Virus record (IMG/VR): IMGVR_UViG_3300012344_000018
Location: 1 to 64,000 of that record
Reading direction: 5' to 3' (one strand)
DNA length: 64,000 bases
Source: a virus
Lineage: Duplodnaviria > Caudoviricetes
Under the pieces are notes generated by a model. It was not told the DNA's origin. It ran no database searches and was given only the letters and a program-made list of their open reading frames with translations. Shown here one piece after another: positions 1 through 64,000 of the stretch (positions within the stretch are counted from its first letter, which is position 1; every line of letters starts with the position of its first letter). A program made the translations under genes and the position numbers.

Positions 1-332
1 ACATCTTATATTACTTATACTTTTGCTGATAATCATTCTATTCATCATGTTATCGCTTAAGGATTTAATCAGTCTTATATGTTATATTGACATTGTTGAT
101 AATCAACTGATATTTATGCAGATAGAACTATTTATATTGTTCATAATATTATTTGTATTGTTGATGATTCATTTATAATATATTGGTATATTGGTACTTA
201 CGTTGTATTTAAATATAATGTTATGATTTATGACAATAAGACTATTGCTGAGTTAATCGGTGAAGCTTTTGATGAAGCTATAGAAGAGATAAGAACTTTT
301 AGTGATAAAAAATTTAATATTGCTGATAATAT

Positions 333-536
333 ATGAAAGAAGTAGAGAATATATTCTTTATGACAGGACTAATTTTAATACTATATGTACTAGGAGTAGC
401 AGTTATGTATCCAGTTTGTGATTTTGTTTTAACTACTGGTGAGTTTGCAGCTTATGTTGCAATTGCTACTGTTGGTTTTAGTTGTTTAATTGTTTCAGCT
501 TATGCTAATGCTGAACGTAAAAGAAAGGAATTATAA
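333..536 (+). CDS. small membrane protein (2 hydrophobic segments), hypothetical
   Basis: 67-aa ORF with two hydrophobic stretches; stop overlaps the next ATG (TAATG). Confidence 0.7.
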   Translation: MKEVENIFFMTGLILILYVLGVAVMYPVCDFVLTTGEFAAYVAIATVGFSCLIVSAYANAERKRKEL

Positions 537-769
537 TGAAAAAGAATATTTATTTGTTGCTATGGTCTATAGTTATGACTGTAGCATTTAGTAGTTGTGC
601 TATTACTAATTATGTTAGTACTAGTAAATATAAAGCTTATAAAGCTTATTATGATAAAGCTGAAGCTTTGTTTGACGAGATAGAAGAAGATAATGAAGCT
701 TATTTTGATACCGATAAAGGTGAAGCTTATCTTCATCAAAGAGCTATCATTATTAAACAATATAAATAA
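536..769 (+). CDS. putative lipoprotein
   Basis: MKK plus hydrophobic core plus lipobox-like AFSSC. Confidence 0.65.
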   Translation: MKKNIYLLLWSIVMTVAFSSCAITNYVSTSKYKAYKAYYDKAEALFDEIEEDNEAYFDTDKGEAYLHQRAIIIKQYK

Positions 770-795
770 TTCTATTGTGTATTTTGTGTAACTTA

Positions 796-830
796 AAAGG
801 GTATTGCTTGTGAAAGTAGTACTCTTTATT
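796..830 (+). terminator. hairpin/intrinsic terminator (GUGA tetraloop)
   Basis: gggtattgctt-GTGA-aagtagtactc followed by T-rich tract; same family as 2869 and 29813. Confidence 0.6.
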
Positions 831-883
831 ATATTGAACTTAGAGTTAATAAACATATTAATAACAAATTAAATTTTACAATT

Positions 884-1387
884 ATGAAAGATTTTAAGAA
901 AGTAATCAACGAGTTGAAGAGTGTTAAAGTTAATAGTACTGCTATTGCTCATGTTCGTAACGTTAATGTTACAGATATGACTACTTGGCAAAGAGTGGCT
1001 TTAACTTTGGATGTACCTGTCAAAGGTTATGTTGCTGATGAAGAAGGTAATTATAAAGAAGGAGAGACTAATATAATATTTGTTAGTTCTTTCTCTCTTA
1101 TTTCTGCTCTTCGTGAAACTGAGTATGCTTGTATTGGTGATTATCTTCGTGATAATCCTAATGCTATTAAAGCTATTCTTTCTCGTGCTAAGATTGAGAT
1201 TGTTCAAGAAGCTGTAGCTGAAGGACAAGAATATCATAATCCTTTTAGTAGTAATGAAGATAATGTTAGTGTTGTTGAACATAACAGTTATTACAATCAT
1301 GTAACTCAAATTATTGAGTTTGGTAAGATTGGTGAAGCTGTTGCTATTGGTATTGTTGAACAAGTAACTGGCGTTAAACTTAGATAA
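884..1387 (+). CDS. hypothetical early protein
   Basis: 167-aa ORF, AT-rich leader, codon usage typical of the arm. Confidence 0.8.
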   Translation: MKDFKKVINELKSVKVNSTAIAHVRNVNVTDMTTWQRVALTLDVPVKGYVADEEGNYKEGETNIIFVSSFSLISALRETEYACIGDYLRDNPNAIKAILSRAKIEIVQEAVAEGQEYHNPFSSNEDNVSVVEHNSYYNHVTQIIEFGKIGEAVAIGIVEQVTGVKLR

Positions 1388-1392
1388 GATAA

Positions 1393-1436
1393 TAATGGTA
1401 ATAGTGACAATAGTAATATTGTTGCTATTACTATTA
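1393..1436 (+). terminator. long hairpin (GUAA loop) after ORF
   Basis: taatggtaatagtgacaata-GTAA-tattgttgctattactatta. Confidence 0.5.
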
Positions 1437-1473
1437 CTAATGTTGATAATAATTTAAATAAGGAGAACTTATT

Positions 1474-1908
1474 ATGAGTAAATATTATTTTCGTAGTAAT
1501 CGTGCTGAAGATGGCATGACTGGTGTAATGCTTATTAGTTGTAAGACTTTAACTAAAGCTAAATATTATGCTAAGAGTAAGTTTAAAGAATATGGTTATA
1601 AAGGTAAAGCTGTAAGAGTTGCAGCTTTGACTTTTGTTATGTGTTTGTGTTCTATTTTGAATATAAATGCAGCTACTAAAGCTGATACTCTTAGAGTTGA
1701 TAATAAACTTATAACTAAAGTTATTGAATACCCAACAACTACTAATGCTGGCAAAAAGACTACTAAATATTACTTTATTTATAAAGGAGAACTTGTAAAT
1801 GCAAGTAAGACTGTAGTTGAGAAATATAAGCTAGCTAAACAATTTGGAGCTAATTGTGCTCTTGCTATAGTTATTGGTAAAACTAATAAACGTATTATAC
1901 TTAATTAA
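1474..1908 (+). CDS. hypothetical basic protein with internal hydrophobic segment
   Basis: 144-aa ORF preceded by aaggagaactt. Confidence 0.7.
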   Translation: MSKYYFRSNRAEDGMTGVMLISCKTLTKAKYYAKSKFKEYGYKGKAVRVAALTFVMCLCSILNINAATKADTLRVDNKLITKVIEYPTTTNAGKKTTKYYFIYKGELVNASKTVVEKYKLAKQFGANCALAIVIGKTNKRIILN

Positions 1909-2064
1909 ATGCTTGCTACTATAACGTTTGATGATGATCATAAAAGTACTATTGAAGTTCTTAAACATGAAGCCAAACATAAAGAATGTATTGCTAATGA
2001 TATTAAAGAACTTCTTAATAGTAGTGGAATGATTCATAAAGTTGTAAAAGTTAGAGTTCATTAA
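1909..2064 (+). CDS. small hypothetical protein (51 aa, not in ORF track)
   Basis: ATG directly after the previous stop; MLATITFDDDHKS...VRVH*. Confidence 0.55.
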   Translation: MLATITFDDDHKSTIEVLKHEAKHKECIANDIKELLNSSGMIHKVVKVRVH

Positions 2065-2102
2065 AAAATAAGTTATTATATCCGCCCCGTAGAAGGATTG
2101 AT

Positions 2103-2110
2103 TAACTTTG
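2103..2110 (+). promoter_or_regulatory. Bacteroidota sigma-A -7 element (TAnnTTTG)
   Basis: TAACTTTG in intergenic DNA just downstream of motif copy 2082. Confidence 0.45.
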
Positions 2111-2240
2111 CAGTATAATTAATAATATAATAGATGAAGGTCAAATTAATGCTGATACTTTGGTGTAAATAGTTGAAGTTATATAGTGTGAATGTTCTTT
2201 TGTTTATTATGCACATCATCTATTTTAAACTTATACTATT

Positions 2241-2387
2241 ATGAATAATGACATTTATAACTATGATGATTCTTCTGTTGAGATTGATGCTTATTGTGTA
2301 AGTCATGATATTGATGATTATGATTTATATGGTGAGATTATGGTCGGAGACGATGAAGATGATAATTGTGATATTCAATTTGAGTAA
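2241..2387 (+). CDS. small highly acidic protein (48 aa, not in ORF track)
   Basis: MNNDIYNYDDSSVEIDAYCVSHDIDDYDLYGEIMVGDDEDDNCDIQFE*; no Lys or Arg. Confidence 0.55.
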   Translation: MNNDIYNYDDSSVEIDAYCVSHDIDDYDLYGEIMVGDDEDDNCDIQFE

Positions 2388-2414
2388 TTAAATAATTAAT
2401 AAGGAGAACTTGTT

Positions 2415-2837
2415 ATGACTAAAGAAATGACTAGTGCTGAGAAATGTCGTAAGACTAAACTTAGTAAAAAGAGTGTGGAAGAACTGATCGATATTATAGT
2501 TCGTAAAGATGATGTTGAAAGACGTAAGGATAAACTTATTTCTTGTCTTAAGACAAACATTGCTGGACTTGAAAAGAAAATATCTAGTCTTCAATCAAAT
2601 ATTGATAATAATGAATCTACTATTGTTTTATTAGATTCTGATAATACAGAACTTAAAAAACGAGTAGATGATGTTATTGCTAACAATAAAATTTTATCTG
2701 CTGAAAATAAGCATTACGATGAAACTATTACTAGTCTTCAAAAGAGTTTAAGTAAAGCTCTTGTAGCAGATACTAAGTGTTTTGTTCTTGGTGGTATAAT
2801 AGTGTTTATAATCATGATGATAATTAGATTCATTTAG
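2415..2837 (+). CDS. coiled-coil protein with C-terminal membrane anchor
   Basis: heptad-like pattern, hydrophobic C-terminus. Confidence 0.75.
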   Translation: MTKEMTSAEKCRKTKLSKKSVEELIDIIVRKDDVERRKDKLISCLKTNIAGLEKKISSLQSNIDNNESTIVLLDSDNTELKKRVDDVIANNKILSAENKHYDETITSLQKSLSKALVADTKCFVLGGIIVFIIMMIIRFI

Positions 2838-2868
2838 TTTAATATTTATACATAAAAATAATCATTGA

Positions 2869-2905
2869 CCTCTATTGCTTGTGAAAGTAGTAGAGGCTTT
2901 ATTAT
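2869..2905 (+). terminator. hairpin/terminator (GUGA loop)
   Basis: cctctattgctt-GTGA-aagtagtagagg plus T-rich tail. Confidence 0.6.
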
Positions 2906-2924
2906 TTAATATAGAATTGTAGAA

Positions 2925-3089
2925 ATGAGTAAAGTCGCTATAAATAAAATAGAAATTAATGGTGTAGCATATAGTGTTATGCCTGGAGGTACTAAATGTT
3001 CTGATTGTATAATTAAAGATTATTGTATGAATAATGGTTTTACTAATGGTATAACTATTGATTGTACTAGTGTTCATCTTATTAAATAA
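2925..3089 (+). CDS. small Cys-rich protein (54 aa, not in ORF track)
   Basis: MSKVAINKIEING...KCSDCIIKDYC...DCTSVHLIK*. Confidence 0.55.
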   Translation: MSKVAINKIEINGVAYSVMPGGTKCSDCIIKDYCMNNGFTNGITIDCTSVHLIK

Positions 3090-3097
3090 AAGAAATT

Positions 3098-3376
3098 ATG
3101 ACAAATAAAAAGATATATAAAATTAAGATTAATACTAAAGAAAAAGTTAGTATTGATAAAAATAAAGAATATGTAGTTTGGGTTGACAATTATGGTAATA
3201 CCCAAATTAATATTATTGGAGAAGGTTATGATGTTTTTGATACTATAGATATTATTAAACATGATAATCGTTTTCAAGCTATTAAGAAAATTATAGCTAA
3301 AGATAATGTTGATATGACTTATGATATTCAAGATAGTTATCAAGAATATACTGGTACTGAAGTAAAAGTATTATGA
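3098..3376 (+). CDS. hypothetical protein
   Basis: 92-aa ORF in operon context. Confidence 0.65.
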   Translation: MTNKKIYKIKINTKEKVSIDKNKEYVVWVDNYGNTQINIIGEGYDVFDTIDIIKHDNRFQAIKKIIAKDNVDMTYDIQDSYQEYTGTEVKVL

Positions 3377-3558
3377 CTATGACAAAAGATAATAATACTC
3401 TTGCTACTCTTCCTCAAGTTATAATTCTGCCTGATGATATATTAGCTGATATTTATGGTAATGAAGATAGTAATTATCAAGATATTGCTAATGATATTGA
3501 AGCAGATTATTGGATTGAAGAAGAAAAGGCTGGTCTGCTAGATATAGCTGAACCATAA
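3373..3558 (+). CDS. small acidic protein
   Basis: 61 aa, D/E-rich, ATGA overlap with the previous gene. Confidence 0.65.
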   Translation: MTMTKDNNTLATLPQVIILPDDILADIYGNEDSNYQDIANDIEADYWIEEEKAGLLDIAEP

Positions 3559-3560
3559 AT

Positions 3561-3670
3561 TCGATTTTTGATTATTTCCTAGGTTTCAGTGGCTCTCAAT
3601 TATTTCAGTCGATTAATTAATCGTTGATTTAATTTGAGAGCCTTATATGTAAAATTAAAAAATTAAATAA
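3561..3670 (+). promoter_or_regulatory. fixed-spacing intergenic element, copy A
   Basis: AATTAATC at 3615-3622, 29 nt, then AAATTAAAAAATTAAATAA at 3652-3670; core lies in the imperfect palindrome ggctctcaa...ttgagagcc. Confidence 0.6.
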
Positions 3671-3681
3671 AATATAAAGAT

Positions 3682-4443
3682 ATGTCTTATAATAAACATA
3701 CAAAATATAAAACTCTTCCTATTGGTACTATGTTTGAATATAATAGTGAAGATAATGAAAGTGTTAGATTAAGAGTTGAAGAAACTGAAAGTTGTATTAA
3801 GCCATGTATAGGTTGTTATTTTTATAACTTAGATTGTGTTATTCCTTTTACTCGTTCTATTATTGGAGAATGTGATAAGCTTCGTAGAATTGATGGTAAA
3901 GGCATACATTATGTAAAACTTACTAGTGAAGATTGTGTTAATAATAATACTAAAACGATTATGAATGATAAGATTAATATTGGTACTGTATCAATTGATA
4001 TTCCTAAAGGTTATGTTATTGACGTAGAGCATAGCGATTTTGATAAAGGAATTATTAAGTTTAAAAAGAAATATATTACTTTAGATGATATTCCAGTTAT
4101 ATCTCGTGGTTATGTAACAGATTTTGATGTTCTAACTAAGATTAAAGCTATTGCTATCCTTATGGACATTGCTCAATATTATAATGGTGATTGGGAGCCT
4201 ATATGGAACGATGATGAATATTATAATAATAACGTTAGAAGTAAATATCCTGAAGATGATTGGGATAAATATGAAAGATGTTATTATATTAGTAATCATT
4301 ATGGAAAGTATTATGCCATAGGTACTAATATGAATACTCAAGGACATACAGCAACTATTTATTTTAAGAATGAAGAAGATGCTCAAGCTGTTATAGATAA
4401 TCCTAATTTTAGAAACATTCTTGATATTATTTATAAAGACTAA
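3682..4443 (+). CDS. hypothetical protein, Cys-rich N-terminal domain
   Basis: 253-aa ORF, CIGCYF...C...C. Confidence 0.75.
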   Translation: MSYNKHTKYKTLPIGTMFEYNSEDNESVRLRVEETESCIKPCIGCYFYNLDCVIPFTRSIIGECDKLRRIDGKGIHYVKLTSEDCVNNNTKTIMNDKINIGTVSIDIPKGYVIDVEHSDFDKGIIKFKKKYITLDDIPVISRGYVTDFDVLTKIKAIAILMDIAQYYNGDWEPIWNDDEYYNNNVRSKYPEDDWDKYERCYYISNHYGKYYAIGTNMNTQGHTATIYFKNEEDAQAVIDNPNFRNILDIIYKD

Positions 4444-4446
4444 GTT

Positions 4447-4629
4447 ATGGAAAATGAAGATTTGTATAGGAGTGATATTAGAAATTATTATAATCAACCA
4501 TTTAATCATATAGTTCTTGATGGTAATAAAGTCTGCATTAAAAATGCTACATTTGATTATCCTGATGGTAAAGCTAATCGTAGAGAAAGACGTAAAGCTA
4601 AACTTCGTAGAAAGAAAGGGAGATTATGA
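4447..4629 (+). CDS. small basic protein
   Basis: 60 aa with NRRERRK-type tail. Confidence 0.6.
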   Translation: MENEDLYRSDIRNYYNQPFNHIVLDGNKVCIKNATFDYPDGKANRRERRKAKLRRKKGRL

Positions 4630-4850
4630 TAAGAGAACTAGATTTTATTCCTCTTAATACTAAGGAAGGATTTCATCTTATTAGAGGAACTATGACTTTA
4701 TGGAATTGTAGTTTTATTGATGCTTTAATTACTATTGCTAAAACTAGAGATTATGCTATTAGTAAAGCTATACATGATATTGAAGTAATTAATGAAGCTA
4801 ATAGTGATTTAATAAATAGTATTTCAGTCTCTTTACGGGGGGGTTTGTAA
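4626..4850 (+). CDS. hypothetical protein
   Basis: 74 aa; 3' end contains a motif copy (SLRGGL). Confidence 0.6.
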   Translation: MIRELDFIPLNTKEGFHLIRGTMTLWNCSFIDALITIAKTRDYAISKAIHDIEVINEANSDLINSISVSLRGGL

Positions 4851-4863
4851 TGCTATTCTTAAA

Positions 4864-4917
4864 GTTCGACTAAGTGTGGCTTATGCTACGGCTTATGGTG
4901 CGAAACCAAGTCGAACT
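4864..4917 (+). ncRNA. candidate tRNA-like structured element lacking an anticodon arm
   Basis: GTTCGAC/GTCGAAC closing stem, TA linker, D-like hairpin, T-like arm with TGCGAAA loop. Confidence 0.35.
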
Positions 4918-4977
4918 ACTAATAATCATCTTATTGATGATGTAACTTAATATATTAATAATTAAACTTTTTGTAAA

Positions 4978-5247
4978 ATGGCTAAAAAACATGACGAAAG
5001 AAAGGATTTAATGAGTGTTTCACGTATTGCTCGTATTGATGGTAATCACATTATTATTGGTGATAAATCTGCTGTAGGTATTCATACTTGGGGCAAGATT
5101 GATTATCTTGTTAATTATTGTGGTTATAATGTTCATTACGAACGTGGAGCTAGAGCTTCTAATCTAAAATTCGATGAAGTTAATACTTCTGCAAGAGAAG
5201 CTAAAAAGATTCGTAAAGAACATAAACTAACTAATAAAAGAAAATGA
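4978..5247 (+). CDS. hypothetical protein
   Basis: 89-aa ORF, AT-rich leader. Confidence 0.7.
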   Translation: MAKKHDERKDLMSVSRIARIDGNHIIIGDKSAVGIHTWGKIDYLVNYCGYNVHYERGARASNLKFDEVNTSAREAKKIRKEHKLTNKRK

Positions 5248-5789
5248 GAATAGATTTAAGTAAAGTAGTACTTAAACTTAAAGTTCCTAGTAAGAAAACT
5301 AAAGTTACTGTTAAGTTTAAAGAAGTTCCTCCTAAAAAGCTTACTAAACTTGTTAATGGTTTAGTTAAGCTTAAAGATGGAATTTATACTTGTATTATTT
5401 CTTATACTGAATTTTCTGAACGTATGTTTGGAGACGTTAAGGTTGAAGAAATAACTGATACTATTAAATCTATTGATATTCCTTTTACTGTAGAATCATT
5501 TGATTGTAAGAATTATAAGACTATTTTTCTTAGAGCTAAAACTAGATATGGATATTTAGCTCAAGTTAGAACTGAGTCTCAATGTATATTTGGTAATTAT
5601 CCTAATGAACTTTATATACCTTTTGCTCCTAATTGGATAGTGAGAGGTTGGATAGTTAAAATAGATAATAAACTTCAATTTAAGTTTAGAAATCTTATAA
5701 CTGTTGAAGGTCATATTTATAGATATAAAGGCTTACTTGATGATGATGAATTTGAATGGTTTAAAGATAAAAGAGATGGTAAGAAATGA
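5244..5789 (+). CDS. hypothetical protein
   Basis: 181-aa ORF, overlapping stop/start on both sides. Confidence 0.7.
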   Translation: MRIDLSKVVLKLKVPSKKTKVTVKFKEVPPKKLTKLVNGLVKLKDGIYTCIISYTEFSERMFGDVKVEEITDTIKSIDIPFTVESFDCKNYKTIFLRAKTRYGYLAQVRTESQCIFGNYPNELYIPFAPNWIVRGWIVKIDNKLQFKFRNLITVEGHIYRYKGLLDDDEFEWFKDKRDGKK

Positions 5790-6292
5790 ATATAGAAGAG
5801 AAATTTAGTTTAGCTAATGGTAAGAATCCAACTAATATTGGAAGTTTAACTGATGACCAACGTAAAGCTTATAAAGGACTTATTCAGTTTATCAATAAGC
5901 CTTATGATATAGCAGATTATAAACGAGCTTTAGTTGGTCCAGCTGGAACTGGCAAAACATTCTTACTTAAAGCTATTTTAAAGAATTGCAATTTAAGTTA
6001 TTCAGCTATTGGTTTGTCTGCTCCAAGTCATAAAGCTTGTAGAGTTCTTCGTGAATCTATTAGTGGTATTCCAGTTAAAGTTAATACTGTTCAAAGTGAT
6101 TTTGGACTTAGACTTAATTTTGATATTGATAAATTTGATATTAATAATCCTCCTTTTGACCCTAAAGGTAATGTAAAAGCTGATAAATATAAGCTTTATA
6201 TAATAGATGAGGCTTCTATGGTAAATAAAGGTCTTCTCAAGTTTATAGAAAAATATCTGATTAAAGCTAAGTGTAAGATTATTTATTGCGGT
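5786..6292 (+). CDS. SF1B (Dda/RecD-like) DNA helicase, exon 1
   Basis: Walker A GPAGTGKT, APSHKA, Walker B IIDEASM; ends at YCG just before the intron. Confidence 0.9.
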
Positions 6293-7531
6293 AAATAATA
6301 TTGCCGATTCCCTTTGAATTGCTGGAAACTCGTGAAGATAGTAGTGCTACAACATAAGATGAAAGTCTAAGTGTGAATGCTTGAAAAACTATTATTATAT
6401 GACAATCAGCAGCCAAGACCCTGAGTATTGCTAGTGATAGCGGTATGGGTAAGGTTCATCGACTATTCCTTATGGAAGTAGGTTTTAATGTTTATTAATT
6501 CCGAAGCGGAGGGAGTTGATATTTGTATCAATTTGTTACTTTGTAGTATCAATTTAAATGTTATTTATATGAATAAATTTGGAAATTTAAAGTTAGTTTT
6601 AAAAACAAGTAAAGTTAATACTACAAGTCATGTTACACCTTTATCTCAAGGATATAATACTTGTGATTTAGATAGAATTTGTGTTTATGAACATTATTAT
6701 AATAATGAAGATAAACCTTTTTATATAGGTCAAGGTACTATTAGAAGAGCTTTTATTTTAAAAACTAATAGAAATGTTGGTTGGAAAAATAAAGTTAAAG
6801 ATGTAAGTTTAGTTAGAGTTAAAATAGTTTCAATAGATATGACTGTTGATGAAAGTATTAAACTTGAATCTGAACTTATAGCTAAATATAAAAGAATTGA
6901 AGAAGGTGGAACATTAGTAAATGGAAACAATGGAGGTTTATCTATAGGTAATAAAGGAAAAGATAATTATTTTTATAATAAACATTTTTATGGAAGCGAT
7001 AATGGTAATTATGGAAATAAATATAATCTTAATCCTTTATCTATACCTATTATTCAAATAGATATATTAGGTAAGATAATAAAAGAATGGGCTTCTAATG
7101 CAGAAGCTAGTGAAACATTAAATATATCTTCTAATTCTATTCTTGGTTGTTGTAAAGGTAGAAGACATATTGCTGGAGGTTATCAATGGATTTATAAGAA
7201 AGATTATGATGAAAATAAAGATTATACATATATTCCTGGTAAAACAAATAATAGAATTACTATATGTATAGATGTTTATGGAAATTATATTAAAACTTAT
7301 TATTCTAATAAAGAACTTCTAACAGATGGATTTAAACCTAATAACGTAAGCCAAGTTTGTAATGGTAATAAGAAAACACATAAAGGTTATATATTTAGAA
7401 ATTTCTTTACTATGACAAAAGAAAATAAAGATAAACTTATAAATGGAAATCTTGTAGATATAACAAGATATTGTGATACAAATAATCAATAAGATATAGT
7501 CAGCCTTAATTTGAAAGAATTAAGATAAGCG
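6293..7531 (+). mobile_element. group I self-splicing intron with homing endonuclease
   Basis: P1 cggU/Gccg with U-G at the splice site; P element aattgctggaaa; Q aatcagcagc; R catcgacta; S aagatatagtc; terminal G at 7531. Splicing restores helicase motif III as GDSRQLSPV in frame. Confidence 0.9.
6569..7492 (+). CDS. intron-encoded GIY-YIG-type homing endonuclease with NUMOD-type DNA-binding repeats
   Basis: CVYEH...PFYIGQG..R nuclease motif, then NYFYNKH and repeated IIQID..G..IKEW.S..EA / CCKG...AGGYQW modules. Start is 6569, or 6488 as in the ORF track. Confidence 0.8.
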   Translation: MNKFGNLKLVLKTSKVNTTSHVTPLSQGYNTCDLDRICVYEHYYNNEDKPFYIGQGTIRRAFILKTNRNVGWKNKVKDVSLVRVKIVSIDMTVDESIKLESELIAKYKRIEEGGTLVNGNNGGLSIGNKGKDNYFYNKHFYGSDNGNYGNKYNLNPLSIPIIQIDILGKIIKEWASNAEASETLNISSNSILGCCKGRRHIAGGYQWIYKKDYDENKDYTYIPGKTNNRITICIDVYGNYIKTYYSNKELLTDGFKPNNVSQVCNGNKKTHKGYIFRNFFTMTKENKDKLINGNLVDITRYCDTNNQ

Positions 7532-8494
7532 GATTCAAGACAATTAAGTCCAGTTAATGAATATCGTTCTGAAGCTTTTTATAATGTTATAACTTATGAA
7601 CTTAAACAAATTGTTCGTCAAGATGAAGATAATCCTATTCGTCCTCTTCTTGATATGCTTCGTAAAGATATAGATAATAAAACTTATAATTTTCTTAATT
7701 ACATAAGTAATCATAGAGAAGCATTTGATGCTAGTTATACTAAAGGTTATAAGGTTTTATATTCTAAAGACTTTGAAAATGAAGTTGAAAGACAATTTAA
7801 TGATGAACAAATAACCAAAAATACAGATTTTGTTCGTATAGTTGCTTATACTAATAAAGCTGTTGGTAATTGGAATAAGTTTGTAAGAAATAGTATTATT
7901 AAAGATGCAGATAAATCTATAGTTACTAAGAATGATTTATTCACTTCTTATGTTACTTTAGTTGATGATTTTAATGATATTGTTATTCGTAATAGTGAAG
8001 ATTATATTGTATATGATGTTGTAAATTATGTACATCCTGACTATCAAATTAAAGGTTTTATGGTCAAATTTCAAGCAATTCATGGTGGAGCTATAACTTC
8101 TCCTTTGTTTATTGTTGACCATACTGATAGATATAGTCTTCAATGTTATTGTAATATTAGTGAAGAAAAAATCAATTCTGCTAAACGTGCTAGTGCTAGT
8201 TCTAGAGCGGCTAAATGGAGAGATTATTATAAGTTTAAAGAATCATGTTTGCTTCTTATTAATATTGGTGATAAGAATGGAAATATACTTTATTCTAGAG
8301 ATTTAGATTATGGTTTTTCTATTACTGCACATAAGTCTCAAGGTTCAACTTATGATACTGTTATGGTTGATATTAATGATATAGTTTATGATAAGTATGG
8401 AAATGCTTATACTAATGCTGTTGAAGTTAATAAAAGACTTTATGTTGCTTGCTCTAGATGTAAAAACAAATTGATTATTCGGTATGGGGTTTGA
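7532..8494 (+). CDS. SF1B helicase, exon 2
   Basis: DSRQLSPV, IVRQ, AYTNKAV, TAHKSQGSTYD, LYVACSR; spliced product about 489 aa. Confidence 0.9.
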   Translation, partial: DSRQLSPVNEYRSEAFYNVITYELKQIVRQDEDNPIRPLLDMLRKDIDNKTYNFLNYISNHREAFDASYTKGYKVLYSKDFENEVERQFNDEQITKNTDFVRIVAYTNKAVGNWNKFVRNSIIKDADKSIVTKNDLFTSYVTLVDDFNDIVIRNSEDYIVYDVVNYVHPDYQIKGFMVKFQAIHGGAITSPLFIVDHTDRYSLQCYCNISEEKINSAKRASASSRAAKWRDYYKFKESCLLLINIGDKNGNILYSRDLDYGFSITAHKSQGSTYDTVMVDINDIVYDKYGNAYTNAVEVNKRLYVACSRCKNKLIIRYGV

Positions 8495-8514
8495 TATGTG
8501 ATTGATTGATAGTT

Positions 8515-8624
8515 TGCCTATTTGATAATTTGTTGTCACTACATGACATTTTATATATAAGCATGATTAATTAATCATTCCACATCATAAACATTCATAT
8601 ACAACAAATTAAAAAATTAAATAA
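8515..8624 (+). promoter_or_regulatory. fixed-spacing intergenic element, copy B
   Basis: palindrome atgattaattaatcat; AATTAATC at 8569-8576, 29 nt, then AAATTAAAAAATTAAATAA. Confidence 0.6.
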
Positions 8625-8625
8625 A

Positions 8626-9003
8626 ATGATAAGTTCAGAAGCAATTAGAGAATATATTAAGAAAAGAACTCAATATGTAGATGACTTTAAAGCTAAACTT
8701 AAAGCTCAAGACAATGAGTTTTGTAGAGACTTGATTAGTGATTTTCCTATTAGGAAAGGTACTATTATAAAAAGAACTTATATTGTTGGTTCATATAGAC
8801 CTACTAATAGAGTTGCTTTTTATAAAGTTGTAGATTATGAAGCAACTCCTGATGGTGTTGTAACTCTTATTTGTCATAAACGAAAAGTTGATGGTGAATA
8901 TGGAATCAGAGATATTAAATTACTTTCTCTTGGGTATTATAATAACTTTGCTATTCCTACTGATAATGTTGATACATATGAAATAGTAGATGGATATATG
9001 TAA
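8626..9003 (+). CDS. hypothetical protein
   Basis: 125-aa ORF. Confidence 0.7.
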   Translation: MISSEAIREYIKKRTQYVDDFKAKLKAQDNEFCRDLISDFPIRKGTIIKRTYIVGSYRPTNRVAFYKVVDYEATPDGVVTLICHKRKVDGEYGIRDIKLLSLGYYNNFAIPTDNVDTYEIVDGYM

Positions 9004-9553
9004 TAATTGTGCTTTAAGACTATTTAATGATAAATGTCATTGTCTTAAAGGTGTTGGTAATCCATATTATGGTAAAGTTATAGTTGTACCTAATGTTGAT
9101 TATAATGCTTATAAGAATAAAGGAATGACATTTAGTAAATATGTTGAGATAATAAGGGAAGTTCTCAGTCCTTCTACGGGGGGGCTAGAAGATTATTATA
9201 TAGTTCCGCTTATTAGATGTAAATTGACTGATAAATGTCCTCTATCTAATGATATTATTAAGAAATGTAGTATTTATACTCTTAGTGATATTGTTAATAT
9301 TCATGCTGTTAAAGTATTGTTACTTGGTGATGCTGCTAGATATTTTCTTTCTATAGAAGATATAGCTGATAAAACAAATAAATTGTATGTTACTAAAGAT
9401 AACGATGCTATTAGAGGATATTCTGTTAGTTATTCTCCTTTTATTAAATATGTAGATGATGCTAAATACAAAGAATTTTGTAATCATCTAATTAAATGGT
9501 ATAATGCAAATAAAGATAATAATTATAATGGATATGAAATTAATATATTATGA
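8990..9553 (+). CDS. uracil-DNA glycosylase-like protein (family 4-like)
   Basis: N-terminal CxxCxL, GxGNP, RC..C, LLLGD; located before the polymerase as in crAss-like phages. Confidence 0.6.
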   Translation: MDICNNCALRLFNDKCHCLKGVGNPYYGKVIVVPNVDYNAYKNKGMTFSKYVEIIREVLSPSTGGLEDYYIVPLIRCKLTDKCPLSNDIIKKCSIYTLSDIVNIHAVKVLLLGDAARYFLSIEDIADKTNKLYVTKDNDAIRGYSVSYSPFIKYVDDAKYKEFCNHLIKWYNANKDNNYNGYEINIL

Positions 9554-10122
9554 TAGAATTAAAATTAGATACTGAAACATGGAAAGTTATTCCAGGTTAT
9601 TCTAATTATAAGATTAGTAATTTAGGTAAAATAAAATCTATACCTCATAAAAGAAAAAATTCTTATGATAGATTTGCAGATAAAGAAGTTATTATGAGAA
9701 CTAAACTTTCTGGAGGTTATAAACAAGTAGAACTTATAGATGATAATAATAATCATAAATTACTTTATGTTCATAGACTTGTTGCTATTACTTTTATTCC
9801 TAATCCTAATAATTATCCTTGTGTAAATCATAAAGATGAAGATAAAGCTAATAATAATGTTGAAAATCTTGAATGGTGTTCTATTTCATATAATAATAAA
9901 TATGGTGATAGAGCTAAAAAAGTTGGAGAAAAGATTAGACGATATGTTTATCTATATGAAGTTAAAAATGACAATTTGTTATTTGTAGATACTTTTTATA
10001 TTTCTGATTGTTTTAAATACAATATAGGTATCAGACAAATATATTATTATATTGATACAAATCGTACTTTTAAATCTAAAGATAATAAACATTTTTATAA
10101 ACTTTATTCTAAAGCTATATGA
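9550..10122 (+). CDS. free-standing NUMOD4-HNH homing endonuclease
   Basis: WKVIPGY..Y.ISNLG.IKS (NUMOD4); VHRLVA..F, VNHKDEDKANN..NLEW (HNH). Confidence 0.85.
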   Translation: MIELKLDTETWKVIPGYSNYKISNLGKIKSIPHKRKNSYDRFADKEVIMRTKLSGGYKQVELIDDNNNHKLLYVHRLVAITFIPNPNNYPCVNHKDEDKANNNVENLEWCSISYNNKYGDRAKKVGEKIRRYVYLYEVKNDNLLFVDTFYISDCFKYNIGIRQIYYYIDTNRTFKSKDNKHFYKLYSKAI

Positions 10123-12398
10123 TTAAATCATTATCTTGTGATATTGAGATTTTTCCAAATCTTTTTAGTGCGACTTTTATTGATATTCAAGATTATCTTC
10201 GAGTATTTAAAGATTGTGGAGATAAACCTTTAACTGAATGTTTAACTGTAGCTGAAATTGAATCTAGACTTGAAACTGTTAAATCAGATATATTTTATAT
10301 AAGCGATACAGATGATTCTCAACTTCTTAAACTTGCTTCTTATATTAATAGTAAAGAAGCTTATTTTGATGAAGATGGTAATCCTGTTCGTTATGATGTA
10401 TATGGTTATAATAATCAAGCTTATGATGATATGATGTTTAAAGCTTTTATGATGTATTTTAATCGTTTTGATACTACTAAACAACTTATTGCTAAACTTA
10501 AAGAAATTAGTGATAAACTTATTAGTCTTCAAGATGATAAAGATGCCTTATGGAAAGATAGAGAACTTGATTTGATTCGTAAATATAAACTTCCTTGGGC
10601 TACTGTTGATTTGTTTAAAGTTTATGCTCTTAATTCTGCTGGTGTTAATATAGATAAAGATACTGGTGAAAGAAAGAAATTTGGTAAATCTCTTAAACAA
10701 GTTAGTATTAATCTTAAATGGCATAATCTTCTAGATTTTACTTTGCCTCCTATTGATGATGAAGAAGGTGATATATATAGGAAACAAGACCAATATCGTG
10801 GTATGACTAATGAACAACTTAATCATTTAATTACTAATGATTTTGACCGTTATATTCTTCCTAAATACATTAAACCTATGCTTCATTATAATAAGAATGA
10901 TGTATATTTGGTTTGTGAAGTTGCTAGACAAAAGCCTGATGAGATTAAACTTAGATATTCTTTAGGTGCTGCTTTTAATCTTAATCTTCTTTGTGCTGCT
11001 AGAAGTACTATAGCTGATAAACTTCTTAATAAGTTTTATGCTGAACGTAGTGGTTTACGAGTAGATGCTTTTAAAGATTTACGTACTAATAGAACTGCTC
11101 TTAGTTTTAAAAAAATAATATTTCCTCATATATGTTTTAAGACTAAACAACTTCAAGATTTACTTGAAGATATGAAGAAAGTTGTTATTTATAGAACTAA
11201 TAAAGATAGTTTTGTACGTGAAATTACATTTTATGGCACTACTTATACTTTGGCTACTGGTGGTATTCACACCCAAGATAGACCTGTAATTTTAAGTAGT
11301 ACTAAAGATTATGTTTATGTTCATCACGATTACACATCTTATTATCCGAGTATTATGATAAGTTATAAAGTAGTTCCCGAACATCTTAATAAAGAAGTTT
11401 TTGCTAAGATGGTTGACTATTTTAAACAAACTCGTGTTAAGTGTAAACACGCTAAAAAAGAAGATGGTTTCGTAATACCTGGTGTTCATAATAAACTTGC
11501 TGCTGAAGCTTTGAAGATTGTTATTAATGCAATTTATGGTAAATATGGATATGAAAACTTTTGGTTATATGATAGACTAGCTCAAATGAGAGTTACTATT
11601 AATGGTCAACTTATGACTATGACTCTTTGTGAAAGTCTTGAATTAGCTGGTATTCATGTTGTAAGTGCTAATACTGATGGTATTGTTATCAAACTTCCTT
11701 ATAATAAAATTGATATATATAATCAAATATGTAAGGAATGGAATGAAACTAATAAGATGTCTGCTGATGATGAACATTATAAGATACTTGTTAGTATGAA
11801 TGTTAATAATTATTTTGATATTCAAGAAGATGATACTATTGAGTATAAAGGTGCTCTTGACCCTAAGCAATATCTTAAAGATTTGAAGAAAGGTTATGAT
11901 ATGCCTATAGTTGCTAAAGCAGTCTTTGAATATTTTGCACATGGTATTTCTGTTATGGAAACACTTCGTAATCATAAAGACATTCTTGATTTTTGTAAAA
12001 CTCAAAATGTAGGTAAACAATTTAATGTTGTTTATCAACAAGTAGTAAATGGTAAAATTAATGATGTTCATAGTCAACGTCATGTTAGATTTTATGTTTC
12101 TAATAAAGGAGTTGTTATAATGAAAGAGAATGTTCATGATGGTAAACGTAGTGTTTTAGCTAGCGGAAAGCCAGTTATTATTCTTAATAAACTTGATGAT
12201 AAAGATATATCGCTTCGTAATATAGATTATAAATATTATTATGAAGAAGCTTATAAGATTATTAATCCTATTAAACTTGGTATTAGTCCAAATCAAAAAG
12301 GAGATAAGAATAAGAAAACTCTTAGCGGTAAAGCTCTTCTAAAGAAGAATTTTGGTTTATATAATAGTTTATTTGATAATGAAGAAATGGAACAATGA
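10119..12398 (+). CDS. polB: family B DNA polymerase
   Basis: Exo I DIE, YNN..YD, DYTSYYPS, KIVINAIYGK, NTDG motifs. Confidence 0.92.
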   Translation: MIKSLSCDIEIFPNLFSATFIDIQDYLRVFKDCGDKPLTECLTVAEIESRLETVKSDIFYISDTDDSQLLKLASYINSKEAYFDEDGNPVRYDVYGYNNQAYDDMMFKAFMMYFNRFDTTKQLIAKLKEISDKLISLQDDKDALWKDRELDLIRKYKLPWATVDLFKVYALNSAGVNIDKDTGERKKFGKSLKQVSINLKWHNLLDFTLPPIDDEEGDIYRKQDQYRGMTNEQLNHLITNDFDRYILPKYIKPMLHYNKNDVYLVCEVARQKPDEIKLRYSLGAAFNLNLLCAARSTIADKLLNKFYAERSGLRVDAFKDLRTNRTALSFKKIIFPHICFKTKQLQDLLEDMKKVVIYRTNKDSFVREITFYGTTYTLATGGIHTQDRPVILSSTKDYVYVHHDYTSYYPSIMISYKVVPEHLNKEVFAKMVDYFKQTRVKCKHAKKEDGFVIPGVHNKLAAEALKIVINAIYGKYGYENFWLYDRLAQMRVTINGQLMTMTLCESLELAGIHVVSANTDGIVIKLPYNKIDIYNQICKEWNETNKMSADDEHYKILVSMNVNNYFDIQEDDTIEYKGALDPKQYLKDLKKGYDMPIVAKAVFEYFAHGISVMETLRNHKDILDFCKTQNVGKQFNVVYQQVVNGKINDVHSQRHVRFYVSNKGVVIMKENVHDGKRSVLASGKPVIILNKLDDKDISLRNIDYKYYYEEAYKIINPIKLGISPNQKGDKNKKTLSGKALLKKNFGLYNSLFDNEEMEQ

Positions 12399-13798
12399 CT
12401 GAAGAAGAAAAAATTAATGAAGCTCTTGATACTTGGGCTTATAGAAAAGGTAAAGGTTCTTTTATGATGCCTTGTCCTTTAGATGCTATTAAGCCTATTT
12501 ATCTTGCTATTCCTAGATTACTTAATAAAAGTCCAACTTCTAATGTTGTTATAGTAGTTAATGACTTTAAGGATAAAGATACTATAAAAGATTATCTTAC
12601 TAAACAAGGTAATATTTATGATGGTATTTATCTTAGATTTATAAACAATGGACAAATTAAAGTTCTTAGTATAGATTGGATAATTGATAATATAAATCAA
12701 TATAGTCCTTCTCTTACTATAATTTATAGTCCTAATAGTTTTACTTTTGCACATCTAGGGTTATTGGATAAAAGTACTTTTAAACTTGTAATTCTAACTA
12801 AAGTTATAACTGATATTGATAATTATTATTCAGTTTGTCCTTTAATTAAAGAATTTAAGCAGAATGAAGTTGATAATATTCGTACTAACCCCCCCGTAGA
12901 AGAAACTAGGATTCCTATATCCATTAAAGATGATACTAAAGAAGCTAAGCTTCTTGATTATTATAACAATAATATTAGAACTGCTCTTAATATATTTGGT
13001 GGTCTTGAAAATCTAAAGAAAGCTATGACTGGTACTACTAATAATACTTCAGCTATAGCTTATTGTGATTATCTAGCTAGACTTAATGGTTGGAATGAAC
13101 ATTTAGATATGACTACTGAATATAATCAGCAAATAGATAAACTCTATAATCCTATTGCTATTCAAGAAAGTGCTAATACTTGTTATGATATGATTAGAAA
13201 GCGTAGTAAACTTATAGCTAATTATTCTTATAAAGTTAATGCTATTCTAGATATTATTGATAGTAATAAAGATAAGAAGATTTTAATTATTAATAAATAT
13301 GCTGATTTTGCTAATGAAATAAGAGATAATATAAATGAAGTTTATCAAAAGACTATATGTATGTCTTATCATGATAAACTAGAAAGTATTCCAGCTGTTG
13401 ATAAAGATGGAAATCCTGTATATTATAAAAGTGGAAGTAAGAAAGGTAAGCAAAAAACAATGGGTATAACCACTCAGAAGAAACTTGCTCAACAATTATT
13501 CAATATGAATAGAATCAATGTACTATCCGTTAGTAATGCTCCTGATAAAACATTATCTGTTGATATTGATATTGTTATAATTACTTCTAGTCTTTGCGAT
13601 GATATAAAATCATATCTTTATAGACTAGATAAAGTAAACTTTACTACACCTATTATATTATATAGTCTTTATTGTGAAAATACAATGGAAGAAAAGGCTA
13701 TTAATGATAAAGTTCTTTCAGATAATCATGTTATTGTTAATAAGACTACTAAAAGTGTTAAAGATGATAATAATTTTGATTATACTATTGTAGATTAA
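12395..13798 (+). CDS. SF2 helicase-like protein (motifs degenerate)
   Basis: 467 aa directly after polB; helicase-C-like C-terminus; no intact Walker A or DExH seen. Confidence 0.5.
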   Translation: MTEEEKINEALDTWAYRKGKGSFMMPCPLDAIKPIYLAIPRLLNKSPTSNVVIVVNDFKDKDTIKDYLTKQGNIYDGIYLRFINNGQIKVLSIDWIIDNINQYSPSLTIIYSPNSFTFAHLGLLDKSTFKLVILTKVITDIDNYYSVCPLIKEFKQNEVDNIRTNPPVEETRIPISIKDDTKEAKLLDYYNNNIRTALNIFGGLENLKKAMTGTTNNTSAIAYCDYLARLNGWNEHLDMTTEYNQQIDKLYNPIAIQESANTCYDMIRKRSKLIANYSYKVNAILDIIDSNKDKKILIINKYADFANEIRDNINEVYQKTICMSYHDKLESIPAVDKDGNPVYYKSGSKKGKQKTMGITTQKKLAQQLFNMNRINVLSVSNAPDKTLSVDIDIVIITSSLCDDIKSYLYRLDKVNFTTPIILYSLYCENTMEEKAINDKVLSDNHVIVNKTTKSVKDDNNFDYTIVD

Positions 13799-13809
13799 AA
13801 TAAAGTTCT

Positions 13810-13817
13810 TATCTTTG
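13810..13817 (+). promoter_or_regulatory. Bacteroidota -7 promoter element
   Basis: TATCTTTG about 45 nt before the ATG at 13862. Confidence 0.55.
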
Positions 13818-13861
13818 CAACAGAAATAAGAAATAAACTTATTAATGCTCTTTGAAATGTA

Positions 13862-14785
13862 ATGAATAAAGAAAATGAAACTAAAGACAATCGTACAATG
13901 ATTGTTAGACATGATGAAGTTAATACTGCTCTTGCTAATGTTAATCTTCTTGATGAAAAAGGTATTGCTCAGGCTGAGTTCTTTCTAAAGAAGATTCTTA
14001 CAAGTGATAAAAGTGGTCTTAAAAGTGTTCAAGATGGTTTAGCCATAATGATGAGAGCTAAAGACCTTAACTTGCCTTTTAGTACTTGTATAGAACATAT
14101 TCATGTTATAAATGGTAAGACTGGTGTTGATGTTCATATAGTTAAAGCGTTATTACTGAGGGCAGGTATAGTCTGGAATTGTACTAAAGATTATGTACCT
14201 CAGTATCAATATACTGACGGTAATACGATTTATCTAGAATCACAACTTCCTGATTATGTTGTTAGATGTCGAAATTCTAAAGAAGCAGAAGAAAAGACAA
14301 ATGATGATGTAGTAGGTGTTTATCCTCTTAAATATTATGCAGATTTAAAAGGTAACAAATATAACGAATTTGAGATTAATTCTCAATGTGTTAAATGTAT
14401 CAATAGAATACAAGCTATGAAGGTTGCTCAAGAAGGGAAATTTCCTATTATTAGAATTGCAGCTCAACCTATAGATTTTGTTACTGAATATGAATTTACT
14501 CGATATAAGAATATAAACGGTAAAGTTGTAGAAATGACAGCTAAAAGTCATTTTTCTTATAGCGAAGCTAATGCTGCTGGTCTATTTGAAAAAGATACTT
14601 ATAAGAAATATTCTAGAATACTTATTAGTCATAGAGCTTTTGCTTATGGTGCTAGAGATATAGCTAGTGATTATCTTATGGGTGTTATGACTGATGATGA
14701 AATTATGGAAGTTATCGGAAATACTAATCTTGATTCCGATGATTTTATAAATGTTGAACCTGTTGATGGTTCTAATCAAGATTAA
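13862..14785 (+). CDS. RecT-like single-strand annealing protein
   Basis: IHVINGK, FSYSEA..AGL..K..Y.KY.R....HRA pattern; acidic tail. Confidence 0.6.
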   Translation: MNKENETKDNRTMIVRHDEVNTALANVNLLDEKGIAQAEFFLKKILTSDKSGLKSVQDGLAIMMRAKDLNLPFSTCIEHIHVINGKTGVDVHIVKALLLRAGIVWNCTKDYVPQYQYTDGNTIYLESQLPDYVVRCRNSKEAEEKTNDDVVGVYPLKYYADLKGNKYNEFEINSQCVKCINRIQAMKVAQEGKFPIIRIAAQPIDFVTEYEFTRYKNINGKVVEMTAKSHFSYSEANAAGLFEKDTYKKYSRILISHRAFAYGARDIASDYLMGVMTDDEIMEVIGNTNLDSDDFINVEPVDGSNQD

Positions 14786-14846
14786 ACTAAACCTCATAAT
14801 GAGGTAACAATTAATAATATTATTAACAATTTAAATTTTAAAGATT

Positions 14847-15668
14847 ATGAAATTAGGTAATGTATCATTTGGTTTGGGTTCTTTGAGTGTTGTAAATAGC
14901 GGTGCTAAGGTAGTTGCTAATGCTGAGCCACAGCTTATTGCTCTTTCTACAAAGGGTGGTTTTGCTATTACTCCAGCTGTATCTAAGGCTCTTGTTCTTG
15001 CTAGTGGTGACAATATTATGTTCGTAAACAATATTGCTTGGGCTGAGAATGCTATTGCAACTCGTGACGAGCAAGTTGTTGCTCTTGCACAAGAAAATAA
15101 CCTCGACCTTGATAATGAAGTTGATGCTCAGACTTTGCTTAACGGTATTACTCGTTGGTTCATTGCAAAGGCATATATGAAGAAGACTAAGACTGGTGCT
15201 CCAGTTATGGCTTCTGTTCGTTTGAATGCTGAGGAGAAGAAGGCTTTGCTTGATGCTCAGATTGATAGTCTTGTAGCTGACAATCGTGAAGCTCTTATTG
15301 AGAAGTTCGGTCTTGCTGAGGACGCTTCTGATGATGAGATTAAGTCTCATGTTACAGTTGATGATATTGCTACTCCTGAGACTGAGGCTTATGTAGGTGC
15401 CAAGCTTGCTTCTAACAACAATGTTCCTGGTGTAGGTTTGAAGTTGTCTTTCTCTGATACTTCTACTTGGGAGCAACTTAAGTCTGACCTTGAGGATAAG
15501 ACTTCTGTTAAGCGTGTATTTGCTATTGATGTTAAGAATCCAGTTGTAACCAAGATGAATGACGGTTATGAGGATATTGAAGTTGCTCTTTATCCTGTAG
15601 GTGATTATGAGGATGAGAAGCCTACTCGTATTGCTAAGAAGGATGCTGATGCAGCTTCAGCTGAGTAA
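14847..15668 (+). CDS. probably abundant replication-module protein, function unknown
   Basis: 273 aa with high-expression codon usage (AAG, GAG, AAC, CGT); has its own terminator. Confidence 0.75.
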   Translation: MKLGNVSFGLGSLSVVNSGAKVVANAEPQLIALSTKGGFAITPAVSKALVLASGDNIMFVNNIAWAENAIATRDEQVVALAQENNLDLDNEVDAQTLLNGITRWFIAKAYMKKTKTGAPVMASVRLNAEEKKALLDAQIDSLVADNREALIEKFGLAEDASDDEIKSHVTVDDIATPETEAYVGAKLASNNNVPGVGLKLSFSDTSTWEQLKSDLEDKTSVKRVFAIDVKNPVVTKMNDGYEDIEVALYPVGDYEDEKPTRIAKKDADAASAE

Positions 15669-15692
15669 GCATTAATAAGTAATCTTATTTAT

Positions 15693-15724
15693 AAGGGAAC
15701 TGATTAGTTTCAGTTCCCTTTTTT
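15693..15724 (+). terminator. intrinsic terminator
   Basis: aagggaactga/tcagttccctt plus T run. Confidence 0.8.
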
Positions 15725-15761
15725 AAACTCAATTTATAAATAATAAAAACTTAATTAAGTT

Positions 15762-16730
15762 ATGACAGATGTAAAAGAAGGTGCAGCAGTAGTTGCAAAT
15801 GGTGCTGCAAAGAAAGTTAATCGTAGAGGTATTAATAACAATCGTCACGCAGTTAATCGTCTTAAATTTCATGAGAAAGATGCTGCTAGTAACGCTTTGT
15901 TTGTAGGACATCTTGATAGTGTTTCTGTAGAATGGAGTGTTAATGCTGAAGCTAAAGCTTTTACTGGTCTTAAAGTTCCTCGTCTTGTATTTACTTTTGC
16001 TAGTAATCATGCTAAGGAAGGTGAAAGACGTTATGTTACTAAGATATTGTTCCCAGTAGAAAGTAATGTTGATACTATTCCTGATGGTAAAGAAGCTTGG
16101 CAAGTAGATAATGTTCTTAATTGGGCAAAACATATTCTTGATGTTTTCTATCTTAAAGGTCGTGAAATGACTCTTGAAGAAGAAGATGCTCTTACTCTTA
16201 CGTTTGAGGATTTCACAGAAGATGAGAATGGTCAAATTCAATATGTAGCACTTGAACCACAAGATGTAGTTGATGGCTATCGTCATGTATTTGAAAATGT
16301 TGCTGCTATGCTTAATGGCTCATTTGGTCTTAAAGATGGTGAGATTGCTAAACCTTGTTATAAAGATGCGAATGGCAATTTCATTCCTTGTTGGATTAAG
16401 CTTCTTCGTGCAGTTCGTAATCGTAAAGGCGAGTGGGTTAATGTAGATAAAGGTGGCGAATTATCTTTTACTGGCTTTGTAGGTAGTGGTGCTATTGAAG
16501 TTGTTAAAGGTCAAAATCCTCCAACTATTCTTCGTGTTGATGCTGCTAAGGAATCTATTACTCCAAAGCAAGTTAATAAAGCTCCTTCTGTAGGTATTCC
16601 TCAGATGCCTGGTATGGGTGCTGGCATGGCTATTCCTAGTGGTGGTGTCCCAAATATGGGTGGTATGCCTGAAGTTCCTCAAGCAGATAATGCTGCTTTT
16701 GCTGGTGCTGGTACTGACCTTCCTTTCTAA
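15762..16730 (+). CDS. ssb: single-stranded DNA-binding protein
   Basis: Pro/Gly-rich linker and C-terminal DLPF tail; immediately upstream of primase. Confidence 0.65.
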   Translation: MTDVKEGAAVVANGAAKKVNRRGINNNRHAVNRLKFHEKDAASNALFVGHLDSVSVEWSVNAEAKAFTGLKVPRLVFTFASNHAKEGERRYVTKILFPVESNVDTIPDGKEAWQVDNVLNWAKHILDVFYLKGREMTLEEEDALTLTFEDFTEDENGQIQYVALEPQDVVDGYRHVFENVAAMLNGSFGLKDGEIAKPCYKDANGNFIPCWIKLLRAVRNRKGEWVNVDKGGELSFTGFVGSGAIEVVKGQNPPTILRVDAAKESITPKQVNKAPSVGIPQMPGMGAGMAIPSGGVPNMGGMPEVPQADNAAFAGAGTDLPF

Positions 16731-16790
16731 GATGTAATTAATCATTCTTAGATTGATTCTACTAATAGGTTCTACGATTTTAATTGTTCT

Positions 16791-16826
16791 AGGGATAATG
16801 CGAGTAATCGTGTTATCCCTTTTTCT
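16791..16826 (+). terminator. intrinsic terminator
   Basis: agggataatgcga-gtaa-tcgtgttatccct plus T run. Confidence 0.75.
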
Positions 16827-16835
16827 TTTGTAAAT

Positions 16836-18065
16836 ATGAAACGTAATATTAATACTACTCAACTTACTAAGGCTTTTATTGAATCTCGTATAAGTCAAGA
16901 AGATATTGTAAGCAAATATCTAAATATTCCTATTGAAACTGTTCGTAATTGTATTGAACATAACAATCTTATCAAGTCTGTATTTAGAGATGATGATACT
17001 GATGGAAGTATGGGTATAACTTATAATAAAAGAGGAAGACTTAAAGTTAGAGATTTTGGAGGTTTTGGTTTCTTTGAAGATGTATATGGAGTTGTAGCTT
17101 ATGTTCTTAGTATTGCATATGAACGACCTATTAGTACTGATAATAAACAAGATTTCTATTTTGTACTAAAACATATTTATAGAACATTTGCAGATGTAAT
17201 TGATAATCATGAACATGATTATTATGTAGATGATGAAATAAAGAATGCTTTAGTTAAAACTAGAAATCGTAAAGCTATTATTGAACTTGTTCCACGTTCA
17301 TGGAATAAGGATGATAAAAGAATATGGGATAAATGGAATGTAAATTTAGCTTATCTTAATACTCATTTTGTAATTCCAGTTGACCAATACTATATTAATA
17401 GAAGTTCTAATCCTGAACCTAAATATAGATATACTAGTAAAGACCCTTGTTATGCTTATATGCTTGGACAAAATCGTCAAGGTATTTATCTAATTAAACT
17501 ATATTTTCCTCTTAGGAATAGGCATATTGATTTAAAGTTTATTACTAATTGTAATGTACTTGAAGGTCTTCCTAATCTTGAACTAGATGATTATGACTAT
17601 ATTATTATTACTAAAAGTAGTAAAGATAGACTTAGCTTAGGAAGTCATTTAGCAAATAAACCTCTTTACGGGGGGGCTGGTAAACTTCTTAAAATAGGAG
17701 TTATTAATTTACCTAGTGAAAATTATAGACTTAAAGCTAATGAATATGAATGGATAAAGAGAAAACTTGCTGATGATGGAATGATACTTAGTTTTCTAGA
17801 CTTTGATAGAACTGGTCGTGAAGGTGCTGAATATCTTCTTGAAACTTATTGTATTCCTTATTTATTTATTACTCGTGGAGAATTTGGTCTAGAAGATTAT
17901 GGTTGTAAAGATTTTGCTGATTTGCATGACAAATATTCTAATTCTCAAATAGATGATTTTATTAAAGATACTCTAAGATATGTCGAAGTTAGATACAAAA
18001 ACTCAGAAGTATGTAATTCCGATGCCTATTTCAAAAGATTATCGGACTTTGATTTGCCGTACTGA
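16836..18065 (+). CDS. DnaG-family primase
   Basis: S.FR.D, ITKSSKD, TOPRIM-like DFDRTG and KDFAD. Confidence 0.8.
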   Translation: MKRNINTTQLTKAFIESRISQEDIVSKYLNIPIETVRNCIEHNNLIKSVFRDDDTDGSMGITYNKRGRLKVRDFGGFGFFEDVYGVVAYVLSIAYERPISTDNKQDFYFVLKHIYRTFADVIDNHEHDYYVDDEIKNALVKTRNRKAIIELVPRSWNKDDKRIWDKWNVNLAYLNTHFVIPVDQYYINRSSNPEPKYRYTSKDPCYAYMLGQNRQGIYLIKLYFPLRNRHIDLKFITNCNVLEGLPNLELDDYDYIIITKSSKDRLSLGSHLANKPLYGGAGKLLKIGVINLPSENYRLKANEYEWIKRKLADDGMILSFLDFDRTGREGAEYLLETYCIPYLFITRGEFGLEDYGCKDFADLHDKYSNSQIDDFIKDTLRYVEVRYKNSEVCNSDAYFKRLSDFDLPY

Positions 18066-18444
18066 AAAAGGTGGAGTTGATGTTGTAATGACATATATAA
18101 CTGATAAAGAAGAAGATAAGCTTGATAAAGGTTTGTCTTTTACTATGGTTAGAGGAGATAAGAAATTTAAAGTTGATACTTATAGAACTAATGTCATTTG
18201 TTATGGTAAAATTGATTTTACTAGAAATAGTGATGATTATTGTCAACTTGAAGAGCTTATTAAATTTAATAATATAGTTCATATTCCAATAGACTATGAT
18301 TTAGAAACTCATTGTTGTTATAGTCCTATTAGAAGATATAGAACTTGTGAATGTAGTAATATAGCTGAAATATGTCATTATAATTATGGTGTTTTAGGTA
18401 AACCTGAAAAAGTTATTATATTTAAAACTACTCAACATGATTGA
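17980..18444 (+). CDS. hypothetical protein
   Basis: ORF overlapping the primase 3' end; start uncertain. Confidence 0.6.
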   Translation: MSKLDTKTQKYVIPMPISKDYRTLICRTEKGGVDVVMTYITDKEEDKLDKGLSFTMVRGDKKFKVDTYRTNVICYGKIDFTRNSDDYCQLEELIKFNNIVHIPIDYDLETHCCYSPIRRYRTCECSNIAEICHYNYGVLGKPEKVIIFKTTQHD

Positions 18445-18925
18445 ATTTCCTATTCCTAAGAAATATACTATGGAACTAGACAATATAGATAAAAAGTTTT
18501 GTAGTAATAATCTTGCTAGTCTTGGACTTGAAGGAGCTATAGAAAGTCAATTTAAGCATTTGGATTGTTCTAGAGTTAAAGACGGTCTTAGACTTATGCA
18601 AACTATAGGTGTACCTTATCAGTATGAAATGTCTAAACTTGCATATATACTTTATACTTATATTGGAGAAGATGAAGAGGACAAACTTAAAGTTTATTTA
18701 GATAGACTTGTTAAACTTCATAAAGCTAATCTTGATTATGAAGTTGATAATCCTCCAATTATTTACGATAAAAGTAAAAAAGTAAAGAATGCTCGTACTA
18801 CTCGTAAGAAAGTAAAAGAAGGAACTCTTGAAGGTTTTGAAAAACCTAAGAAAGAGACTTCTAAAGGCTTAAATGCTAATATTAGAGCTGCTATTTTAGG
18901 TAACATTAAACTTAACGTAAAATGA
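18437..18925 (+). CDS. hypothetical protein
   Basis: 162 aa, basic C-terminus. Confidence 0.7.
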   Translation: MIEFPIPKKYTMELDNIDKKFCSNNLASLGLEGAIESQFKHLDCSRVKDGLRLMQTIGVPYQYEMSKLAYILYTYIGEDEEDKLKVYLDRLVKLHKANLDYEVDNPPIIYDKSKKVKNARTTRKKVKEGTLEGFEKPKKETSKGLNANIRAAILGNIKLNVK

Positions 18926-20121
18926 TACTTTATAAAAGAAATGCTAAAGGTGAACCTTTAGTTTGGAGTATTGGTACAACACCTGACGGTAATATAGTTG
19001 TTGATTATGGAGCTGTTGCTGGTAATATTCATAGCGAAGTACTTAATAAAAAACTAGTCAAAGCTAATGAAATAGAAAGTAGAATTAAAGCCAAACGTAA
19101 AGAAGGTTACAAAAAATTATCTGAACTTAAAGATAATGGACCTGACCATATTGATGGTGGTAATTTTGCTCTTCTTAATTATCTTAATACTTATCTTCCA
19201 AAGAATAATACTACTAGTGATGGATTCGTACTTCCAATGCTTGCTAAAGTTCTCAAAGATAATAAACCTTTTACTAAAGGACATTTTATAGGTCAATGGA
19301 AAATCAATGGAGTTAGATGTATAATAGGTGCTGAACAAGGTATTGATATATTTACTCCAATTAGACTTCGATATTGGTCTAGAGAAGGAACTGAATGGAC
19401 TGATAAACTTTATTGGATGGATAGTATTATTCTTCCTTGTATTAAAGAAGAACTTCTTGATGCTATGCTTGAAGAAGGTGCTTGTCTTGATGGTGAACTT
19501 TATATTCCTGGACAAACTGTAAATAACATTAATAGTTTTGTTAAGAATGATAAGCTACCTCAACATCAACTTCTACAATATTGGTGTTATGATGTTCTTA
19601 TTAATAATATGAGTTATGCTACTCGTAGTGAATTTAGAAGAAATAACATTAATAGAATATGTTATGATTTTACTGACACTATTCAACATCTTAATAACAA
19701 AAGTCAATTTGTTCTTCTTCCTGATGTAAATATTGATTCTTTTGATACTGCTACTAGATATAGAGATAAGTTTATTAGTCTTGGTTTTGAAGGTCTTATT
19801 ATAAGAGATACTTCTGCTGAATATCAATTTGGTAAACGAAACTCTGCTATGTTTAAGTATAAAAGAATTGATGATGGTAAGTTTAAAGTTATTGATATTG
19901 TTCCTGAAGGAGTTCGTAAAGAACTTTGTAAACTAGTTCTTCAGAATGATATTAATGATAAAACATTTGAATGTACTATTAATGCTAGTCATGCTTATCA
20001 AACTTATATTCTTCTAAATAAAGACAAATATATTGGCAAGTATGCAACTGTAGAATTTCGTGAAAGAAGTGGAGTTAATCAAGTTCCATTTCATGCTAAA
20101 GCTTTAATTATTAATATATAA
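18922..20121 (+). CDS. lig: ATP-dependent DNA ligase
   Basis: PMLA, KINGVR (motif I), LDGELY, EGLIIR, KYK. Confidence 0.9.
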   Translation: MILYKRNAKGEPLVWSIGTTPDGNIVVDYGAVAGNIHSEVLNKKLVKANEIESRIKAKRKEGYKKLSELKDNGPDHIDGGNFALLNYLNTYLPKNNTTSDGFVLPMLAKVLKDNKPFTKGHFIGQWKINGVRCIIGAEQGIDIFTPIRLRYWSREGTEWTDKLYWMDSIILPCIKEELLDAMLEEGACLDGELYIPGQTVNNINSFVKNDKLPQHQLLQYWCYDVLINNMSYATRSEFRRNNINRICYDFTDTIQHLNNKSQFVLLPDVNIDSFDTATRYRDKFISLGFEGLIIRDTSAEYQFGKRNSAMFKYKRIDDGKFKVIDIVPEGVRKELCKLVLQNDINDKTFECTINASHAYQTYILLNKDKYIGKYATVEFRERSGVNQVPFHAKALIINI

Positions 20122-20122
20122 T

Positions 20123-20473
20123 ATGAATCTTGCAGCTTATGATAAAATAGATAATAAAGTAGATAAATCAAAAACTTGGATTGACTATAAGAATAAACGT
20201 ATAGTTAGTAAGCAAATTAAATATAGAGCTTATTATGCTTTTGGTAAAAGATATAATCCTAATACTAATAAAGAAGAATTTTATCTTATTACTTCTGATA
20301 GTATTATACAAGATAGACCTTATGCTAAGACTATCAAAGATAATTATAATCGACTAAAGTATAATCTTGGTACTATATATAATGATTGTTTTTCTGAACT
20401 TGATAAAGATATAAGTATTAGTCTAGTTATTGATTCGTCTCAAAATGATGGTGAAGTCTATAGATTTCATTAA
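20123..20473 (+). CDS. hypothetical protein
   Basis: 116-aa ORF. Confidence 0.7.
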   Translation: MNLAAYDKIDNKVDKSKTWIDYKNKRIVSKQIKYRAYYAFGKRYNPNTNKEEFYLITSDSIIQDRPYAKTIKDNYNRLKYNLGTIYNDCFSELDKDISISLVIDSSQNDGEVYRFH

Positions 20474-20555
20474 TCCACTATAACCGCCCCGTAGAAGATA
20501 TTCGCATTCATGCAATTTCTTGATTACGTGAGCGGTTTTATTGTGTCTGCAATAT

Positions 20556-20611
20556 AATTAATCACAAATGATTATATTTGCTTGTAAACAACAAATTAAA
20601 ATATTAAATAA
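20556..20611 (+). promoter_or_regulatory. fixed-spacing intergenic element, copy C
   Basis: AATTAATC, 29 nt, then AAATTAAAATATTAAATAA, 2 nt before the ATG at 20614. Confidence 0.6.
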
Positions 20612-20613
20612 AA

Positions 20614-20748
20614 ATGAGTAATTATAATTCTGCTGAAGAAGACCCTCTAAATGGTTGTTGTGCTGGTTGTTTAATACTAGCTGCTCCTTATGTTCTTTTG
20701 TTTGTTTTAATGCTAATTTATTTTGGTATTAAACATAATGTTTTATAA
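20614..20748 (+). CDS. small membrane protein (44 aa, not in ORF track)
   Basis: MSNYNSAEEDPLNGCCAGCLILAAPYVLLFVLMLIYFGIKHNVL*. Confidence 0.55.
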   Translation: MSNYNSAEEDPLNGCCAGCLILAAPYVLLFVLMLIYFGIKHNVL

Positions 20749-20766
20749 ATTAATAAATATATAGTT

Positions 20767-22254
20767 ATGGTTGAAATTAAAGTAGGTGCTGAACCTAGAA
20801 TTAAACATTGGTTTAATAAAGCTGAAGGCTTTCATGTTGGTGTTAGTCGTGATGAATGGGGTTCTTTTAGAAGTAGATATAACCCTTATACTTTTGTTAA
20901 TGGTTATTTCTTTACTTATGGAGAATGGTTTGCTAAAAATCATAAGTTTAGTAATATCGAAAAATATTGGGAAGCTAATGCCTATGGAACTGATGGTTAC
21001 AAAGATGCTTGTTTTGCTGTTATAGATAGAAACCGAAAGGTTGCTGTAATTAAACGTGGTCATATATATACTTGGCAAATAAGTAGAGCTATTCCTGATA
21101 ATTTTACTATATATGAAGTACATCATATTCCTTGTTTCGACCCTTGTAATCCTAAAAATAAGAAAATACTTATTAAAGAAGTTGCTAGAACACTTATTGA
21201 AAGATATATGAATCATTCTAATGAAGAACTTAAAGTTCTTCATAGTAATAAAAAGTGTTGTAGATGGGATTCAGCTAATAATGATTTTAAAGATAAGATA
21301 AAGAAACAACTTGAAGATTTAGTAAATAAACATAGAATTGCTACAAAAAGTTCTTTGTTTGATAATGATGAATTTTATTATATAACTAGTCGTACAAGTT
21401 GGGGAAATGAAAATATAATAGGTAAAGTTCCTTATCCTACTATAGACCAAATTATAAATGATACTTATTATTCTGATAAAGAAAAAGAACATATAGATAA
21501 ATGTTCATTTTATTATAAGTATATATATAATAAGCCTACTGATTATAAATGGAAAGATGTAGATAAACTTTGGAATACTCTTTGCGCTGATGGTAATAAA
21601 TGGCAAGATAATTTTATTGAAGCCAGAAAAGAAGCAGAAGCTAGACTTGAAGAAAAATATAAAGCTGCTAAAGCTAAAGCGAGAGAGAATGAAAAAGAAG
21701 CTATTGCTAAATATTTAAAATCTATTGGAGTTAATAATATTGTTGATTATTGGAGAGAAAATAATGCTTTTGTTGCTACTCCTCATATATATTATTATGA
21801 TTGTTATATAGAAAAAGGTGCTATTTGTTGGACTAAAAGACTGTGTAGTAGAAACTTTGTTTTTGATAATATCCAACTTAAACTTAATGGTTATCTAGTT
21901 GTTACTAGTAAGGGTGTTGCTGTTTCTTTAACTGAAGCTATTAACTTCTTTAATATACTATATGTTCGTTATCTTATTCAAGACAATATTACTTATGTTG
22001 ATTTTACTAAGAAGAATATTAAGCTAGTATATTATCAACTAAGGCATATAGTATATAGAGAAAAAGTAACTGACGGAGGTGTTAAACTTGGATATAAAGA
22101 ATGGAATATTCAGATAGGTTGTCATAGTCTTTGGTTTGATGATATTCAGAATTTTGCTAAATATTATCATCTTGAAGATAGACTTGCTTTTCCAGTAGAT
22201 ATTGATTCTCAGACTTGTAGAAATAATCATATACTTCATACAATTAATAAATAA
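20767..22254 (+). CDS. hypothetical protein
   Basis: 495-aa ORF, central coiled coil. Confidence 0.8.
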   Translation: MVEIKVGAEPRIKHWFNKAEGFHVGVSRDEWGSFRSRYNPYTFVNGYFFTYGEWFAKNHKFSNIEKYWEANAYGTDGYKDACFAVIDRNRKVAVIKRGHIYTWQISRAIPDNFTIYEVHHIPCFDPCNPKNKKILIKEVARTLIERYMNHSNEELKVLHSNKKCCRWDSANNDFKDKIKKQLEDLVNKHRIATKSSLFDNDEFYYITSRTSWGNENIIGKVPYPTIDQIINDTYYSDKEKEHIDKCSFYYKYIYNKPTDYKWKDVDKLWNTLCADGNKWQDNFIEARKEAEARLEEKYKAAKAKARENEKEAIAKYLKSIGVNNIVDYWRENNAFVATPHIYYYDCYIEKGAICWTKRLCSRNFVFDNIQLKLNGYLVVTSKGVAVSLTEAINFFNILYVRYLIQDNITYVDFTKKNIKLVYYQLRHIVYREKVTDGGVKLGYKEWNIQIGCHSLWFDDIQNFAKYYHLEDRLAFPVDIDSQTCRNNHILHTINK

Positions 22255-22260
22255 ACTATT

Positions 22261-22930
22261 ATGACAAAGAATGATTTAAATTATTGGAGAAATAAACTTA
22301 AAGATGTTGTTTCTCCTGAAAATCTTATTACTCCTGAAGTTGTTGCTCTTCGTGACCAACAAAATAAGATGCTTAATCTTATGGCTAAGAAGAATGCCGA
22401 TTACGGTAATGCTTTCAATAAAGGTTGTGATGCTATGGGTGAAGCTTATGGTCTTTGCAGAATGTTTGATAAAGCTAATCGTTTTATTAAACAAGCTGCT
22501 GATAGAGTAAGTGGTTATTATAATCCTAATGTTACTGATGAAAGTATTTATGATACTATTGAAGACTTAGGTAACTATTGTGCTATGTTTTTAGCTTGGA
22601 TTAATACTATAAATGGTGATGGTACACATTCAATACCTTCTACGGGGGGGGTTGGATAAAGATAGTCCTAAGATTGAACTATGTCAACTTATTAGTACTA
22701 ATCAAGTTAAGCTTCTTAGTGAAATTGATGGTACTGATAATACTGACGAAATAACTATAGATTATGGTATTACTGGACTTTGTAAAGATAATGATAATTA
22801 TGTTTATAATGTAAGTGATAGTAGAAGTGAAATTCCAGTTACTAATAGAAAACAAGAAAATGTTGTTGCTGTTAGAACTGAATTAGTAAAGAATTTTAAA
22901 TATAATATTGAACAAGGAAATGGTAGATAA
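22261..22930 (+). CDS. DUF1599/nucleotide-modification-associated domain protein, apparently frameshifted at a G8 tract (22644-22651)
   Basis: KKNADYGNAF...DK..R...ES..DT..DL.NY pattern; ORFs 22261-22659 and 22613-22930 fuse into 222 aa if one G is removed. Confidence 0.65.
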
Positions 22931-23174
22931 AGAAAATGCACTTATTATTTTTACTATACTTCCAAATATTACTATGTTTGAAGATGGTGATTATGTAAAA
23001 GTAGATAAAGAAAAAGATGAAGGTTATATTCCTACTCTCTATTATTATGGTAATGAATATGTATTAGATTGGGTAGGAGAAGAAACTAATACTATTAAAA
23101 GCTTTAATGCTAAAACTCCTGAAGAAGTTATAGATAAAGCTTATTCTTGGTGTATAAATGAACAGTTACTATAA
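22908..23174 (+). CDS. hypothetical protein, paralog 1
   Basis: shares YVxxW...IK.F...T..EVIDKA..WC with the next ORF. Confidence 0.65.
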   Translation: MNKEMVDKENALIIFTILPNITMFEDGDYVKVDKEKDEGYIPTLYYYGNEYVLDWVGEETNTIKSFNAKTPEEVIDKAYSWCINEQLL

Positions 23175-23186
23175 ATATAAGATATA

Positions 23187-23471
23187 ATGGAAGATTATAA
23201 TGCTATTGATTTATTTTCTATAATTCCTCCTTTATATATTATATATAAAGATAATGATAAACATAAATATAAATTATCTCCTTTTGATGATGATGAAAAT
23301 GGTTTTAAACCTCTTCTACTTCATGATAAAGATAATAAATATGTTTTTCAATGGTGTAATGTTAGAGGTAAAGGCTTTATAAAACAATTTATTGGACGTA
23401 CTGCAAATGAAGTTATAGATAAAGCTATTAATTGGTGTAAAAAAAATAATTTATTATGCTTAGAGTTATAA
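23187..23471 (+). CDS. hypothetical protein, paralog 2
   Basis: tandem paralog of 22908-23174. Confidence 0.65.
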   Translation: MEDYNAIDLFSIIPPLYIIYKDNDKHKYKLSPFDDDENGFKPLLLHDKDNKYVFQWCNVRGKGFIKQFIGRTANEVIDKAINWCKKNNLLCLEL

Positions 23472-24424
23472 ATCCTGATGTAGAAATATGGCGTCAAGAA
23501 GGTTTTAGTATTGATGCTATTTGGAAGCATATTGCAAGATGTGCTAGAGTTTGTTATCAAAGTGTACCTAAAGATAAAAATGAAAGTCCTTATGACTTTG
23601 TAAAGAGAACTCTTCTTCGTGGAGTAGATGTTATAAATGTACCATATACATTTGATGATATTAGAGGTTCACATCTCAGTGTTCTTGAACATGGTACTGT
23701 TCATCTTAAATATCCAAGTTTCATGGCAAGAGCTGAAGCTCTATTTAGTGCTACTCTTCGTGGTAATAAATATTCTAAATGGAATATACATAAAGGATAT
23801 ATTTATGTCACTACTAATATGAGAGTTATCATTGAAACTAATTGGATTGACCAATTAGAGTTTATTGATAAAACTCCTAATTGTCCTTATTATTATGATA
23901 GAACTACTGTTAATTTTATTACTAACATAGGTGTTAGTAGAGAACTTAATAGACATCGTTGTCATAGTATTAGTGAGGAAAGCACTAGATATTGTAGTTA
24001 TAATAAAGATAAGTTTGGCAATAACATTACTGTTACTAAAGTTCCTTGGATAGATTATACTACTAATGAACTTAATGATGGTGATTGCTATGAAGGAAAA
24101 CTTAGAGCAGATTTTGAATTTATAAATGAAGAACATAATGCTATAGTTCAACAAAATACTATTTGTTGGACTGCTATAGATTGGTATCTTTATAGTCTTA
24201 GTATTGCAAATATTACTTATTGTAAACTTCGTGAACTTGGCTGGTCTGCACAACAAGCTCGTGATGTTCTTCCTCTTGCAACTAAAACTCAAGTAGTTCA
24301 TACAGCTTTCAATGATGATTGGAAACAATGGATTGAACTTAGAGCTGATGGTATTAGTGGTAAACCTCATCCTGAGATTCAAGAACTTGCTGTTAAACTT
24401 AAAGAAATGAATTATGTGGATTAG
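23456..24424 (+). CDS. thyX: FAD-dependent thymidylate synthase
   Basis: HLSVLEH, SRELNRHR..S.SEESTRY, ARDVLP, HPEI. Confidence 0.9.
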   Translation: MLRVINPDVEIWRQEGFSIDAIWKHIARCARVCYQSVPKDKNESPYDFVKRTLLRGVDVINVPYTFDDIRGSHLSVLEHGTVHLKYPSFMARAEALFSATLRGNKYSKWNIHKGYIYVTTNMRVIIETNWIDQLEFIDKTPNCPYYYDRTTVNFITNIGVSRELNRHRCHSISEESTRYCSYNKDKFGNNITVTKVPWIDYTTNELNDGDCYEGKLRADFEFINEEHNAIVQQNTICWTAIDWYLYSLSIANITYCKLRELGWSAQQARDVLPLATKTQVVHTAFNDDWKQWIELRADGISGKPHPEIQELAVKLKEMNYVD

Positions 24425-24632
24425 TATTTTAAATCATGCAACTGGTCAAATAGAAGTAGCTGACCTTTCAGAATATGAAAAAGAAACAGGTATTCATGAT
24501 GCTGAAGAATTAGTAGGTAAATGGCTTAAAGACAATAGTTTTCATAATTCATTTACTAATTATATGATTACTAATGATGAACCTGATATTTATGACCATA
24601 ATACTCAAAATTATATTGATATACAATTATGA
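24414..24632 (+). CDS. hypothetical protein
   Basis: 72 aa, overlapping neighbours. Confidence 0.65.
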   Translation: MWISILNHATGQIEVADLSEYEKETGIHDAEELVGKWLKDNSFHNSFTNYMITNDEPDIYDHNTQNYIDIQL

Positions 24633-25213
24633 TAGGTAGTCACAATAGTCTTTCTTATCTTCCTCCAAAAAATCTTTGGGGGAAGATTACTAAACTTTGG
24701 GGTAAATGTCAAGATAAAACTCTTGTTGAACAATATAATGCTGGAGTTAGATATTTTGATATTCGCCTTAATCTTTATCGTAATTGTATTGGTGAATTTG
24801 AATGGCATTTTGTTCATAATAAAGTTGATTATGGTCTTGTAGATTGTAGTCTTTGGAAATATTTAGGTGGTATTAATGCTTCAGTTAGAGTTATCTATGA
24901 CCAAAGAATTAAACCTGAAGATGCAGAAAATAAAACAAATCGTTTTCTAACTTATCTTTATATTATAAAGGATAAGTATAATGTTAATATTGATTCTGCT
25001 ATAACATTTTGGGATTGGAAAGAGCATTATAAACCTACTATTGAAGTTAAAGAATATCATGCTAGTGTTAGTACTAAATGGTATCAATATATTCTTGGTA
25101 CTAAATGGTTTTCTAAACATTATAATAGACGTAATATAGCAATTAATGCTTATAATGCAGTTCATGATTATAAAGTTTTACTTTTAGATTATATAGAATA
25201 TGGGAATGAATAA
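24629..25213 (+). CDS. PI-PLC X-domain (phospholipase C-like) protein
   Basis: GSHNS...CQ....EQ...GVRYFDIR. Confidence 0.7.
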   Translation: MIGSHNSLSYLPPKNLWGKITKLWGKCQDKTLVEQYNAGVRYFDIRLNLYRNCIGEFEWHFVHNKVDYGLVDCSLWKYLGGINASVRVIYDQRIKPEDAENKTNRFLTYLYIIKDKYNVNIDSAITFWDWKEHYKPTIEVKEYHASVSTKWYQYILGTKWFSKHYNRRNIAINAYNAVHDYKVLLLDYIEYGNE

Positions 25214-25400
25214 ACAATGTTACTTTGGACTTCATCATTATGAAATCCATAAAGAATTAGAAGTTAAAGATTCTAATGATACAACTGTAGGAATAAATAT
25301 TGTTTCTCGTTGTAGTAATTGTGGTAAAATTAAAGTTGAATTTGTAGCTACTAATGCTGATTATTTAGTTGATAGTAGAGGTGTTAAAACTGGTAAATAA
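25200..25400 (+). CDS. small Zn-finger-like protein
   Basis: C.FGLH...RCSNCGK. Confidence 0.6.
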   Translation: MGMNKQCYFGLHHYEIHKELEVKDSNDTTVGINIVSRCSNCGKIKVEFVATNADYLVDSRGVKTGK

Positions 25401-25412
25401 AATATTAATATT

Positions 25413-26177
25413 ATGGGACAAAGTATTTTTGATATTGAAAGAAGTTATCTTGAAGTATTTGAAGAACTTGAAGATAATGGTGGAGAACTTACTCCTGAGC
25501 TTGAAGAAAAACTTCAATTAAACGAAGAAGAAGTTACTCGTAAAGTTAAGAATTATGTTGAGTATATCAATAAACTTAAAGCTGATAAAGCTGTTATTAA
25601 AGCAGAAAAAGACAGACTTGCTGCTTTAGATAAAAGTAAAGATAATACTATTAAATCGCTTACTAATCTTGTTTGTTATGCTATTAAAACTTTTGGTACT
25701 GAAGACAAGAAAGGTAAGAAATTCTTTGATTGGGGTAGTGGTAAAGTTAGTATTCGTCCTTCTACTTCTGTAGAAGTTAATACTAATAAAGTTGATAATA
25801 TGGTTGATGTTCTTAAAACTACTTTTGCTAATGGCATTTTTATGAACACTCTTCAATGTAATGATTCTATTGACATCAATAGTCTTATTGATTCTATTCA
25901 ACAAACTGCTATTAAAGAAGGAAATATTGAAGCTAGTGAAGTTGAAATTGATGATATGGATGATGTAACAATTAATGTTACTATTCCTATTCCAATGTAT
26001 AAACTTCTTAATGGAGCTGGTTATCAACTTATGAGACAAGTTGGTGCTGTAGATTCTTCTAATTGGGATTTTAAGCCTACTGTTGATAAGAAAGCTCTTA
26101 AAACTAAGATTGTTGAAGAAGGTTGTACTTCTAATATTGGTAAAGTTGTTATTAATGAAAATTTAAATATTAAGTAA
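25413..26177 (+). CDS. Siphovirus Gp157-like protein
   Basis: SIFDI....L......E..GELT.E, IKAE..RL, VDKKALK pattern. Confidence 0.65.
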   Translation: MGQSIFDIERSYLEVFEELEDNGGELTPELEEKLQLNEEEVTRKVKNYVEYINKLKADKAVIKAEKDRLAALDKSKDNTIKSLTNLVCYAIKTFGTEDKKGKKFFDWGSGKVSIRPSTSVEVNTNKVDNMVDVLKTTFANGIFMNTLQCNDSIDINSLIDSIQQTAIKEGNIEASEVEIDDMDDVTINVTIPIPMYKLLNGAGYQLMRQVGAVDSSNWDFKPTVDKKALKTKIVEEGCTSNIGKVVINENLNIK

Positions 26178-26178
26178 T

Positions 26179-26439
26179 ATGGAGATAAAGAATATTTATA
26201 AAGTTACTACTTCTTTAAAAGATAAAACTGGTAAAACTATAGAATTTAATATTGCTGGTAAAACTCTAGGAGATATTTATTATGATATTAGTTCTGTAAC
26301 TTATAATGGTATAAAAATAGAAGATTATATTGAAAGCGTTGTAAATACTAAACATAAAATTCATGCTCCTACTTGGGATGATAAAGAACTTAATCCTGAA
26401 TATAAACCTGAAGAAAATGCAAGTAAGCAAGAAGAATAA
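26179..26439 (+). CDS. hypothetical protein
   Basis: 86-aa ORF. Confidence 0.65.
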   Translation: MEIKNIYKVTTSLKDKTGKTIEFNIAGKTLGDIYYDISSVTYNGIKIEDYIESVVNTKHKIHAPTWDDKELNPEYKPEENASKQEE

Positions 26440-26578
26440 CTTTTGGCTTGATGATTTTATATATAATCTTCAAACTATAGAAGAAAATACTACTGATAGA
26501 CTTCCTGTCAAAATTGATGGGAAGTTTATTACTAGTATTGAAATAGAAAAAGGTGAAGTTAATATTAAAACTGTTTGA
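26417..26578 (+). CDS. small hypothetical protein
   Basis: likely start at ATG 26417 (MQVSKKNNF...). Confidence 0.5.
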   Translation: MQVSKKNNFWLDDFIYNLQTIEENTTDRLPVKIDGKFITSIEIEKGEVNIKTV

Positions 26579-26581
26579 ACT

Positions 26582-27637
26582 ATGAGTAAATATAATAAAG
26601 GTGGTCTTCCTTGGGCTATTGGTAAAGATGTTGCTGATTGTAAAACTGCTCAAGATGTTATGATTAAAGCTGGACTTGATTGGTCTGTTGCTAAATGTGA
26701 ACTTGTTGCTAAAATGCCATTTAGAATTAATGGTAATAATAATATAGACAATGATTGTTTTCAACATGATGGGAATATTTATAGAGATATGGATAATGCT
26801 TATGCAACTTATCGTACTGATATAAATTATCCTCTTGGTCTTGTTAAAGAAAAGTATGAAGTGGTTCAAAATATGGATGCTTTTAATTTCTTTAATAATG
26901 CTATTGGTGAAAATCTTGCTCAATGGGATAAAGCTGCTTGTCTTAATGGTGGAGAAAAAGTCTATGTTAGTGCCAAACTTCCTGTTCAAACTTCTGTAGC
27001 TAATAGTAATGATGTTGTTGATAATTATCTTATATTTAGTAATGGTCATGATGGTCAATCTTCTGTTGATATTATGATTACTCCAGTAAGAGTACTTTGT
27101 ACTAATATGCTTAATGGAGCTATTAATCAAGCCGATTGTCATATTCGTCTTCGTCATACTAAGTCAGTTAAAGAAAAACTTGAACTTGGTGCTCAAGTTC
27201 TTAAAGTTGCTTGTGAGCATGCTCTTGATGCTCAAGAACTTTATCGTCAACTTGCTAAAGTAACTATGAGAGATGAACAAGTCTATGAATATCTTTGTAA
27301 CCTTCAACTTACTCCTGCTGAGATTCAGAAATTAATGCAATATGATAATAAAAATGGTTATAAACGACTTATCAATAAAGATTATAGACTTCTTGAAGCT
27401 ACTGAAATATCTACTCGCAAAGCTAATATTCTTGCTAATATGTTTGATTATTATAACGATGGTATTGCTCAGAAAGATATTTATGGTACTGCTTGGGGTG
27501 CTTATAATGCCATTACTGGCTTTTATTCTAATGTTGCTAATCTTGAAGGAGAAAAGAGAATGACTTCTCTTGTTTGGGGTTCTTCTAATAGAAATATGAA
27601 TAAAGCTCTTAATAATGTTATAGCTTATGCAAGTTAG
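26582..27637 (+). CDS. DUF932-family protein
   Basis: AGLDWSV, LG.V...Y..VQN..AF.FF, NGHDG..S....TPVRV.C.N, IRLRHT, GTAWGAYNA. Confidence 0.8.
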   Translation: MSKYNKGGLPWAIGKDVADCKTAQDVMIKAGLDWSVAKCELVAKMPFRINGNNNIDNDCFQHDGNIYRDMDNAYATYRTDINYPLGLVKEKYEVVQNMDAFNFFNNAIGENLAQWDKAACLNGGEKVYVSAKLPVQTSVANSNDVVDNYLIFSNGHDGQSSVDIMITPVRVLCTNMLNGAINQADCHIRLRHTKSVKEKLELGAQVLKVACEHALDAQELYRQLAKVTMRDEQVYEYLCNLQLTPAEIQKLMQYDNKNGYKRLINKDYRLLEATEISTRKANILANMFDYYNDGIAQKDIYGTAWGAYNAITGFYSNVANLEGEKRMTSLVWGSSNRNMNKALNNVIAYAS

Positions 27638-27899
27638 TTTTAATAATAAAATCAAAACTCCTAAACATGATGTCGGAGACCATATTCTTTACTTTGACCA
27701 TGTTAAAGGTGAATTTGATTATGGTGATATAGTTCAAATTCAAGTTGTTAAAACTGAACAATATCAGACTGTAGCTTATGCTATTAATACTTCTGAAAAT
27801 ATTACTCTTCCTTGTGTTCCTGAAGAACTTACATTTAATAATAAATATGAAGCTGAATATTGGATTGAAGATGTTAAAGCAAAACTAAAAGAGATATAG
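27627..27899 (+). CDS. hypothetical protein
   Basis: 90-aa ORF. Confidence 0.65.
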   Translation: MQVSFNNKIKTPKHDVGDHILYFDHVKGEFDYGDIVQIQVVKTEQYQTVAYAINTSENITLPCVPEELTFNNKYEAEYWIEDVKAKLKEI

Positions 27900-27949
27900 A
27901 TTAAAGTATAAGCCTTCCTACGGGCGGGCTATAGATTCTCTAGTAACTT

Positions 27950-28108
27950 ATGTTACATATAGTACTAGAAGTATTAGAAGTGCTAGATAAACTAGAACCC
28001 CCCCGTAGAGAGGTTGATGAGTTAAAACTTCTTAGCTTTGATAATTATCTTGATGATATTATTGCTAGTTATGAAGATAATGATTATGTTTGTAATGGTT
28101 ATCAGTAA
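27950..28108 (+). CDS. possible small acidic protein (52 aa)
   Basis: MLHIVLEVLEVLDKLEPPRREVDELK...; contains motif copy 27998. Confidence 0.35.
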   Translation: MLHIVLEVLEVLDKLEPPRREVDELKLLSFDNYLDDIIASYEDNDYVCNGYQ

Positions 28109-28143
28109 TATAATACTAATATATTATATATATAGAGGTTTTA

Positions 28144-28243
28144 TAAGTATTTGATAATCAATAAGTTAAATAGCGATTTAACTTTAATTAATATCATTTT
28201 TCCCCAAGTTAATTTACTTAGCTCGGGGAAAAACCTATCTTTG
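28144..28243 (+). promoter_or_regulatory. IHF-like dyad, inverted repeat and -7 promoter element upstream of the RepL-like gene
   Basis: TAAGTATTTGATAATCAATAAGTTA matches WATCAANNNNTTR on both strands; inverted repeat tttttcccc...ggggaaaaa at 28197-28233; TATCTTTG at 28236-28243. Confidence 0.5.
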
Positions 28244-28273
28244 TAGCATGATATTAATTAAAGTACTGAAGCT

Positions 28274-28807
28274 ATGAATGAAGTTAATAATTATAATTCT
28301 ATTATGGAAGAACATAAAGCTAAGAATAAACTTAAAGGAAGTGATATTAAAGTAGATGTAGTTTACGAAGTATTTAAAGATACTGGAAAATTTGTTTCTA
28401 CTACTATTCATCGTTATTGTAGTAAGACTGCTTGTGACATAGCTTGCTATATTAGTGATACTATGCTTCCTAGTCAAACTAGTATCAAGTTTAATTCTAG
28501 AAATATAGCTGATTCTCCTATATGTAGAACAAAAGACCCTAAAACGATAAATGCAGCTATTAAAGAACTTGTTAATGTAGGTGCTATTATTAAATGGAGA
28601 GATATTGAAGGTATTCCTAATCCTCTAGATATTAGTAGAGATTGGTATTTATTAAATCCTTGTATGATTAAAGCTATAGGTTGTGAAGGTTTTAAAGAAC
28701 AAGCTAATACTACTATTAAACAAATAAATAATAGCAAGCATTTTGAAGTTAATGAATATTCTGCTATAGTATATAATTTTAAAAATAATTATGAAAGTAA
28801 AAATTAA
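28274..28807 (+). CDS. RepL-like (plasmid replication initiator-type HTH) protein
   Basis: HTH-like KTINAAIKELV...I followed by WYLLNP; position next to dUTPase. Confidence 0.5.
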   Translation: MNEVNNYNSIMEEHKAKNKLKGSDIKVDVVYEVFKDTGKFVSTTIHRYCSKTACDIACYISDTMLPSQTSIKFNSRNIADSPICRTKDPKTINAAIKELVNVGAIIKWRDIEGIPNPLDISRDWYLLNPCMIKAIGCEGFKEQANTTIKQINNSKHFEVNEYSAIVYNFKNNYESKN

Positions 28808-29219
28808 GAAACTAGTAGAGCAAGCTGTTGTTCCAGCTTATGCTAATCCTGGTGAAGATGCAGGTCTTGATTTGACTGCAACTTCTATTAAATTTGAAAA
28901 TGATTGTTGGGTTTATGGTACAGGTCTAGCTTTTGAGATTCCTCAAGGTTTTGTAGGTCTTGTATTTCCAAGAAGTAGTAATCGTAAGACTGAAGCTTAT
29001 CTTACTAATTCTGTAGGGGTTATAGATTCAGGTTATCGTGGTGAAGTTATGTTTAGTTTTAAGAACCGTGATATGAGAATTGAAGAACAACCTTATAATG
29101 TTGGAGATAGAATTGGTCAAATTATTATTATGCCTTATCCTCAAATTGAACTTGAAGAAGTAGATGAACTTTCTGAATCTCATCGAGGTAAAGGTGGTCA
29201 TGGTAGTACTGGTAAATAA
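28791..29219 (+). CDS. dut: trimeric dUTPase
   Basis: AGLDL, PRSS, GVIDSGYRGE, GDRIGQ, RG.GG.GSTG. Confidence 0.95.
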   Translation: MKVKIKKLVEQAVVPAYANPGEDAGLDLTATSIKFENDCWVYGTGLAFEIPQGFVGLVFPRSSNRKTEAYLTNSVGVIDSGYRGEVMFSFKNRDMRIEEQPYNVGDRIGQIIIMPYPQIELEEVDELSESHRGKGGHGSTGK

Positions 29220-29244
29220 ACAATTAATTTAAATAATAAAGATT

Positions 29245-29493
29245 ATGAAGAATTGGGTTAAAAGAATGGTTGAACAACACGCTAAGACTGTTGTTGAAAT
29301 TAATAAAACTGAGGCATTTCTTAATAATGCTGTAAAGGATGATAAAACTCCTAAGCACGTAGTTGCTAATATGGCTATTGTAGTTAAAAGCTTAAAGAAT
29401 TTAGCTGATGCTTATCAAACTATTTTGTCTAATGAGAATGTAAAGTTCACTCCTGAAGGAGAGTATTACGAAAAGGTAGCTCATATAAAATGA
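29245..29493 (+). CDS. hypothetical helical protein
   Basis: 82-aa ORF. Confidence 0.65.
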   Translation: MKNWVKRMVEQHAKTVVEINKTEAFLNNAVKDDKTPKHVVANMAIVVKSLKNLADAYQTILSNENVKFTPEGEYYEKVAHIK

Positions 29494-29783
29494 AGAAAAT
29501 AACTATTATAACTACTGATGGTTGTGCTGGTTGTAGTATTCAAATTAGTAATGTAAAAACAGTTCTAGAAAAGCATAAAGATGTTGCTCTAAGTATTATT
29601 CGTTTTGAATCTCTTACTAAAAAAGAAATTAATGAATATAGAAATAAAAGAGTCTATCTTAAAGACTTTCCTACTACTATATTTACTATAGATGATGTTA
29701 CTACTTTTAAAATGACTGGTTCAACTGCTATTCCTTGTATTGAAAGATATGTGGAATTATATTTGAAAAAGAAATTTGTGTGA
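29490..29783 (+). CDS. thioredoxin/glutaredoxin-like protein
   Basis: N-terminal CAGC and cis-Pro-like FPT motif. Confidence 0.7.
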   Translation: MKKITIITTDGCAGCSIQISNVKTVLEKHKDVALSIIRFESLTKKEINEYRNKRVYLKDFPTTIFTIDDVTTFKMTGSTAIPCIERYVELYLKKKFV

Positions 29784-29812
29784 CTGTTTATTCGTTTTAT
29801 TTATTTTTCTTT

Positions 29813-29845
29813 CTCCTAGTGCTTGTGAGAGTACTAGGAGTTTTT
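29813..29845 (+). terminator. intrinsic terminator (GUGA loop)
   Basis: ctcctagtgctt-GTGA-gagtactaggag-ttttt. Confidence 0.75.
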
Positions 29846-29859
29846 ATCTAATTGAAGAT

Positions 29860-30102
29860 ATGAATAAAAATTATAATAGAGATAAAAATATAGCTGCAAT
29901 TATAATTGCAATTCTAGCCTTGATTATGATTTGTTGTTCAAGTCATAATTCAAATGATGATAATAAAGTTTATATTGATTCTTGTTGTGCTGAAGAAGAT
30001 TATTATAATTTTGCTGAAGATACAACTAATGATGGATATGATACTGATTCTATTATCAAGATTGATAGTCATGGAAATATAATTAAAGAGATTCCCAAAT
30101 GA
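29860..30102 (+). CDS. putative lipoprotein/membrane-anchored acidic protein
   Basis: start reassigned to ATG 29860, after the terminator; hydrophobic segment ending ICCS. Confidence 0.55.
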   Translation: MNKNYNRDKNIAAIIIAILALIMICCSSHNSNDDNKVYIDSCCAEEDYYNFAEDTTNDGYDTDSIIKIDSHGNIIKEIPK

Positions 30103-30319
30103 TTCCGACTAAATATAATGTTCCGTTATGTAAGCATTTGATTTGCTCTACAAACGAGTTTAATTCAACTTCTGAATAATTATTCAGTCGTAACTACAAA
30201 TCGTTGTCACTCGACTATATTGAATCAATAGGCAATAAAATATTCTGTTATAATCTCATCTAGTTTAACATCATGATGTCATATAGAAGCCTGGCAACGA
30301 TTTAATCATCAAGATGAAC

Positions 30320-30375
30320 AATTAATCAACTAGAATCAATTAAGCCACTAGAGAAGAAATTAAAATATTAAATAA
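30320..30375 (+). promoter_or_regulatory. fixed-spacing intergenic element, copy D
   Basis: AATTAATC, 29 nt, then AAATTAAAATATTAAATAA; no substantial ORF follows. Confidence 0.55.
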
Positions 30376-30465
30376 TATATTTGTATAAGTAATTGTATAA
30401 TTTGATGGTTATTAGTTATTTTACCAGCAGTGGCTGGATTACGAATTTAAGTTATTAAACATTGT

Positions 30466-30507
30466 GAGGTGGAGTTTGACCGTGAGGTTGAGCTTCACCT
30501 TTTTTTT
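30466..30507 (+). terminator. intrinsic terminator ending the + arm
   Basis: gaggtggagtttgacc-GTGA-ggttgagcttcacc plus T8. Confidence 0.75.
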
Positions 30508-30541
30508 AATCATGGAAAGCGACACTAAATCGACATATACG

Positions 30542-30577
30542 AAAAACCCCTAGATTATCATCACGACAACCTAGGGG
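30542..30577 (-). terminator. intrinsic terminator ending the - arm and tRNA transcript
   Basis: cccctaggttgtc...gataatctagggg-ttttt on the minus strand. Confidence 0.7.
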
Positions 30578-30677
30578 AACGGCAAACACGTAATTGTTTG
30601 AGTAAGTAATTTATTCGCACATTCAACACGTTTAAGACATCTTGTTTCACTTTTAAATATATAACTATTACGATAAG

Positions 30678-30748
30678 TTGGAGCAACAAGAATCGAACTT
30701 GTATTAGAAGAACCAAAATCTTCTGTACTACCTTTATACTATACTCCA
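30678..30748 (-). tRNA. trnQ: tRNA-Gln (anticodon UUG)
   Basis: TGGAGTA/TGCTCCA acceptor stem, GAAGA-TTTTGGT-TCTTC anticodon arm, ACAAG-TTCGATT-CTTGT T arm; no encoded CCA. Confidence 0.85.
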
Positions 30749-30787
30749 ATGTTCGCATATACTTGAAGATGTTTTTGATTACCATCG

Positions 30788-30795
30788 CAAAGATA
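30788..30795 (-). promoter_or_regulatory. Bacteroidota -7 promoter element for the tRNA
   Basis: TATCTTTG on the minus strand about 40 nt upstream of the tRNA. Confidence 0.55.
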
Positions 30796-30873
30796 AGAAT
30801 TTCCTCCTATCTAAGCAATAGTAATCTAAAGTTTAACTTATATTATTTAATTAGCAACTTCTCTACGGGCGGG

Positions 30874-33800
30874 CTATCGTATAGAATTAGCTATATCATC
30901 AACAGGAATAAAACCTAAAACATTCTTTCCAAGTTTATAATAAGAATTACTCTTATCAAGACCAGCTATATTACTATAAGCTCTATAAATAGGAATTTGT
31001 CTAGTTGTAAGTACAAAGAGTTTATTCTCTTTAGCATAACGTCCACTAGTATAATCCCAATTATAATCATCACCTTGAATAATGCCTTCTGCTATAATAC
31101 CCATAGCTTTAATTAAATCACTAGGCATAGTTTGAGCAGCAATAGGAGAACTATAAAGCTTTTTACCTTCAGTAAATATGAAAGGAGGAGTGTACATCAT
31201 AGCTTGACTTGCAAGACTATCTGCTTCATAAAGAAGAAGATTAGCTGTAGTACTATCTTCTAATTCTTTATCATCCCATATACATCTAGTAGCAAGAGCT
31301 ACAGCCACGGCTGCTACTGCACCACAAGCATTGCCCATTGCTCTAAGTATAGCTGCTCTTTGATAACGAGGAAGAATATTCCAATTAGTTTTAAAGTTAC
31401 TTGCTAAGTCAACATAACCTTTAAATAGAGTTTGAAGACTTTCAAGAGCTTCAACTTGTTTATCGTTAAGTTCTCTTTCAGCTTTCATTTTACGAATAGG
31501 TAAAGAAAGAAAATCTAATAGAGCAGGACCACAACCAATAGTCATAGCACCTCTTTCTTCATTAAAATAACCTTGTCTTCTAAAATGTTTAAGAATACCA
31601 GGATAAATATGTTTATGATATTGCATAGCAAGACTACCCCACCAATTCTTTTCAGCTTGAGCTGCACCAAGTCTATCATATACACCATGAATTTCTTTAT
31701 TAACAGAAATAACTTTACCTTTAAATTCTCCAAGAAGTCTATAAGCATCAGACACTTCTTTATCTTGAGATTTAGCATCAAGGTCAGCAAGAATACTACC
31801 ATCTTTAAAAGCAAGTTTTCCATCTTTAAGGTCTAGTTGTTCCATTATCGTTGGGTTCTTCTTGAACTCTATTTCTGCTTTCTTTTCTAGTTCCTTCTTT
31901 TTATCTACAAATTGTTTCTTCTTATCAGCATATTTACCAGTAAGATAAAGATAAGCAAATTCAGTAGTAAAATCTTTACGACCAAATACATAATCTTTAA
32001 GCTTATTGGCATCATCTTTTACAGAAGAAATAAATTCATTAAACTTAGCTTCAAGTTCAGTACCATCTAGAATTTGTTTCATAGCATCTTCATGGCATTT
32101 AGCTATATATTCATACCTATTCATAGCACGATATGCTACTTTTCCTCTATTTACATTATCTGCAACAGGTACAAGTCTATTAGCAAACATCATACTAAAC
32201 ATAGCTCCATTTTGCATAAAATGTTCACCCATAGCATTAGGAGAATAAAGGAAGTTTCTAAATCTTTCAAAAGCAGTACCAGCATCAAGTTTATTTCCAT
32301 CACTAATTCCAGCTAATTGGTCAAAATCTACAACATTAAATTCTTTACAGATAGCATCTGCAAGAGTTGTAGATTTATCATTATAAAGACCTCTTAGGAA
32401 ACTAGGTACAGCATTAACCCACATTTCTTTACCTTTAAGATAATCAGATTTATCAAAGAAATCTTTAGCTATATATTCTCCAGCAATAGAAGATTCACCT
32501 ACAGTAATATTACCAATACCACCAGTTATATTAAGCATCATAAACTTAGCAGAAGTAAATGCTTGCATAACACTAGCAGCTTTAGTATAATTAGCATTGC
32601 TTTCTTTAAACTGATTATATATTAATCTTCTTATCCAATTTTCATATTGACCTTGAAGTCTAGTATCTTTTTGTTTAAGATAATTAATTTCATCTTTAGC
32701 TCCTCTTTGACCATCTCTTTTAAGATTAGACCAACCAAGATTCTTTTCATATACTTCCATTCTATCAAGCATTTCTTTTCCATAGAATAACATATACTTA
32801 TTATCTTGAATTGCATTAAAATGAGCAGCTTGAGTTATAAAGTTACTAATAACTGTACGATAATCTCTATTCATAAGAGCTTCATGAATTGCTTTATTTT
32901 TAGATTCAGCTTCTTCAATTCTAGCATTATAATCAGCCATTGCTTTATTGTATTCCTCTTCATCAGTATAAGAAGTTCTATTAGGTTTGGTTTTTCTAAT
33001 ATTCTCTATATTAATAGAATCTTTACTACGAAGTTCTTTCATAAGCATAGGCATATCTATAGTTCTATCATCAGCATAATCTATATGATAAAATGGGTCA
33101 CGACCATTTTGAAGTTTATCACTATAACCTAAGAACTCTAAGAATTGACTTCCCCACCATCTAGCATTATGTTCTCTACCTTTACTCATCATAGGCATAT
33201 ATCCATGACCTATATATCGTTTAGCACTTTCAGTCTTAGCAAGACTTCTAAGAGTACTATTTAAATAATCAAGAAGTCTTTGTTGATGAGAATTAAGAAC
33301 TTTATTACTATCATAAGTAGTATCAGTAGATTTCTTATAATTATCTATATTTCCTAAACCTTCTCTATAATTAGCATTTTTATATGCACCTTTAGGTTCA
33401 AGTTCAGTTTGAGAATAACCAGCTGTCCAAGTACCATTGTCATATCTAGGAATAACTTGAGTTTTTCTCCATATAAGAGTAGGTTCAAAAAGATGAGTAA
33501 AAGGATTATAAACATGATTACGTTCATACCATTCTTTAAACTCTTTATCTCCTTTAGCTCTTTGTTTTTTAAGTTCAGCTTCATAATATGGAGTATTTAC
33601 AGTTTCAAGATATTTACCAATAGTATTAAGAGCTTTAGTCTTAGCTTCCATTTCTTGACGAAGTGCAGCAGCTTTCTTTCCACTCTTATTTTTTAAATAT
33701 TTATCCATATCTACTTTAAGAGCAGAATATAAATATCTATTAGGAACTCTAGGTTTACTTTCATCATAAACTATATTTCCTTCACTATCTGTAACTACTT

Positions 33801-36800
33801 GGAACTTATCATCAACTTTAGGAATACCCATCATATTAACTCGTTCCCAAGCTTTATAATATTTATCTCCTTTAGCTTTAGCTCTTTCTCTTTCAAGATT
33901 AAAAGCAGTTTCATTATAAGAATTTAAATCGACATAATTTCTAATAAACCAACCAATCGACTTACCATTAGTACCATCTACTGTTTTCTTAATTCCAGCA
34001 AATAATGGTTGATAAGCATCATAAAGTTTATTTAAATCTTCCTCAGTCATTTGAGAAGTTTCAATATGTTTAGTAGATACATCATAATAAGGTCTAAGAA
34101 TATCATTTACTTGCTTTACAATCTTTTGATATTCTTCATTAGGAATACCATTAGATGACATTCTTCTATAAATTTCAGTAGGATAAACAGTGTTATCTTC
34201 AGGAGCATTACTTATTAATATTCTGTCACTACAAGTACCAAATTTGTTTATATCGTATTTACGTTCTGCTTCTTCTTTTATTTTTTGTTGATATTCGTCA
34301 GAATATGCAGAACCATCTATACGACCATATTCATCATAAGTAACTTTTCCTTCTTTAACAAGTTTCTTAGTGACAGCTTTAAATACTTCACTTCTATTAC
34401 CTTTATATCCTAAAGACTTATAAGCTTCATGTATCTCTTTTTGAATATCAGGGTCAATAGTCCATTTAGCATTAGCTGCTAACCAAGCTTTAGCTCTTTT
34501 ATAATCTTCATTTGCTTCAAGTTGAGATACTGGAACTCTAAGTCTTCCATAAGCATCACGAGCTTCAGCAGTTTCAATTATATCAAGATTCTTATTAAGT
34601 TGTTCTTCAAAACCTTTCTTTACTTTATTATCATTATATTTATTTCTTATTTCATTAATCTTAGCTAAATAGTTATCTAAAGCTTTGCAATCAGCATAAT
34701 TATTAGTACGAGCTTTTCTATATCTTTCTTCATCTACTATTTCTATAACTTCACCTTTATCATTAACTCTTGCTCCAGGATAACCTATAACAAAAGATTC
34801 TTTTTCTTCATAAGTATTAAAATCTATAGTAGAACGAAGTTCAAGAATTTTACTTTGTAAATCTTTAAGTTTAGATTCATCAGCAGGGTCAAGAACTCCA
34901 TTAATTCTACCTTCATTTATCTTTGCTATCTGAGCACGAAGTTTAGTATATTCTTCAAATATAGGCATATGATGAGCAATCATTTCTTCATCATTATCAT
35001 AAAGTTCTTTATAATAGTCATCTACAAATCTTCTATTAACATGGTCTAATAAGAACTTATCATATTTATGTTGAGCAAGAATATAATCTTTAGGATTGTC
35101 AATTCTATTAGCTTTAGCTTCTCTAAGTTCTTTAGCTATTGCTTTATAATCAGATTCAAACTTTTCATTATAAGGACGAATACTTCTACCATCTTTATCA
35201 ATTATATCATCAAAAGAAAGATTAACTCCGTCTCTTCTAGCATCAGCAAAAATCTTATCTAGTTCTTTATTAAAACTTTCTACTCGTTTCATTGCTTGCA
35301 TTTCTTTAGCTCTAATATCAGCCATTACATTTCTAGTAATAACTTGCACAAAAGCATTACCAGAATCTTGTAAATCACCAACCCAAGCATCAAACCAACT
35401 AGTAGAATGAAAGCCATCAAATACACTAATAATATTATTTTGAATCATTGGATTATCACTAAGTTTAGCAAGATAATCAGTAGCAAATAATGTTTCAGCT
35501 TGTTCAAGATTAGAACTATTAATAAGAGACTTAATGTTATCTTGAATCTTCTGAATATAATTAATAGTATTATCTGATTGTTTAGTCTTATCAACTTTAA
35601 CAGAAACAATATCTCCATATTTAGTAATTAAAGCTCTAGCGTCAAGAAGAGTTTTTAAGAAACGTCTTTGTTCCATAGGATTGTTTCTAATATAATTAAT
35701 AGTTTCAGCTTCAACTACAGAATGATAATGACCATTCTCATCAGCAAAAAATTGATTCAAATTAGAATTAACTTGTTCAACTTTAGTTCTAACATAATCA
35801 CTAATTGCACCATAAACTTTTTCTTCTTCATTACTAAATTGAACTTTCTTACCTTCAAATCCTTTTTCCCCTAATTTACGAACTTGACGTCTAGCTTCAT
35901 AATCACCTTCATTTGCTCTACGAGACATATCTCTATAAGCGTCAATACTATAATCAAGAATAGTAGCATATTTCTTCTCATTAGTATCAAGAATAATATT
36001 TTTATTCTCAACTTTAGGAACTTCTTTAACTACTACAGTATTTGGAGCAACTATTATTCCTAAATCACCAAGACGACTAATTTCATTTGGAGAATATTTT
36101 CTAAATACAAAATTTGTATCTATAGTTCCATCATCTCCAGTTTCAGCATCTATATAATTAGAAACTATATGTTGTTGATGTCCAAATCTATAATTTACCA
36201 TTCTACTTAGATAAATGTTTTGTATAGTAAATTCCTTACCATTAGATGTAGGATATTTAGCAACTATATCTTGAATAGCTGCTCTAGCTGCACCTTCATT
36301 ATATTTATCAGGATGATTTAAATCAAATACTCTTTCATTCTTTAGTTTCTTATATTTAATTCCAAGATTGTATTTAGAAGCAAGTTCATTTATATCTTCT
36401 AATTCAAGATTTTCACCATTATTCTTTTCAATCTCATTGATATAATCAAGATAAAAAGCTTCAGGTTTAAACTTATTATTTTCTTTAGTAAGACTTATTC
36501 CTGAAGTTTCATTTTCATCAAGTTTATTAATAGGATAAGCATAAACAGTTGTACCTATAGATTGAATCTTATAAAGAATACTTCTATATTCTTTATCAGC
36601 AGTTTTCTTAGTTTTAATTTCTACATAACTATTGCTTCTAAAATCATTAGGAATTTGTCTAGTAGAAGTGTCAGTTATAACACCATATTTAATAGCAAGT
36701 CTTCTATCTTCTTTAAGTTTATTCAATCTATCTTTAAAATCTTTTATTTCTTTAGAAATACGTTTTCTTTCTTCTTCATCAGTTTCATTATTAATCTCAC

Positions 36801-39800
36801 CTTGAAGCTCAGAAATAGTATTTTCTAAATCAGTAGTATCAGATAAATCAAATCTAAGAAGTTCTCTACTTTTTCTATTTTTATTAAGTTCATTAACTAG
36901 ACGTTTACCTACTTTAGTTTTAGTTTCTGTTTTATGATAAATAAATGAAGCATCACTATGTGAACGAATATAATCTTCAGCAACACCGTAGTCACTTACT
37001 TTATTATTAAACTCTTCAAGTATTTGTTTAACTAAACTAACTCCACCGAAAAGACTATTATCTTTAAGACTATCATTAGTAATAAACTTATTAATAGCAT
37101 TTCTTCTCATTTTAAAATTTTCAACTACAAAAGCATATTTAATCATATCTATTGCAGCAAGTTTAATAAGAGGATTATCACTATTAATTGCTTGGTCAAA
37201 CATCATATATGCAGTTTCAATATCAACAGTATCATCTTTAAAACTAATAGTTTGTTTAGATTGACCAGTTTGTTGAGCTTCATATTGATTAAACAAATTT
37301 ACTTTGCAAAGACCAAATATACCAGCATCTTCAGTATTAACTTGAAGCCAAGCTACTTTTTGAGCTGGAGTAAGTTTAGCAAACGTTTCAATTTCTTTTT
37401 GTGTAGGATAAACAATATCATTGACTGCAAACTTAATGTCACTAGAAGCGTTATAACCAAATATTCTTTGACGTTCAGCTATTTCATCACTATCATTGTT
37501 TAAACTAAACTGAGCAAAAGTACCATCTTGATTAAAAATAGGATTAACAGTCATTCTTATAGCAGGAGTATTATTATATATTCCACTAAGAACATATTGT
37601 TGAAAATCAGAATATTCTTTCTCATTTATTTGTCTAGTATTATCACTAAAAGAATCTTCAAGACTATAAATTATATCTTTAAACCAATTAGCTTGAGTAT
37701 CAAAAAGCATACTATTAATACTAGTAGAAGTAGAAGTAGCATATTTTAAGAAACAATGAAGCGAAGGATAAGCTGAATCTGAATCAATACTTTGAGTCAT
37801 ATAATGATATAAATCATAAGATTTAATACCATTGTTATCAACAATAAGCCCAGGATATATAGATTCAAGAAATGAAATAGAACTACCATCTTCTTTAGTA
37901 ACATCAAGAACACTATGTTGTCTAGCATTATCTCCATTTACAATAGTTTCAATATCTCTAAAAACTTTATTAGTTGCAAATATAGTTTGTTTAGCTCCAA
38001 ATCTATCAGGATTACAAACTCTTGCTAAACTACTAATACCTTGAGCAAGTTTATTAATATCATTATAAGCAAAGAGAATATTAAGGTCAAATAACAATCT
38101 TTCTACGGGGGGGTTAGTTTGACCATCTTCTTCATTAATTCTTGCAGCTAAATCATCGTAGTCAAGAATAATTCTATTATTATCTGTAAGACTATAATTA
38201 GTTTTAAGTACAGTATTAATTTTATCTATAGCTTTTTGTACACTATCTTCTTCAGTTACACCTATATTAAGTTCTATAGCTAGTTTCTTAATAGCGTTCT
38301 CAATAGGTTTAGAAGTTTCTTCTACATAAATAGATTTATTAGCATTATATTCATTAACAATTCTAGTAATAGCAGGCTGCATAATAAATGCACAAGTAGT
38401 ATCATAATTACTACCAATATCAGGAAGAGTTTTATATACAGCAAAAGTAAAATCATTTACGTTAGGTATAGCACCTTCCTTTACTGCATCAAGAATATGA
38501 GCAGTAGTTTGAGAAGTATAAGCAGTAAGAATACGTCCATCTACATTTTTATTGTCTTCAGACCAACCTATTCTAGTATGAGTAATAGTACATTTACTAT
38601 TACCTAAATCTTTAACGTTATCTTTACCGAATCTATTAATAAGTTCTTTAAGTTGTTTATTGTCTTTATAATGATAATTAATTTGAATAGTATTATCAGA
38701 ATTAATAGTTGGTCTAACTGTGTTACATACTGACACAAATGTATCACGAGTGACACTAAATGCTTTAAGTTTAGCACCACTCATAACATCTTCCTGATAA
38801 TCAGCTTGCTCAAGAAAATCATAAGGACTTCTAGCTTTACGAATTTCTTTAACTACAGGATTGATAACTTTATCACGTGCAGAAATAATATCATCAAAAT
38901 TAGAACGAGAAAGATTCTCTTCAAGAGATTCATCAGATTGAAGAATATCAATCATATCATCAAGAAGTCTATTGTTACGAGCATTACGAGTATTAGCATT
39001 TTCAACATTTTGACTAAGATACTCATCATAAGTCATAAGACCAAGCTTCTTAGCAGCATTATTAAATTTATCAATTCTAGCTTGAAGAATAGCTTTTGCT
39101 TTATCAGACTTAAAGTTTTTCTTATTAATATATTCGTTACTAATAGAATCAACCATATCTTCATGAATAGATATAAAGTTATTATCTGCTTCATCAAGAT
39201 TGGATTTATTCTCACGAATATAATCAGCTACAAACTGAAGTTGTTTAAGATAACTATCTTTAGTAAGTTTACCAGTCTTTTCATTCTTTACAGCTTGAGA
39301 TTCAAATGCAGTATGAGCATCCTTTACAAGTTGTTTTGTTTCATCAGAAAGAGCTTCATAAGCTTCAGATTCTTCAGCAGAAAGTTCTTTACGAGACTTT
39401 TCAAATTGTTCATCTATTTCTTTATTAAGTTGTTCAAAAGCAGCTTTAACTGATTTATCTTTAATCTTATCAGCTTTTTCAAGATGTCTATTTACATAGT
39501 TAGCATAATCGTAAATATCAAGAGTTTCAGAATAAGACTGTTTTCTAATATTACCACGCTTATCTACATAACTACTATATTGAATACCATATACAGAGTC
39601 AATATCAAAGTCAGAACCAGTCTGTGAAACCCAATCATCAGGAACTACAATAGTTGAACCTTGAGCATCATCAAGGAAACCAACTACTTTCATAACACAA
39701 ACAGATTGCTTACCTTCAGTAGGAATACGATAACCAATAAGAGTATCAAGACTAGCATCCTGAAGCTGTTTCAGAAGTCCTCCTATAATATTTCCGTTTT

Positions 39801-42800
39801 CATCTCTAATTTCATCAGCTTCTTTATAACTTCCATCTTCATTCTTAGCAAAACCAAAATTAGACTTAGGAAGCATAATTTCAATATATCTCTTACCATT
39901 TGGATGATATTTAAGTTCTTTGTTTATTGTACTACCTTTAACAATATGTTGTTTATCAGCTTTAAAACCTACATTAGTAATCTGAGCAGCATGGAAACCG
40001 GGAAGTTTTTGACGAGTAATATTTCTATTAAATACAGACTGACTAACACTTTCAAGTTTACTAATAGCATTACTAAGAATCATTGGCATATTAGGATTTG
40101 GTCTTCCTGTCATAGGATTAACAACTTCATTTTCAATAAGAGTTACATAATCCATCATATTACTATCAAGACCAAGACGCATACATTCTTCTTTAAGCTT
40201 AGAGAAGAACATCTTATAATCTATACCACTAATAGTACCATCGTCATTAAATTTAATATTGCCATTTTCATCTCTTGGAATATTAATTTCATCAGCTAAA
40301 GTATTAAAACTATCTTTAATATTAGCCGAGTAAAGTCTAAAGAACTCTTGTTTCTTAGCATAAAGAGGACTTAAAGGACTAATATTATCGATAATCTTTT
40401 TCATTATCTGAATACCAGCTTTATTCTCAGCATCCATATGTTGTGGAGTTTCTTGCTGAGTATAAAGATGATTATAATCATAATATTCAGCATAAGCTTG
40501 AGCGTGAGCATTAAAGTCATCAATATGTTCTTGAGTAACTTCACCAGTTTTAGAATCAAATATTTCAAGCACTCTAGCTTTACCAGCTTTACTTGTCTCT
40601 TCAGTATTAAGTTGGTCAATATTATTATCTTTCATAAGATTATAAACTTGTTCAAGTTGAGTACCTCTAATAAATCTAGGAACAAGAACAAATTCAGCAT
40701 TCTTAATTTGACGAGGAACAAATTTCTTACTTATAGGGTCAAAGTATTGGTCATAATAAAAATTCTTCTGAACTTGAACAAATTCTTTAATATCTCCACT
40801 ACTAAGAGGTTCGTCATTTTGAATCTTTTCAATAAGAGGTAAATACTTAGTTAATTGTCCACGACCAGCTACACGACGAACCCATTCTTCAAATGTAATA
40901 TAAGACTGAGCATCGTTTACAGTAGTACCAGTGAAACCACCACCACGCTTAATACTTCTATCTTTATTTAATTCTGGAGTACCATCAGATTTATATTGAA
41001 TAGGTCCGCCCATCAAATCTCTAGCTTGTTCAATAGTAAGACCTGCGTGTTTAACAAGGTCTTTTACTAAAGTACCATCTGCTCCTTCAGTATGTCCATC
41101 AGGAAATTGTTTTATTACTTTACATTCTTCAGAGGTTCTAATTGTATTCTTAATAGTTATACCTCTAAACTTAGTCATTTGTTGAACATCAATAGGATTC
41201 TTAAAACTAGCAAAACGTTTTTGAATTTCGCCATTATTAAGAGGAGAACCTACTACAGCTAAAGATTCACTAGCGTAATCGCTAGCGTAATCACAAAAAC
41301 CATAAGGTACACCACTAGCTTGACTTTCCTTACTACGTTTCAAGAAAGTCTGAGTATCTTTATAAAACTTAGTATCTCCTTCAAATAAATCATTAAATGA
41401 AATATAAGCAAGTCTATTATTAAGAACAAAATCAGCTACGTTTTGGTCATTAATAAGACCAGCAACATCAAGACCCTTATAAGTATCAAATTTTTCAACT
41501 TGTTGATTAACATAATTAGTTATAAACTTACTAATCATTTGAGTAACTTTATCATTTTGTTCTTTAGATAGATTAACTTGTACTTTGTCGCCATCAGAAG
41601 TAAAAGGAATATAAGCATCAATATCCCCCCCGTAGAGAGAACTGAATAGTTCATTCATTAAATTTTGAGCTACATTTGTAGTCGTACCATCATTATTAGT
41701 TATACTAAATCTATCATCTTTAAATAGACGACCAGTAAAAGTAAGACCTTTAGTTTTATCATTATATTCAACAAAATGTTTATGTCCTTTACCTACTTCA
41801 TATACAGCGTAAGCTTTACGAGCAGATTCTTCATCAAATCCCCAACCTTCTTTAAATTTAGGTTCTCCAAATTTATGGTCTGGACTTTCACCTTCTTGCC
41901 AACGTTGAATCCTACCATTAGCATCAGTAACAAACCATTGATTAATATTATGAGCCATATCAGTAAGTTCTTGAATAAAAACATTACGATATTGTTGGAA
42001 AAGAGGATGATTAATATTAATCTGTTTATCTATAATAACATCTCCTATCTTACCAGTACGATTAGCTTCACGTCTAATATTAGATACAAGACTTTGACGA
42101 ACATCAGAACCAAATTCATTTCCTATATGATAAGGTTTAGCATTTGTAATATAAACATTATTATCAGCATCAAATTCAGCTTTACCTTGAAGTACATATC
42201 TTTCTTGATTTCCTAATTCATCTGTATATGTATAACCAATAGTAATATTATCTCCATTACGATAACTTCCTTTATGATTAGTATCTTTAAGAATTTGATA
42301 GTCTCTAATCTTACGTCTATTAATTCTAGTAGCACGTAAATCTCTAATCATTTGATTATAATCTTCACGAGATTCAACTTTGATAAATTGTTTAAGTTGA
42401 GCCTCAGTAGGAGACTTTTCTACTTTAGGTATATCAGTCAAAACTTTATTAATAGCTGCTTCAACTTCTGCATTATTTTCTATAGTAAATAAATCTCCAT
42501 AATTAGCATCATGATAAGCATATCTAGCTGCTCTAACAATAAAATTCTTAGGAGCATCAGAAGGAATGCGCATAAAATAATTAGCTAGATTAATATCATA
42601 TTTATTATCACTATCAAAATCTTTCTCAGTATTAAAGAAATTAGCAAAACCAGTATAAACATAATCTCCTTTACTCATTCCTGAATAAAGAACATTTTCA
42701 CCTGTATTAGGATTACCAGCACCATTAAACAAACTAATATTAAGAAGTTGTCTAGCGTAAGCAGTTGGAGCATATTTATCTCCTATTTTCTTAAATAATC

Positions 42801-44781
42801 CATAAACAATAATCTTATCATTGGCATTTCTTTGTTCAAGAAGAATATTACTAAGATTATATTGATTGCCTTGGAACTTATAATTACCATATTGAATTAA
42901 AGCTTCAGGAGAAAGTTTACCTTCAGCATCAGTACTCATTTCAGTTCCATTAAGAGCATTCATAAGATTAGTAAGCATAGAACTGTTTATAATGTCAGAA
43001 CTTTGATTACCAAGAACATTACGAGAATTAAATTGAAGAGCAATACTAGAATATGGTTCAAGAAGTCCAGCAAGTTCATTAGCATTAGCTATACTTTGTT
43101 GACTAATAATACTTTCGTGAGGAATAACTAATTTAGCATTAGGGTCTTCTTCAAGAGCAAATCTATATTTACGTTTAGCATCTTCATTTTCTTCTCTATA
43201 TTGTTGATTAAGAGTTGCAGCTTTGGCTGTGCTTGCTAAATTATTTATAAGAATATTAGCATTTGCTATAACACTAACTTTACCATTAATTTTATTAGTT
43301 CTAAGGAATGAACCAATAGAATTTTTATCCATATCAGGATAATATGTATGAAGAGCTTGAGATAAATTAGATTCTATACCACTAAAAGCTTCTTGCATAC
43401 GAATATCGTTGTTAGTCTTAAGTCCGCTATTATAACGAGTTATATATTTGTTTACAATATCTATAGCTTCCGTAGCATGATTCTCAAGATTAGTAAGAGA
43501 AGTGTGCTTAATATTATTTTGGAAACTAAATCTTAATGATTGAGTACGACTAGCTTCTTTATTAGAAGATATAGCATGGACTTCTTTGTTACCTTCAACT
43601 CTAGTTTCAGTTTTAGGCATAATACTTCTAATAAATTGACGTCTAAAAGAATAAGCAAAATCTTTATTAGATTTAAGTGTATCTACAAGTTTAATAAGAC
43701 CTGCCATTTCTTTATTATTATTAGCTATATTTTCAATAGACTTAATAAAAGAAGGAACATTATCTCTACTACATTGAGAAATAATTGTAGCAATAGCCTT
43801 TTTACCATCAATAAAATCTAATGTACCAAGAGGATTACTTCTATCATAAGAATATTTTCCATCAACTTTAGCTGTAGAAGTAAGTTTAGGAATAGTAAAC
43901 ATGATAAGTCTAACACTATCATCAATACCATTCATAAAATTACTACCCATACCACTATTATCATCCCATCTAGCAGTAGTAGTATCTACATCATATTCTT
44001 TATTAGTACCATCTACAAAGTCTTGATTATCATCATTGACAAATGTGTCTTCTGTTAAACCTTCTTCGTCAAATCTTTCATCAACAGAATCATCAGATTT
44101 AGTTCTAAGAAGACCAAGACGACTATCTCCAGCATATATTGCATTAAAGAATTTAGCTTTGTTAGTAAGCATTTCTTTAAACATAGCAAGAGTGTTTCTA
44201 TCTTCAATAGGAAGAGTTTGAAAATCTTTATCTATAGAAAGAAAATCTTCATTACTTTTATAGCTAAGAAGTTGATTTGTGGCTCTAAGTGTATTTTCTT
44301 TTGTACTAGGAACATTTCTAACTTTCATAAGTTTTGTAGCTAATTGTTTAGCAATAAACTTGATAGTTCTATTTGCATAATAATTAGCTCTATCATCTTT
44401 ATGGTCAGAATCTTTTCCTTTAAGAACATCAGATATATAGAAAGTCAAAATATTATTAGCAGCAACTCTATTAGCTGCAACTTTAGCTTGACTATTAGCA
44501 TAACCAAATCTCTGAATAGTATCAGCATATTTAGACTTACTAGTTTGATAAGCAACATTAAAATGTTTAGATTCATAGAAATCCATAGCATCTTTTGCTG
44601 CATCATCAGTTTTACGATAATCATCAAATTCTTTAGTAAATCCACTATCTGTATTAGGATTATAAACTAGAGCTGTAATAGTGTTAAACTTTACATTATT
44701 AACTCCACACATTTCTTTGAGACGGGTTCCAGTCTCAGTAGCAGCAAATCTTTTTGCATCTACATTACAACTACCATTCAT
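30874..44781 (-). CDS. giant virion RNA polymerase polyprotein (crAss-like two-barrel RNAP)
   Basis: 4635 aa; IPSDAP, DAQSYIT, IGYRIPTEG and the catalytic GSDFDIDS motif (~39600). Confidence 0.9.
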   Translation of the reverse strand: MNGSCNVDAKRFAATETGTRLKEMCGVNNVKFNTITALVYNPNTDSGFTKEFDDYRKTDDAAKDAMDFYESKHFNVAYQTSKSKYADTIQRFGYANSQAKVAANRVAANNILTFYISDVLKGKDSDHKDDRANYYANRTIKFIAKQLATKLMKVRNVPSTKENTLRATNQLLSYKSNEDFLSIDKDFQTLPIEDRNTLAMFKEMLTNKAKFFNAIYAGDSRLGLLRTKSDDSVDERFDEEGLTEDTFVNDDNQDFVDGTNKEYDVDTTTARWDDNSGMGSNFMNGIDDSVRLIMFTIPKLTSTAKVDGKYSYDRSNPLGTLDFIDGKKAIATIISQCSRDNVPSFIKSIENIANNNKEMAGLIKLVDTLKSNKDFAYSFRRQFIRSIMPKTETRVEGNKEVHAISSNKEASRTQSLRFSFQNNIKHTSLTNLENHATEAIDIVNKYITRYNSGLKTNNDIRMQEAFSGIESNLSQALHTYYPDMDKNSIGSFLRTNKINGKVSVIANANILINNLASTAKAATLNQQYREENEDAKRKYRFALEEDPNAKLVIPHESIISQQSIANANELAGLLEPYSSIALQFNSRNVLGNQSSDIINSSMLTNLMNALNGTEMSTDAEGKLSPEALIQYGNYKFQGNQYNLSNILLEQRNANDKIIVYGLFKKIGDKYAPTAYARQLLNISLFNGAGNPNTGENVLYSGMSKGDYVYTGFANFFNTEKDFDSDNKYDINLANYFMRIPSDAPKNFIVRAARYAYHDANYGDLFTIENNAEVEAAINKVLTDIPKVEKSPTEAQLKQFIKVESREDYNQMIRDLRATRINRRKIRDYQILKDTNHKGSYRNGDNITIGYTYTDELGNQERYVLQGKAEFDADNNVYITNAKPYHIGNEFGSDVRQSLVSNIRREANRTGKIGDVIIDKQININHPLFQQYRNVFIQELTDMAHNINQWFVTDANGRIQRWQEGESPDHKFGEPKFKEGWGFDEESARKAYAVYEVGKGHKHFVEYNDKTKGLTFTGRLFKDDRFSITNNDGTTTNVAQNLMNELFSSLYGGDIDAYIPFTSDGDKVQVNLSKEQNDKVTQMISKFITNYVNQQVEKFDTYKGLDVAGLINDQNVADFVLNNRLAYISFNDLFEGDTKFYKDTQTFLKRSKESQASGVPYGFCDYASDYASESLAVVGSPLNNGEIQKRFASFKNPIDVQQMTKFRGITIKNTIRTSEECKVIKQFPDGHTEGADGTLVKDLVKHAGLTIEQARDLMGGPIQYKSDGTPELNKDRSIKRGGGFTGTTVNDAQSYITFEEWVRRVAGRGQLTKYLPLIEKIQNDEPLSSGDIKEFVQVQKNFYYDQYFDPISKKFVPRQIKNAEFVLVPRFIRGTQLEQVYNLMKDNNIDQLNTEETSKAGKARVLEIFDSKTGEVTQEHIDDFNAHAQAYAEYYDYNHLYTQQETPQHMDAENKAGIQIMKKIIDNISPLSPLYAKKQEFFRLYSANIKDSFNTLADEINIPRDENGNIKFNDDGTISGIDYKMFFSKLKEECMRLGLDSNMMDYVTLIENEVVNPMTGRPNPNMPMILSNAISKLESVSQSVFNRNITRQKLPGFHAAQITNVGFKADKQHIVKGSTINKELKYHPNGKRYIEIMLPKSNFGFAKNEDGSYKEADEIRDENGNIIGGLLKQLQDASLDTLIGYRIPTEGKQSVCVMKVVGFLDDAQGSTIVVPDDWVSQTGSDFDIDSVYGIQYSSYVDKRGNIRKQSYSETLDIYDYANYVNRHLEKADKIKDKSVKAAFEQLNKEIDEQFEKSRKELSAEESEAYEALSDETKQLVKDAHTAFESQAVKNEKTGKLTKDSYLKQLQFVADYIRENKSNLDEADNNFISIHEDMVDSISNEYINKKNFKSDKAKAILQARIDKFNNAAKKLGLMTYDEYLSQNVENANTRNARNNRLLDDMIDILQSDESLEENLSRSNFDDIISARDKVINPVVKEIRKARSPYDFLEQADYQEDVMSGAKLKAFSVTRDTFVSVCNTVRPTINSDNTIQINYHYKDNKQLKELINRFGKDNVKDLGNSKCTITHTRIGWSEDNKNVDGRILTAYTSQTTAHILDAVKEGAIPNVNDFTFAVYKTLPDIGSNYDTTCAFIMQPAITRIVNEYNANKSIYVEETSKPIENAIKKLAIELNIGVTEEDSVQKAIDKINTVLKTNYSLTDNNRIILDYDDLAARINEEDGQTNPPVERLLFDLNILFAYNDINKLAQGISSLARVCNPDRFGAKQTIFATNKVFRDIETIVNGDNARQHSVLDVTKEDGSSISFLESIYPGLIVDNNGIKSYDLYHYMTQSIDSDSAYPSLHCFLKYATSTSTSINSMLFDTQANWFKDIIYSLEDSFSDNTRQINEKEYSDFQQYVLSGIYNNTPAIRMTVNPIFNQDGTFAQFSLNNDSDEIAERQRIFGYNASSDIKFAVNDIVYPTQKEIETFAKLTPAQKVAWLQVNTEDAGIFGLCKVNLFNQYEAQQTGQSKQTISFKDDTVDIETAYMMFDQAINSDNPLIKLAAIDMIKYAFVVENFKMRRNAINKFITNDSLKDNSLFGGVSLVKQILEEFNNKVSDYGVAEDYIRSHSDASFIYHKTETKTKVGKRLVNELNKNRKSRELLRFDLSDTTDLENTISELQGEINNETDEEERKRISKEIKDFKDRLNKLKEDRRLAIKYGVITDTSTRQIPNDFRSNSYVEIKTKKTADKEYRSILYKIQSIGTTVYAYPINKLDENETSGISLTKENNKFKPEAFYLDYINEIEKNNGENLELEDINELASKYNLGIKYKKLKNERVFDLNHPDKYNEGAARAAIQDIVAKYPTSNGKEFTIQNIYLSRMVNYRFGHQQHIVSNYIDAETGDDGTIDTNFVFRKYSPNEISRLGDLGIIVAPNTVVVKEVPKVENKNIILDTNEKKYATILDYSIDAYRDMSRRANEGDYEARRQVRKLGEKGFEGKKVQFSNEEEKVYGAISDYVRTKVEQVNSNLNQFFADENGHYHSVVEAETINYIRNNPMEQRRFLKTLLDARALITKYGDIVSVKVDKTKQSDNTINYIQKIQDNIKSLINSSNLEQAETLFATDYLAKLSDNPMIQNNIISVFDGFHSTSWFDAWVGDLQDSGNAFVQVITRNVMADIRAKEMQAMKRVESFNKELDKIFADARRDGVNLSFDDIIDKDGRSIRPYNEKFESDYKAIAKELREAKANRIDNPKDYILAQHKYDKFLLDHVNRRFVDDYYKELYDNDEEMIAHHMPIFEEYTKLRAQIAKINEGRINGVLDPADESKLKDLQSKILELRSTIDFNTYEEKESFVIGYPGARVNDKGEVIEIVDEERYRKARTNNYADCKALDNYLAKINEIRNKYNDNKVKKGFEEQLNKNLDIIETAEARDAYGRLRVPVSQLEANEDYKRAKAWLAANAKWTIDPDIQKEIHEAYKSLGYKGNRSEVFKAVTKKLVKEGKVTYDEYGRIDGSAYSDEYQQKIKEEAERKYDINKFGTCSDRILISNAPEDNTVYPTEIYRRMSSNGIPNEEYQKIVKQVNDILRPYYDVSTKHIETSQMTEEDLNKLYDAYQPLFAGIKKTVDGTNGKSIGWFIRNYVDLNSYNETAFNLERERAKAKGDKYYKAWERVNMMGIPKVDDKFQVVTDSEGNIVYDESKPRVPNRYLYSALKVDMDKYLKNKSGKKAAALRQEMEAKTKALNTIGKYLETVNTPYYEAELKKQRAKGDKEFKEWYERNHVYNPFTHLFEPTLIWRKTQVIPRYDNGTWTAGYSQTELEPKGAYKNANYREGLGNIDNYKKSTDTTYDSNKVLNSHQQRLLDYLNSTLRSLAKTESAKRYIGHGYMPMMSKGREHNARWWGSQFLEFLGYSDKLQNGRDPFYHIDYADDRTIDMPMLMKELRSKDSINIENIRKTKPNRTSYTDEEEYNKAMADYNARIEEAESKNKAIHEALMNRDYRTVISNFITQAAHFNAIQDNKYMLFYGKEMLDRMEVYEKNLGWSNLKRDGQRGAKDEINYLKQKDTRLQGQYENWIRRLIYNQFKESNANYTKAASVMQAFTSAKFMMLNITGGIGNITVGESSIAGEYIAKDFFDKSDYLKGKEMWVNAVPSFLRGLYNDKSTTLADAICKEFNVVDFDQLAGISDGNKLDAGTAFERFRNFLYSPNAMGEHFMQNGAMFSMMFANRLVPVADNVNRGKVAYRAMNRYEYIAKCHEDAMKQILDGTELEAKFNEFISSVKDDANKLKDYVFGRKDFTTEFAYLYLTGKYADKKKQFVDKKKELEKKAEIEFKKNPTIMEQLDLKDGKLAFKDGSILADLDAKSQDKEVSDAYRLLGEFKGKVISVNKEIHGVYDRLGAAQAEKNWWGSLAMQYHKHIYPGILKHFRRQGYFNEERGAMTIGCGPALLDFLSLPIRKMKAERELNDKQVEALESLQTLFKGYVDLASNFKTNWNILPRYQRAAILRAMGNACGAVAAVAVALATRCIWDDKELEDSTTANLLLYEADSLASQAMMYTPPFIFTEGKKLYSSPIAAQTMPSDLIKAMGIIAEGIIQGDDYNWDYTSGRYAKENKLFVLTTRQIPIYRAYSNIAGLDKSNSYYKLGKNVLGFIPVDDIANSIR

Positions 44782-44809
44782 AGCTTTAATTTTATTATTA
44801 TGTTAAACG

Positions 44810-44846
44810 AAAAAGTTCTAGAGGCTTTTAAAATGTCCTCTAGAAC
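44810..44846 (-). terminator. hairpin plus U tract between the two giant genes
   Basis: gttctagagg/cctctagaac stem with T5 on the minus strand. Confidence 0.55.
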
Positions 44847-44870
44847 CATGAATTGTTATTAATGAATAAT

Positions 44871-47800
44871 CTATCGACAAGTGATAGAAACTTCTCCTTG
44901 CTCTATCAGTGAAGCAAATTTGGCTTGTTCTGACAATGGAAGACTTGTAATAGAATCGAAAACTGTTGAATATGATGAAATACTTCTATCAGGAACAGAA
45001 GAATAATCTATATCTTCATCTTCATCAAATTCATCTTCTGTAACTTCATCAACATTATCATCTATAAGTCCATTATCTTCTGACTTATCTTCATCTTCTT
45101 CTGATTGAAGTGTTTCTTTAGGAATATCTTCAGTTTCACTTTCTTGTTGTGGTACAACATTATCAATTTTTGTTTGTTCAGTTTCATCTTCTTTAAAATT
45201 TAAAGTTCCTTCTTGACTTTTACTTTTAGTTTTTTTCTCATTACTAAATGCTTTAGCAAGAGTATTAAACTCTTTAGCTCTAAGAGATTCATCAGCTATA
45301 TCAAATCCAAATATATTATTGATAAACTCCATAATCCTTTGCCATATAGATTTAGTACCTTTATTAAGATGCTCACCTTCTACATGAACAGAATTAAGAT
45401 ATTGAATAAGACCTTCAGAAGTAAGACTTTCTACTATAAATTCTTCAATAGCAGTATCTTCTTTATTCTTATCAAGAAGCTTATCAAACTTATATTCAGC
45501 TATATGATTAATAAATTCTTTAGCATGATTTTCATCTTTGAAAATATTATCATGTCTAGCATTTACTTCATTGAATTTACCAGCAGCTAAATCAAGAATA
45601 TCAGCATCTATAGCTTGAGTAAAATCATCATAAATAGTTTTAAGTTGTCGTTTAGCTTTAGCTTTATTACGACTAGCATTAATTTGTTTATGAAGATTTT
45701 CATGAATTAAAACTCTAGCAGCACGATTACCACCACCAAGATTAGAATTAGAAGCTATATTAAGCCAATCTTTACCTACAACAATACTATTTGTTTTAGG
45801 GTCAAAATAAGCTACAACTCCAGGGTCACCATTTTCTTTAGTTTTTTCTGCTTGAATTGCTTCATCATCAAAAGTAATATTTTCAGGAAACAAACCATCA
45901 AGAACAGTTGAATATTTATGACCTTTAACTTTATTTTTAAGAGCTTCATAATTTTGTGTTGCTTGGTCTGACATTAATCGTTCTGCAATAGCTGCACCTT
46001 TAGAAACAATATCTTTATCGTTAAGTATATTAGTAATATCTGCTTGAAGAGTATCAGTAGGAGTAGATTCATCAAGTTCTTCTACGGGGGGGTTCTCTTG
46101 CTCTAGTTTATCATGTATCTCTATATTCAAAGTTTGATTACCACCTTGTTTTCTAATAGCAACTCTTCTATAATTAGAACTATTCTCTTGAGCTAAATCT
46201 ACTCTAAGAAGATTATTACCAATAAGAAATCCATTATAAGAACTAGTGTTTATATTAAAAGCATTATTTCCATTATAAGCAGAAATATTAATATGAAATC
46301 CTTCATTATCATAATGAATAAATTTATTCTTAATAGGCATACTTCTATTATTATCAGCAGCTACAAGAGTAGAATTTATATTAACTCTAGTATTTTCTCT
46401 AATATCATCTTCGAGTAAAAGTCTAGCTTCAGCAAATGCTACATTTCTTTTACCTTCAGAAGTTTCAACTTTAATCATATTAGGAACATTACCTAACTTA
46501 TTCTTAGCAAATAAAGTATATTTATTTCCATTATCACAAATAAGTTGAACATTTCCATAATTATCATAATAAACTCTTATACCAGCAAGAATGCCATTTT
46601 TATCAAAAGAATAAATATTAGCAATTAAATCTCTAACGTCATTCCAATCGTTAATATCTTTTATATTGTCAAGTCTTTCTTGAACTTGACCTATAACAGA
46701 TTCAACTAAAGTTTCAAGAACTTGATTTCTAGGTATTTCAGTTTCTCTACCATTATGAATATATGTCATTGGTCTAAGAGTAATAGGATAAGCTGCAACA
46801 TAATCAATAGTACCATTTGTATTAGGAAGACAAAGATATGTTTGATTATTTCTAGAACTTCCAGTAGTACCATAAGTTTGATTACCTAACCCAGATATTA
46901 AAACATAACCATTAGTACCTACACCAATATAAGCTTCTGTTCCAGCACTCAAAGCTGTTGCAATAGGAGCTGCAACTTCTGCTGTATTTCTAGTAGTTCC
47001 ATCTGTCTTAAGTTCTTTATCTTTAGCTCTTATTACTTCACCTTTAGACATCATACCTACAGTAATTCTAAACTCACCATCAGCAATCATATTAGCAGCA
47101 GATATTTCAGCTCTAAGTTTATTATAATAATTATCTATAGAACTACCTAAATCTTCATGAAATATATCAGTATCGTCTTTAAATTCATAATTATATCTCC
47201 ATATTTTAGCAATACCTTCTAAAGCTTTATCATAAGTAGAACCTTGTTCTTGATTTATTTTTAGAATACCAGCTTTAACTGCTTGTTGTATTCTAGGATG
47301 AGTTGCAAAAGCAGTAGCTAATTGTTTACGTTCTTCTTTTGTAAGTTTATCGAAAGCCGCTCTATAAACAATATCATCGAGAGTAGCAAAATCTCCTTCA
47401 CGACTAAGAACTTGTTTAAAGAAAGTTTTAGCAGCTCCATCATTCTCTTCTCTAGTTAAATCTAATTCATGTAACCAACAATCAGCAACTCTAGTATTTC
47501 TACCAGTAATGGGATTTACAGCAGATAATGCTTGCCAACCTATAGTAACACCATTATGTTTATAAAGAATAACTTGAGTGGATTTATTACCTTTATTACC
47601 TATTTCTACTTCAAGTTCATCTCCAGATTGAACTAAAGATAATTCTTTTTCAGCAGCTTTTATACCATCTTCGTCAAGAACTTCAGAAAGATTATTGATA
47701 TTAATCTGATTAAGATAATTACCAGTAATTCTTTCTATATTTCTTTGATAAGTAGTTTTATGACTATCTCTTAAATATCCAGCTCTATCTACTTGATTTT

Positions 47801-50800
47801 CATCAGTAAGAACAAATAATTGTTTTGCTTCATCAGTTTTAAGATAATTCTTAATAGCATCAAATATAAAATCAGAAGATTCAGCTCCTTGTGTTACATT
47901 TTCAACATATCTAAGAATATCTTCAAGACGACCATAATATTTTCCATTACGTAAAGGAAGATTTACATTAGAAGCATATTCCTTAAGAAAATCATTGGCT
48001 ACTTTATTATATTGTTGAGTAAGTTCATTAAATCTATCAAGTGCTTTATCAGCAGTCATTATAATTAAATCAGGAATAGAAGCAAATTTCTTACTCTTAG
48101 CTTTCATCATTTGTTGAACTTTCTCAGGAAGTTTAAACCACGTATCAGTCATTTCTTTAGCTTCTTCTTCACTAAATCCAAGTTTAACAGCTTCATCAAT
48201 ATATTCTTGTTTAGCAACAGATAAATCTAAATCAGGATTACTCTTAACATCATTAAGAATCTTTCTACTCATTCTATCTTTAAATTCATCTTGTTCTTCA
48301 AGAGTAGGACCTTTCTTTTCTTCAACTTTAGTTTCTTCTTTAGGTTTAGTCTGAGGCTCTTCTTCAGGTTTAGTTTCTTCTTCTGTTTGATTAGCTTGGT
48401 CATTAGATGTTTGACTTCCAGTTTCTATTGAGAACCCCCCCGTAGAAGAGTCTGCTGTATTTTCATTATCTTGAGTTTGTTCTTCTTTTTGTTTTTCAGC
48501 TTCTTCTAGAGATTTTTCATAAGCATCTACATCAGCTTGAGTACCAAGTTTACCTCTCTCAAAAGATACAACATTACCTTCATTATCAAATTTAACATAA
48601 GGGTTATAAACTATTTGAACTTCAGGATTAGTTGCAATATCAGTATTGGTATAAAATCTATCATCAGTAATACTTGTACCAGTAACTTCATAAGTTCCAT
48701 CTTCTCCAGCTATAAGTTCATATCCATTATCTACATTATTAGCTTTTGTAGGATTGCCATCAGTATCAAATTTGAAATCTATTGATTTCTTTGGTGTGAA
48801 CTCTTGTTTCTGTTGAGTAACATTCGTTTTTTGCTTATTTGCTGGCTTTGTATTCGATTGTTTATTATCAGATGATGAATTATCCACCGATTGTGATTCA
48901 GTGGATTCTGTATGCTTTTCTGTGTCTTTTTTTGTCGATGATTGATTATTACTTGTATTATCTTGACCATTAGTGTCAGTACTTGTATCTACACTATCAT
49001 CTTTAGTAGTATTATCATCAATAGTTTTATCTTCAGAATCTTTAGCTTTATTTCTAGCATCTTTAATCTTATTACGCATATTAAGTAACTCTTGAATCTG
49101 TTTTCCAAGACGATAATTAAGACCAGAATTAAGATGAAGTATATCAAGAGCTTCTTTAAAAGATGACTTTTCAGAAGTAGTCATAAAAGAAGTAGCCGCA
49201 TCAAAATCATCATTATTATCTACATAATAAGCATCAACTGCATTTTGAATAGATTTGTTTTGTTCATCATTATATTTATCTGCAAGTTCGTTAATAAGCT
49301 TATAACTATTATCAATAACTTTCTTTCTAGTTTCATTCATTGTGTTTTGAAGGAAACTTAATTCTTGAGAAAGAGTATCAGCATTAGTTACAAGTTGAGC
49401 TTGATTATATCTTCTATTAAGTTCTATATCAGAACGAGTAACAAGAAGTTTACTAAATGTATCACTAGGAAGACCAACTTTATCAGCTTTAACAATAAGA
49501 TTATTAATTTCAGTAGTACTAATATTATGTTTATTAAGTTGGTCTAAAACATTATCAGTACTTTCAAAATTAGCAAGTCTTTCATTAAACTTATATTTCT
49601 TAGCAAAAGCTTTAAAGTTAGCCACTATTTGAGCATCGGTTTGTTTTTCAGCACCAGTAACATCTTTACCTTTAAATATATTATCAAACTCTTCTCCTAT
49701 ATTAGTAGCATTTCTAACAATTTGACCATTTTCATCAAAATCAGAATTAATCATGTGAGCAACAGTTAGACGATATTCATTATCATCTAACATTTCACTA
49801 TATTCTTTAAGAGTTCTATCTATATTATCAATAGCTACTTTATCACTAAGAGTAAGCTTATTCTTCATAAGACGTTCCTCCCCGGCATAAAGTGCCGCCA
49901 TAGTATTGCTTATAAGAGCATGACTAGCAGCAGCTCTAAATTGTTCAGGAGTATATTTATTACCAAGAACTTTTTGAATATCTTCATTAGAAAAAGCATC
50001 AGCAATAAGTTTATCATATTGTTGTTCTCTAAGACCAAGAGCCTGAATAGTTTGTTGATACTTAACGTTATTGCTAGCAATTCCTTGAAGATATTCGATA
50101 GGAACTATATCATTCTTATGAGCTTTATTTAAAGCATTATTATCTACAAGATTAATAAGTTTAGATAAATTATTAGTATAACTATCAATAGTATTATCTA
50201 TCTTGACAAGAAGTCTTTGTTGATGTTCTTTAGATTCTGCTTCATTAATTACACCTTTATTTACCATAGCTTTACGAACTTCATCACTAGACATAAAAGC
50301 TTTAAGATAATCAAGATTACCTTTATGTGCAGCATTTAAAGTCATATCTGTAATAAAGTCATTATCTGCTTTTTGCTTAGCAGCAGATGTATCACTTTCG
50401 CCTTTTAGAGTTTTATCATCTTCTCCTATAGAATAAGGATTTTTTCCATCTTTAATTTGTTGAGCACGTTGAATATATCTATTAGTAATAGCAGACCAAC
50501 TATTCATATCTTCTCTACGAGACTTAATTTCTCCTAGTTCACTAATACTAAAAGGAGATTTCTTTTTACTTTCTCCAGTTTGACTATCAGGCTTAGCATT
50601 AGCTCTATCTTCTAATGTTTGTTGAAGTCTTCCAAAACCACTACCTAAATGTTGAAATACAACACCACCCATAACTCCCCAAAAAGCAGAATCATAAATA
50701 GCTCCACTCTGAAGATACTTTTGAAGACGATTGTCAAAAGAAGAATGTACATCTTCACCAAGAAGTTCTTTACCTACGTGCATACCTTCTTCTTGAGCAA

Positions 50801-52061
50801 TAGTATTAACAGCTTCTTCTATGCCTTCAGTTAATTCTCCAGCTATAACTACTTTTTCTCCTTTAAGTCTATCTGTCAAATTATGTCTAGCTTTAGTCCA
50901 TTTAGAAAGGTTTTGTTGATACTTTTCAAATTCTTCAGCAGTTCTACCAACTCTAGCTTTTTGTTCTCTAAGAACTTTATTAAGAACTCCAGCATCTTCA
51001 CCAGACTTAATTCCTTTCCACATATTTCTAAGTCCATACATTTGAAGAATATCAAATCCAATATTCCAATAATTAAATTTAAAATCTTCATCAGCAGAAC
51101 GTTTAGCAATACGACGAGCAATAGCATCTTTATTAGATGAATCACCTCCAGCTTCTTCAACAAGTTGTTGATTTTTATTTATAAAATCAGCATATTCTTG
51201 CTCATTCATACTATTAAGTTTATTAGAAGCTTCATCATACATATCTTTATATACACCTTGAGCTTCTTGATAATTCTCCATAGTACGTTGAAGAAGAGCA
51301 TTAGTAGAAAGACTTGCAAGTCTTCCGACATTACTTTCTATTCCTCCACCTGTTGCAGCAACTATTCCTTTTTGAAAACCATTTAAAACTTTACCTTCAT
51401 CAATAGCCTTATTAACTCCAGATAAAGCTCTAAGACCTTTACGAGTTCTAGCTCCAACTTTAGCAAGTTTTCCAAGATAGCCAATACCTTTAGTAATACC
51501 AGTACTAGGAATAAGAAGAGTAAGACTACTCATAACACTAGGAAGATTACTAGCCCACCAACCAAAATTAGTAAGACCACCATGTAGTATATCAGCACGA
51601 GTTGGGTCACTATAAATAGGAGCAACATTATTATCAAAATAATGTTGCCATTCTTGAAGTTTATTACTTATAGGATTTTGATAATCTCCATCTGATTGAA
51701 GAAAACCATTAGTAATAGCATCAAATAAATCAGGAAACGATTTAAGAGTTCCAAGAACAGTTTGTGAAACAACAGCTTGAGCTAAAGAATTAAAACCTTT
51801 AGTCCAATTAGATTGAGCATCAGCTAATTCTTTATCTAGATTAGGAGAAACTCTATTAGGAGTAATACCATATCTTTCATATTTACTTGCTCCTTCAAAC
51901 ACAAAATTAGAAGGATTAGCTTTATAAAAAGTATCTGCCAATCCTCCTTGTTGAGGACTGGCACTAATTATAGTTTTAGGTTGTTTATTTTTCTTAGATT
52001 TACTCCAAAGAGGATTAAGAACTTCATAACCACCTTTATTTATAAATTGACTTGTATCCAT
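44871..52061 (-). CDS. large ejected/RNAP-associated virion protein with zincin-like (HExxH) domain
   Basis: 2396 aa; N-terminal Gly-rich hydrophobic helices, low-complexity linkers, LIHENLH...EEFIVE. Confidence 0.75.
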   Translation of the reverse strand: MDTSQFINKGGYEVLNPLWSKSKKNKQPKTIISASPQQGGLADTFYKANPSNFVFEGASKYERYGITPNRVSPNLDKELADAQSNWTKGFNSLAQAVVSQTVLGTLKSFPDLFDAITNGFLQSDGDYQNPISNKLQEWQHYFDNNVAPIYSDPTRADILHGGLTNFGWWASNLPSVMSSLTLLIPSTGITKGIGYLGKLAKVGARTRKGLRALSGVNKAIDEGKVLNGFQKGIVAATGGGIESNVGRLASLSTNALLQRTMENYQEAQGVYKDMYDEASNKLNSMNEQEYADFINKNQQLVEEAGGDSSNKDAIARRIAKRSADEDFKFNYWNIGFDILQMYGLRNMWKGIKSGEDAGVLNKVLREQKARVGRTAEEFEKYQQNLSKWTKARHNLTDRLKGEKVVIAGELTEGIEEAVNTIAQEEGMHVGKELLGEDVHSSFDNRLQKYLQSGAIYDSAFWGVMGGVVFQHLGSGFGRLQQTLEDRANAKPDSQTGESKKKSPFSISELGEIKSRREDMNSWSAITNRYIQRAQQIKDGKNPYSIGEDDKTLKGESDTSAAKQKADNDFITDMTLNAAHKGNLDYLKAFMSSDEVRKAMVNKGVINEAESKEHQQRLLVKIDNTIDSYTNNLSKLINLVDNNALNKAHKNDIVPIEYLQGIASNNVKYQQTIQALGLREQQYDKLIADAFSNEDIQKVLGNKYTPEQFRAAASHALISNTMAALYAGEERLMKNKLTLSDKVAIDNIDRTLKEYSEMLDDNEYRLTVAHMINSDFDENGQIVRNATNIGEEFDNIFKGKDVTGAEKQTDAQIVANFKAFAKKYKFNERLANFESTDNVLDQLNKHNISTTEINNLIVKADKVGLPSDTFSKLLVTRSDIELNRRYNQAQLVTNADTLSQELSFLQNTMNETRKKVIDNSYKLINELADKYNDEQNKSIQNAVDAYYVDNNDDFDAATSFMTTSEKSSFKEALDILHLNSGLNYRLGKQIQELLNMRNKIKDARNKAKDSEDKTIDDNTTKDDSVDTSTDTNGQDNTSNNQSSTKKDTEKHTESTESQSVDNSSSDNKQSNTKPANKQKTNVTQQKQEFTPKKSIDFKFDTDGNPTKANNVDNGYELIAGEDGTYEVTGTSITDDRFYTNTDIATNPEVQIVYNPYVKFDNEGNVVSFERGKLGTQADVDAYEKSLEEAEKQKEEQTQDNENTADSSTGGFSIETGSQTSNDQANQTEEETKPEEEPQTKPKEETKVEEKKGPTLEEQDEFKDRMSRKILNDVKSNPDLDLSVAKQEYIDEAVKLGFSEEEAKEMTDTWFKLPEKVQQMMKAKSKKFASIPDLIIMTADKALDRFNELTQQYNKVANDFLKEYASNVNLPLRNGKYYGRLEDILRYVENVTQGAESSDFIFDAIKNYLKTDEAKQLFVLTDENQVDRAGYLRDSHKTTYQRNIERITGNYLNQININNLSEVLDEDGIKAAEKELSLVQSGDELEVEIGNKGNKSTQVILYKHNGVTIGWQALSAVNPITGRNTRVADCWLHELDLTREENDGAAKTFFKQVLSREGDFATLDDIVYRAAFDKLTKEERKQLATAFATHPRIQQAVKAGILKINQEQGSTYDKALEGIAKIWRYNYEFKDDTDIFHEDLGSSIDNYYNKLRAEISAANMIADGEFRITVGMMSKGEVIRAKDKELKTDGTTRNTAEVAAPIATALSAGTEAYIGVGTNGYVLISGLGNQTYGTTGSSRNNQTYLCLPNTNGTIDYVAAYPITLRPMTYIHNGRETEIPRNQVLETLVESVIGQVQERLDNIKDINDWNDVRDLIANIYSFDKNGILAGIRVYYDNYGNVQLICDNGNKYTLFAKNKLGNVPNMIKVETSEGKRNVAFAEARLLLEDDIRENTRVNINSTLVAADNNRSMPIKNKFIHYDNEGFHINISAYNGNNAFNINTSSYNGFLIGNNLLRVDLAQENSSNYRRVAIRKQGGNQTLNIEIHDKLEQENPPVEELDESTPTDTLQADITNILNDKDIVSKGAAIAERLMSDQATQNYEALKNKVKGHKYSTVLDGLFPENITFDDEAIQAEKTKENGDPGVVAYFDPKTNSIVVGKDWLNIASNSNLGGGNRAARVLIHENLHKQINASRNKAKAKRQLKTIYDDFTQAIDADILDLAAGKFNEVNARHDNIFKDENHAKEFINHIAEYKFDKLLDKNKEDTAIEEFIVESLTSEGLIQYLNSVHVEGEHLNKGTKSIWQRIMEFINNIFGFDIADESLRAKEFNTLAKAFSNEKKTKSKSQEGTLNFKEDETEQTKIDNVVPQQESETEDIPKETLQSEEDEDKSEDNGLIDDNVDEVTEDEFDEDEDIDYSSVPDRSISSYSTVFDSITSLPLSEQAKFASLIEQGEVSITCR

Positions 52062-52067
52062 ATCTTT

Positions 52068-53996
52068 TTAATTATTAGAATCAAAATAACCAATACTATT
52101 AAGAATATAATTTCTAATAAGAGTATATTTATTCTTTAAATAGTCAAGTTCAAGAGAATTATCAAGACCTTGAGATTGAAGAAGTTTAGCTCTATCATAA
52201 GTTGCATTATATAATTCTTGTGCAGCACCGTTAGCCCAATTACTCACTTCAGCTTCAATATTAGTATTCTTTTTAAACTTGCCATCTTCATCAAAGAAAG
52301 TTTGATTTGCAGCATCAATAAAGTCTGTAAGTATCTCAGCACGATTAATCATATCTTGAGCTTTAGCTTTATCTACAAATGTTTTTGTTCCATCTTTATG
52401 AAGAAGATAAGCTTGTGAAGCTCCTGGGTCAATTCCTAATTCTCCTCCTTCACTATCTCCTAAAGCAGGTATAGTATATCTATAACCATAATATTCCATA
52501 CCATTAAGTTCTTTAAGAGCACGCATTTTAGTATCTCGATTAAGACTTTCTTCTACAGAACCTTTAAATAGATTTTCTACAAATATTTTAATAGGTTTTC
52601 CTACAGGATTACCATCTTTATCTACTTTAGGCAAAATAGTAATTTCAGTACCACTCATGTTACCCATTATAGCAGCACTAAATTTCAATTTATTATTACC
52701 TATAGCTCCAGCAATAGCATCATTAAGAAGTTGTCTATTTTTAGTATCTAATTTCTTTTGAACTCCATCTTCATTATCATCATCTCCAAAATTAGTAGCA
52801 TAAACATTATATTGAGTCATATCAGCTGCTGAAAGAAGATTTTCATAATGGTCTTCAAGATTTTTCTTATAAATATTGTAAGATTGAGCATCAACCAACC
52901 CTCTACTAAAATCAGATTCAAGTCTAGCCATACTAGCTCCAAGACTACCAGCAACAGTAGTACTCATAGTCATATCTTTTTGTCTTTCTTCTTCTTTAGT
53001 AGTAAGTTCTTGATTAATGTCTTTAGTTCTTCTAAGAACATCTTCTATAGCTCCAAACTGTCCAGCTATATTATTTTTATCTACAACTGTTTCAAGTCCA
53101 ACACCTTTTATAATAGGAGCATAATCAGGATTAACAAAGTAATCATCACTTATACCTCTTTCACTAACTGTCATAGTTTGGTCACTTAAACCACTTCTCC
53201 ATTTCCAATAGTTATTCTTAGCATAAGCAATAGAACCAGTTTCATTTATATTCTGATTACCGTTATCTAATTTAATAAGTTTTCCATCTTTATCTACACC
53301 TGCAAGTTTAAATCTTTTTTCTCCTCTAACACCTTCTTGAATAGTTCTATTTCCACTACCAGGTAAATGGTTAGTATCGACATTATCTAAAGCCATCATA
53401 ATCTTATAAAGATTAGGATTATCTTTAGCAACAGTTATTCTAGTTTTACCATTAACTGTTTCTTGTTTAACTCCTAATTTATTAAAAGCTTGTATTCCTT
53501 TAGCATCATCAGAATAACCCATATTAGAGAGAAATTGTTGAAAACCACTAAAACCATAATCTTCATCTTTAGCAGCCCAATCAACATTTCCAGCTCCTTT
53601 TCCTCCAATCATATCTGCTATTTCAGAATAAATTGGAATACGTCCATATCTTTTAGTCTTAGCTGAATCAAATTCTATAGCAATAGATGTAGCATTATTT
53701 CCAAATAAATTATTAATACCATCTACATATTCTTTATAATATTTATTTTTAATATCTAGTGGAGTTCCATTATCCATTGCAGTTTTAAAAGCAAGAGCTT
53801 GTTTTTGGTCAGCTGTAGCACGATTCATCATACCATTATAAACTCTTCCTTTATTACGAAGTATTTTTATATTATCAAGCATTTTAGCTTGTTGATTCTT
53901 ATCTTTAAAATAAGATTTAGAAGCATAATTAGCTGCTCCTTCATAATCATTCTTATTAAGAAATTGATTATATGTTTCAAATTCAAATAAAGCCAT
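52068..53996 (-). CDS. putative virion cargo/ejection protein
   Basis: 642 aa between the cargo and RNAP genes. Confidence 0.65.
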   Translation of the reverse strand: MALFEFETYNQFLNKNDYEGAANYASKSYFKDKNQQAKMLDNIKILRNKGRVYNGMMNRATADQKQALAFKTAMDNGTPLDIKNKYYKEYVDGINNLFGNNATSIAIEFDSAKTKRYGRIPIYSEIADMIGGKGAGNVDWAAKDEDYGFSGFQQFLSNMGYSDDAKGIQAFNKLGVKQETVNGKTRITVAKDNPNLYKIMMALDNVDTNHLPGSGNRTIQEGVRGEKRFKLAGVDKDGKLIKLDNGNQNINETGSIAYAKNNYWKWRSGLSDQTMTVSERGISDDYFVNPDYAPIIKGVGLETVVDKNNIAGQFGAIEDVLRRTKDINQELTTKEEERQKDMTMSTTVAGSLGASMARLESDFSRGLVDAQSYNIYKKNLEDHYENLLSAADMTQYNVYATNFGDDDNEDGVQKKLDTKNRQLLNDAIAGAIGNNKLKFSAAIMGNMSGTEITILPKVDKDGNPVGKPIKIFVENLFKGSVEESLNRDTKMRALKELNGMEYYGYRYTIPALGDSEGGELGIDPGASQAYLLHKDGTKTFVDKAKAQDMINRAEILTDFIDAANQTFFDEDGKFKKNTNIEAEVSNWANGAAQELYNATYDRAKLLQSQGLDNSLELDYLKNKYTLIRNYILNSIGYFDSNN

Positions 53997-54000
53997 AATC

Positions 54001-55110
54001 TTATTTATTAATTAATTTTTTACCTTCAGGACCATAAACAGCATCATCAGAATTATTGCTTGGAGGATATGGACCTTTACCATCCATAGAACCTCCTTTA
54101 GTTCCACTGCCACTACCTTTAACATAATCATCTTTTCCAGTAATATCTGTTGAAGTAGAACCAGTTCTACTAAATGTAAAGTTTTTAATAAGACTAGGAT
54201 ATTTCTTAAATAAAATATCTACATAATTAGCTGTTATAATTCCTCTTTCATTAGTTATATTAGATTGATACATATTCTTTTGTTCTTCAAGTCTTTGTTT
54301 CTCTAAAGGATCTTGAGTATTAGCAATTTGAGTATCAATATCATCAAGAAGAATTTTATTAACTCTATATTCTTGTTCAAGACTAGCTTTCCATTTAGGG
54401 TCATTATTTATTACATCTACTAATTGAGATTTAACTTGACTATAAGAAAGAGCCATTCTACTAGAACCTCTAACTTTTTGAAAACTAGAACCAGTACCTT
54501 CAGAAGTAGTAGTATTATCACCAGTTGTTCTAGTAGATTCTTTACTACTAATACCAATCATAGATATAGCGTTCTTCATCATAGTAAGATTATCTACTTC
54601 TTCCACTGGTGTCCAACTAGCATTCCATTCAGTACCACCTACTATATTACCTTCATCATCATAAGTATCTTGATAATGATATTTATTAGAAATATTCCAA
54701 GCTTTCTTAGTTAATTTACTAATATTACCATCAGTATCAACTTCTTGTTTAGCTTTTTCGTATTGTTCATTTGCACGAATACGACCCATAACTTCAGGAG
54801 AAGAAACAGCTTTACCAGCTTCAAGTATAGCAGTATCTAAAGCATCACCATAATCTCCCATAGTAGCGGCATCATCTATTCGTTTTTGAATTTTTCTAGC
54901 ATAATCGTATTTCCATTTATCTTCAGCAGCATTAAGTTTAAGATTTCCTAAAGCTACATCAATAGCAGACTTTTGTTTAATAGCTTCATCATAACGCTGA
55001 TTACGAATATTAATCATATTCCAAAGTCCACTTAAATCTCTTTTTCCAAGTATTCTCTGTGGAACACTTCCACCTATTTGAATACCTTGATATTCTTGTT
55101 GTTTAGCCAT
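54001..55110 (-). CDS. putative virion cargo/ejection protein
   Basis: 369 aa, helical, Gly/Ser-rich tail. Confidence 0.65.
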   Translation of the reverse strand: MAKQQEYQGIQIGGSVPQRILGKRDLSGLWNMINIRNQRYDEAIKQKSAIDVALGNLKLNAAEDKWKYDYARKIQKRIDDAATMGDYGDALDTAILEAGKAVSSPEVMGRIRANEQYEKAKQEVDTDGNISKLTKKAWNISNKYHYQDTYDDEGNIVGGTEWNASWTPVEEVDNLTMMKNAISMIGISSKESTRTTGDNTTTSEGTGSSFQKVRGSSRMALSYSQVKSQLVDVINNDPKWKASLEQEYRVNKILLDDIDTQIANTQDPLEKQRLEEQKNMYQSNITNERGIITANYVDILFKKYPSLIKNFTFSRTGSTSTDITGKDDYVKGSGSGTKGGSMDGKGPYPPSNNSDDAVYGPEGKKLINK

Positions 55111-55139
55111 ATTATTAATATTTATATTATTAATAGAAC

Positions 55140-55185
55140 AAAAATAAATAATACTTCCAATAGTATCAATACTATCAGAAGTATT
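55140..55185 (-). terminator. hairpin with T-rich tail
   Basis: aatacttc...gaagtatt imperfect inverted repeat. Confidence 0.4.
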
Positions 55186-55199
55186 TAATTTATTTTATG

Positions 55200-58100
55200 T
55201 TATTCTATACCATATCGTCTTCTATCTCTTTGATTTAATCTTCCAAGTATAGCACCTTTAAGTTCATTATTATTTGTATTCTTGTATAAATTAGCAAGTA
55301 CTTCAGGGCTTAAATCATATCCTAAGCTAATAGCATTTTTAACAACAGAAGGATTATTAGCACTAGATATAGCAGCTATTTCATTTTGTCTGCTATCATA
55401 TCTATTTTCGACACTACTAGCAAAGTTATTCCAAGCTTGAGAAAGACCACTTAAATCAACACTTAATTGCCTAGCTCTAGATAATTCAGCTTCATTCTTA
55501 GCTTGAATTGCAGCATTTTTAATACTAGCAACATTTTGATAATATTGATTTCTAGCAGCAGCATTTCTTGCTCTAACTTGTTGTTCATTAGCAAGATTCT
55601 GATTTCTAAGTTCAACTTCTTTATTACTTTTTTCATCAAGAAGTTTATTAGTTTCCATCATAGCATCAGTATCAGTTTGTTGCATACGACTTAAAGCTCC
55701 TTGAGCACTAGCAGTATTACCGCTAATTAAATTACGACTATTAAGTCTATTACGTTCTACATTAGCACGCTGAGCTTCATTATGATAAGTAGTATCAAAA
55801 GATACTGGAGTCTCATCTACATAATTAGGTAAAGCATAATCAAAATTCAAGTTCTTATAAGCATTACGACTAAACAAGCTTCCACTAAGTGCAGATAAAG
55901 TATCAATACCTAAGCCAATATAATCTTGAGCAGCAGGTTTAAAAGAAGATTGACGACCTAAATAATTATAATCAGAAGGGTTAAAACTAGAATCACTATT
56001 AGCTGTATATTTAGGAATAGCTATAGGATTAAAATTAGGAATAGCTCTAGCAGTAAGGTCTATATTAGCAAAAGAGGGATATTTTCTTCTATTAGTTCCA
56101 TAAGAATAAATAGGAGCAAGCATACCATCTTCGGCTTTAGGTCTTCCTACGGGGGGGTTAGTAAAACCTCCTATTCTTTTAGCTATACGTCTAGCACCAA
56201 CTCTTCTATTTAAAGCTTCTTTCTTAGCATCAGTTTCTTTAGCAGTAGAATAATTTTGATATTTACCAGCACGATAAATAAAGTTACTTCTACCAGCAGC
56301 TCTAGCTGCATCAAATGCTTGATTAAAGTTTCCTACTTTAGAGTAATCAGCTTGACCCGTATAATTACCATTCTTATCGTAAATATAACCTACATTAGTT
56401 TTATGATTAATAATAGTATTGCCTCTACGAGTATATTTAACTCCATTAATAGTCTTAGTCTCTCCATCATGTAATTGATAATTACCTTTAGTTACATTAC
56501 CTGTATATTGAGGAGTAGTTTTTACTTGACGAGAAACTACTTTATTTTTTTCTCTAACTTTTTGCTTACTATCTTTTTTAGTTGATAATTGAGATATAAG
56601 TTTAGAATTTCTATAATTTATAGCATTATTTACAGCAAAATTTGCAGCATCAACCATAGATTGAGTTTTGTCTTTTAAAGAACGTTTATCTTCAGATTGT
56701 AATTGAGATATAAGCTTACTTCTATACATATTGTTAGCAAAATCTACACTTCTTCTACCAGAATCAACCATAGATTGAGTATTTCTTCTTAACTCATCAG
56801 CAGTCATATATTTAGTAGGTTTATTATTATTTTGCTTGCTACTTTCTTTTTTATTATCTCTATTACTAGGAAGTTGTCTTATAAGATAATTTTGATAAGC
56901 AAGATTTGCAGCATTCATTGCATTATCTATATCATCTTGATTAAATTTTGTAACTTGTTGTTTATCTTTTTCACTAGGTAATTGAGATATTAACCAATTA
57001 ATATAAGTATTAGTATAATCAGGTATATTAGTATTTGTATTTATACCTATATTAGTACCAATACTAGCTTTCTTTCTAAGTTCAGGATATTTATTATAAA
57101 CTTTAGTTCTAACATCACTTCTTCTATGAAGTCCAGCAAGTCTTAAAGCATCAACTGCATCAGCTCTAGTAGGAATAGGATAACTTCTATTACCTCCAGC
57201 AAAATCTTTAGATGCTACATTAGGATAAGGATGTTTAGAAGAACCACGGTCTTTAGAAGTTAAACCTCCACCAAGACTGTATTTGTTCTTAGATAAACGT
57301 AAATATCTATTATTTCCTAAAGGTTTATACACAGTCATGCGTTTAGTACTTATACCAGTATTTCCGTTATCATCAAATTTTTTCCAAATACCGCTACCTT
57401 TTTTAATAGCATTGGCAGGTAACGGTTCAGAATATCTTCCATGATGACCTACTTGCCATGTTGTATGTCTAGAAGGAGTGCTAATTATATACCTAGAATC
57501 TCCAATTCCAGCGCTAGTTGTTCCACTCCAAGGTTCGCCCATAGAAGCAGCTTTACCTCCATGAGAATTACCTCCAGCTTTACCAAAATTAAAACTTCTA
57601 CCGCTTTTGCTTTTTACAGTTTTAGTAGGAAGAGTAATATTGCCAGGAAGTTTTCTATATTGACCTATAGTTTTAGCATCTTGAACTTCTCGCATATTAG
57701 TAATGCGATATACTCTATTAGTAGGAAGCATATTCTTTGTAACTATTCCACTACGAACTTGTTTAAGATTTAAACCTCTGCTAATCATAGGAACAGTACC
57801 AGTAATTAAATTAGGATTTGTATTATTACCATAAGCATCAACATCACCTTTATAATAATCAATCATTTGTGCTATATTATAAAAAAGTCCTACAGGATTA
57901 AGGGATGTAATAAAACCTAAACCTTCATTAGCTTTTTGTTGAGCTTGTTCTTTAGTTTGAATATATCTTCTATTTCTATAACTGTCAGTACCAGGAATAC
58001 CTCCTTCAACTAAAGTACTATTTGGATTTTTACTAACTCTTTTAGCTTTAGTTACAGTACCACCAGGTCTATATTTATTACTACCATCATCATTAAGACC

Positions 58101-58689
58101 ATTATTTCTCTTAAAGCTTTGTTGAGCAGCAAATACTTTGTCTTTGTTATATCCTCTCATTACAGCTTGAGCAGGACTTATTCCACCAAGAATAGGTTGA
58201 GCTGAATATATACGTAAAGTTGCCCTTACGTTGAGCAACTTCACCACCTTCAGCTTCGATTTCATTACCGCCAACATTAATACCTATGCCAGTTTGACCA
58301 GTTTCATTTATATCCTCATGAGAACCCCCCCGTAGAAGAAATGTGTTGTTTCCAATCTTCCTAGCACTACCACCATCAGTAATAGCAATATTTCTACTAC
58401 CAAGTCTTTTAGTACCACCTATACGATATTTAAGATTATAATCTTTATCGTCGTAACTAGTTTCAGCATTAGCATAGTTATTAAGTGTACTAGCTAATTG
58501 ATTTTGATTACTAATATCAAGTTGTTGTTGAGCAAGTCTTTGTTGCTCTTCTAAAGCACGTCTTTGAGCTTTAGCTTGTTGACTACTAGTAATAAGACCT
58601 CCAACAAAATTAATTGCAGCAGGAATAAGAGAACCCCAAAATGCTTGAGGTCTCTTATTAGTTTGTTGTCTTTTTAATCGATATACCAT
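55200..58689 (-). CDS. multidomain cargo/ejection protein, apparently one gene frameshifted near 58220
   Basis: ORF 58147-58689 (...GGEVAQRKGN) continues in another frame as LRIYSAQPILGG... in ORF 55200-58277, whose annotated N-terminus looks like out-of-frame sequence. Confidence 0.65.
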
Positions 58690-58690
58690 A

Positions 58691-61600
58691 TTAATAATTA
58701 TTAGTTATAAATGTAACTTCTTCAAATTTAATTCTTCTATCATTATCGAAAATAAATCTAGCAACAATATATCTACCATAAATAAGAGATTTACTATCAT
58801 CTAGTTTATTATATTCAGATTTAATGTTTTCATCAGTTATTTCTTTTCTTTCATAAGCATGAGTTTTAGTATTATAAACTATAGCTACAAACTTACCATT
58901 ATCAAGAAGTTTATTTACATCATTTCTAAAGTAATTAAATTCCCAATGACCTTTTTGAAAAGTAGGAAGTTTATAAGCATTGAAAGCATTAGTATCACCA
59001 TTGTCGTTTATATCAATAGCTCCAGTATAAGTTTCATCACTATAAAGAATAATACTATTTCCGCTAAATCGTCTATTAAGAAGTTCAGCTGGATTCATAT
59101 TATTAAACTTAGCAGTAAGAGTATTAAGTATATAATGAATACTTTCAAGACTTTTAGCTTGCTCTGGATTAACATTGCAAACAACATCTATATAAGACTT
59201 ATATGTTTTATCTGAAAGAGGTTTTGTAGTATAAACAGTATCATCAACTGTTGGTTTACTATCATAAGTATAATCATAATAAGCACTACGTTCTACTTCT
59301 ACATCACCAGTCTTATAAATAATAAGTGCTCTTATTCTACAACTTGTAGTAAGCTCTATTAAATCACTAGTATTAGGATTAAATGTTTTACTATTTTTAT
59401 TAGGCTGACTGCCATCAAGAGTATAGTATATAGTATCTACAGATTCATTTTCTGTTTCAAGACTAAGTTTATATTTATTTACTATTCGTATTATAGGAAC
59501 AAGCGCATAATCCCCAATATTTATAGTTTTATCATTAGTGGTATCTTTATAAGTAACATTCAATGCAACATGATTTGAAATACTATCAATTAAAGTTATA
59601 CTTTCTCCTTTAGCAAATTCGTCTTTTGTAATACTAAAACATTTACTTGTACTATTACCATAACCTTCAGCAACTATTTTACAAGTATATTCAGAAGTAT
59701 TTGTTATAACAATATATTCTTTATTTCTAACACAAGTTATATAATTTATTAGAACGTCAGGAGTTTCATCATGATTCACAGACTCTTTTAAATAAACAGT
59801 ATTACCATCCAGAATTTCAACATCATAATTTCTATAACTTATAGTTAAAGGTTTGTCTGCATTAAAAAGATAACCATTAGGGTCTTTACTATTATTACAA
59901 TAAAGAACTCCTGGATTATATACATTTCCATCATAAGTAAAGTTTATACTATCGTTCCAAACACCATCTTTGTCATTATGTTCAAGTTTTACACTTTTAA
60001 TTGTAATCTTAGATAAATCTACACTTACTGGTGTAATATCAACTCCTTCATCATTTTGATATTCATCTAAAGTATTACATAGTTTACCATATAAAATAGT
60101 CTTTTTTCCATAAATATCACTTATCTTATAATCATCAATATAATAAGTTGCATATTCTGAATCAACAGAACCAAAGAAAACACTTATAGTCTTATCTGTA
60201 TCTTCGTCATAATGATATAACTTTATATACTTATAATTCTTTACTACATCTGTAAGTTTATATCTTATTTCGTTACCATATACTAATATTGGGTACTTAA
60301 TTAGATTTATAGTATTTCCTGTAGGAAGACTAGGTTTAGCTCCACTACTTTCATTAGATGAAGCATTATATTGAGGATAATAAAGACTCTCTTTATTTCT
60401 TAAATTTTTATATCCAGTTTCAGATTCATCAAACTTATAAAGTCTATTTCTATCTTTAATATTATCTAGAAAATAAGCAGTATTATAAGTTCTATAGCAA
60501 TTAGTAAAACTATAATCATGAAGACTTATAAAAGTATTAGTATTAAAATTATAACTAACAGTTATAGGATAATCTGTATTATCTACATTTACATATATAC
60601 ATATAATAAGACGATTAGTAATTAAATCTTCTCCAAATCTAATAGTACTAATATTCAAATCTTTAATGAAATTATTAATATCAGAAGAAAGAACAGAAGC
60701 TTTACCATTCTCATATTTAAATATTATCTTATTAGTAGCATCATACCAAATATAACCATTCTTACTAACAATAGATTCTTCTTTGTCTTTAAGACCTCCA
60801 AATCCTTCATTAGAAGGAAGTACTTCTTGATAATCAATATCAAATACATCAGGAATCTGAAGTTGACTACTTTGAGTAAGTTTAGGAGTTCTATCAAATA
60901 CAAATAGAGAATATTCAGTATGAACTAACATATAAAGACCAATACCTACAATGTTAGTAATATTACCTTTATTCTCTTTGATAATCTTATACTGTTCAGT
61001 CTCAAATATTCTAAAACCATTTACTAGACTTTCATCACTAATAACATTACTTCTACGAATAGTCTTGTTAAAGTTATCAATATAATCAGAATTATAATTA
61101 GTAAAACTTTTACTAGGTTTAGCAGTATAACAACCTTTTATTTCAAGAAAATCATGAAGTTTATCAGGAGTTAAAACTGAATTATAAAATACACCTTTAG
61201 TTCCACCAGCAGAAGTTACAAGACTTACAGCTCCTTTAGAATAATCTTGTTTAATGCTATAAGCATCTAAAGGTTTATCGCTATAAGAATAATCTGTTTT
61301 GGCTATAACGCCATAATCTGTTTCTGCTCCAGTATTATCAACAACTTTACTAGATGCAGCATTAAAGATTATTTCTTTAAGTTTAGTTGCTGTAGCAGGA
61401 TTAGAAGTATCTGCAAATAGTATTATCTTTTCTCTATTATAGAAACCAGGAAGATAAACGTCACTATCATGCCGATTAGTATCATAATAATTTTCTGTAA
61501 GCCTATAAAGAGTCTTAGTCTTTTTATAATAGTTTCCTATATTAGAAGATAAAAGAAAAACATATTTATTAGATGTACTAGGAGATATAGATACATTAGA

Positions 61601-63724
61601 AGTTGTAACTATGCTCTTATTAAATGTTTTACCTTTAATGATAGTATCAGCATTATTACCATATGTAAAACTATCTCCATATATAGATTCACTATTATAA
61701 ATAAATCCAGCAGTACTAATATTCATAGAAGAAGTATCTCCAAATAATTTATTCACATAAATAGCATTAGTTTCTATCTCTTCATAAGTAAGAAAATAGC
61801 CAATATATTTATCAGGAATATTAGTTGCTTGAATACTTATATAATTTATAGGATTATCATTATTAGCAGTATTAAGACTTCTAAGAAAATATCCATTAGT
61901 AAAAGAACCATCAGGTCTAATAAAATGAATATATATATTATAAGTTTGAAAAGGTATTAATGTTTTATTTATAATACCATTATTTATATTAAAAGTATTA
62001 CTTATAGTTTCAGTAGTTATACTAAGACTAGGAGCATATCCTCCTTTAGGTGCAGGAGGAGCAGAAGTTAATACATTAGTAACACTATCATTAATATATC
62101 CACCATAATGACCAGGAGTAGTATCTAATGGGTCAATAAGATAAAATGTTCCATAGATATAAACATTCCAAGCTAATTTATCACTTGTAGTATTTTGAAT
62201 AATATAAGTATGTTCACCTTTATTTGAACCATTATCTACAGATATACTACCAGTAGTAACTATATAAATTGCTCCATCTTTAATATAAACCTCTTTTACA
62301 TTGATTACACTTTTGTTACTAGAAGTATATATAGGACAATAAGTTCTATTTTTATCGGCATCATAATCTAGTAATATAACAGTATAATTTTCTTTACAAG
62401 ACCTCCAAACTTTTTTACCTTCTTCAGTAAGTTCAACGTTTTTACTTTCATAAGGAGAAATAGATTGACCAAGACTATTATAAAGTCTAAGAACCTTAAT
62501 AAAATTATTAATAATAAATGCTTTAAAATCACTTATTTGAATTTTACCATCAGAATTAGGAGTAACTTTAGATAATTCAAAAGTAGTATTATCAGTTTTA
62601 GTAGTTACTCCATTATAACTTATTTGCCCTTTAACTTTTGTATAAGTTTCTTGAGCTTCTGTAGTTTTATAAGATTTATTCTTTATAGTCAATCCAATAT
62701 ATTTATCTATATAAGCATTAACATCTATAGATTCGTTCTTATATTCTTCATAATTAGAAAGATAAATTCTATTATTGTAATTAACTATAGTCTTTATATT
62801 ATAAAGTTGATTAGGAGATTTAAGAAACTCATCAACAGATTCTTCTTTAGTAAAGATATTATCTGCTACAACAATATTTTTAGTAATAATATCATATTCA
62901 TTTTGAATACGACCTAAAACTTCTTCATCTCTTTTAATTATATATCCAAGTTGATATTTTAAAAACTTATTATCAGCAGGAACATCTATATTTATACTTA
63001 TACCTTTATCTGAAATGTTATTGTCATTAACAGCGAAATTCTCAAAACCAGATTTACTTGTATCTAGCTTTACAAGTTCATCACCTTTTAAATAAGTATG
63101 AGAAGGTGCTTCCTTTTGTTTACTCTGAATAATAATAACTTCAGGAGTTACTTGAAACCATTTAGTATAATCTACATCATTAATAGCAAATCTAATAAAA
63201 AATGTATATACACCGCAAACCAAACTACCAGTTGTAATATTATAAGAATATGAAACTGCACCAATTTCTTCTTCTTGATTATGAGAAAGATTTGTAGCTG
63301 TATCTAGATTCCAAGATTTATAAGGCACTTGAATATTAAGACCATAATTATCTACAGCATCATATTCACCAACAGCGATAATCAATTCTCCTTTATAATT
63401 ATAAGTATAAGAACCAGTTATTTTACCTCCTGAATAACTCCATCCAACATTTACTTCAAAATAAGAACCATCATCCTTATAACGATAAATTCTAGAAACT
63501 TTATCGTTAGTACAATAAGTAAATATAACAACTTCTTTATTTGTAGGTATAGCACCACAAATATATTCAGAACTATTAGGACATTCAAATGCTACTTTAA
63601 ATCCCCATTCATTAGTAAAATAACTACCAGTATCATCTACTACCATATTCTTAGCAGCAACAATACTATTATTAGGAATATCTTTAGGATTCCTATTTAA
63701 ACTAAGTTTTGGTATTATTTCCAT
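58691..63724 (-). CDS. tail stabilization/muzzle-type protein with inserted beta-rich domains
   Basis: 1677 aa; PKLSLN start, IRRSNVISDES..N.FR.F, KG.ITN; inserted IYYTLDGS.P (Fn3-associated-like) module. Confidence 0.7.
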   Translation of the reverse strand: MEIIPKLSLNRNPKDIPNNSIVAAKNMVVDDTGSYFTNEWGFKVAFECPNSSEYICGAIPTNKEVVIFTYCTNDKVSRIYRYKDDGSYFEVNVGWSYSGGKITGSYTYNYKGELIIAVGEYDAVDNYGLNIQVPYKSWNLDTATNLSHNQEEEIGAVSYSYNITTGSLVCGVYTFFIRFAINDVDYTKWFQVTPEVIIIQSKQKEAPSHTYLKGDELVKLDTSKSGFENFAVNDNNISDKGISINIDVPADNKFLKYQLGYIIKRDEEVLGRIQNEYDIITKNIVVADNIFTKEESVDEFLKSPNQLYNIKTIVNYNNRIYLSNYEEYKNESIDVNAYIDKYIGLTIKNKSYKTTEAQETYTKVKGQISYNGVTTKTDNTTFELSKVTPNSDGKIQISDFKAFIINNFIKVLRLYNSLGQSISPYESKNVELTEEGKKVWRSCKENYTVILLDYDADKNRTYCPIYTSSNKSVINVKEVYIKDGAIYIVTTGSISVDNGSNKGEHTYIIQNTTSDKLAWNVYIYGTFYLIDPLDTTPGHYGGYINDSVTNVLTSAPPAPKGGYAPSLSITTETISNTFNINNGIINKTLIPFQTYNIYIHFIRPDGSFTNGYFLRSLNTANNDNPINYISIQATNIPDKYIGYFLTYEEIETNAIYVNKLFGDTSSMNISTAGFIYNSESIYGDSFTYGNNADTIIKGKTFNKSIVTTSNVSISPSTSNKYVFLLSSNIGNYYKKTKTLYRLTENYYDTNRHDSDVYLPGFYNREKIILFADTSNPATATKLKEIIFNAASSKVVDNTGAETDYGVIAKTDYSYSDKPLDAYSIKQDYSKGAVSLVTSAGGTKGVFYNSVLTPDKLHDFLEIKGCYTAKPSKSFTNYNSDYIDNFNKTIRRSNVISDESLVNGFRIFETEQYKIIKENKGNITNIVGIGLYMLVHTEYSLFVFDRTPKLTQSSQLQIPDVFDIDYQEVLPSNEGFGGLKDKEESIVSKNGYIWYDATNKIIFKYENGKASVLSSDINNFIKDLNISTIRFGEDLITNRLIICIYVNVDNTDYPITVSYNFNTNTFISLHDYSFTNCYRTYNTAYFLDNIKDRNRLYKFDESETGYKNLRNKESLYYPQYNASSNESSGAKPSLPTGNTINLIKYPILVYGNEIRYKLTDVVKNYKYIKLYHYDEDTDKTISVFFGSVDSEYATYYIDDYKISDIYGKKTILYGKLCNTLDEYQNDEGVDITPVSVDLSKITIKSVKLEHNDKDGVWNDSINFTYDGNVYNPGVLYCNNSKDPNGYLFNADKPLTISYRNYDVEILDGNTVYLKESVNHDETPDVLINYITCVRNKEYIVITNTSEYTCKIVAEGYGNSTSKCFSITKDEFAKGESITLIDSISNHVALNVTYKDTTNDKTINIGDYALVPIIRIVNKYKLSLETENESVDTIYYTLDGSQPNKNSKTFNPNTSDLIELTTSCRIRALIIYKTGDVEVERSAYYDYTYDSKPTVDDTVYTTKPLSDKTYKSYIDVVCNVNPEQAKSLESIHYILNTLTAKFNNMNPAELLNRRFSGNSIILYSDETYTGAIDINDNGDTNAFNAYKLPTFQKGHWEFNYFRNDVNKLLDNGKFVAIVYNTKTHAYERKEITDENIKSEYNKLDDSKSLIYGRYIVARFIFDNDRRIKFEEVTFITNNY

Positions 63725-63726
63725 AA

Positions 63727-64000
63727 TTATCTTCTTGGGTCAAAAGTTGAATTATAAAAGAAGTTTCTCCAACCTTCAGCATTATATATTTCATTCTTAA
63801 CAGAAGCAATAGCTTTACTCTTAAGACTATTCCACTGAAGAAAAGGATTAGTAACAGGACTATTACTTTTTAAATCATAAACTGGATGCTTACTTCCACG
63901 ACTGAGATATTTAAAAAGTACATACCAACTAAGAGCTTCAAGTAAAAGTCCATTATCATATATATAAGGAACATCACAATCATAATATTCGTCATAGTAA
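63727..64000 (-). CDS. tail ring/tubular protein, C-terminal part (truncated by window)
   Basis: open frame ending ...GWRNFFYNSTFDPRR* just upstream of the muzzle-type gene. Confidence 0.55.
   Translation of the reverse strand, partial: YYDEYYDCDVPYIYDNGLLLEALSWYVLFKYLSRGSKHPVYDLKSNSPVTNPFLQWNSLKSKAIASVKNEIYNAEGWRNFFYNSTFDPRR

Follow-up and report, generated by a model that had tools for sequence, protein, structure and literature searches.

A GC-rich, asymmetric word with the family consensus T-A-N-C-Y-CCCCC-GTA-R-A-R-G-R is written through the whole genome of this crAss-like gut phage as two independent arrays, one on each strand. It is a real genome-wide signal kept by selection; the constraint acts on the DNA, and the word is a cis-acting directional DNA signal.

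The word and its copies

In the window, a stretch of 64,000 nt of the 96,237-bp genome, the pattern CCSSCCCGTARRRRR showed 16 matches (7+/9-), and dinucleotide-preserving shuffling of the window gave 0 matches (100 shuffles). These are the copies that a sequence-only reading of this DNA had listed, at the same coordinates and on the same strands, and their spacing of 2.2-7.7 kb, apart from one 84-bp inverted pair (27914/27998), is also the one it gave. Its proposal that the word is used along the whole chromosome was borne out: the whole genome contains 24 strict copies (11+/13-) and one near-variant (CTCCCCC) at genome position 77875, with 0 matches for the reversed control pattern. As it had also stated, long C/G runs are otherwise essentially absent, with 24 of the 25 G/C runs of at least 7 in the genome belonging to the motif, and the A two bases 5' of the C run is invariant (25/25 copies). 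The footprint is about 18 nt, of which at least 9-12 nt form an invariant core. Copies are asymmetric and spread out, with a single close pair in the genome, rather than palindromic or clustered as in parS, matS or iterons. The sequence-only reading knew of no description of the motif, and a literature search likewise found no paper describing the word. The copies in the window are listed in the table.

Table. Copies of the word in the 64,000-nt window, with their strand, gene context and counterparts in relatives.
Position	Strand	Context	Relatives and basis
2082..2096	+	Intergenic, interrupted C run (CCGCCCC)	Orthologous copy in G001, G005
4829..4843	-	GTAAAGAG variant, antisense, 3' end of small ORF 4626-4850	Homology block with G001 begins at this copy
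9170..9184	-	UDG-like gene 8990-9553, antisense, STGG	Same position in G001, G005, G003, G004, cr8_1
12889..12903	+	SNF2-like gene 12395-13798, sense, NPPVE	Pattern match, orthologue alignment
17662..17676	-	DnaG-type primase gene 16836-18065, antisense, LYGG	Pattern match, orthologue alignment; cr11_1 primase has its own dialect at this place, read as LRGV
20484..20498	+	Intergenic, interrupted C run	
22636..22650	-	G8 run shifting the frame of a phrog_1485 gene (ORFs 22261-22659, 22613-22930)	
27914..27928	-	Intergenic, left member of divergent 84-bp pair	Pair kept in G001, G005, cr8_1
27998..28012	+	Right member of divergent 84-bp pair	Pair kept in G001, G005, cr8_1
30859..30873	-	Immediately past the stop codon of giant gene 30874-44781	
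38099..38113	-	4635-aa gene (DFDID RNA polymerase motif), sense, NPPVE	
41625..41639	+	4635-aa gene with DFDID motif, antisense, LYGG	
46078..46092	-	2396-aa gene 44871-52061, sense, NPPVE	
48435..48449	+	2396-aa gene 44871-52061, antisense, STGG, within variable low-complexity linker	
56143..56157	-	1025-aa gene 55200-58277, sense, NPPVG	
58325..58339	+	ORF 58147-58689, antisense, LLRGG	Retained in 4/4 fetched relatives

Interrupted C runs were found in six of the nine intergenic copies and in none of the 15 coding copies, which all show a pure C7. This division does not hold as a rule, since the related genomes G001 and cr8_1 have intragenic interrupted runs and the interrupted copies are inherited orthologues.

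Constraint on the DNA and two strand-specific arrays

Against a codon-aware null of 300 synonymous-codon shuffles, a check suggested with the sequence-only reading, the genome shows 14 intragenic cores vs a mean of 0.25 and a maximum of 2. These cores are written with the rarest proline and glycine codons, CCC and GGG, which account for 2.4% of Pro codons and 2.3% of Gly codons, respectively. Fifteen of the 24 copies are inside ORFs and nine of these 15 are antisense, in agreement with the earlier claim that orientation is independent of the direction of transcription. In coding copies the sense reading is NPPVE or PPRR and the antisense reading STGG, LRGG or LYGG, and thus every frame lacking a TAG stop is used. 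Furthermore, 10 of 25 copies are intergenic, which is an enrichment as non-coding DNA makes up 12% of the genome, and genes of 14 kb and 7 kb, which have no available spacer, still carry copies.

Comparison with relatives at 35-60% protein identity shows copies at matching gene positions without indels, and at two loci the reading frame differs between orthologues (PTGGL vs LLRGA; LYGG vs LRGV). Across 53 orthologous pairs, identity is 89% in the motif and 60% in the flanks, the value for the core being partly forced by the selection of pairs, and weaker dialect versions occupy the same codons in gap-free alignments. Conservation at the level of DNA and not of protein, as first proposed from several peptides, is therefore upheld by several frames and by the same positions in distant orthologues. 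The alignment of orthologues through the sites without indels also discards an in-frame insertion or mobile element.

The sequence-only reading described one mixed lattice, of which the genome-wide extent and the use of both strands stand but the single array does not, as the two strand arrays are mutually independent. Same-strand pairs less than 2 kb apart were seen five times vs about 57 expected, whereas opposite-strand pairs within the same distance occur at the random rate (51 seen vs about 59 expected), some of them merely 32-46 bp apart. On each strand the word recurs about every 7-8 kb, with a coefficient of variation (CV) of the per-strand spacing of 0.29-0.6 and P down to <1e-4, and the cleanest arrays have minimum same-strand gaps of about 2.4-4.2 kb. 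Strand counts are roughly balanced in most relatives, as they are here. Strict strand alternation was rejected: the excess of inverted neighbours is limited to distances below about 4 kb, where it results from same-strand exclusion, and beyond 4 kb the orientation of neighbours is random (54/110).

All 10 genomes tested show a G-poor, pyrimidine-rich tract 20-50 nt downstream of the word. Purine content at +20..+49 drops by 0.03-0.13 in 10/10 genomes (176 of 227 sites), and the drop is alike in sense-coding, antisense-coding and intergenic copies. Strand-specific spacing and the downstream tract together make the signal directional, which argues for a directional process and against roles in which orientation is irrelevant, for example simple condensation or anchoring of the parS/matS type. 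No AT-rich unwinding element was found beside the sites, where GC content is flat and strand composition alone shifts. A hairpin was also considered and rejected, with a weak energy excess (-7.6 vs -5.9 kcal/mol) and no covariation; in cr8_1, GTAG is changed to GTAA without a matching change in the upstream CTA.

Dialects of the word in Intestiviridae

Every scanned Intestiviridae genome carries its own dialect of the word in about 14-34 copies, including Carjivirus communis (prototype crAssphage; 16 copies), cultured crAss002 and 'Rudgehvirus jaberico', and the word was absent on scanning crAss001, cr108_1 and cr127_1 (two Steigviridae and one Crevaviridae). This is the result of the scan of related crAss-like genomes that had been suggested as a check. 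Close relatives differ in dialect, GTAGAAG here vs GTAAAAG in cr8_1, and the same sites recur in independent assemblies, culture isolates and other subfamilies. When dialects were compared with gene modules, Rudgehvirus was closer to crAss002 in all modules. Neither of two repeats in other families can be equated with the signal: crAss001 contains TCCAGAAG 40 times vs 6 for the control, with 16 of the 40 in one sense frame, and cr127_1 has a different 40-nt repeat.

In a scan of prokaryote genomes with a 14-mer, nearly all of the at least 120 matches listed were single and scattered in mostly unrelated taxa. Host genomes had also been named as a check, and no Bacteroidales genome with many copies was found among the matches listed. 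A host Chi-like word of this length was rejected, since the 14-mer is abundant in no genome among these matches; a shorter sub-word may yet be read by the host.

The Intestiviridae count among their members the most abundant human gut virus, the prototype crAssphage. Conservation of the word is stricter than that of the proteins it crosses, and the word therefore marks an essential, overlooked step. Its dialects could act as lineage markers, and they explain assembly breaks at G runs in some of these phages. The cultured crAss002 (host Bacteroides xylanisolvens) and 'Rudgehvirus jaberico' (host B. cellulosilyticus), which carry their own dialects, make the signal directly testable.

Candidate readers and the process that the word may mark

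The reader of the word is probably phage-encoded, and no reader protein was found among the gene products considered. The phage has genes for a DNA polymerase and a DnaG-type primase, an ATP-dependent ligase, a RecD/Dda-like helicase and a Mu Gam-like protein. The primase, an SSB-like protein next to it and the orthologues of ORF 14847-15668 are candidate binders. The product of ORF 14847-15668, one of the candidate binders named earlier, was detected by tblastn in 11/11 Intestiviridae genomes compared and in 0/3 outside the family. It has 67 unnamed homologues, and its AlphaFold2 model (pLDDT 74) shows no recognisable fold: Foldseek gave no match, and the highest VIA Z was 3.6. The "RepL-like" label given to ORF 28274-28807, a neighbour of the inverted pair, was not sustained: no Pfam family matches it at E<=1, and of the 14 genomes compared, cr8_1 and G004 alone gave a tblastn match.

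The reading that we favour, tentatively, is that DNA synthesis starts at these sites, separately on each strand, through priming or nicking. Each strand's array would give "coverage" about every 7-8 kb, and at each site a strand-specific event would begin and run downstream: either the phage DnaG-type primase, or a factor that loads it, would make an RNA primer for the complementary strand, or a site-specific nick would provide a 3' end for extension. Strand-specific directional start signals are known from plasmid ssi/PAS sites, the complementary-strand origin of phage G4, the ColE2 Rep primase and mitochondrial OriL/CSBII; ssi sites, the G4 origin and ColE2 Rep are examples of sequence-specific priming, and primer formation at the ColE1 origin and CSBII involves G/C runs, which speaks for start points. 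Signals of the ssi, G4 and OriL type, however, are one or few structured sites per replicon, whereas here there are about 12 unstructured, evenly spaced copies per strand. Against this reading, DnaG-type primases are known to read trinucleotides and not 15-20-nt words, and Okazaki fragments would be unusually long at a per-strand spacing of 7-8 kb. Firmicute DnaG start sites agree with the YTA trinucleotide of the G strand, but such a match is expected by chance at this word length. Nicking would be risky at the opposite-strand pairs 32-46 bp apart if both copies were nicked.

Nick-associated motifs of phages T5, phiKMV, and tf and Rembedalsseter (WACTRTGAC) have 9-20 nt, lie on one strand only and are uneven and clustered toward one side of the genome, and nicks at T5/phiKMV/tf-type motifs were demonstrated physically (PMC11780129). 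Like them, the present word is short, specific and far above chance, is kept across relatives despite low nucleotide similarity, and is found inside and outside genes regardless of the coding strand. Unlike them, it is not confined to one strand but forms equal, evenly spaced arrays on both, and any nick at it is putative. A wider and more doubtful form of the start-point reading is that Intestiviridae may replicate or repair their DNA through distributed, sequence-specific start sites on each strand, with a private 18-nt word in about a dozen copies per strand, a family-specific reader and a directional event at each site. If true, this would be a genome-wide initiation mode undescribed for any phage.

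We consider it unlikely that the word is a Chi-like control signal for a translocating helicase-nuclease or recombination machine, in which each orientation would halt degradation or trigger recombination from one side, so that on each strand a copy would have to lie close enough to any break. The strand-specific coverage fits such a role, as do the RecD/Dda-like helicase and the Mu Gam-like protein of the phage and the cr8_1 orthologues annotated as RecT-type recombination protein and exonuclease; however, the Gam-like protein already guards ends, no RecBCD- or AddAB-like enzyme was seen in the phage, and no genome among the matches listed is rich in the 14-mer. Since dialects differ between close relatives, a Chi-type reader would have to be phage-encoded. 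Chi and KOPS/SRS are likewise directional words, written genome-wide through genes and recognised by a translocating enzyme that approaches from one side, but Chi and KOPS are of 5-8 nt, host-wide and replication-skewed, whereas the present word is of 12-18 nt, phage-private, strand-balanced and even.

Equally improbable, in our view, are oriented sites for a structural or motor-associated protein (terminase, packaging or ejection checkpoint, condensation, partition), as the sequence-only reading had proposed; a protective role against nucleases, which it also suggested, stays hypothetical. Even spacing, family-wide retention and a long asymmetric footprint are consistent with them, but orientation-blind use predicts a depletion of nearby opposite-strand pairs, whose number matches random expectation, packaging and ejection are unidirectional and would not call for a balanced two-strand array, and no binder is known.

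There is little likelihood that the word is a promoter or terminator of the phage virion RNA polymerase, similar to those of T7 or SP6, in which a purine-rich start comes after a specific word of some 18 bp. T7/SP6-type promoters (about 18-23 bp) are also asymmetric conserved words with a purine-rich 3' part, SP6 transcripts start with GAAGAG, which GTA-GAAGAG resembles, no promoter has been described for the crAss virion RNA polymerase, and five of the six intergenic copies with interrupted runs are oriented here with the genes. Instead of lying upstream of genes and co-oriented with them, however, most copies are intragenic and about half of the coding copies are antisense; moreover, the all-plus-strand block at 1-30 kb holds five minus copies, the even per-strand spacing has no transcriptional logic, no common upstream motif was found for phi14:2 early transcripts, and no RNA polymerase of the single-subunit type was recognised. 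Stoperators of Cluster A mycobacteriophages, which are 13-bp asymmetric sites for the L5 gp71 repressor, also amount to about 20-30 copies of one asymmetric word across a phage genome, but they lie mainly in short intergenic spaces, are oriented by transcription and serve a lysogenic repressor, whereas the orientation of the present word ignores transcription, many copies are intragenic and no repressor or integrase annotation was seen.

The possibility that the word arises from composition or peptide repeats, is a miniature mobile element or comes from faulty assembly, to which error-prone homopolymer runs, the G8 copy that breaks a reading frame and the end of the cr8_1 record within a copy might point, is refuted by both kinds of shuffles, by the lack of indels relative to orthologues, which excludes insertions, and by the sharing of sites among independent assemblies, culture isolates and other subfamilies.

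Terminal overlaps of 55 and 75 nt have the size left by assembler k-mer overlap and are attributable to assembly rather than to terminal repeats. Ends of homology blocks lie within 25 bp of a copy in 8 of about 142 cases vs about 1.3% expected, with both features favouring gene ends.

Abundance and distribution of the word

A pattern search on both strands found exactly 16 matches to CCSSCCCGTARRRRR in the window and none in 100 dinucleotide-preserving shuffles of it, which confirms every copy, position and strand reported by the sequence-only reading. The window covers bases 1-64,000 of a 96,237-bp record, which as a whole contains 24 copies (11 plus, 13 minus; reversed control, 0) and one further near-variant copy. 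The genome has a G+C content of 29%, and 24 of its 25 G/C runs of at least seven bases are the word; long C/G runs are otherwise essentially absent, as had been proposed.

The signal is genuine, is under strong selection and occurs in every Intestiviridae genome scanned, each of which carries a lineage-specific version of the word, or dialect. Among named phages, cr8_1 (Crassvirales, Intestiviridae, Obtuvirinae) is the closest.

Dialects of the word and number of copies
Genome	Dialect	Copies
This genome and relatives G001 and G005	A-N-C7-GTAGAAG	18-25
cr8_1	CCSCCCC-GTAAAAGGTATGTA	27
Relative G004, ctcc615	CTAGCTCCCCC-GTAGAAG	19-26
Relative G003	CTACAACCCCC-GTAGAAGAG	26
cr271_1	...CCCGTAGAAG (core part examined)	15-17
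cr11_1	GACCCCCC-GTAGAGG	about 34
Carjivirus communis (prototype crAssphage)	ACYCCCC-GTAGAGGATGGA	16
crAss002 (cultured)	TTCCCCC-GTAAAGGAG	about 14
'Rudgehvirus jaberico' (cultured)	CCCCTGTAAAGGAG	about 26

According to the genome scans, the word is absent from crAss001 and cr108_1 (Steigviridae) and from cr127_1 (Crevaviridae). The whole crAss001 record (MH675552) shows TCCAGAAG 40 times on both strands, versus six for the reversed control (loci L110-L115); part of this excess is peptide-driven, since 16 of the 40 share one sense frame. The cr127_1 record (MT774393) contains ten copies, on both strands, of a repeat of approximately 40 nt with the core GGCCACAAGGGCG...GTTCCGAAA (loci L266-L270), three of them arranged as inverted pairs; this repeat differs in kind from the Intestiviridae word. 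A prokaryote scan with a 14-mer query, using one genome per species, returned at least 120 stretches; among the matches listed, nearly all were single and scattered in mostly unrelated taxa, and therefore they give no sign of a high-copy host word. Neither the letters of the word nor concept searches gave a match in the searched literature and, as far as it shows, the word is undescribed.

Constraint on DNA and anatomy of the element

The constraint acts on the DNA instead of the protein. Fifteen of the 24 copies are inside ORFs, where they read NPPVE or PPRR in sense and STGG, LRGG or LYGG in antisense, so that every frame without a TAG stop is used. A synonymous-codon shuffle of 77 genes, the codon-aware null suggested with the sequence-only reading, gave a mean of 0.25 and a maximum of two cores within genes, versus 14 observed; codon composition therefore does not explain the count. 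CCC represents 2.4% of the proline codons and GGG 2.3% of the glycine codons. Four relatives were aligned: G001 and G005, with approximately 80% nucleotide identity, and G003 and G004, with approximately 70%. Word sites in their orthologues align without gaps throughout, and the same codons hold the word or a shorter dialect, even at 35-60% protein identity and in otherwise variable linkers. Furthermore, the word is kept where the reading frame differs, both at 89107 (PTGGL versus LLRGA) and at the primase locus (LYGG versus LRGV). Across 53 orthologous pairs, identity reaches 89% within the 15-nt word versus 60% in the flanking sequence, the share of the core being partly forced by the choice of pairs. 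The earlier claim of conservation at the DNA level is thus borne out by the synonymous shuffles, the kept codon positions and the frame changes at two loci.

Alignment of 227 sites of ten genomes gave the consensus T(-10) A(-9) N C Y C C C C C G T A R A R G R N N T. Positions +17 to +50, approximately, are poor in G and rich in pyrimidines on the motif strand, with a flat overall G+C. Sense-coding, antisense-coding and intergenic copies each show this purine drop when taken alone, as do ten of ten genomes, at 176 of 227 sites (mean difference -0.03 to -0.13, z -1.2 to -5.8). Because it recurs in each genome and copy context, the element is directional and spans approximately 60 nt. No conserved hairpin was found at the word, folding being only slightly better than with shuffled flanks, and in cr8_1 GTAG changes to GTAA without a matching change in the upstream CTA.

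Strand arrays and possible function

Non-coding DNA makes up 12% of the genome and contains 10 of 25 copies, an enrichment; copies are also written into genes of 14 and 7 kb, where spacers are absent. Neighbours less than 2 kb apart are inverted in about 90% of cases, and orientation is random beyond 4 kb. Within 2 kb, the ten genomes show five same-strand pairs, one of them an assembly overlap, versus ~57 expected, and 51 opposite-strand pairs versus ~59 expected; these pooled counts are not independent, as the genomes share ancestry, and the pattern holds in each subfamily. Per-strand spacing is regular (CV 0.29-0.6 versus ~0.9-1 for random placement; P down to <1e-4), with smallest same-strand gaps of ~2.4-4.2 kb in the cleanest arrays and a mean gap of ~7-8 kb. 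Since same-strand pairs are depleted, per-strand spacing is regular and opposite-strand pairs are near expectation, each strand carries an array of its own, independent of the other and under a coverage-type constraint; this accounts for the apparent strand alternation. The mixed orientation noticed earlier is genome-wide, and the single lattice gives way to two strand-specific arrays. An ancestral convergent pair at 72.5 kb of the genome, beyond the window, decayed oppositely: the minus copy is kept here and the plus copy in G001.

The downstream tract and the restriction of redundancy to a single strand jointly point to a directional process, for which every position would need to have a start or recognition point no more than a few kb away on each strand. 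We tentatively favour copies as start points for DNA synthesis, which would be made via RNA priming by the phage DnaG-type primase or a loader or, alternatively, through site-specific nicking followed by extension. Genes for a DnaG-type primase, a DNA polymerase and a ligase are present in the phage. A role as a Chi-like word for a phage helicase-nuclease seems unlikely, as do, to the same degree, oriented sites for packaging, ejection or condensation; a promoter or terminator of the virion RNA polymerase is less probable still. The word falls into the general class of directional DNA words spread over a genome, such as Chi, KOPS, nick motifs and priming signals, but matches the defining features of none of these. 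If the role were orientation-blind (anchor, swivel, titration), a copy close by would be redundant whichever strand it was on, but the redundancy seen is confined to copies of the same strand.

Candidate readers, other genes and record ends

In a tblastn comparison of 11 Intestiviridae genomes and three outside the family, the proteins found in all of the former and none of the latter include three candidate readers (putative factors recognising the word), encoded in the replication block and flanked by the SNF2-like helicase and primase genes.

Candidate readers in the replication block (positions in the window)
Feature	Position	tblastn, Intestiviridae	tblastn, outside	Remark
RecT-type protein	13862-14785	11/11	0/3	
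ORF 14847-15668	14847-15668	11/11	0/3	273 aa
SSB-like ORF	15762-16730	11/11	0/3	

The 273-aa product of ORF 14847-15668 is encoded upstream of the primase, with the genes for the recombination protein and the SSB-like protein on either side. It has 67 unnamed homologues and a fair predicted model (pLDDT 74), but matches nothing in Pfam, PHROG or PDB sequences and no known fold; the highest VIA Z was 3.6, and the resemblance of the model to B3/MraZ-type barrels (Z 3.4) is only a lead. ORF 28274-28807, earlier described as RepL-like, is not RepL according to Pfam.

The copy at 22636-22650 has a G8 run, which splits a phrog_1485 gene into ORFs 22261-22659 and 22613-22930; G001, G005 and cr8_1 show a single ORF of 217-218 aa that reads ...IPSTGGLE... 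through the word. Either a homopolymer error in the assembly or genuine slippage variation could account for the run. The 4635-aa ORF (30874-44781) carries two copies, one per orientation; at residue 1724, it also shows the DFDID catalytic motif known from crAss virion RNA polymerases. The coding sequence of a Dda/RecD-like helicase is divided over two ORFs (5786-6298 and 7655-8494); between them lies ORF 6488-7492, with an HNH endonuclease domain, and the locus looks like a homing-endonuclease or intron-type insertion. Another HNH endonuclease ORF (9550-10122) is located between the UDG-like and DNA polymerase genes, which are adjacent in cr8_1.

The 'direct terminal repeats' of the G001, G003, G004, cr8_1 and cr11_1 records are exact overlaps of 55 or 75 nt, and look like assembler k-mer overlaps, not physical ends. 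Both ends of the cr8_1 record fall at a word copy.
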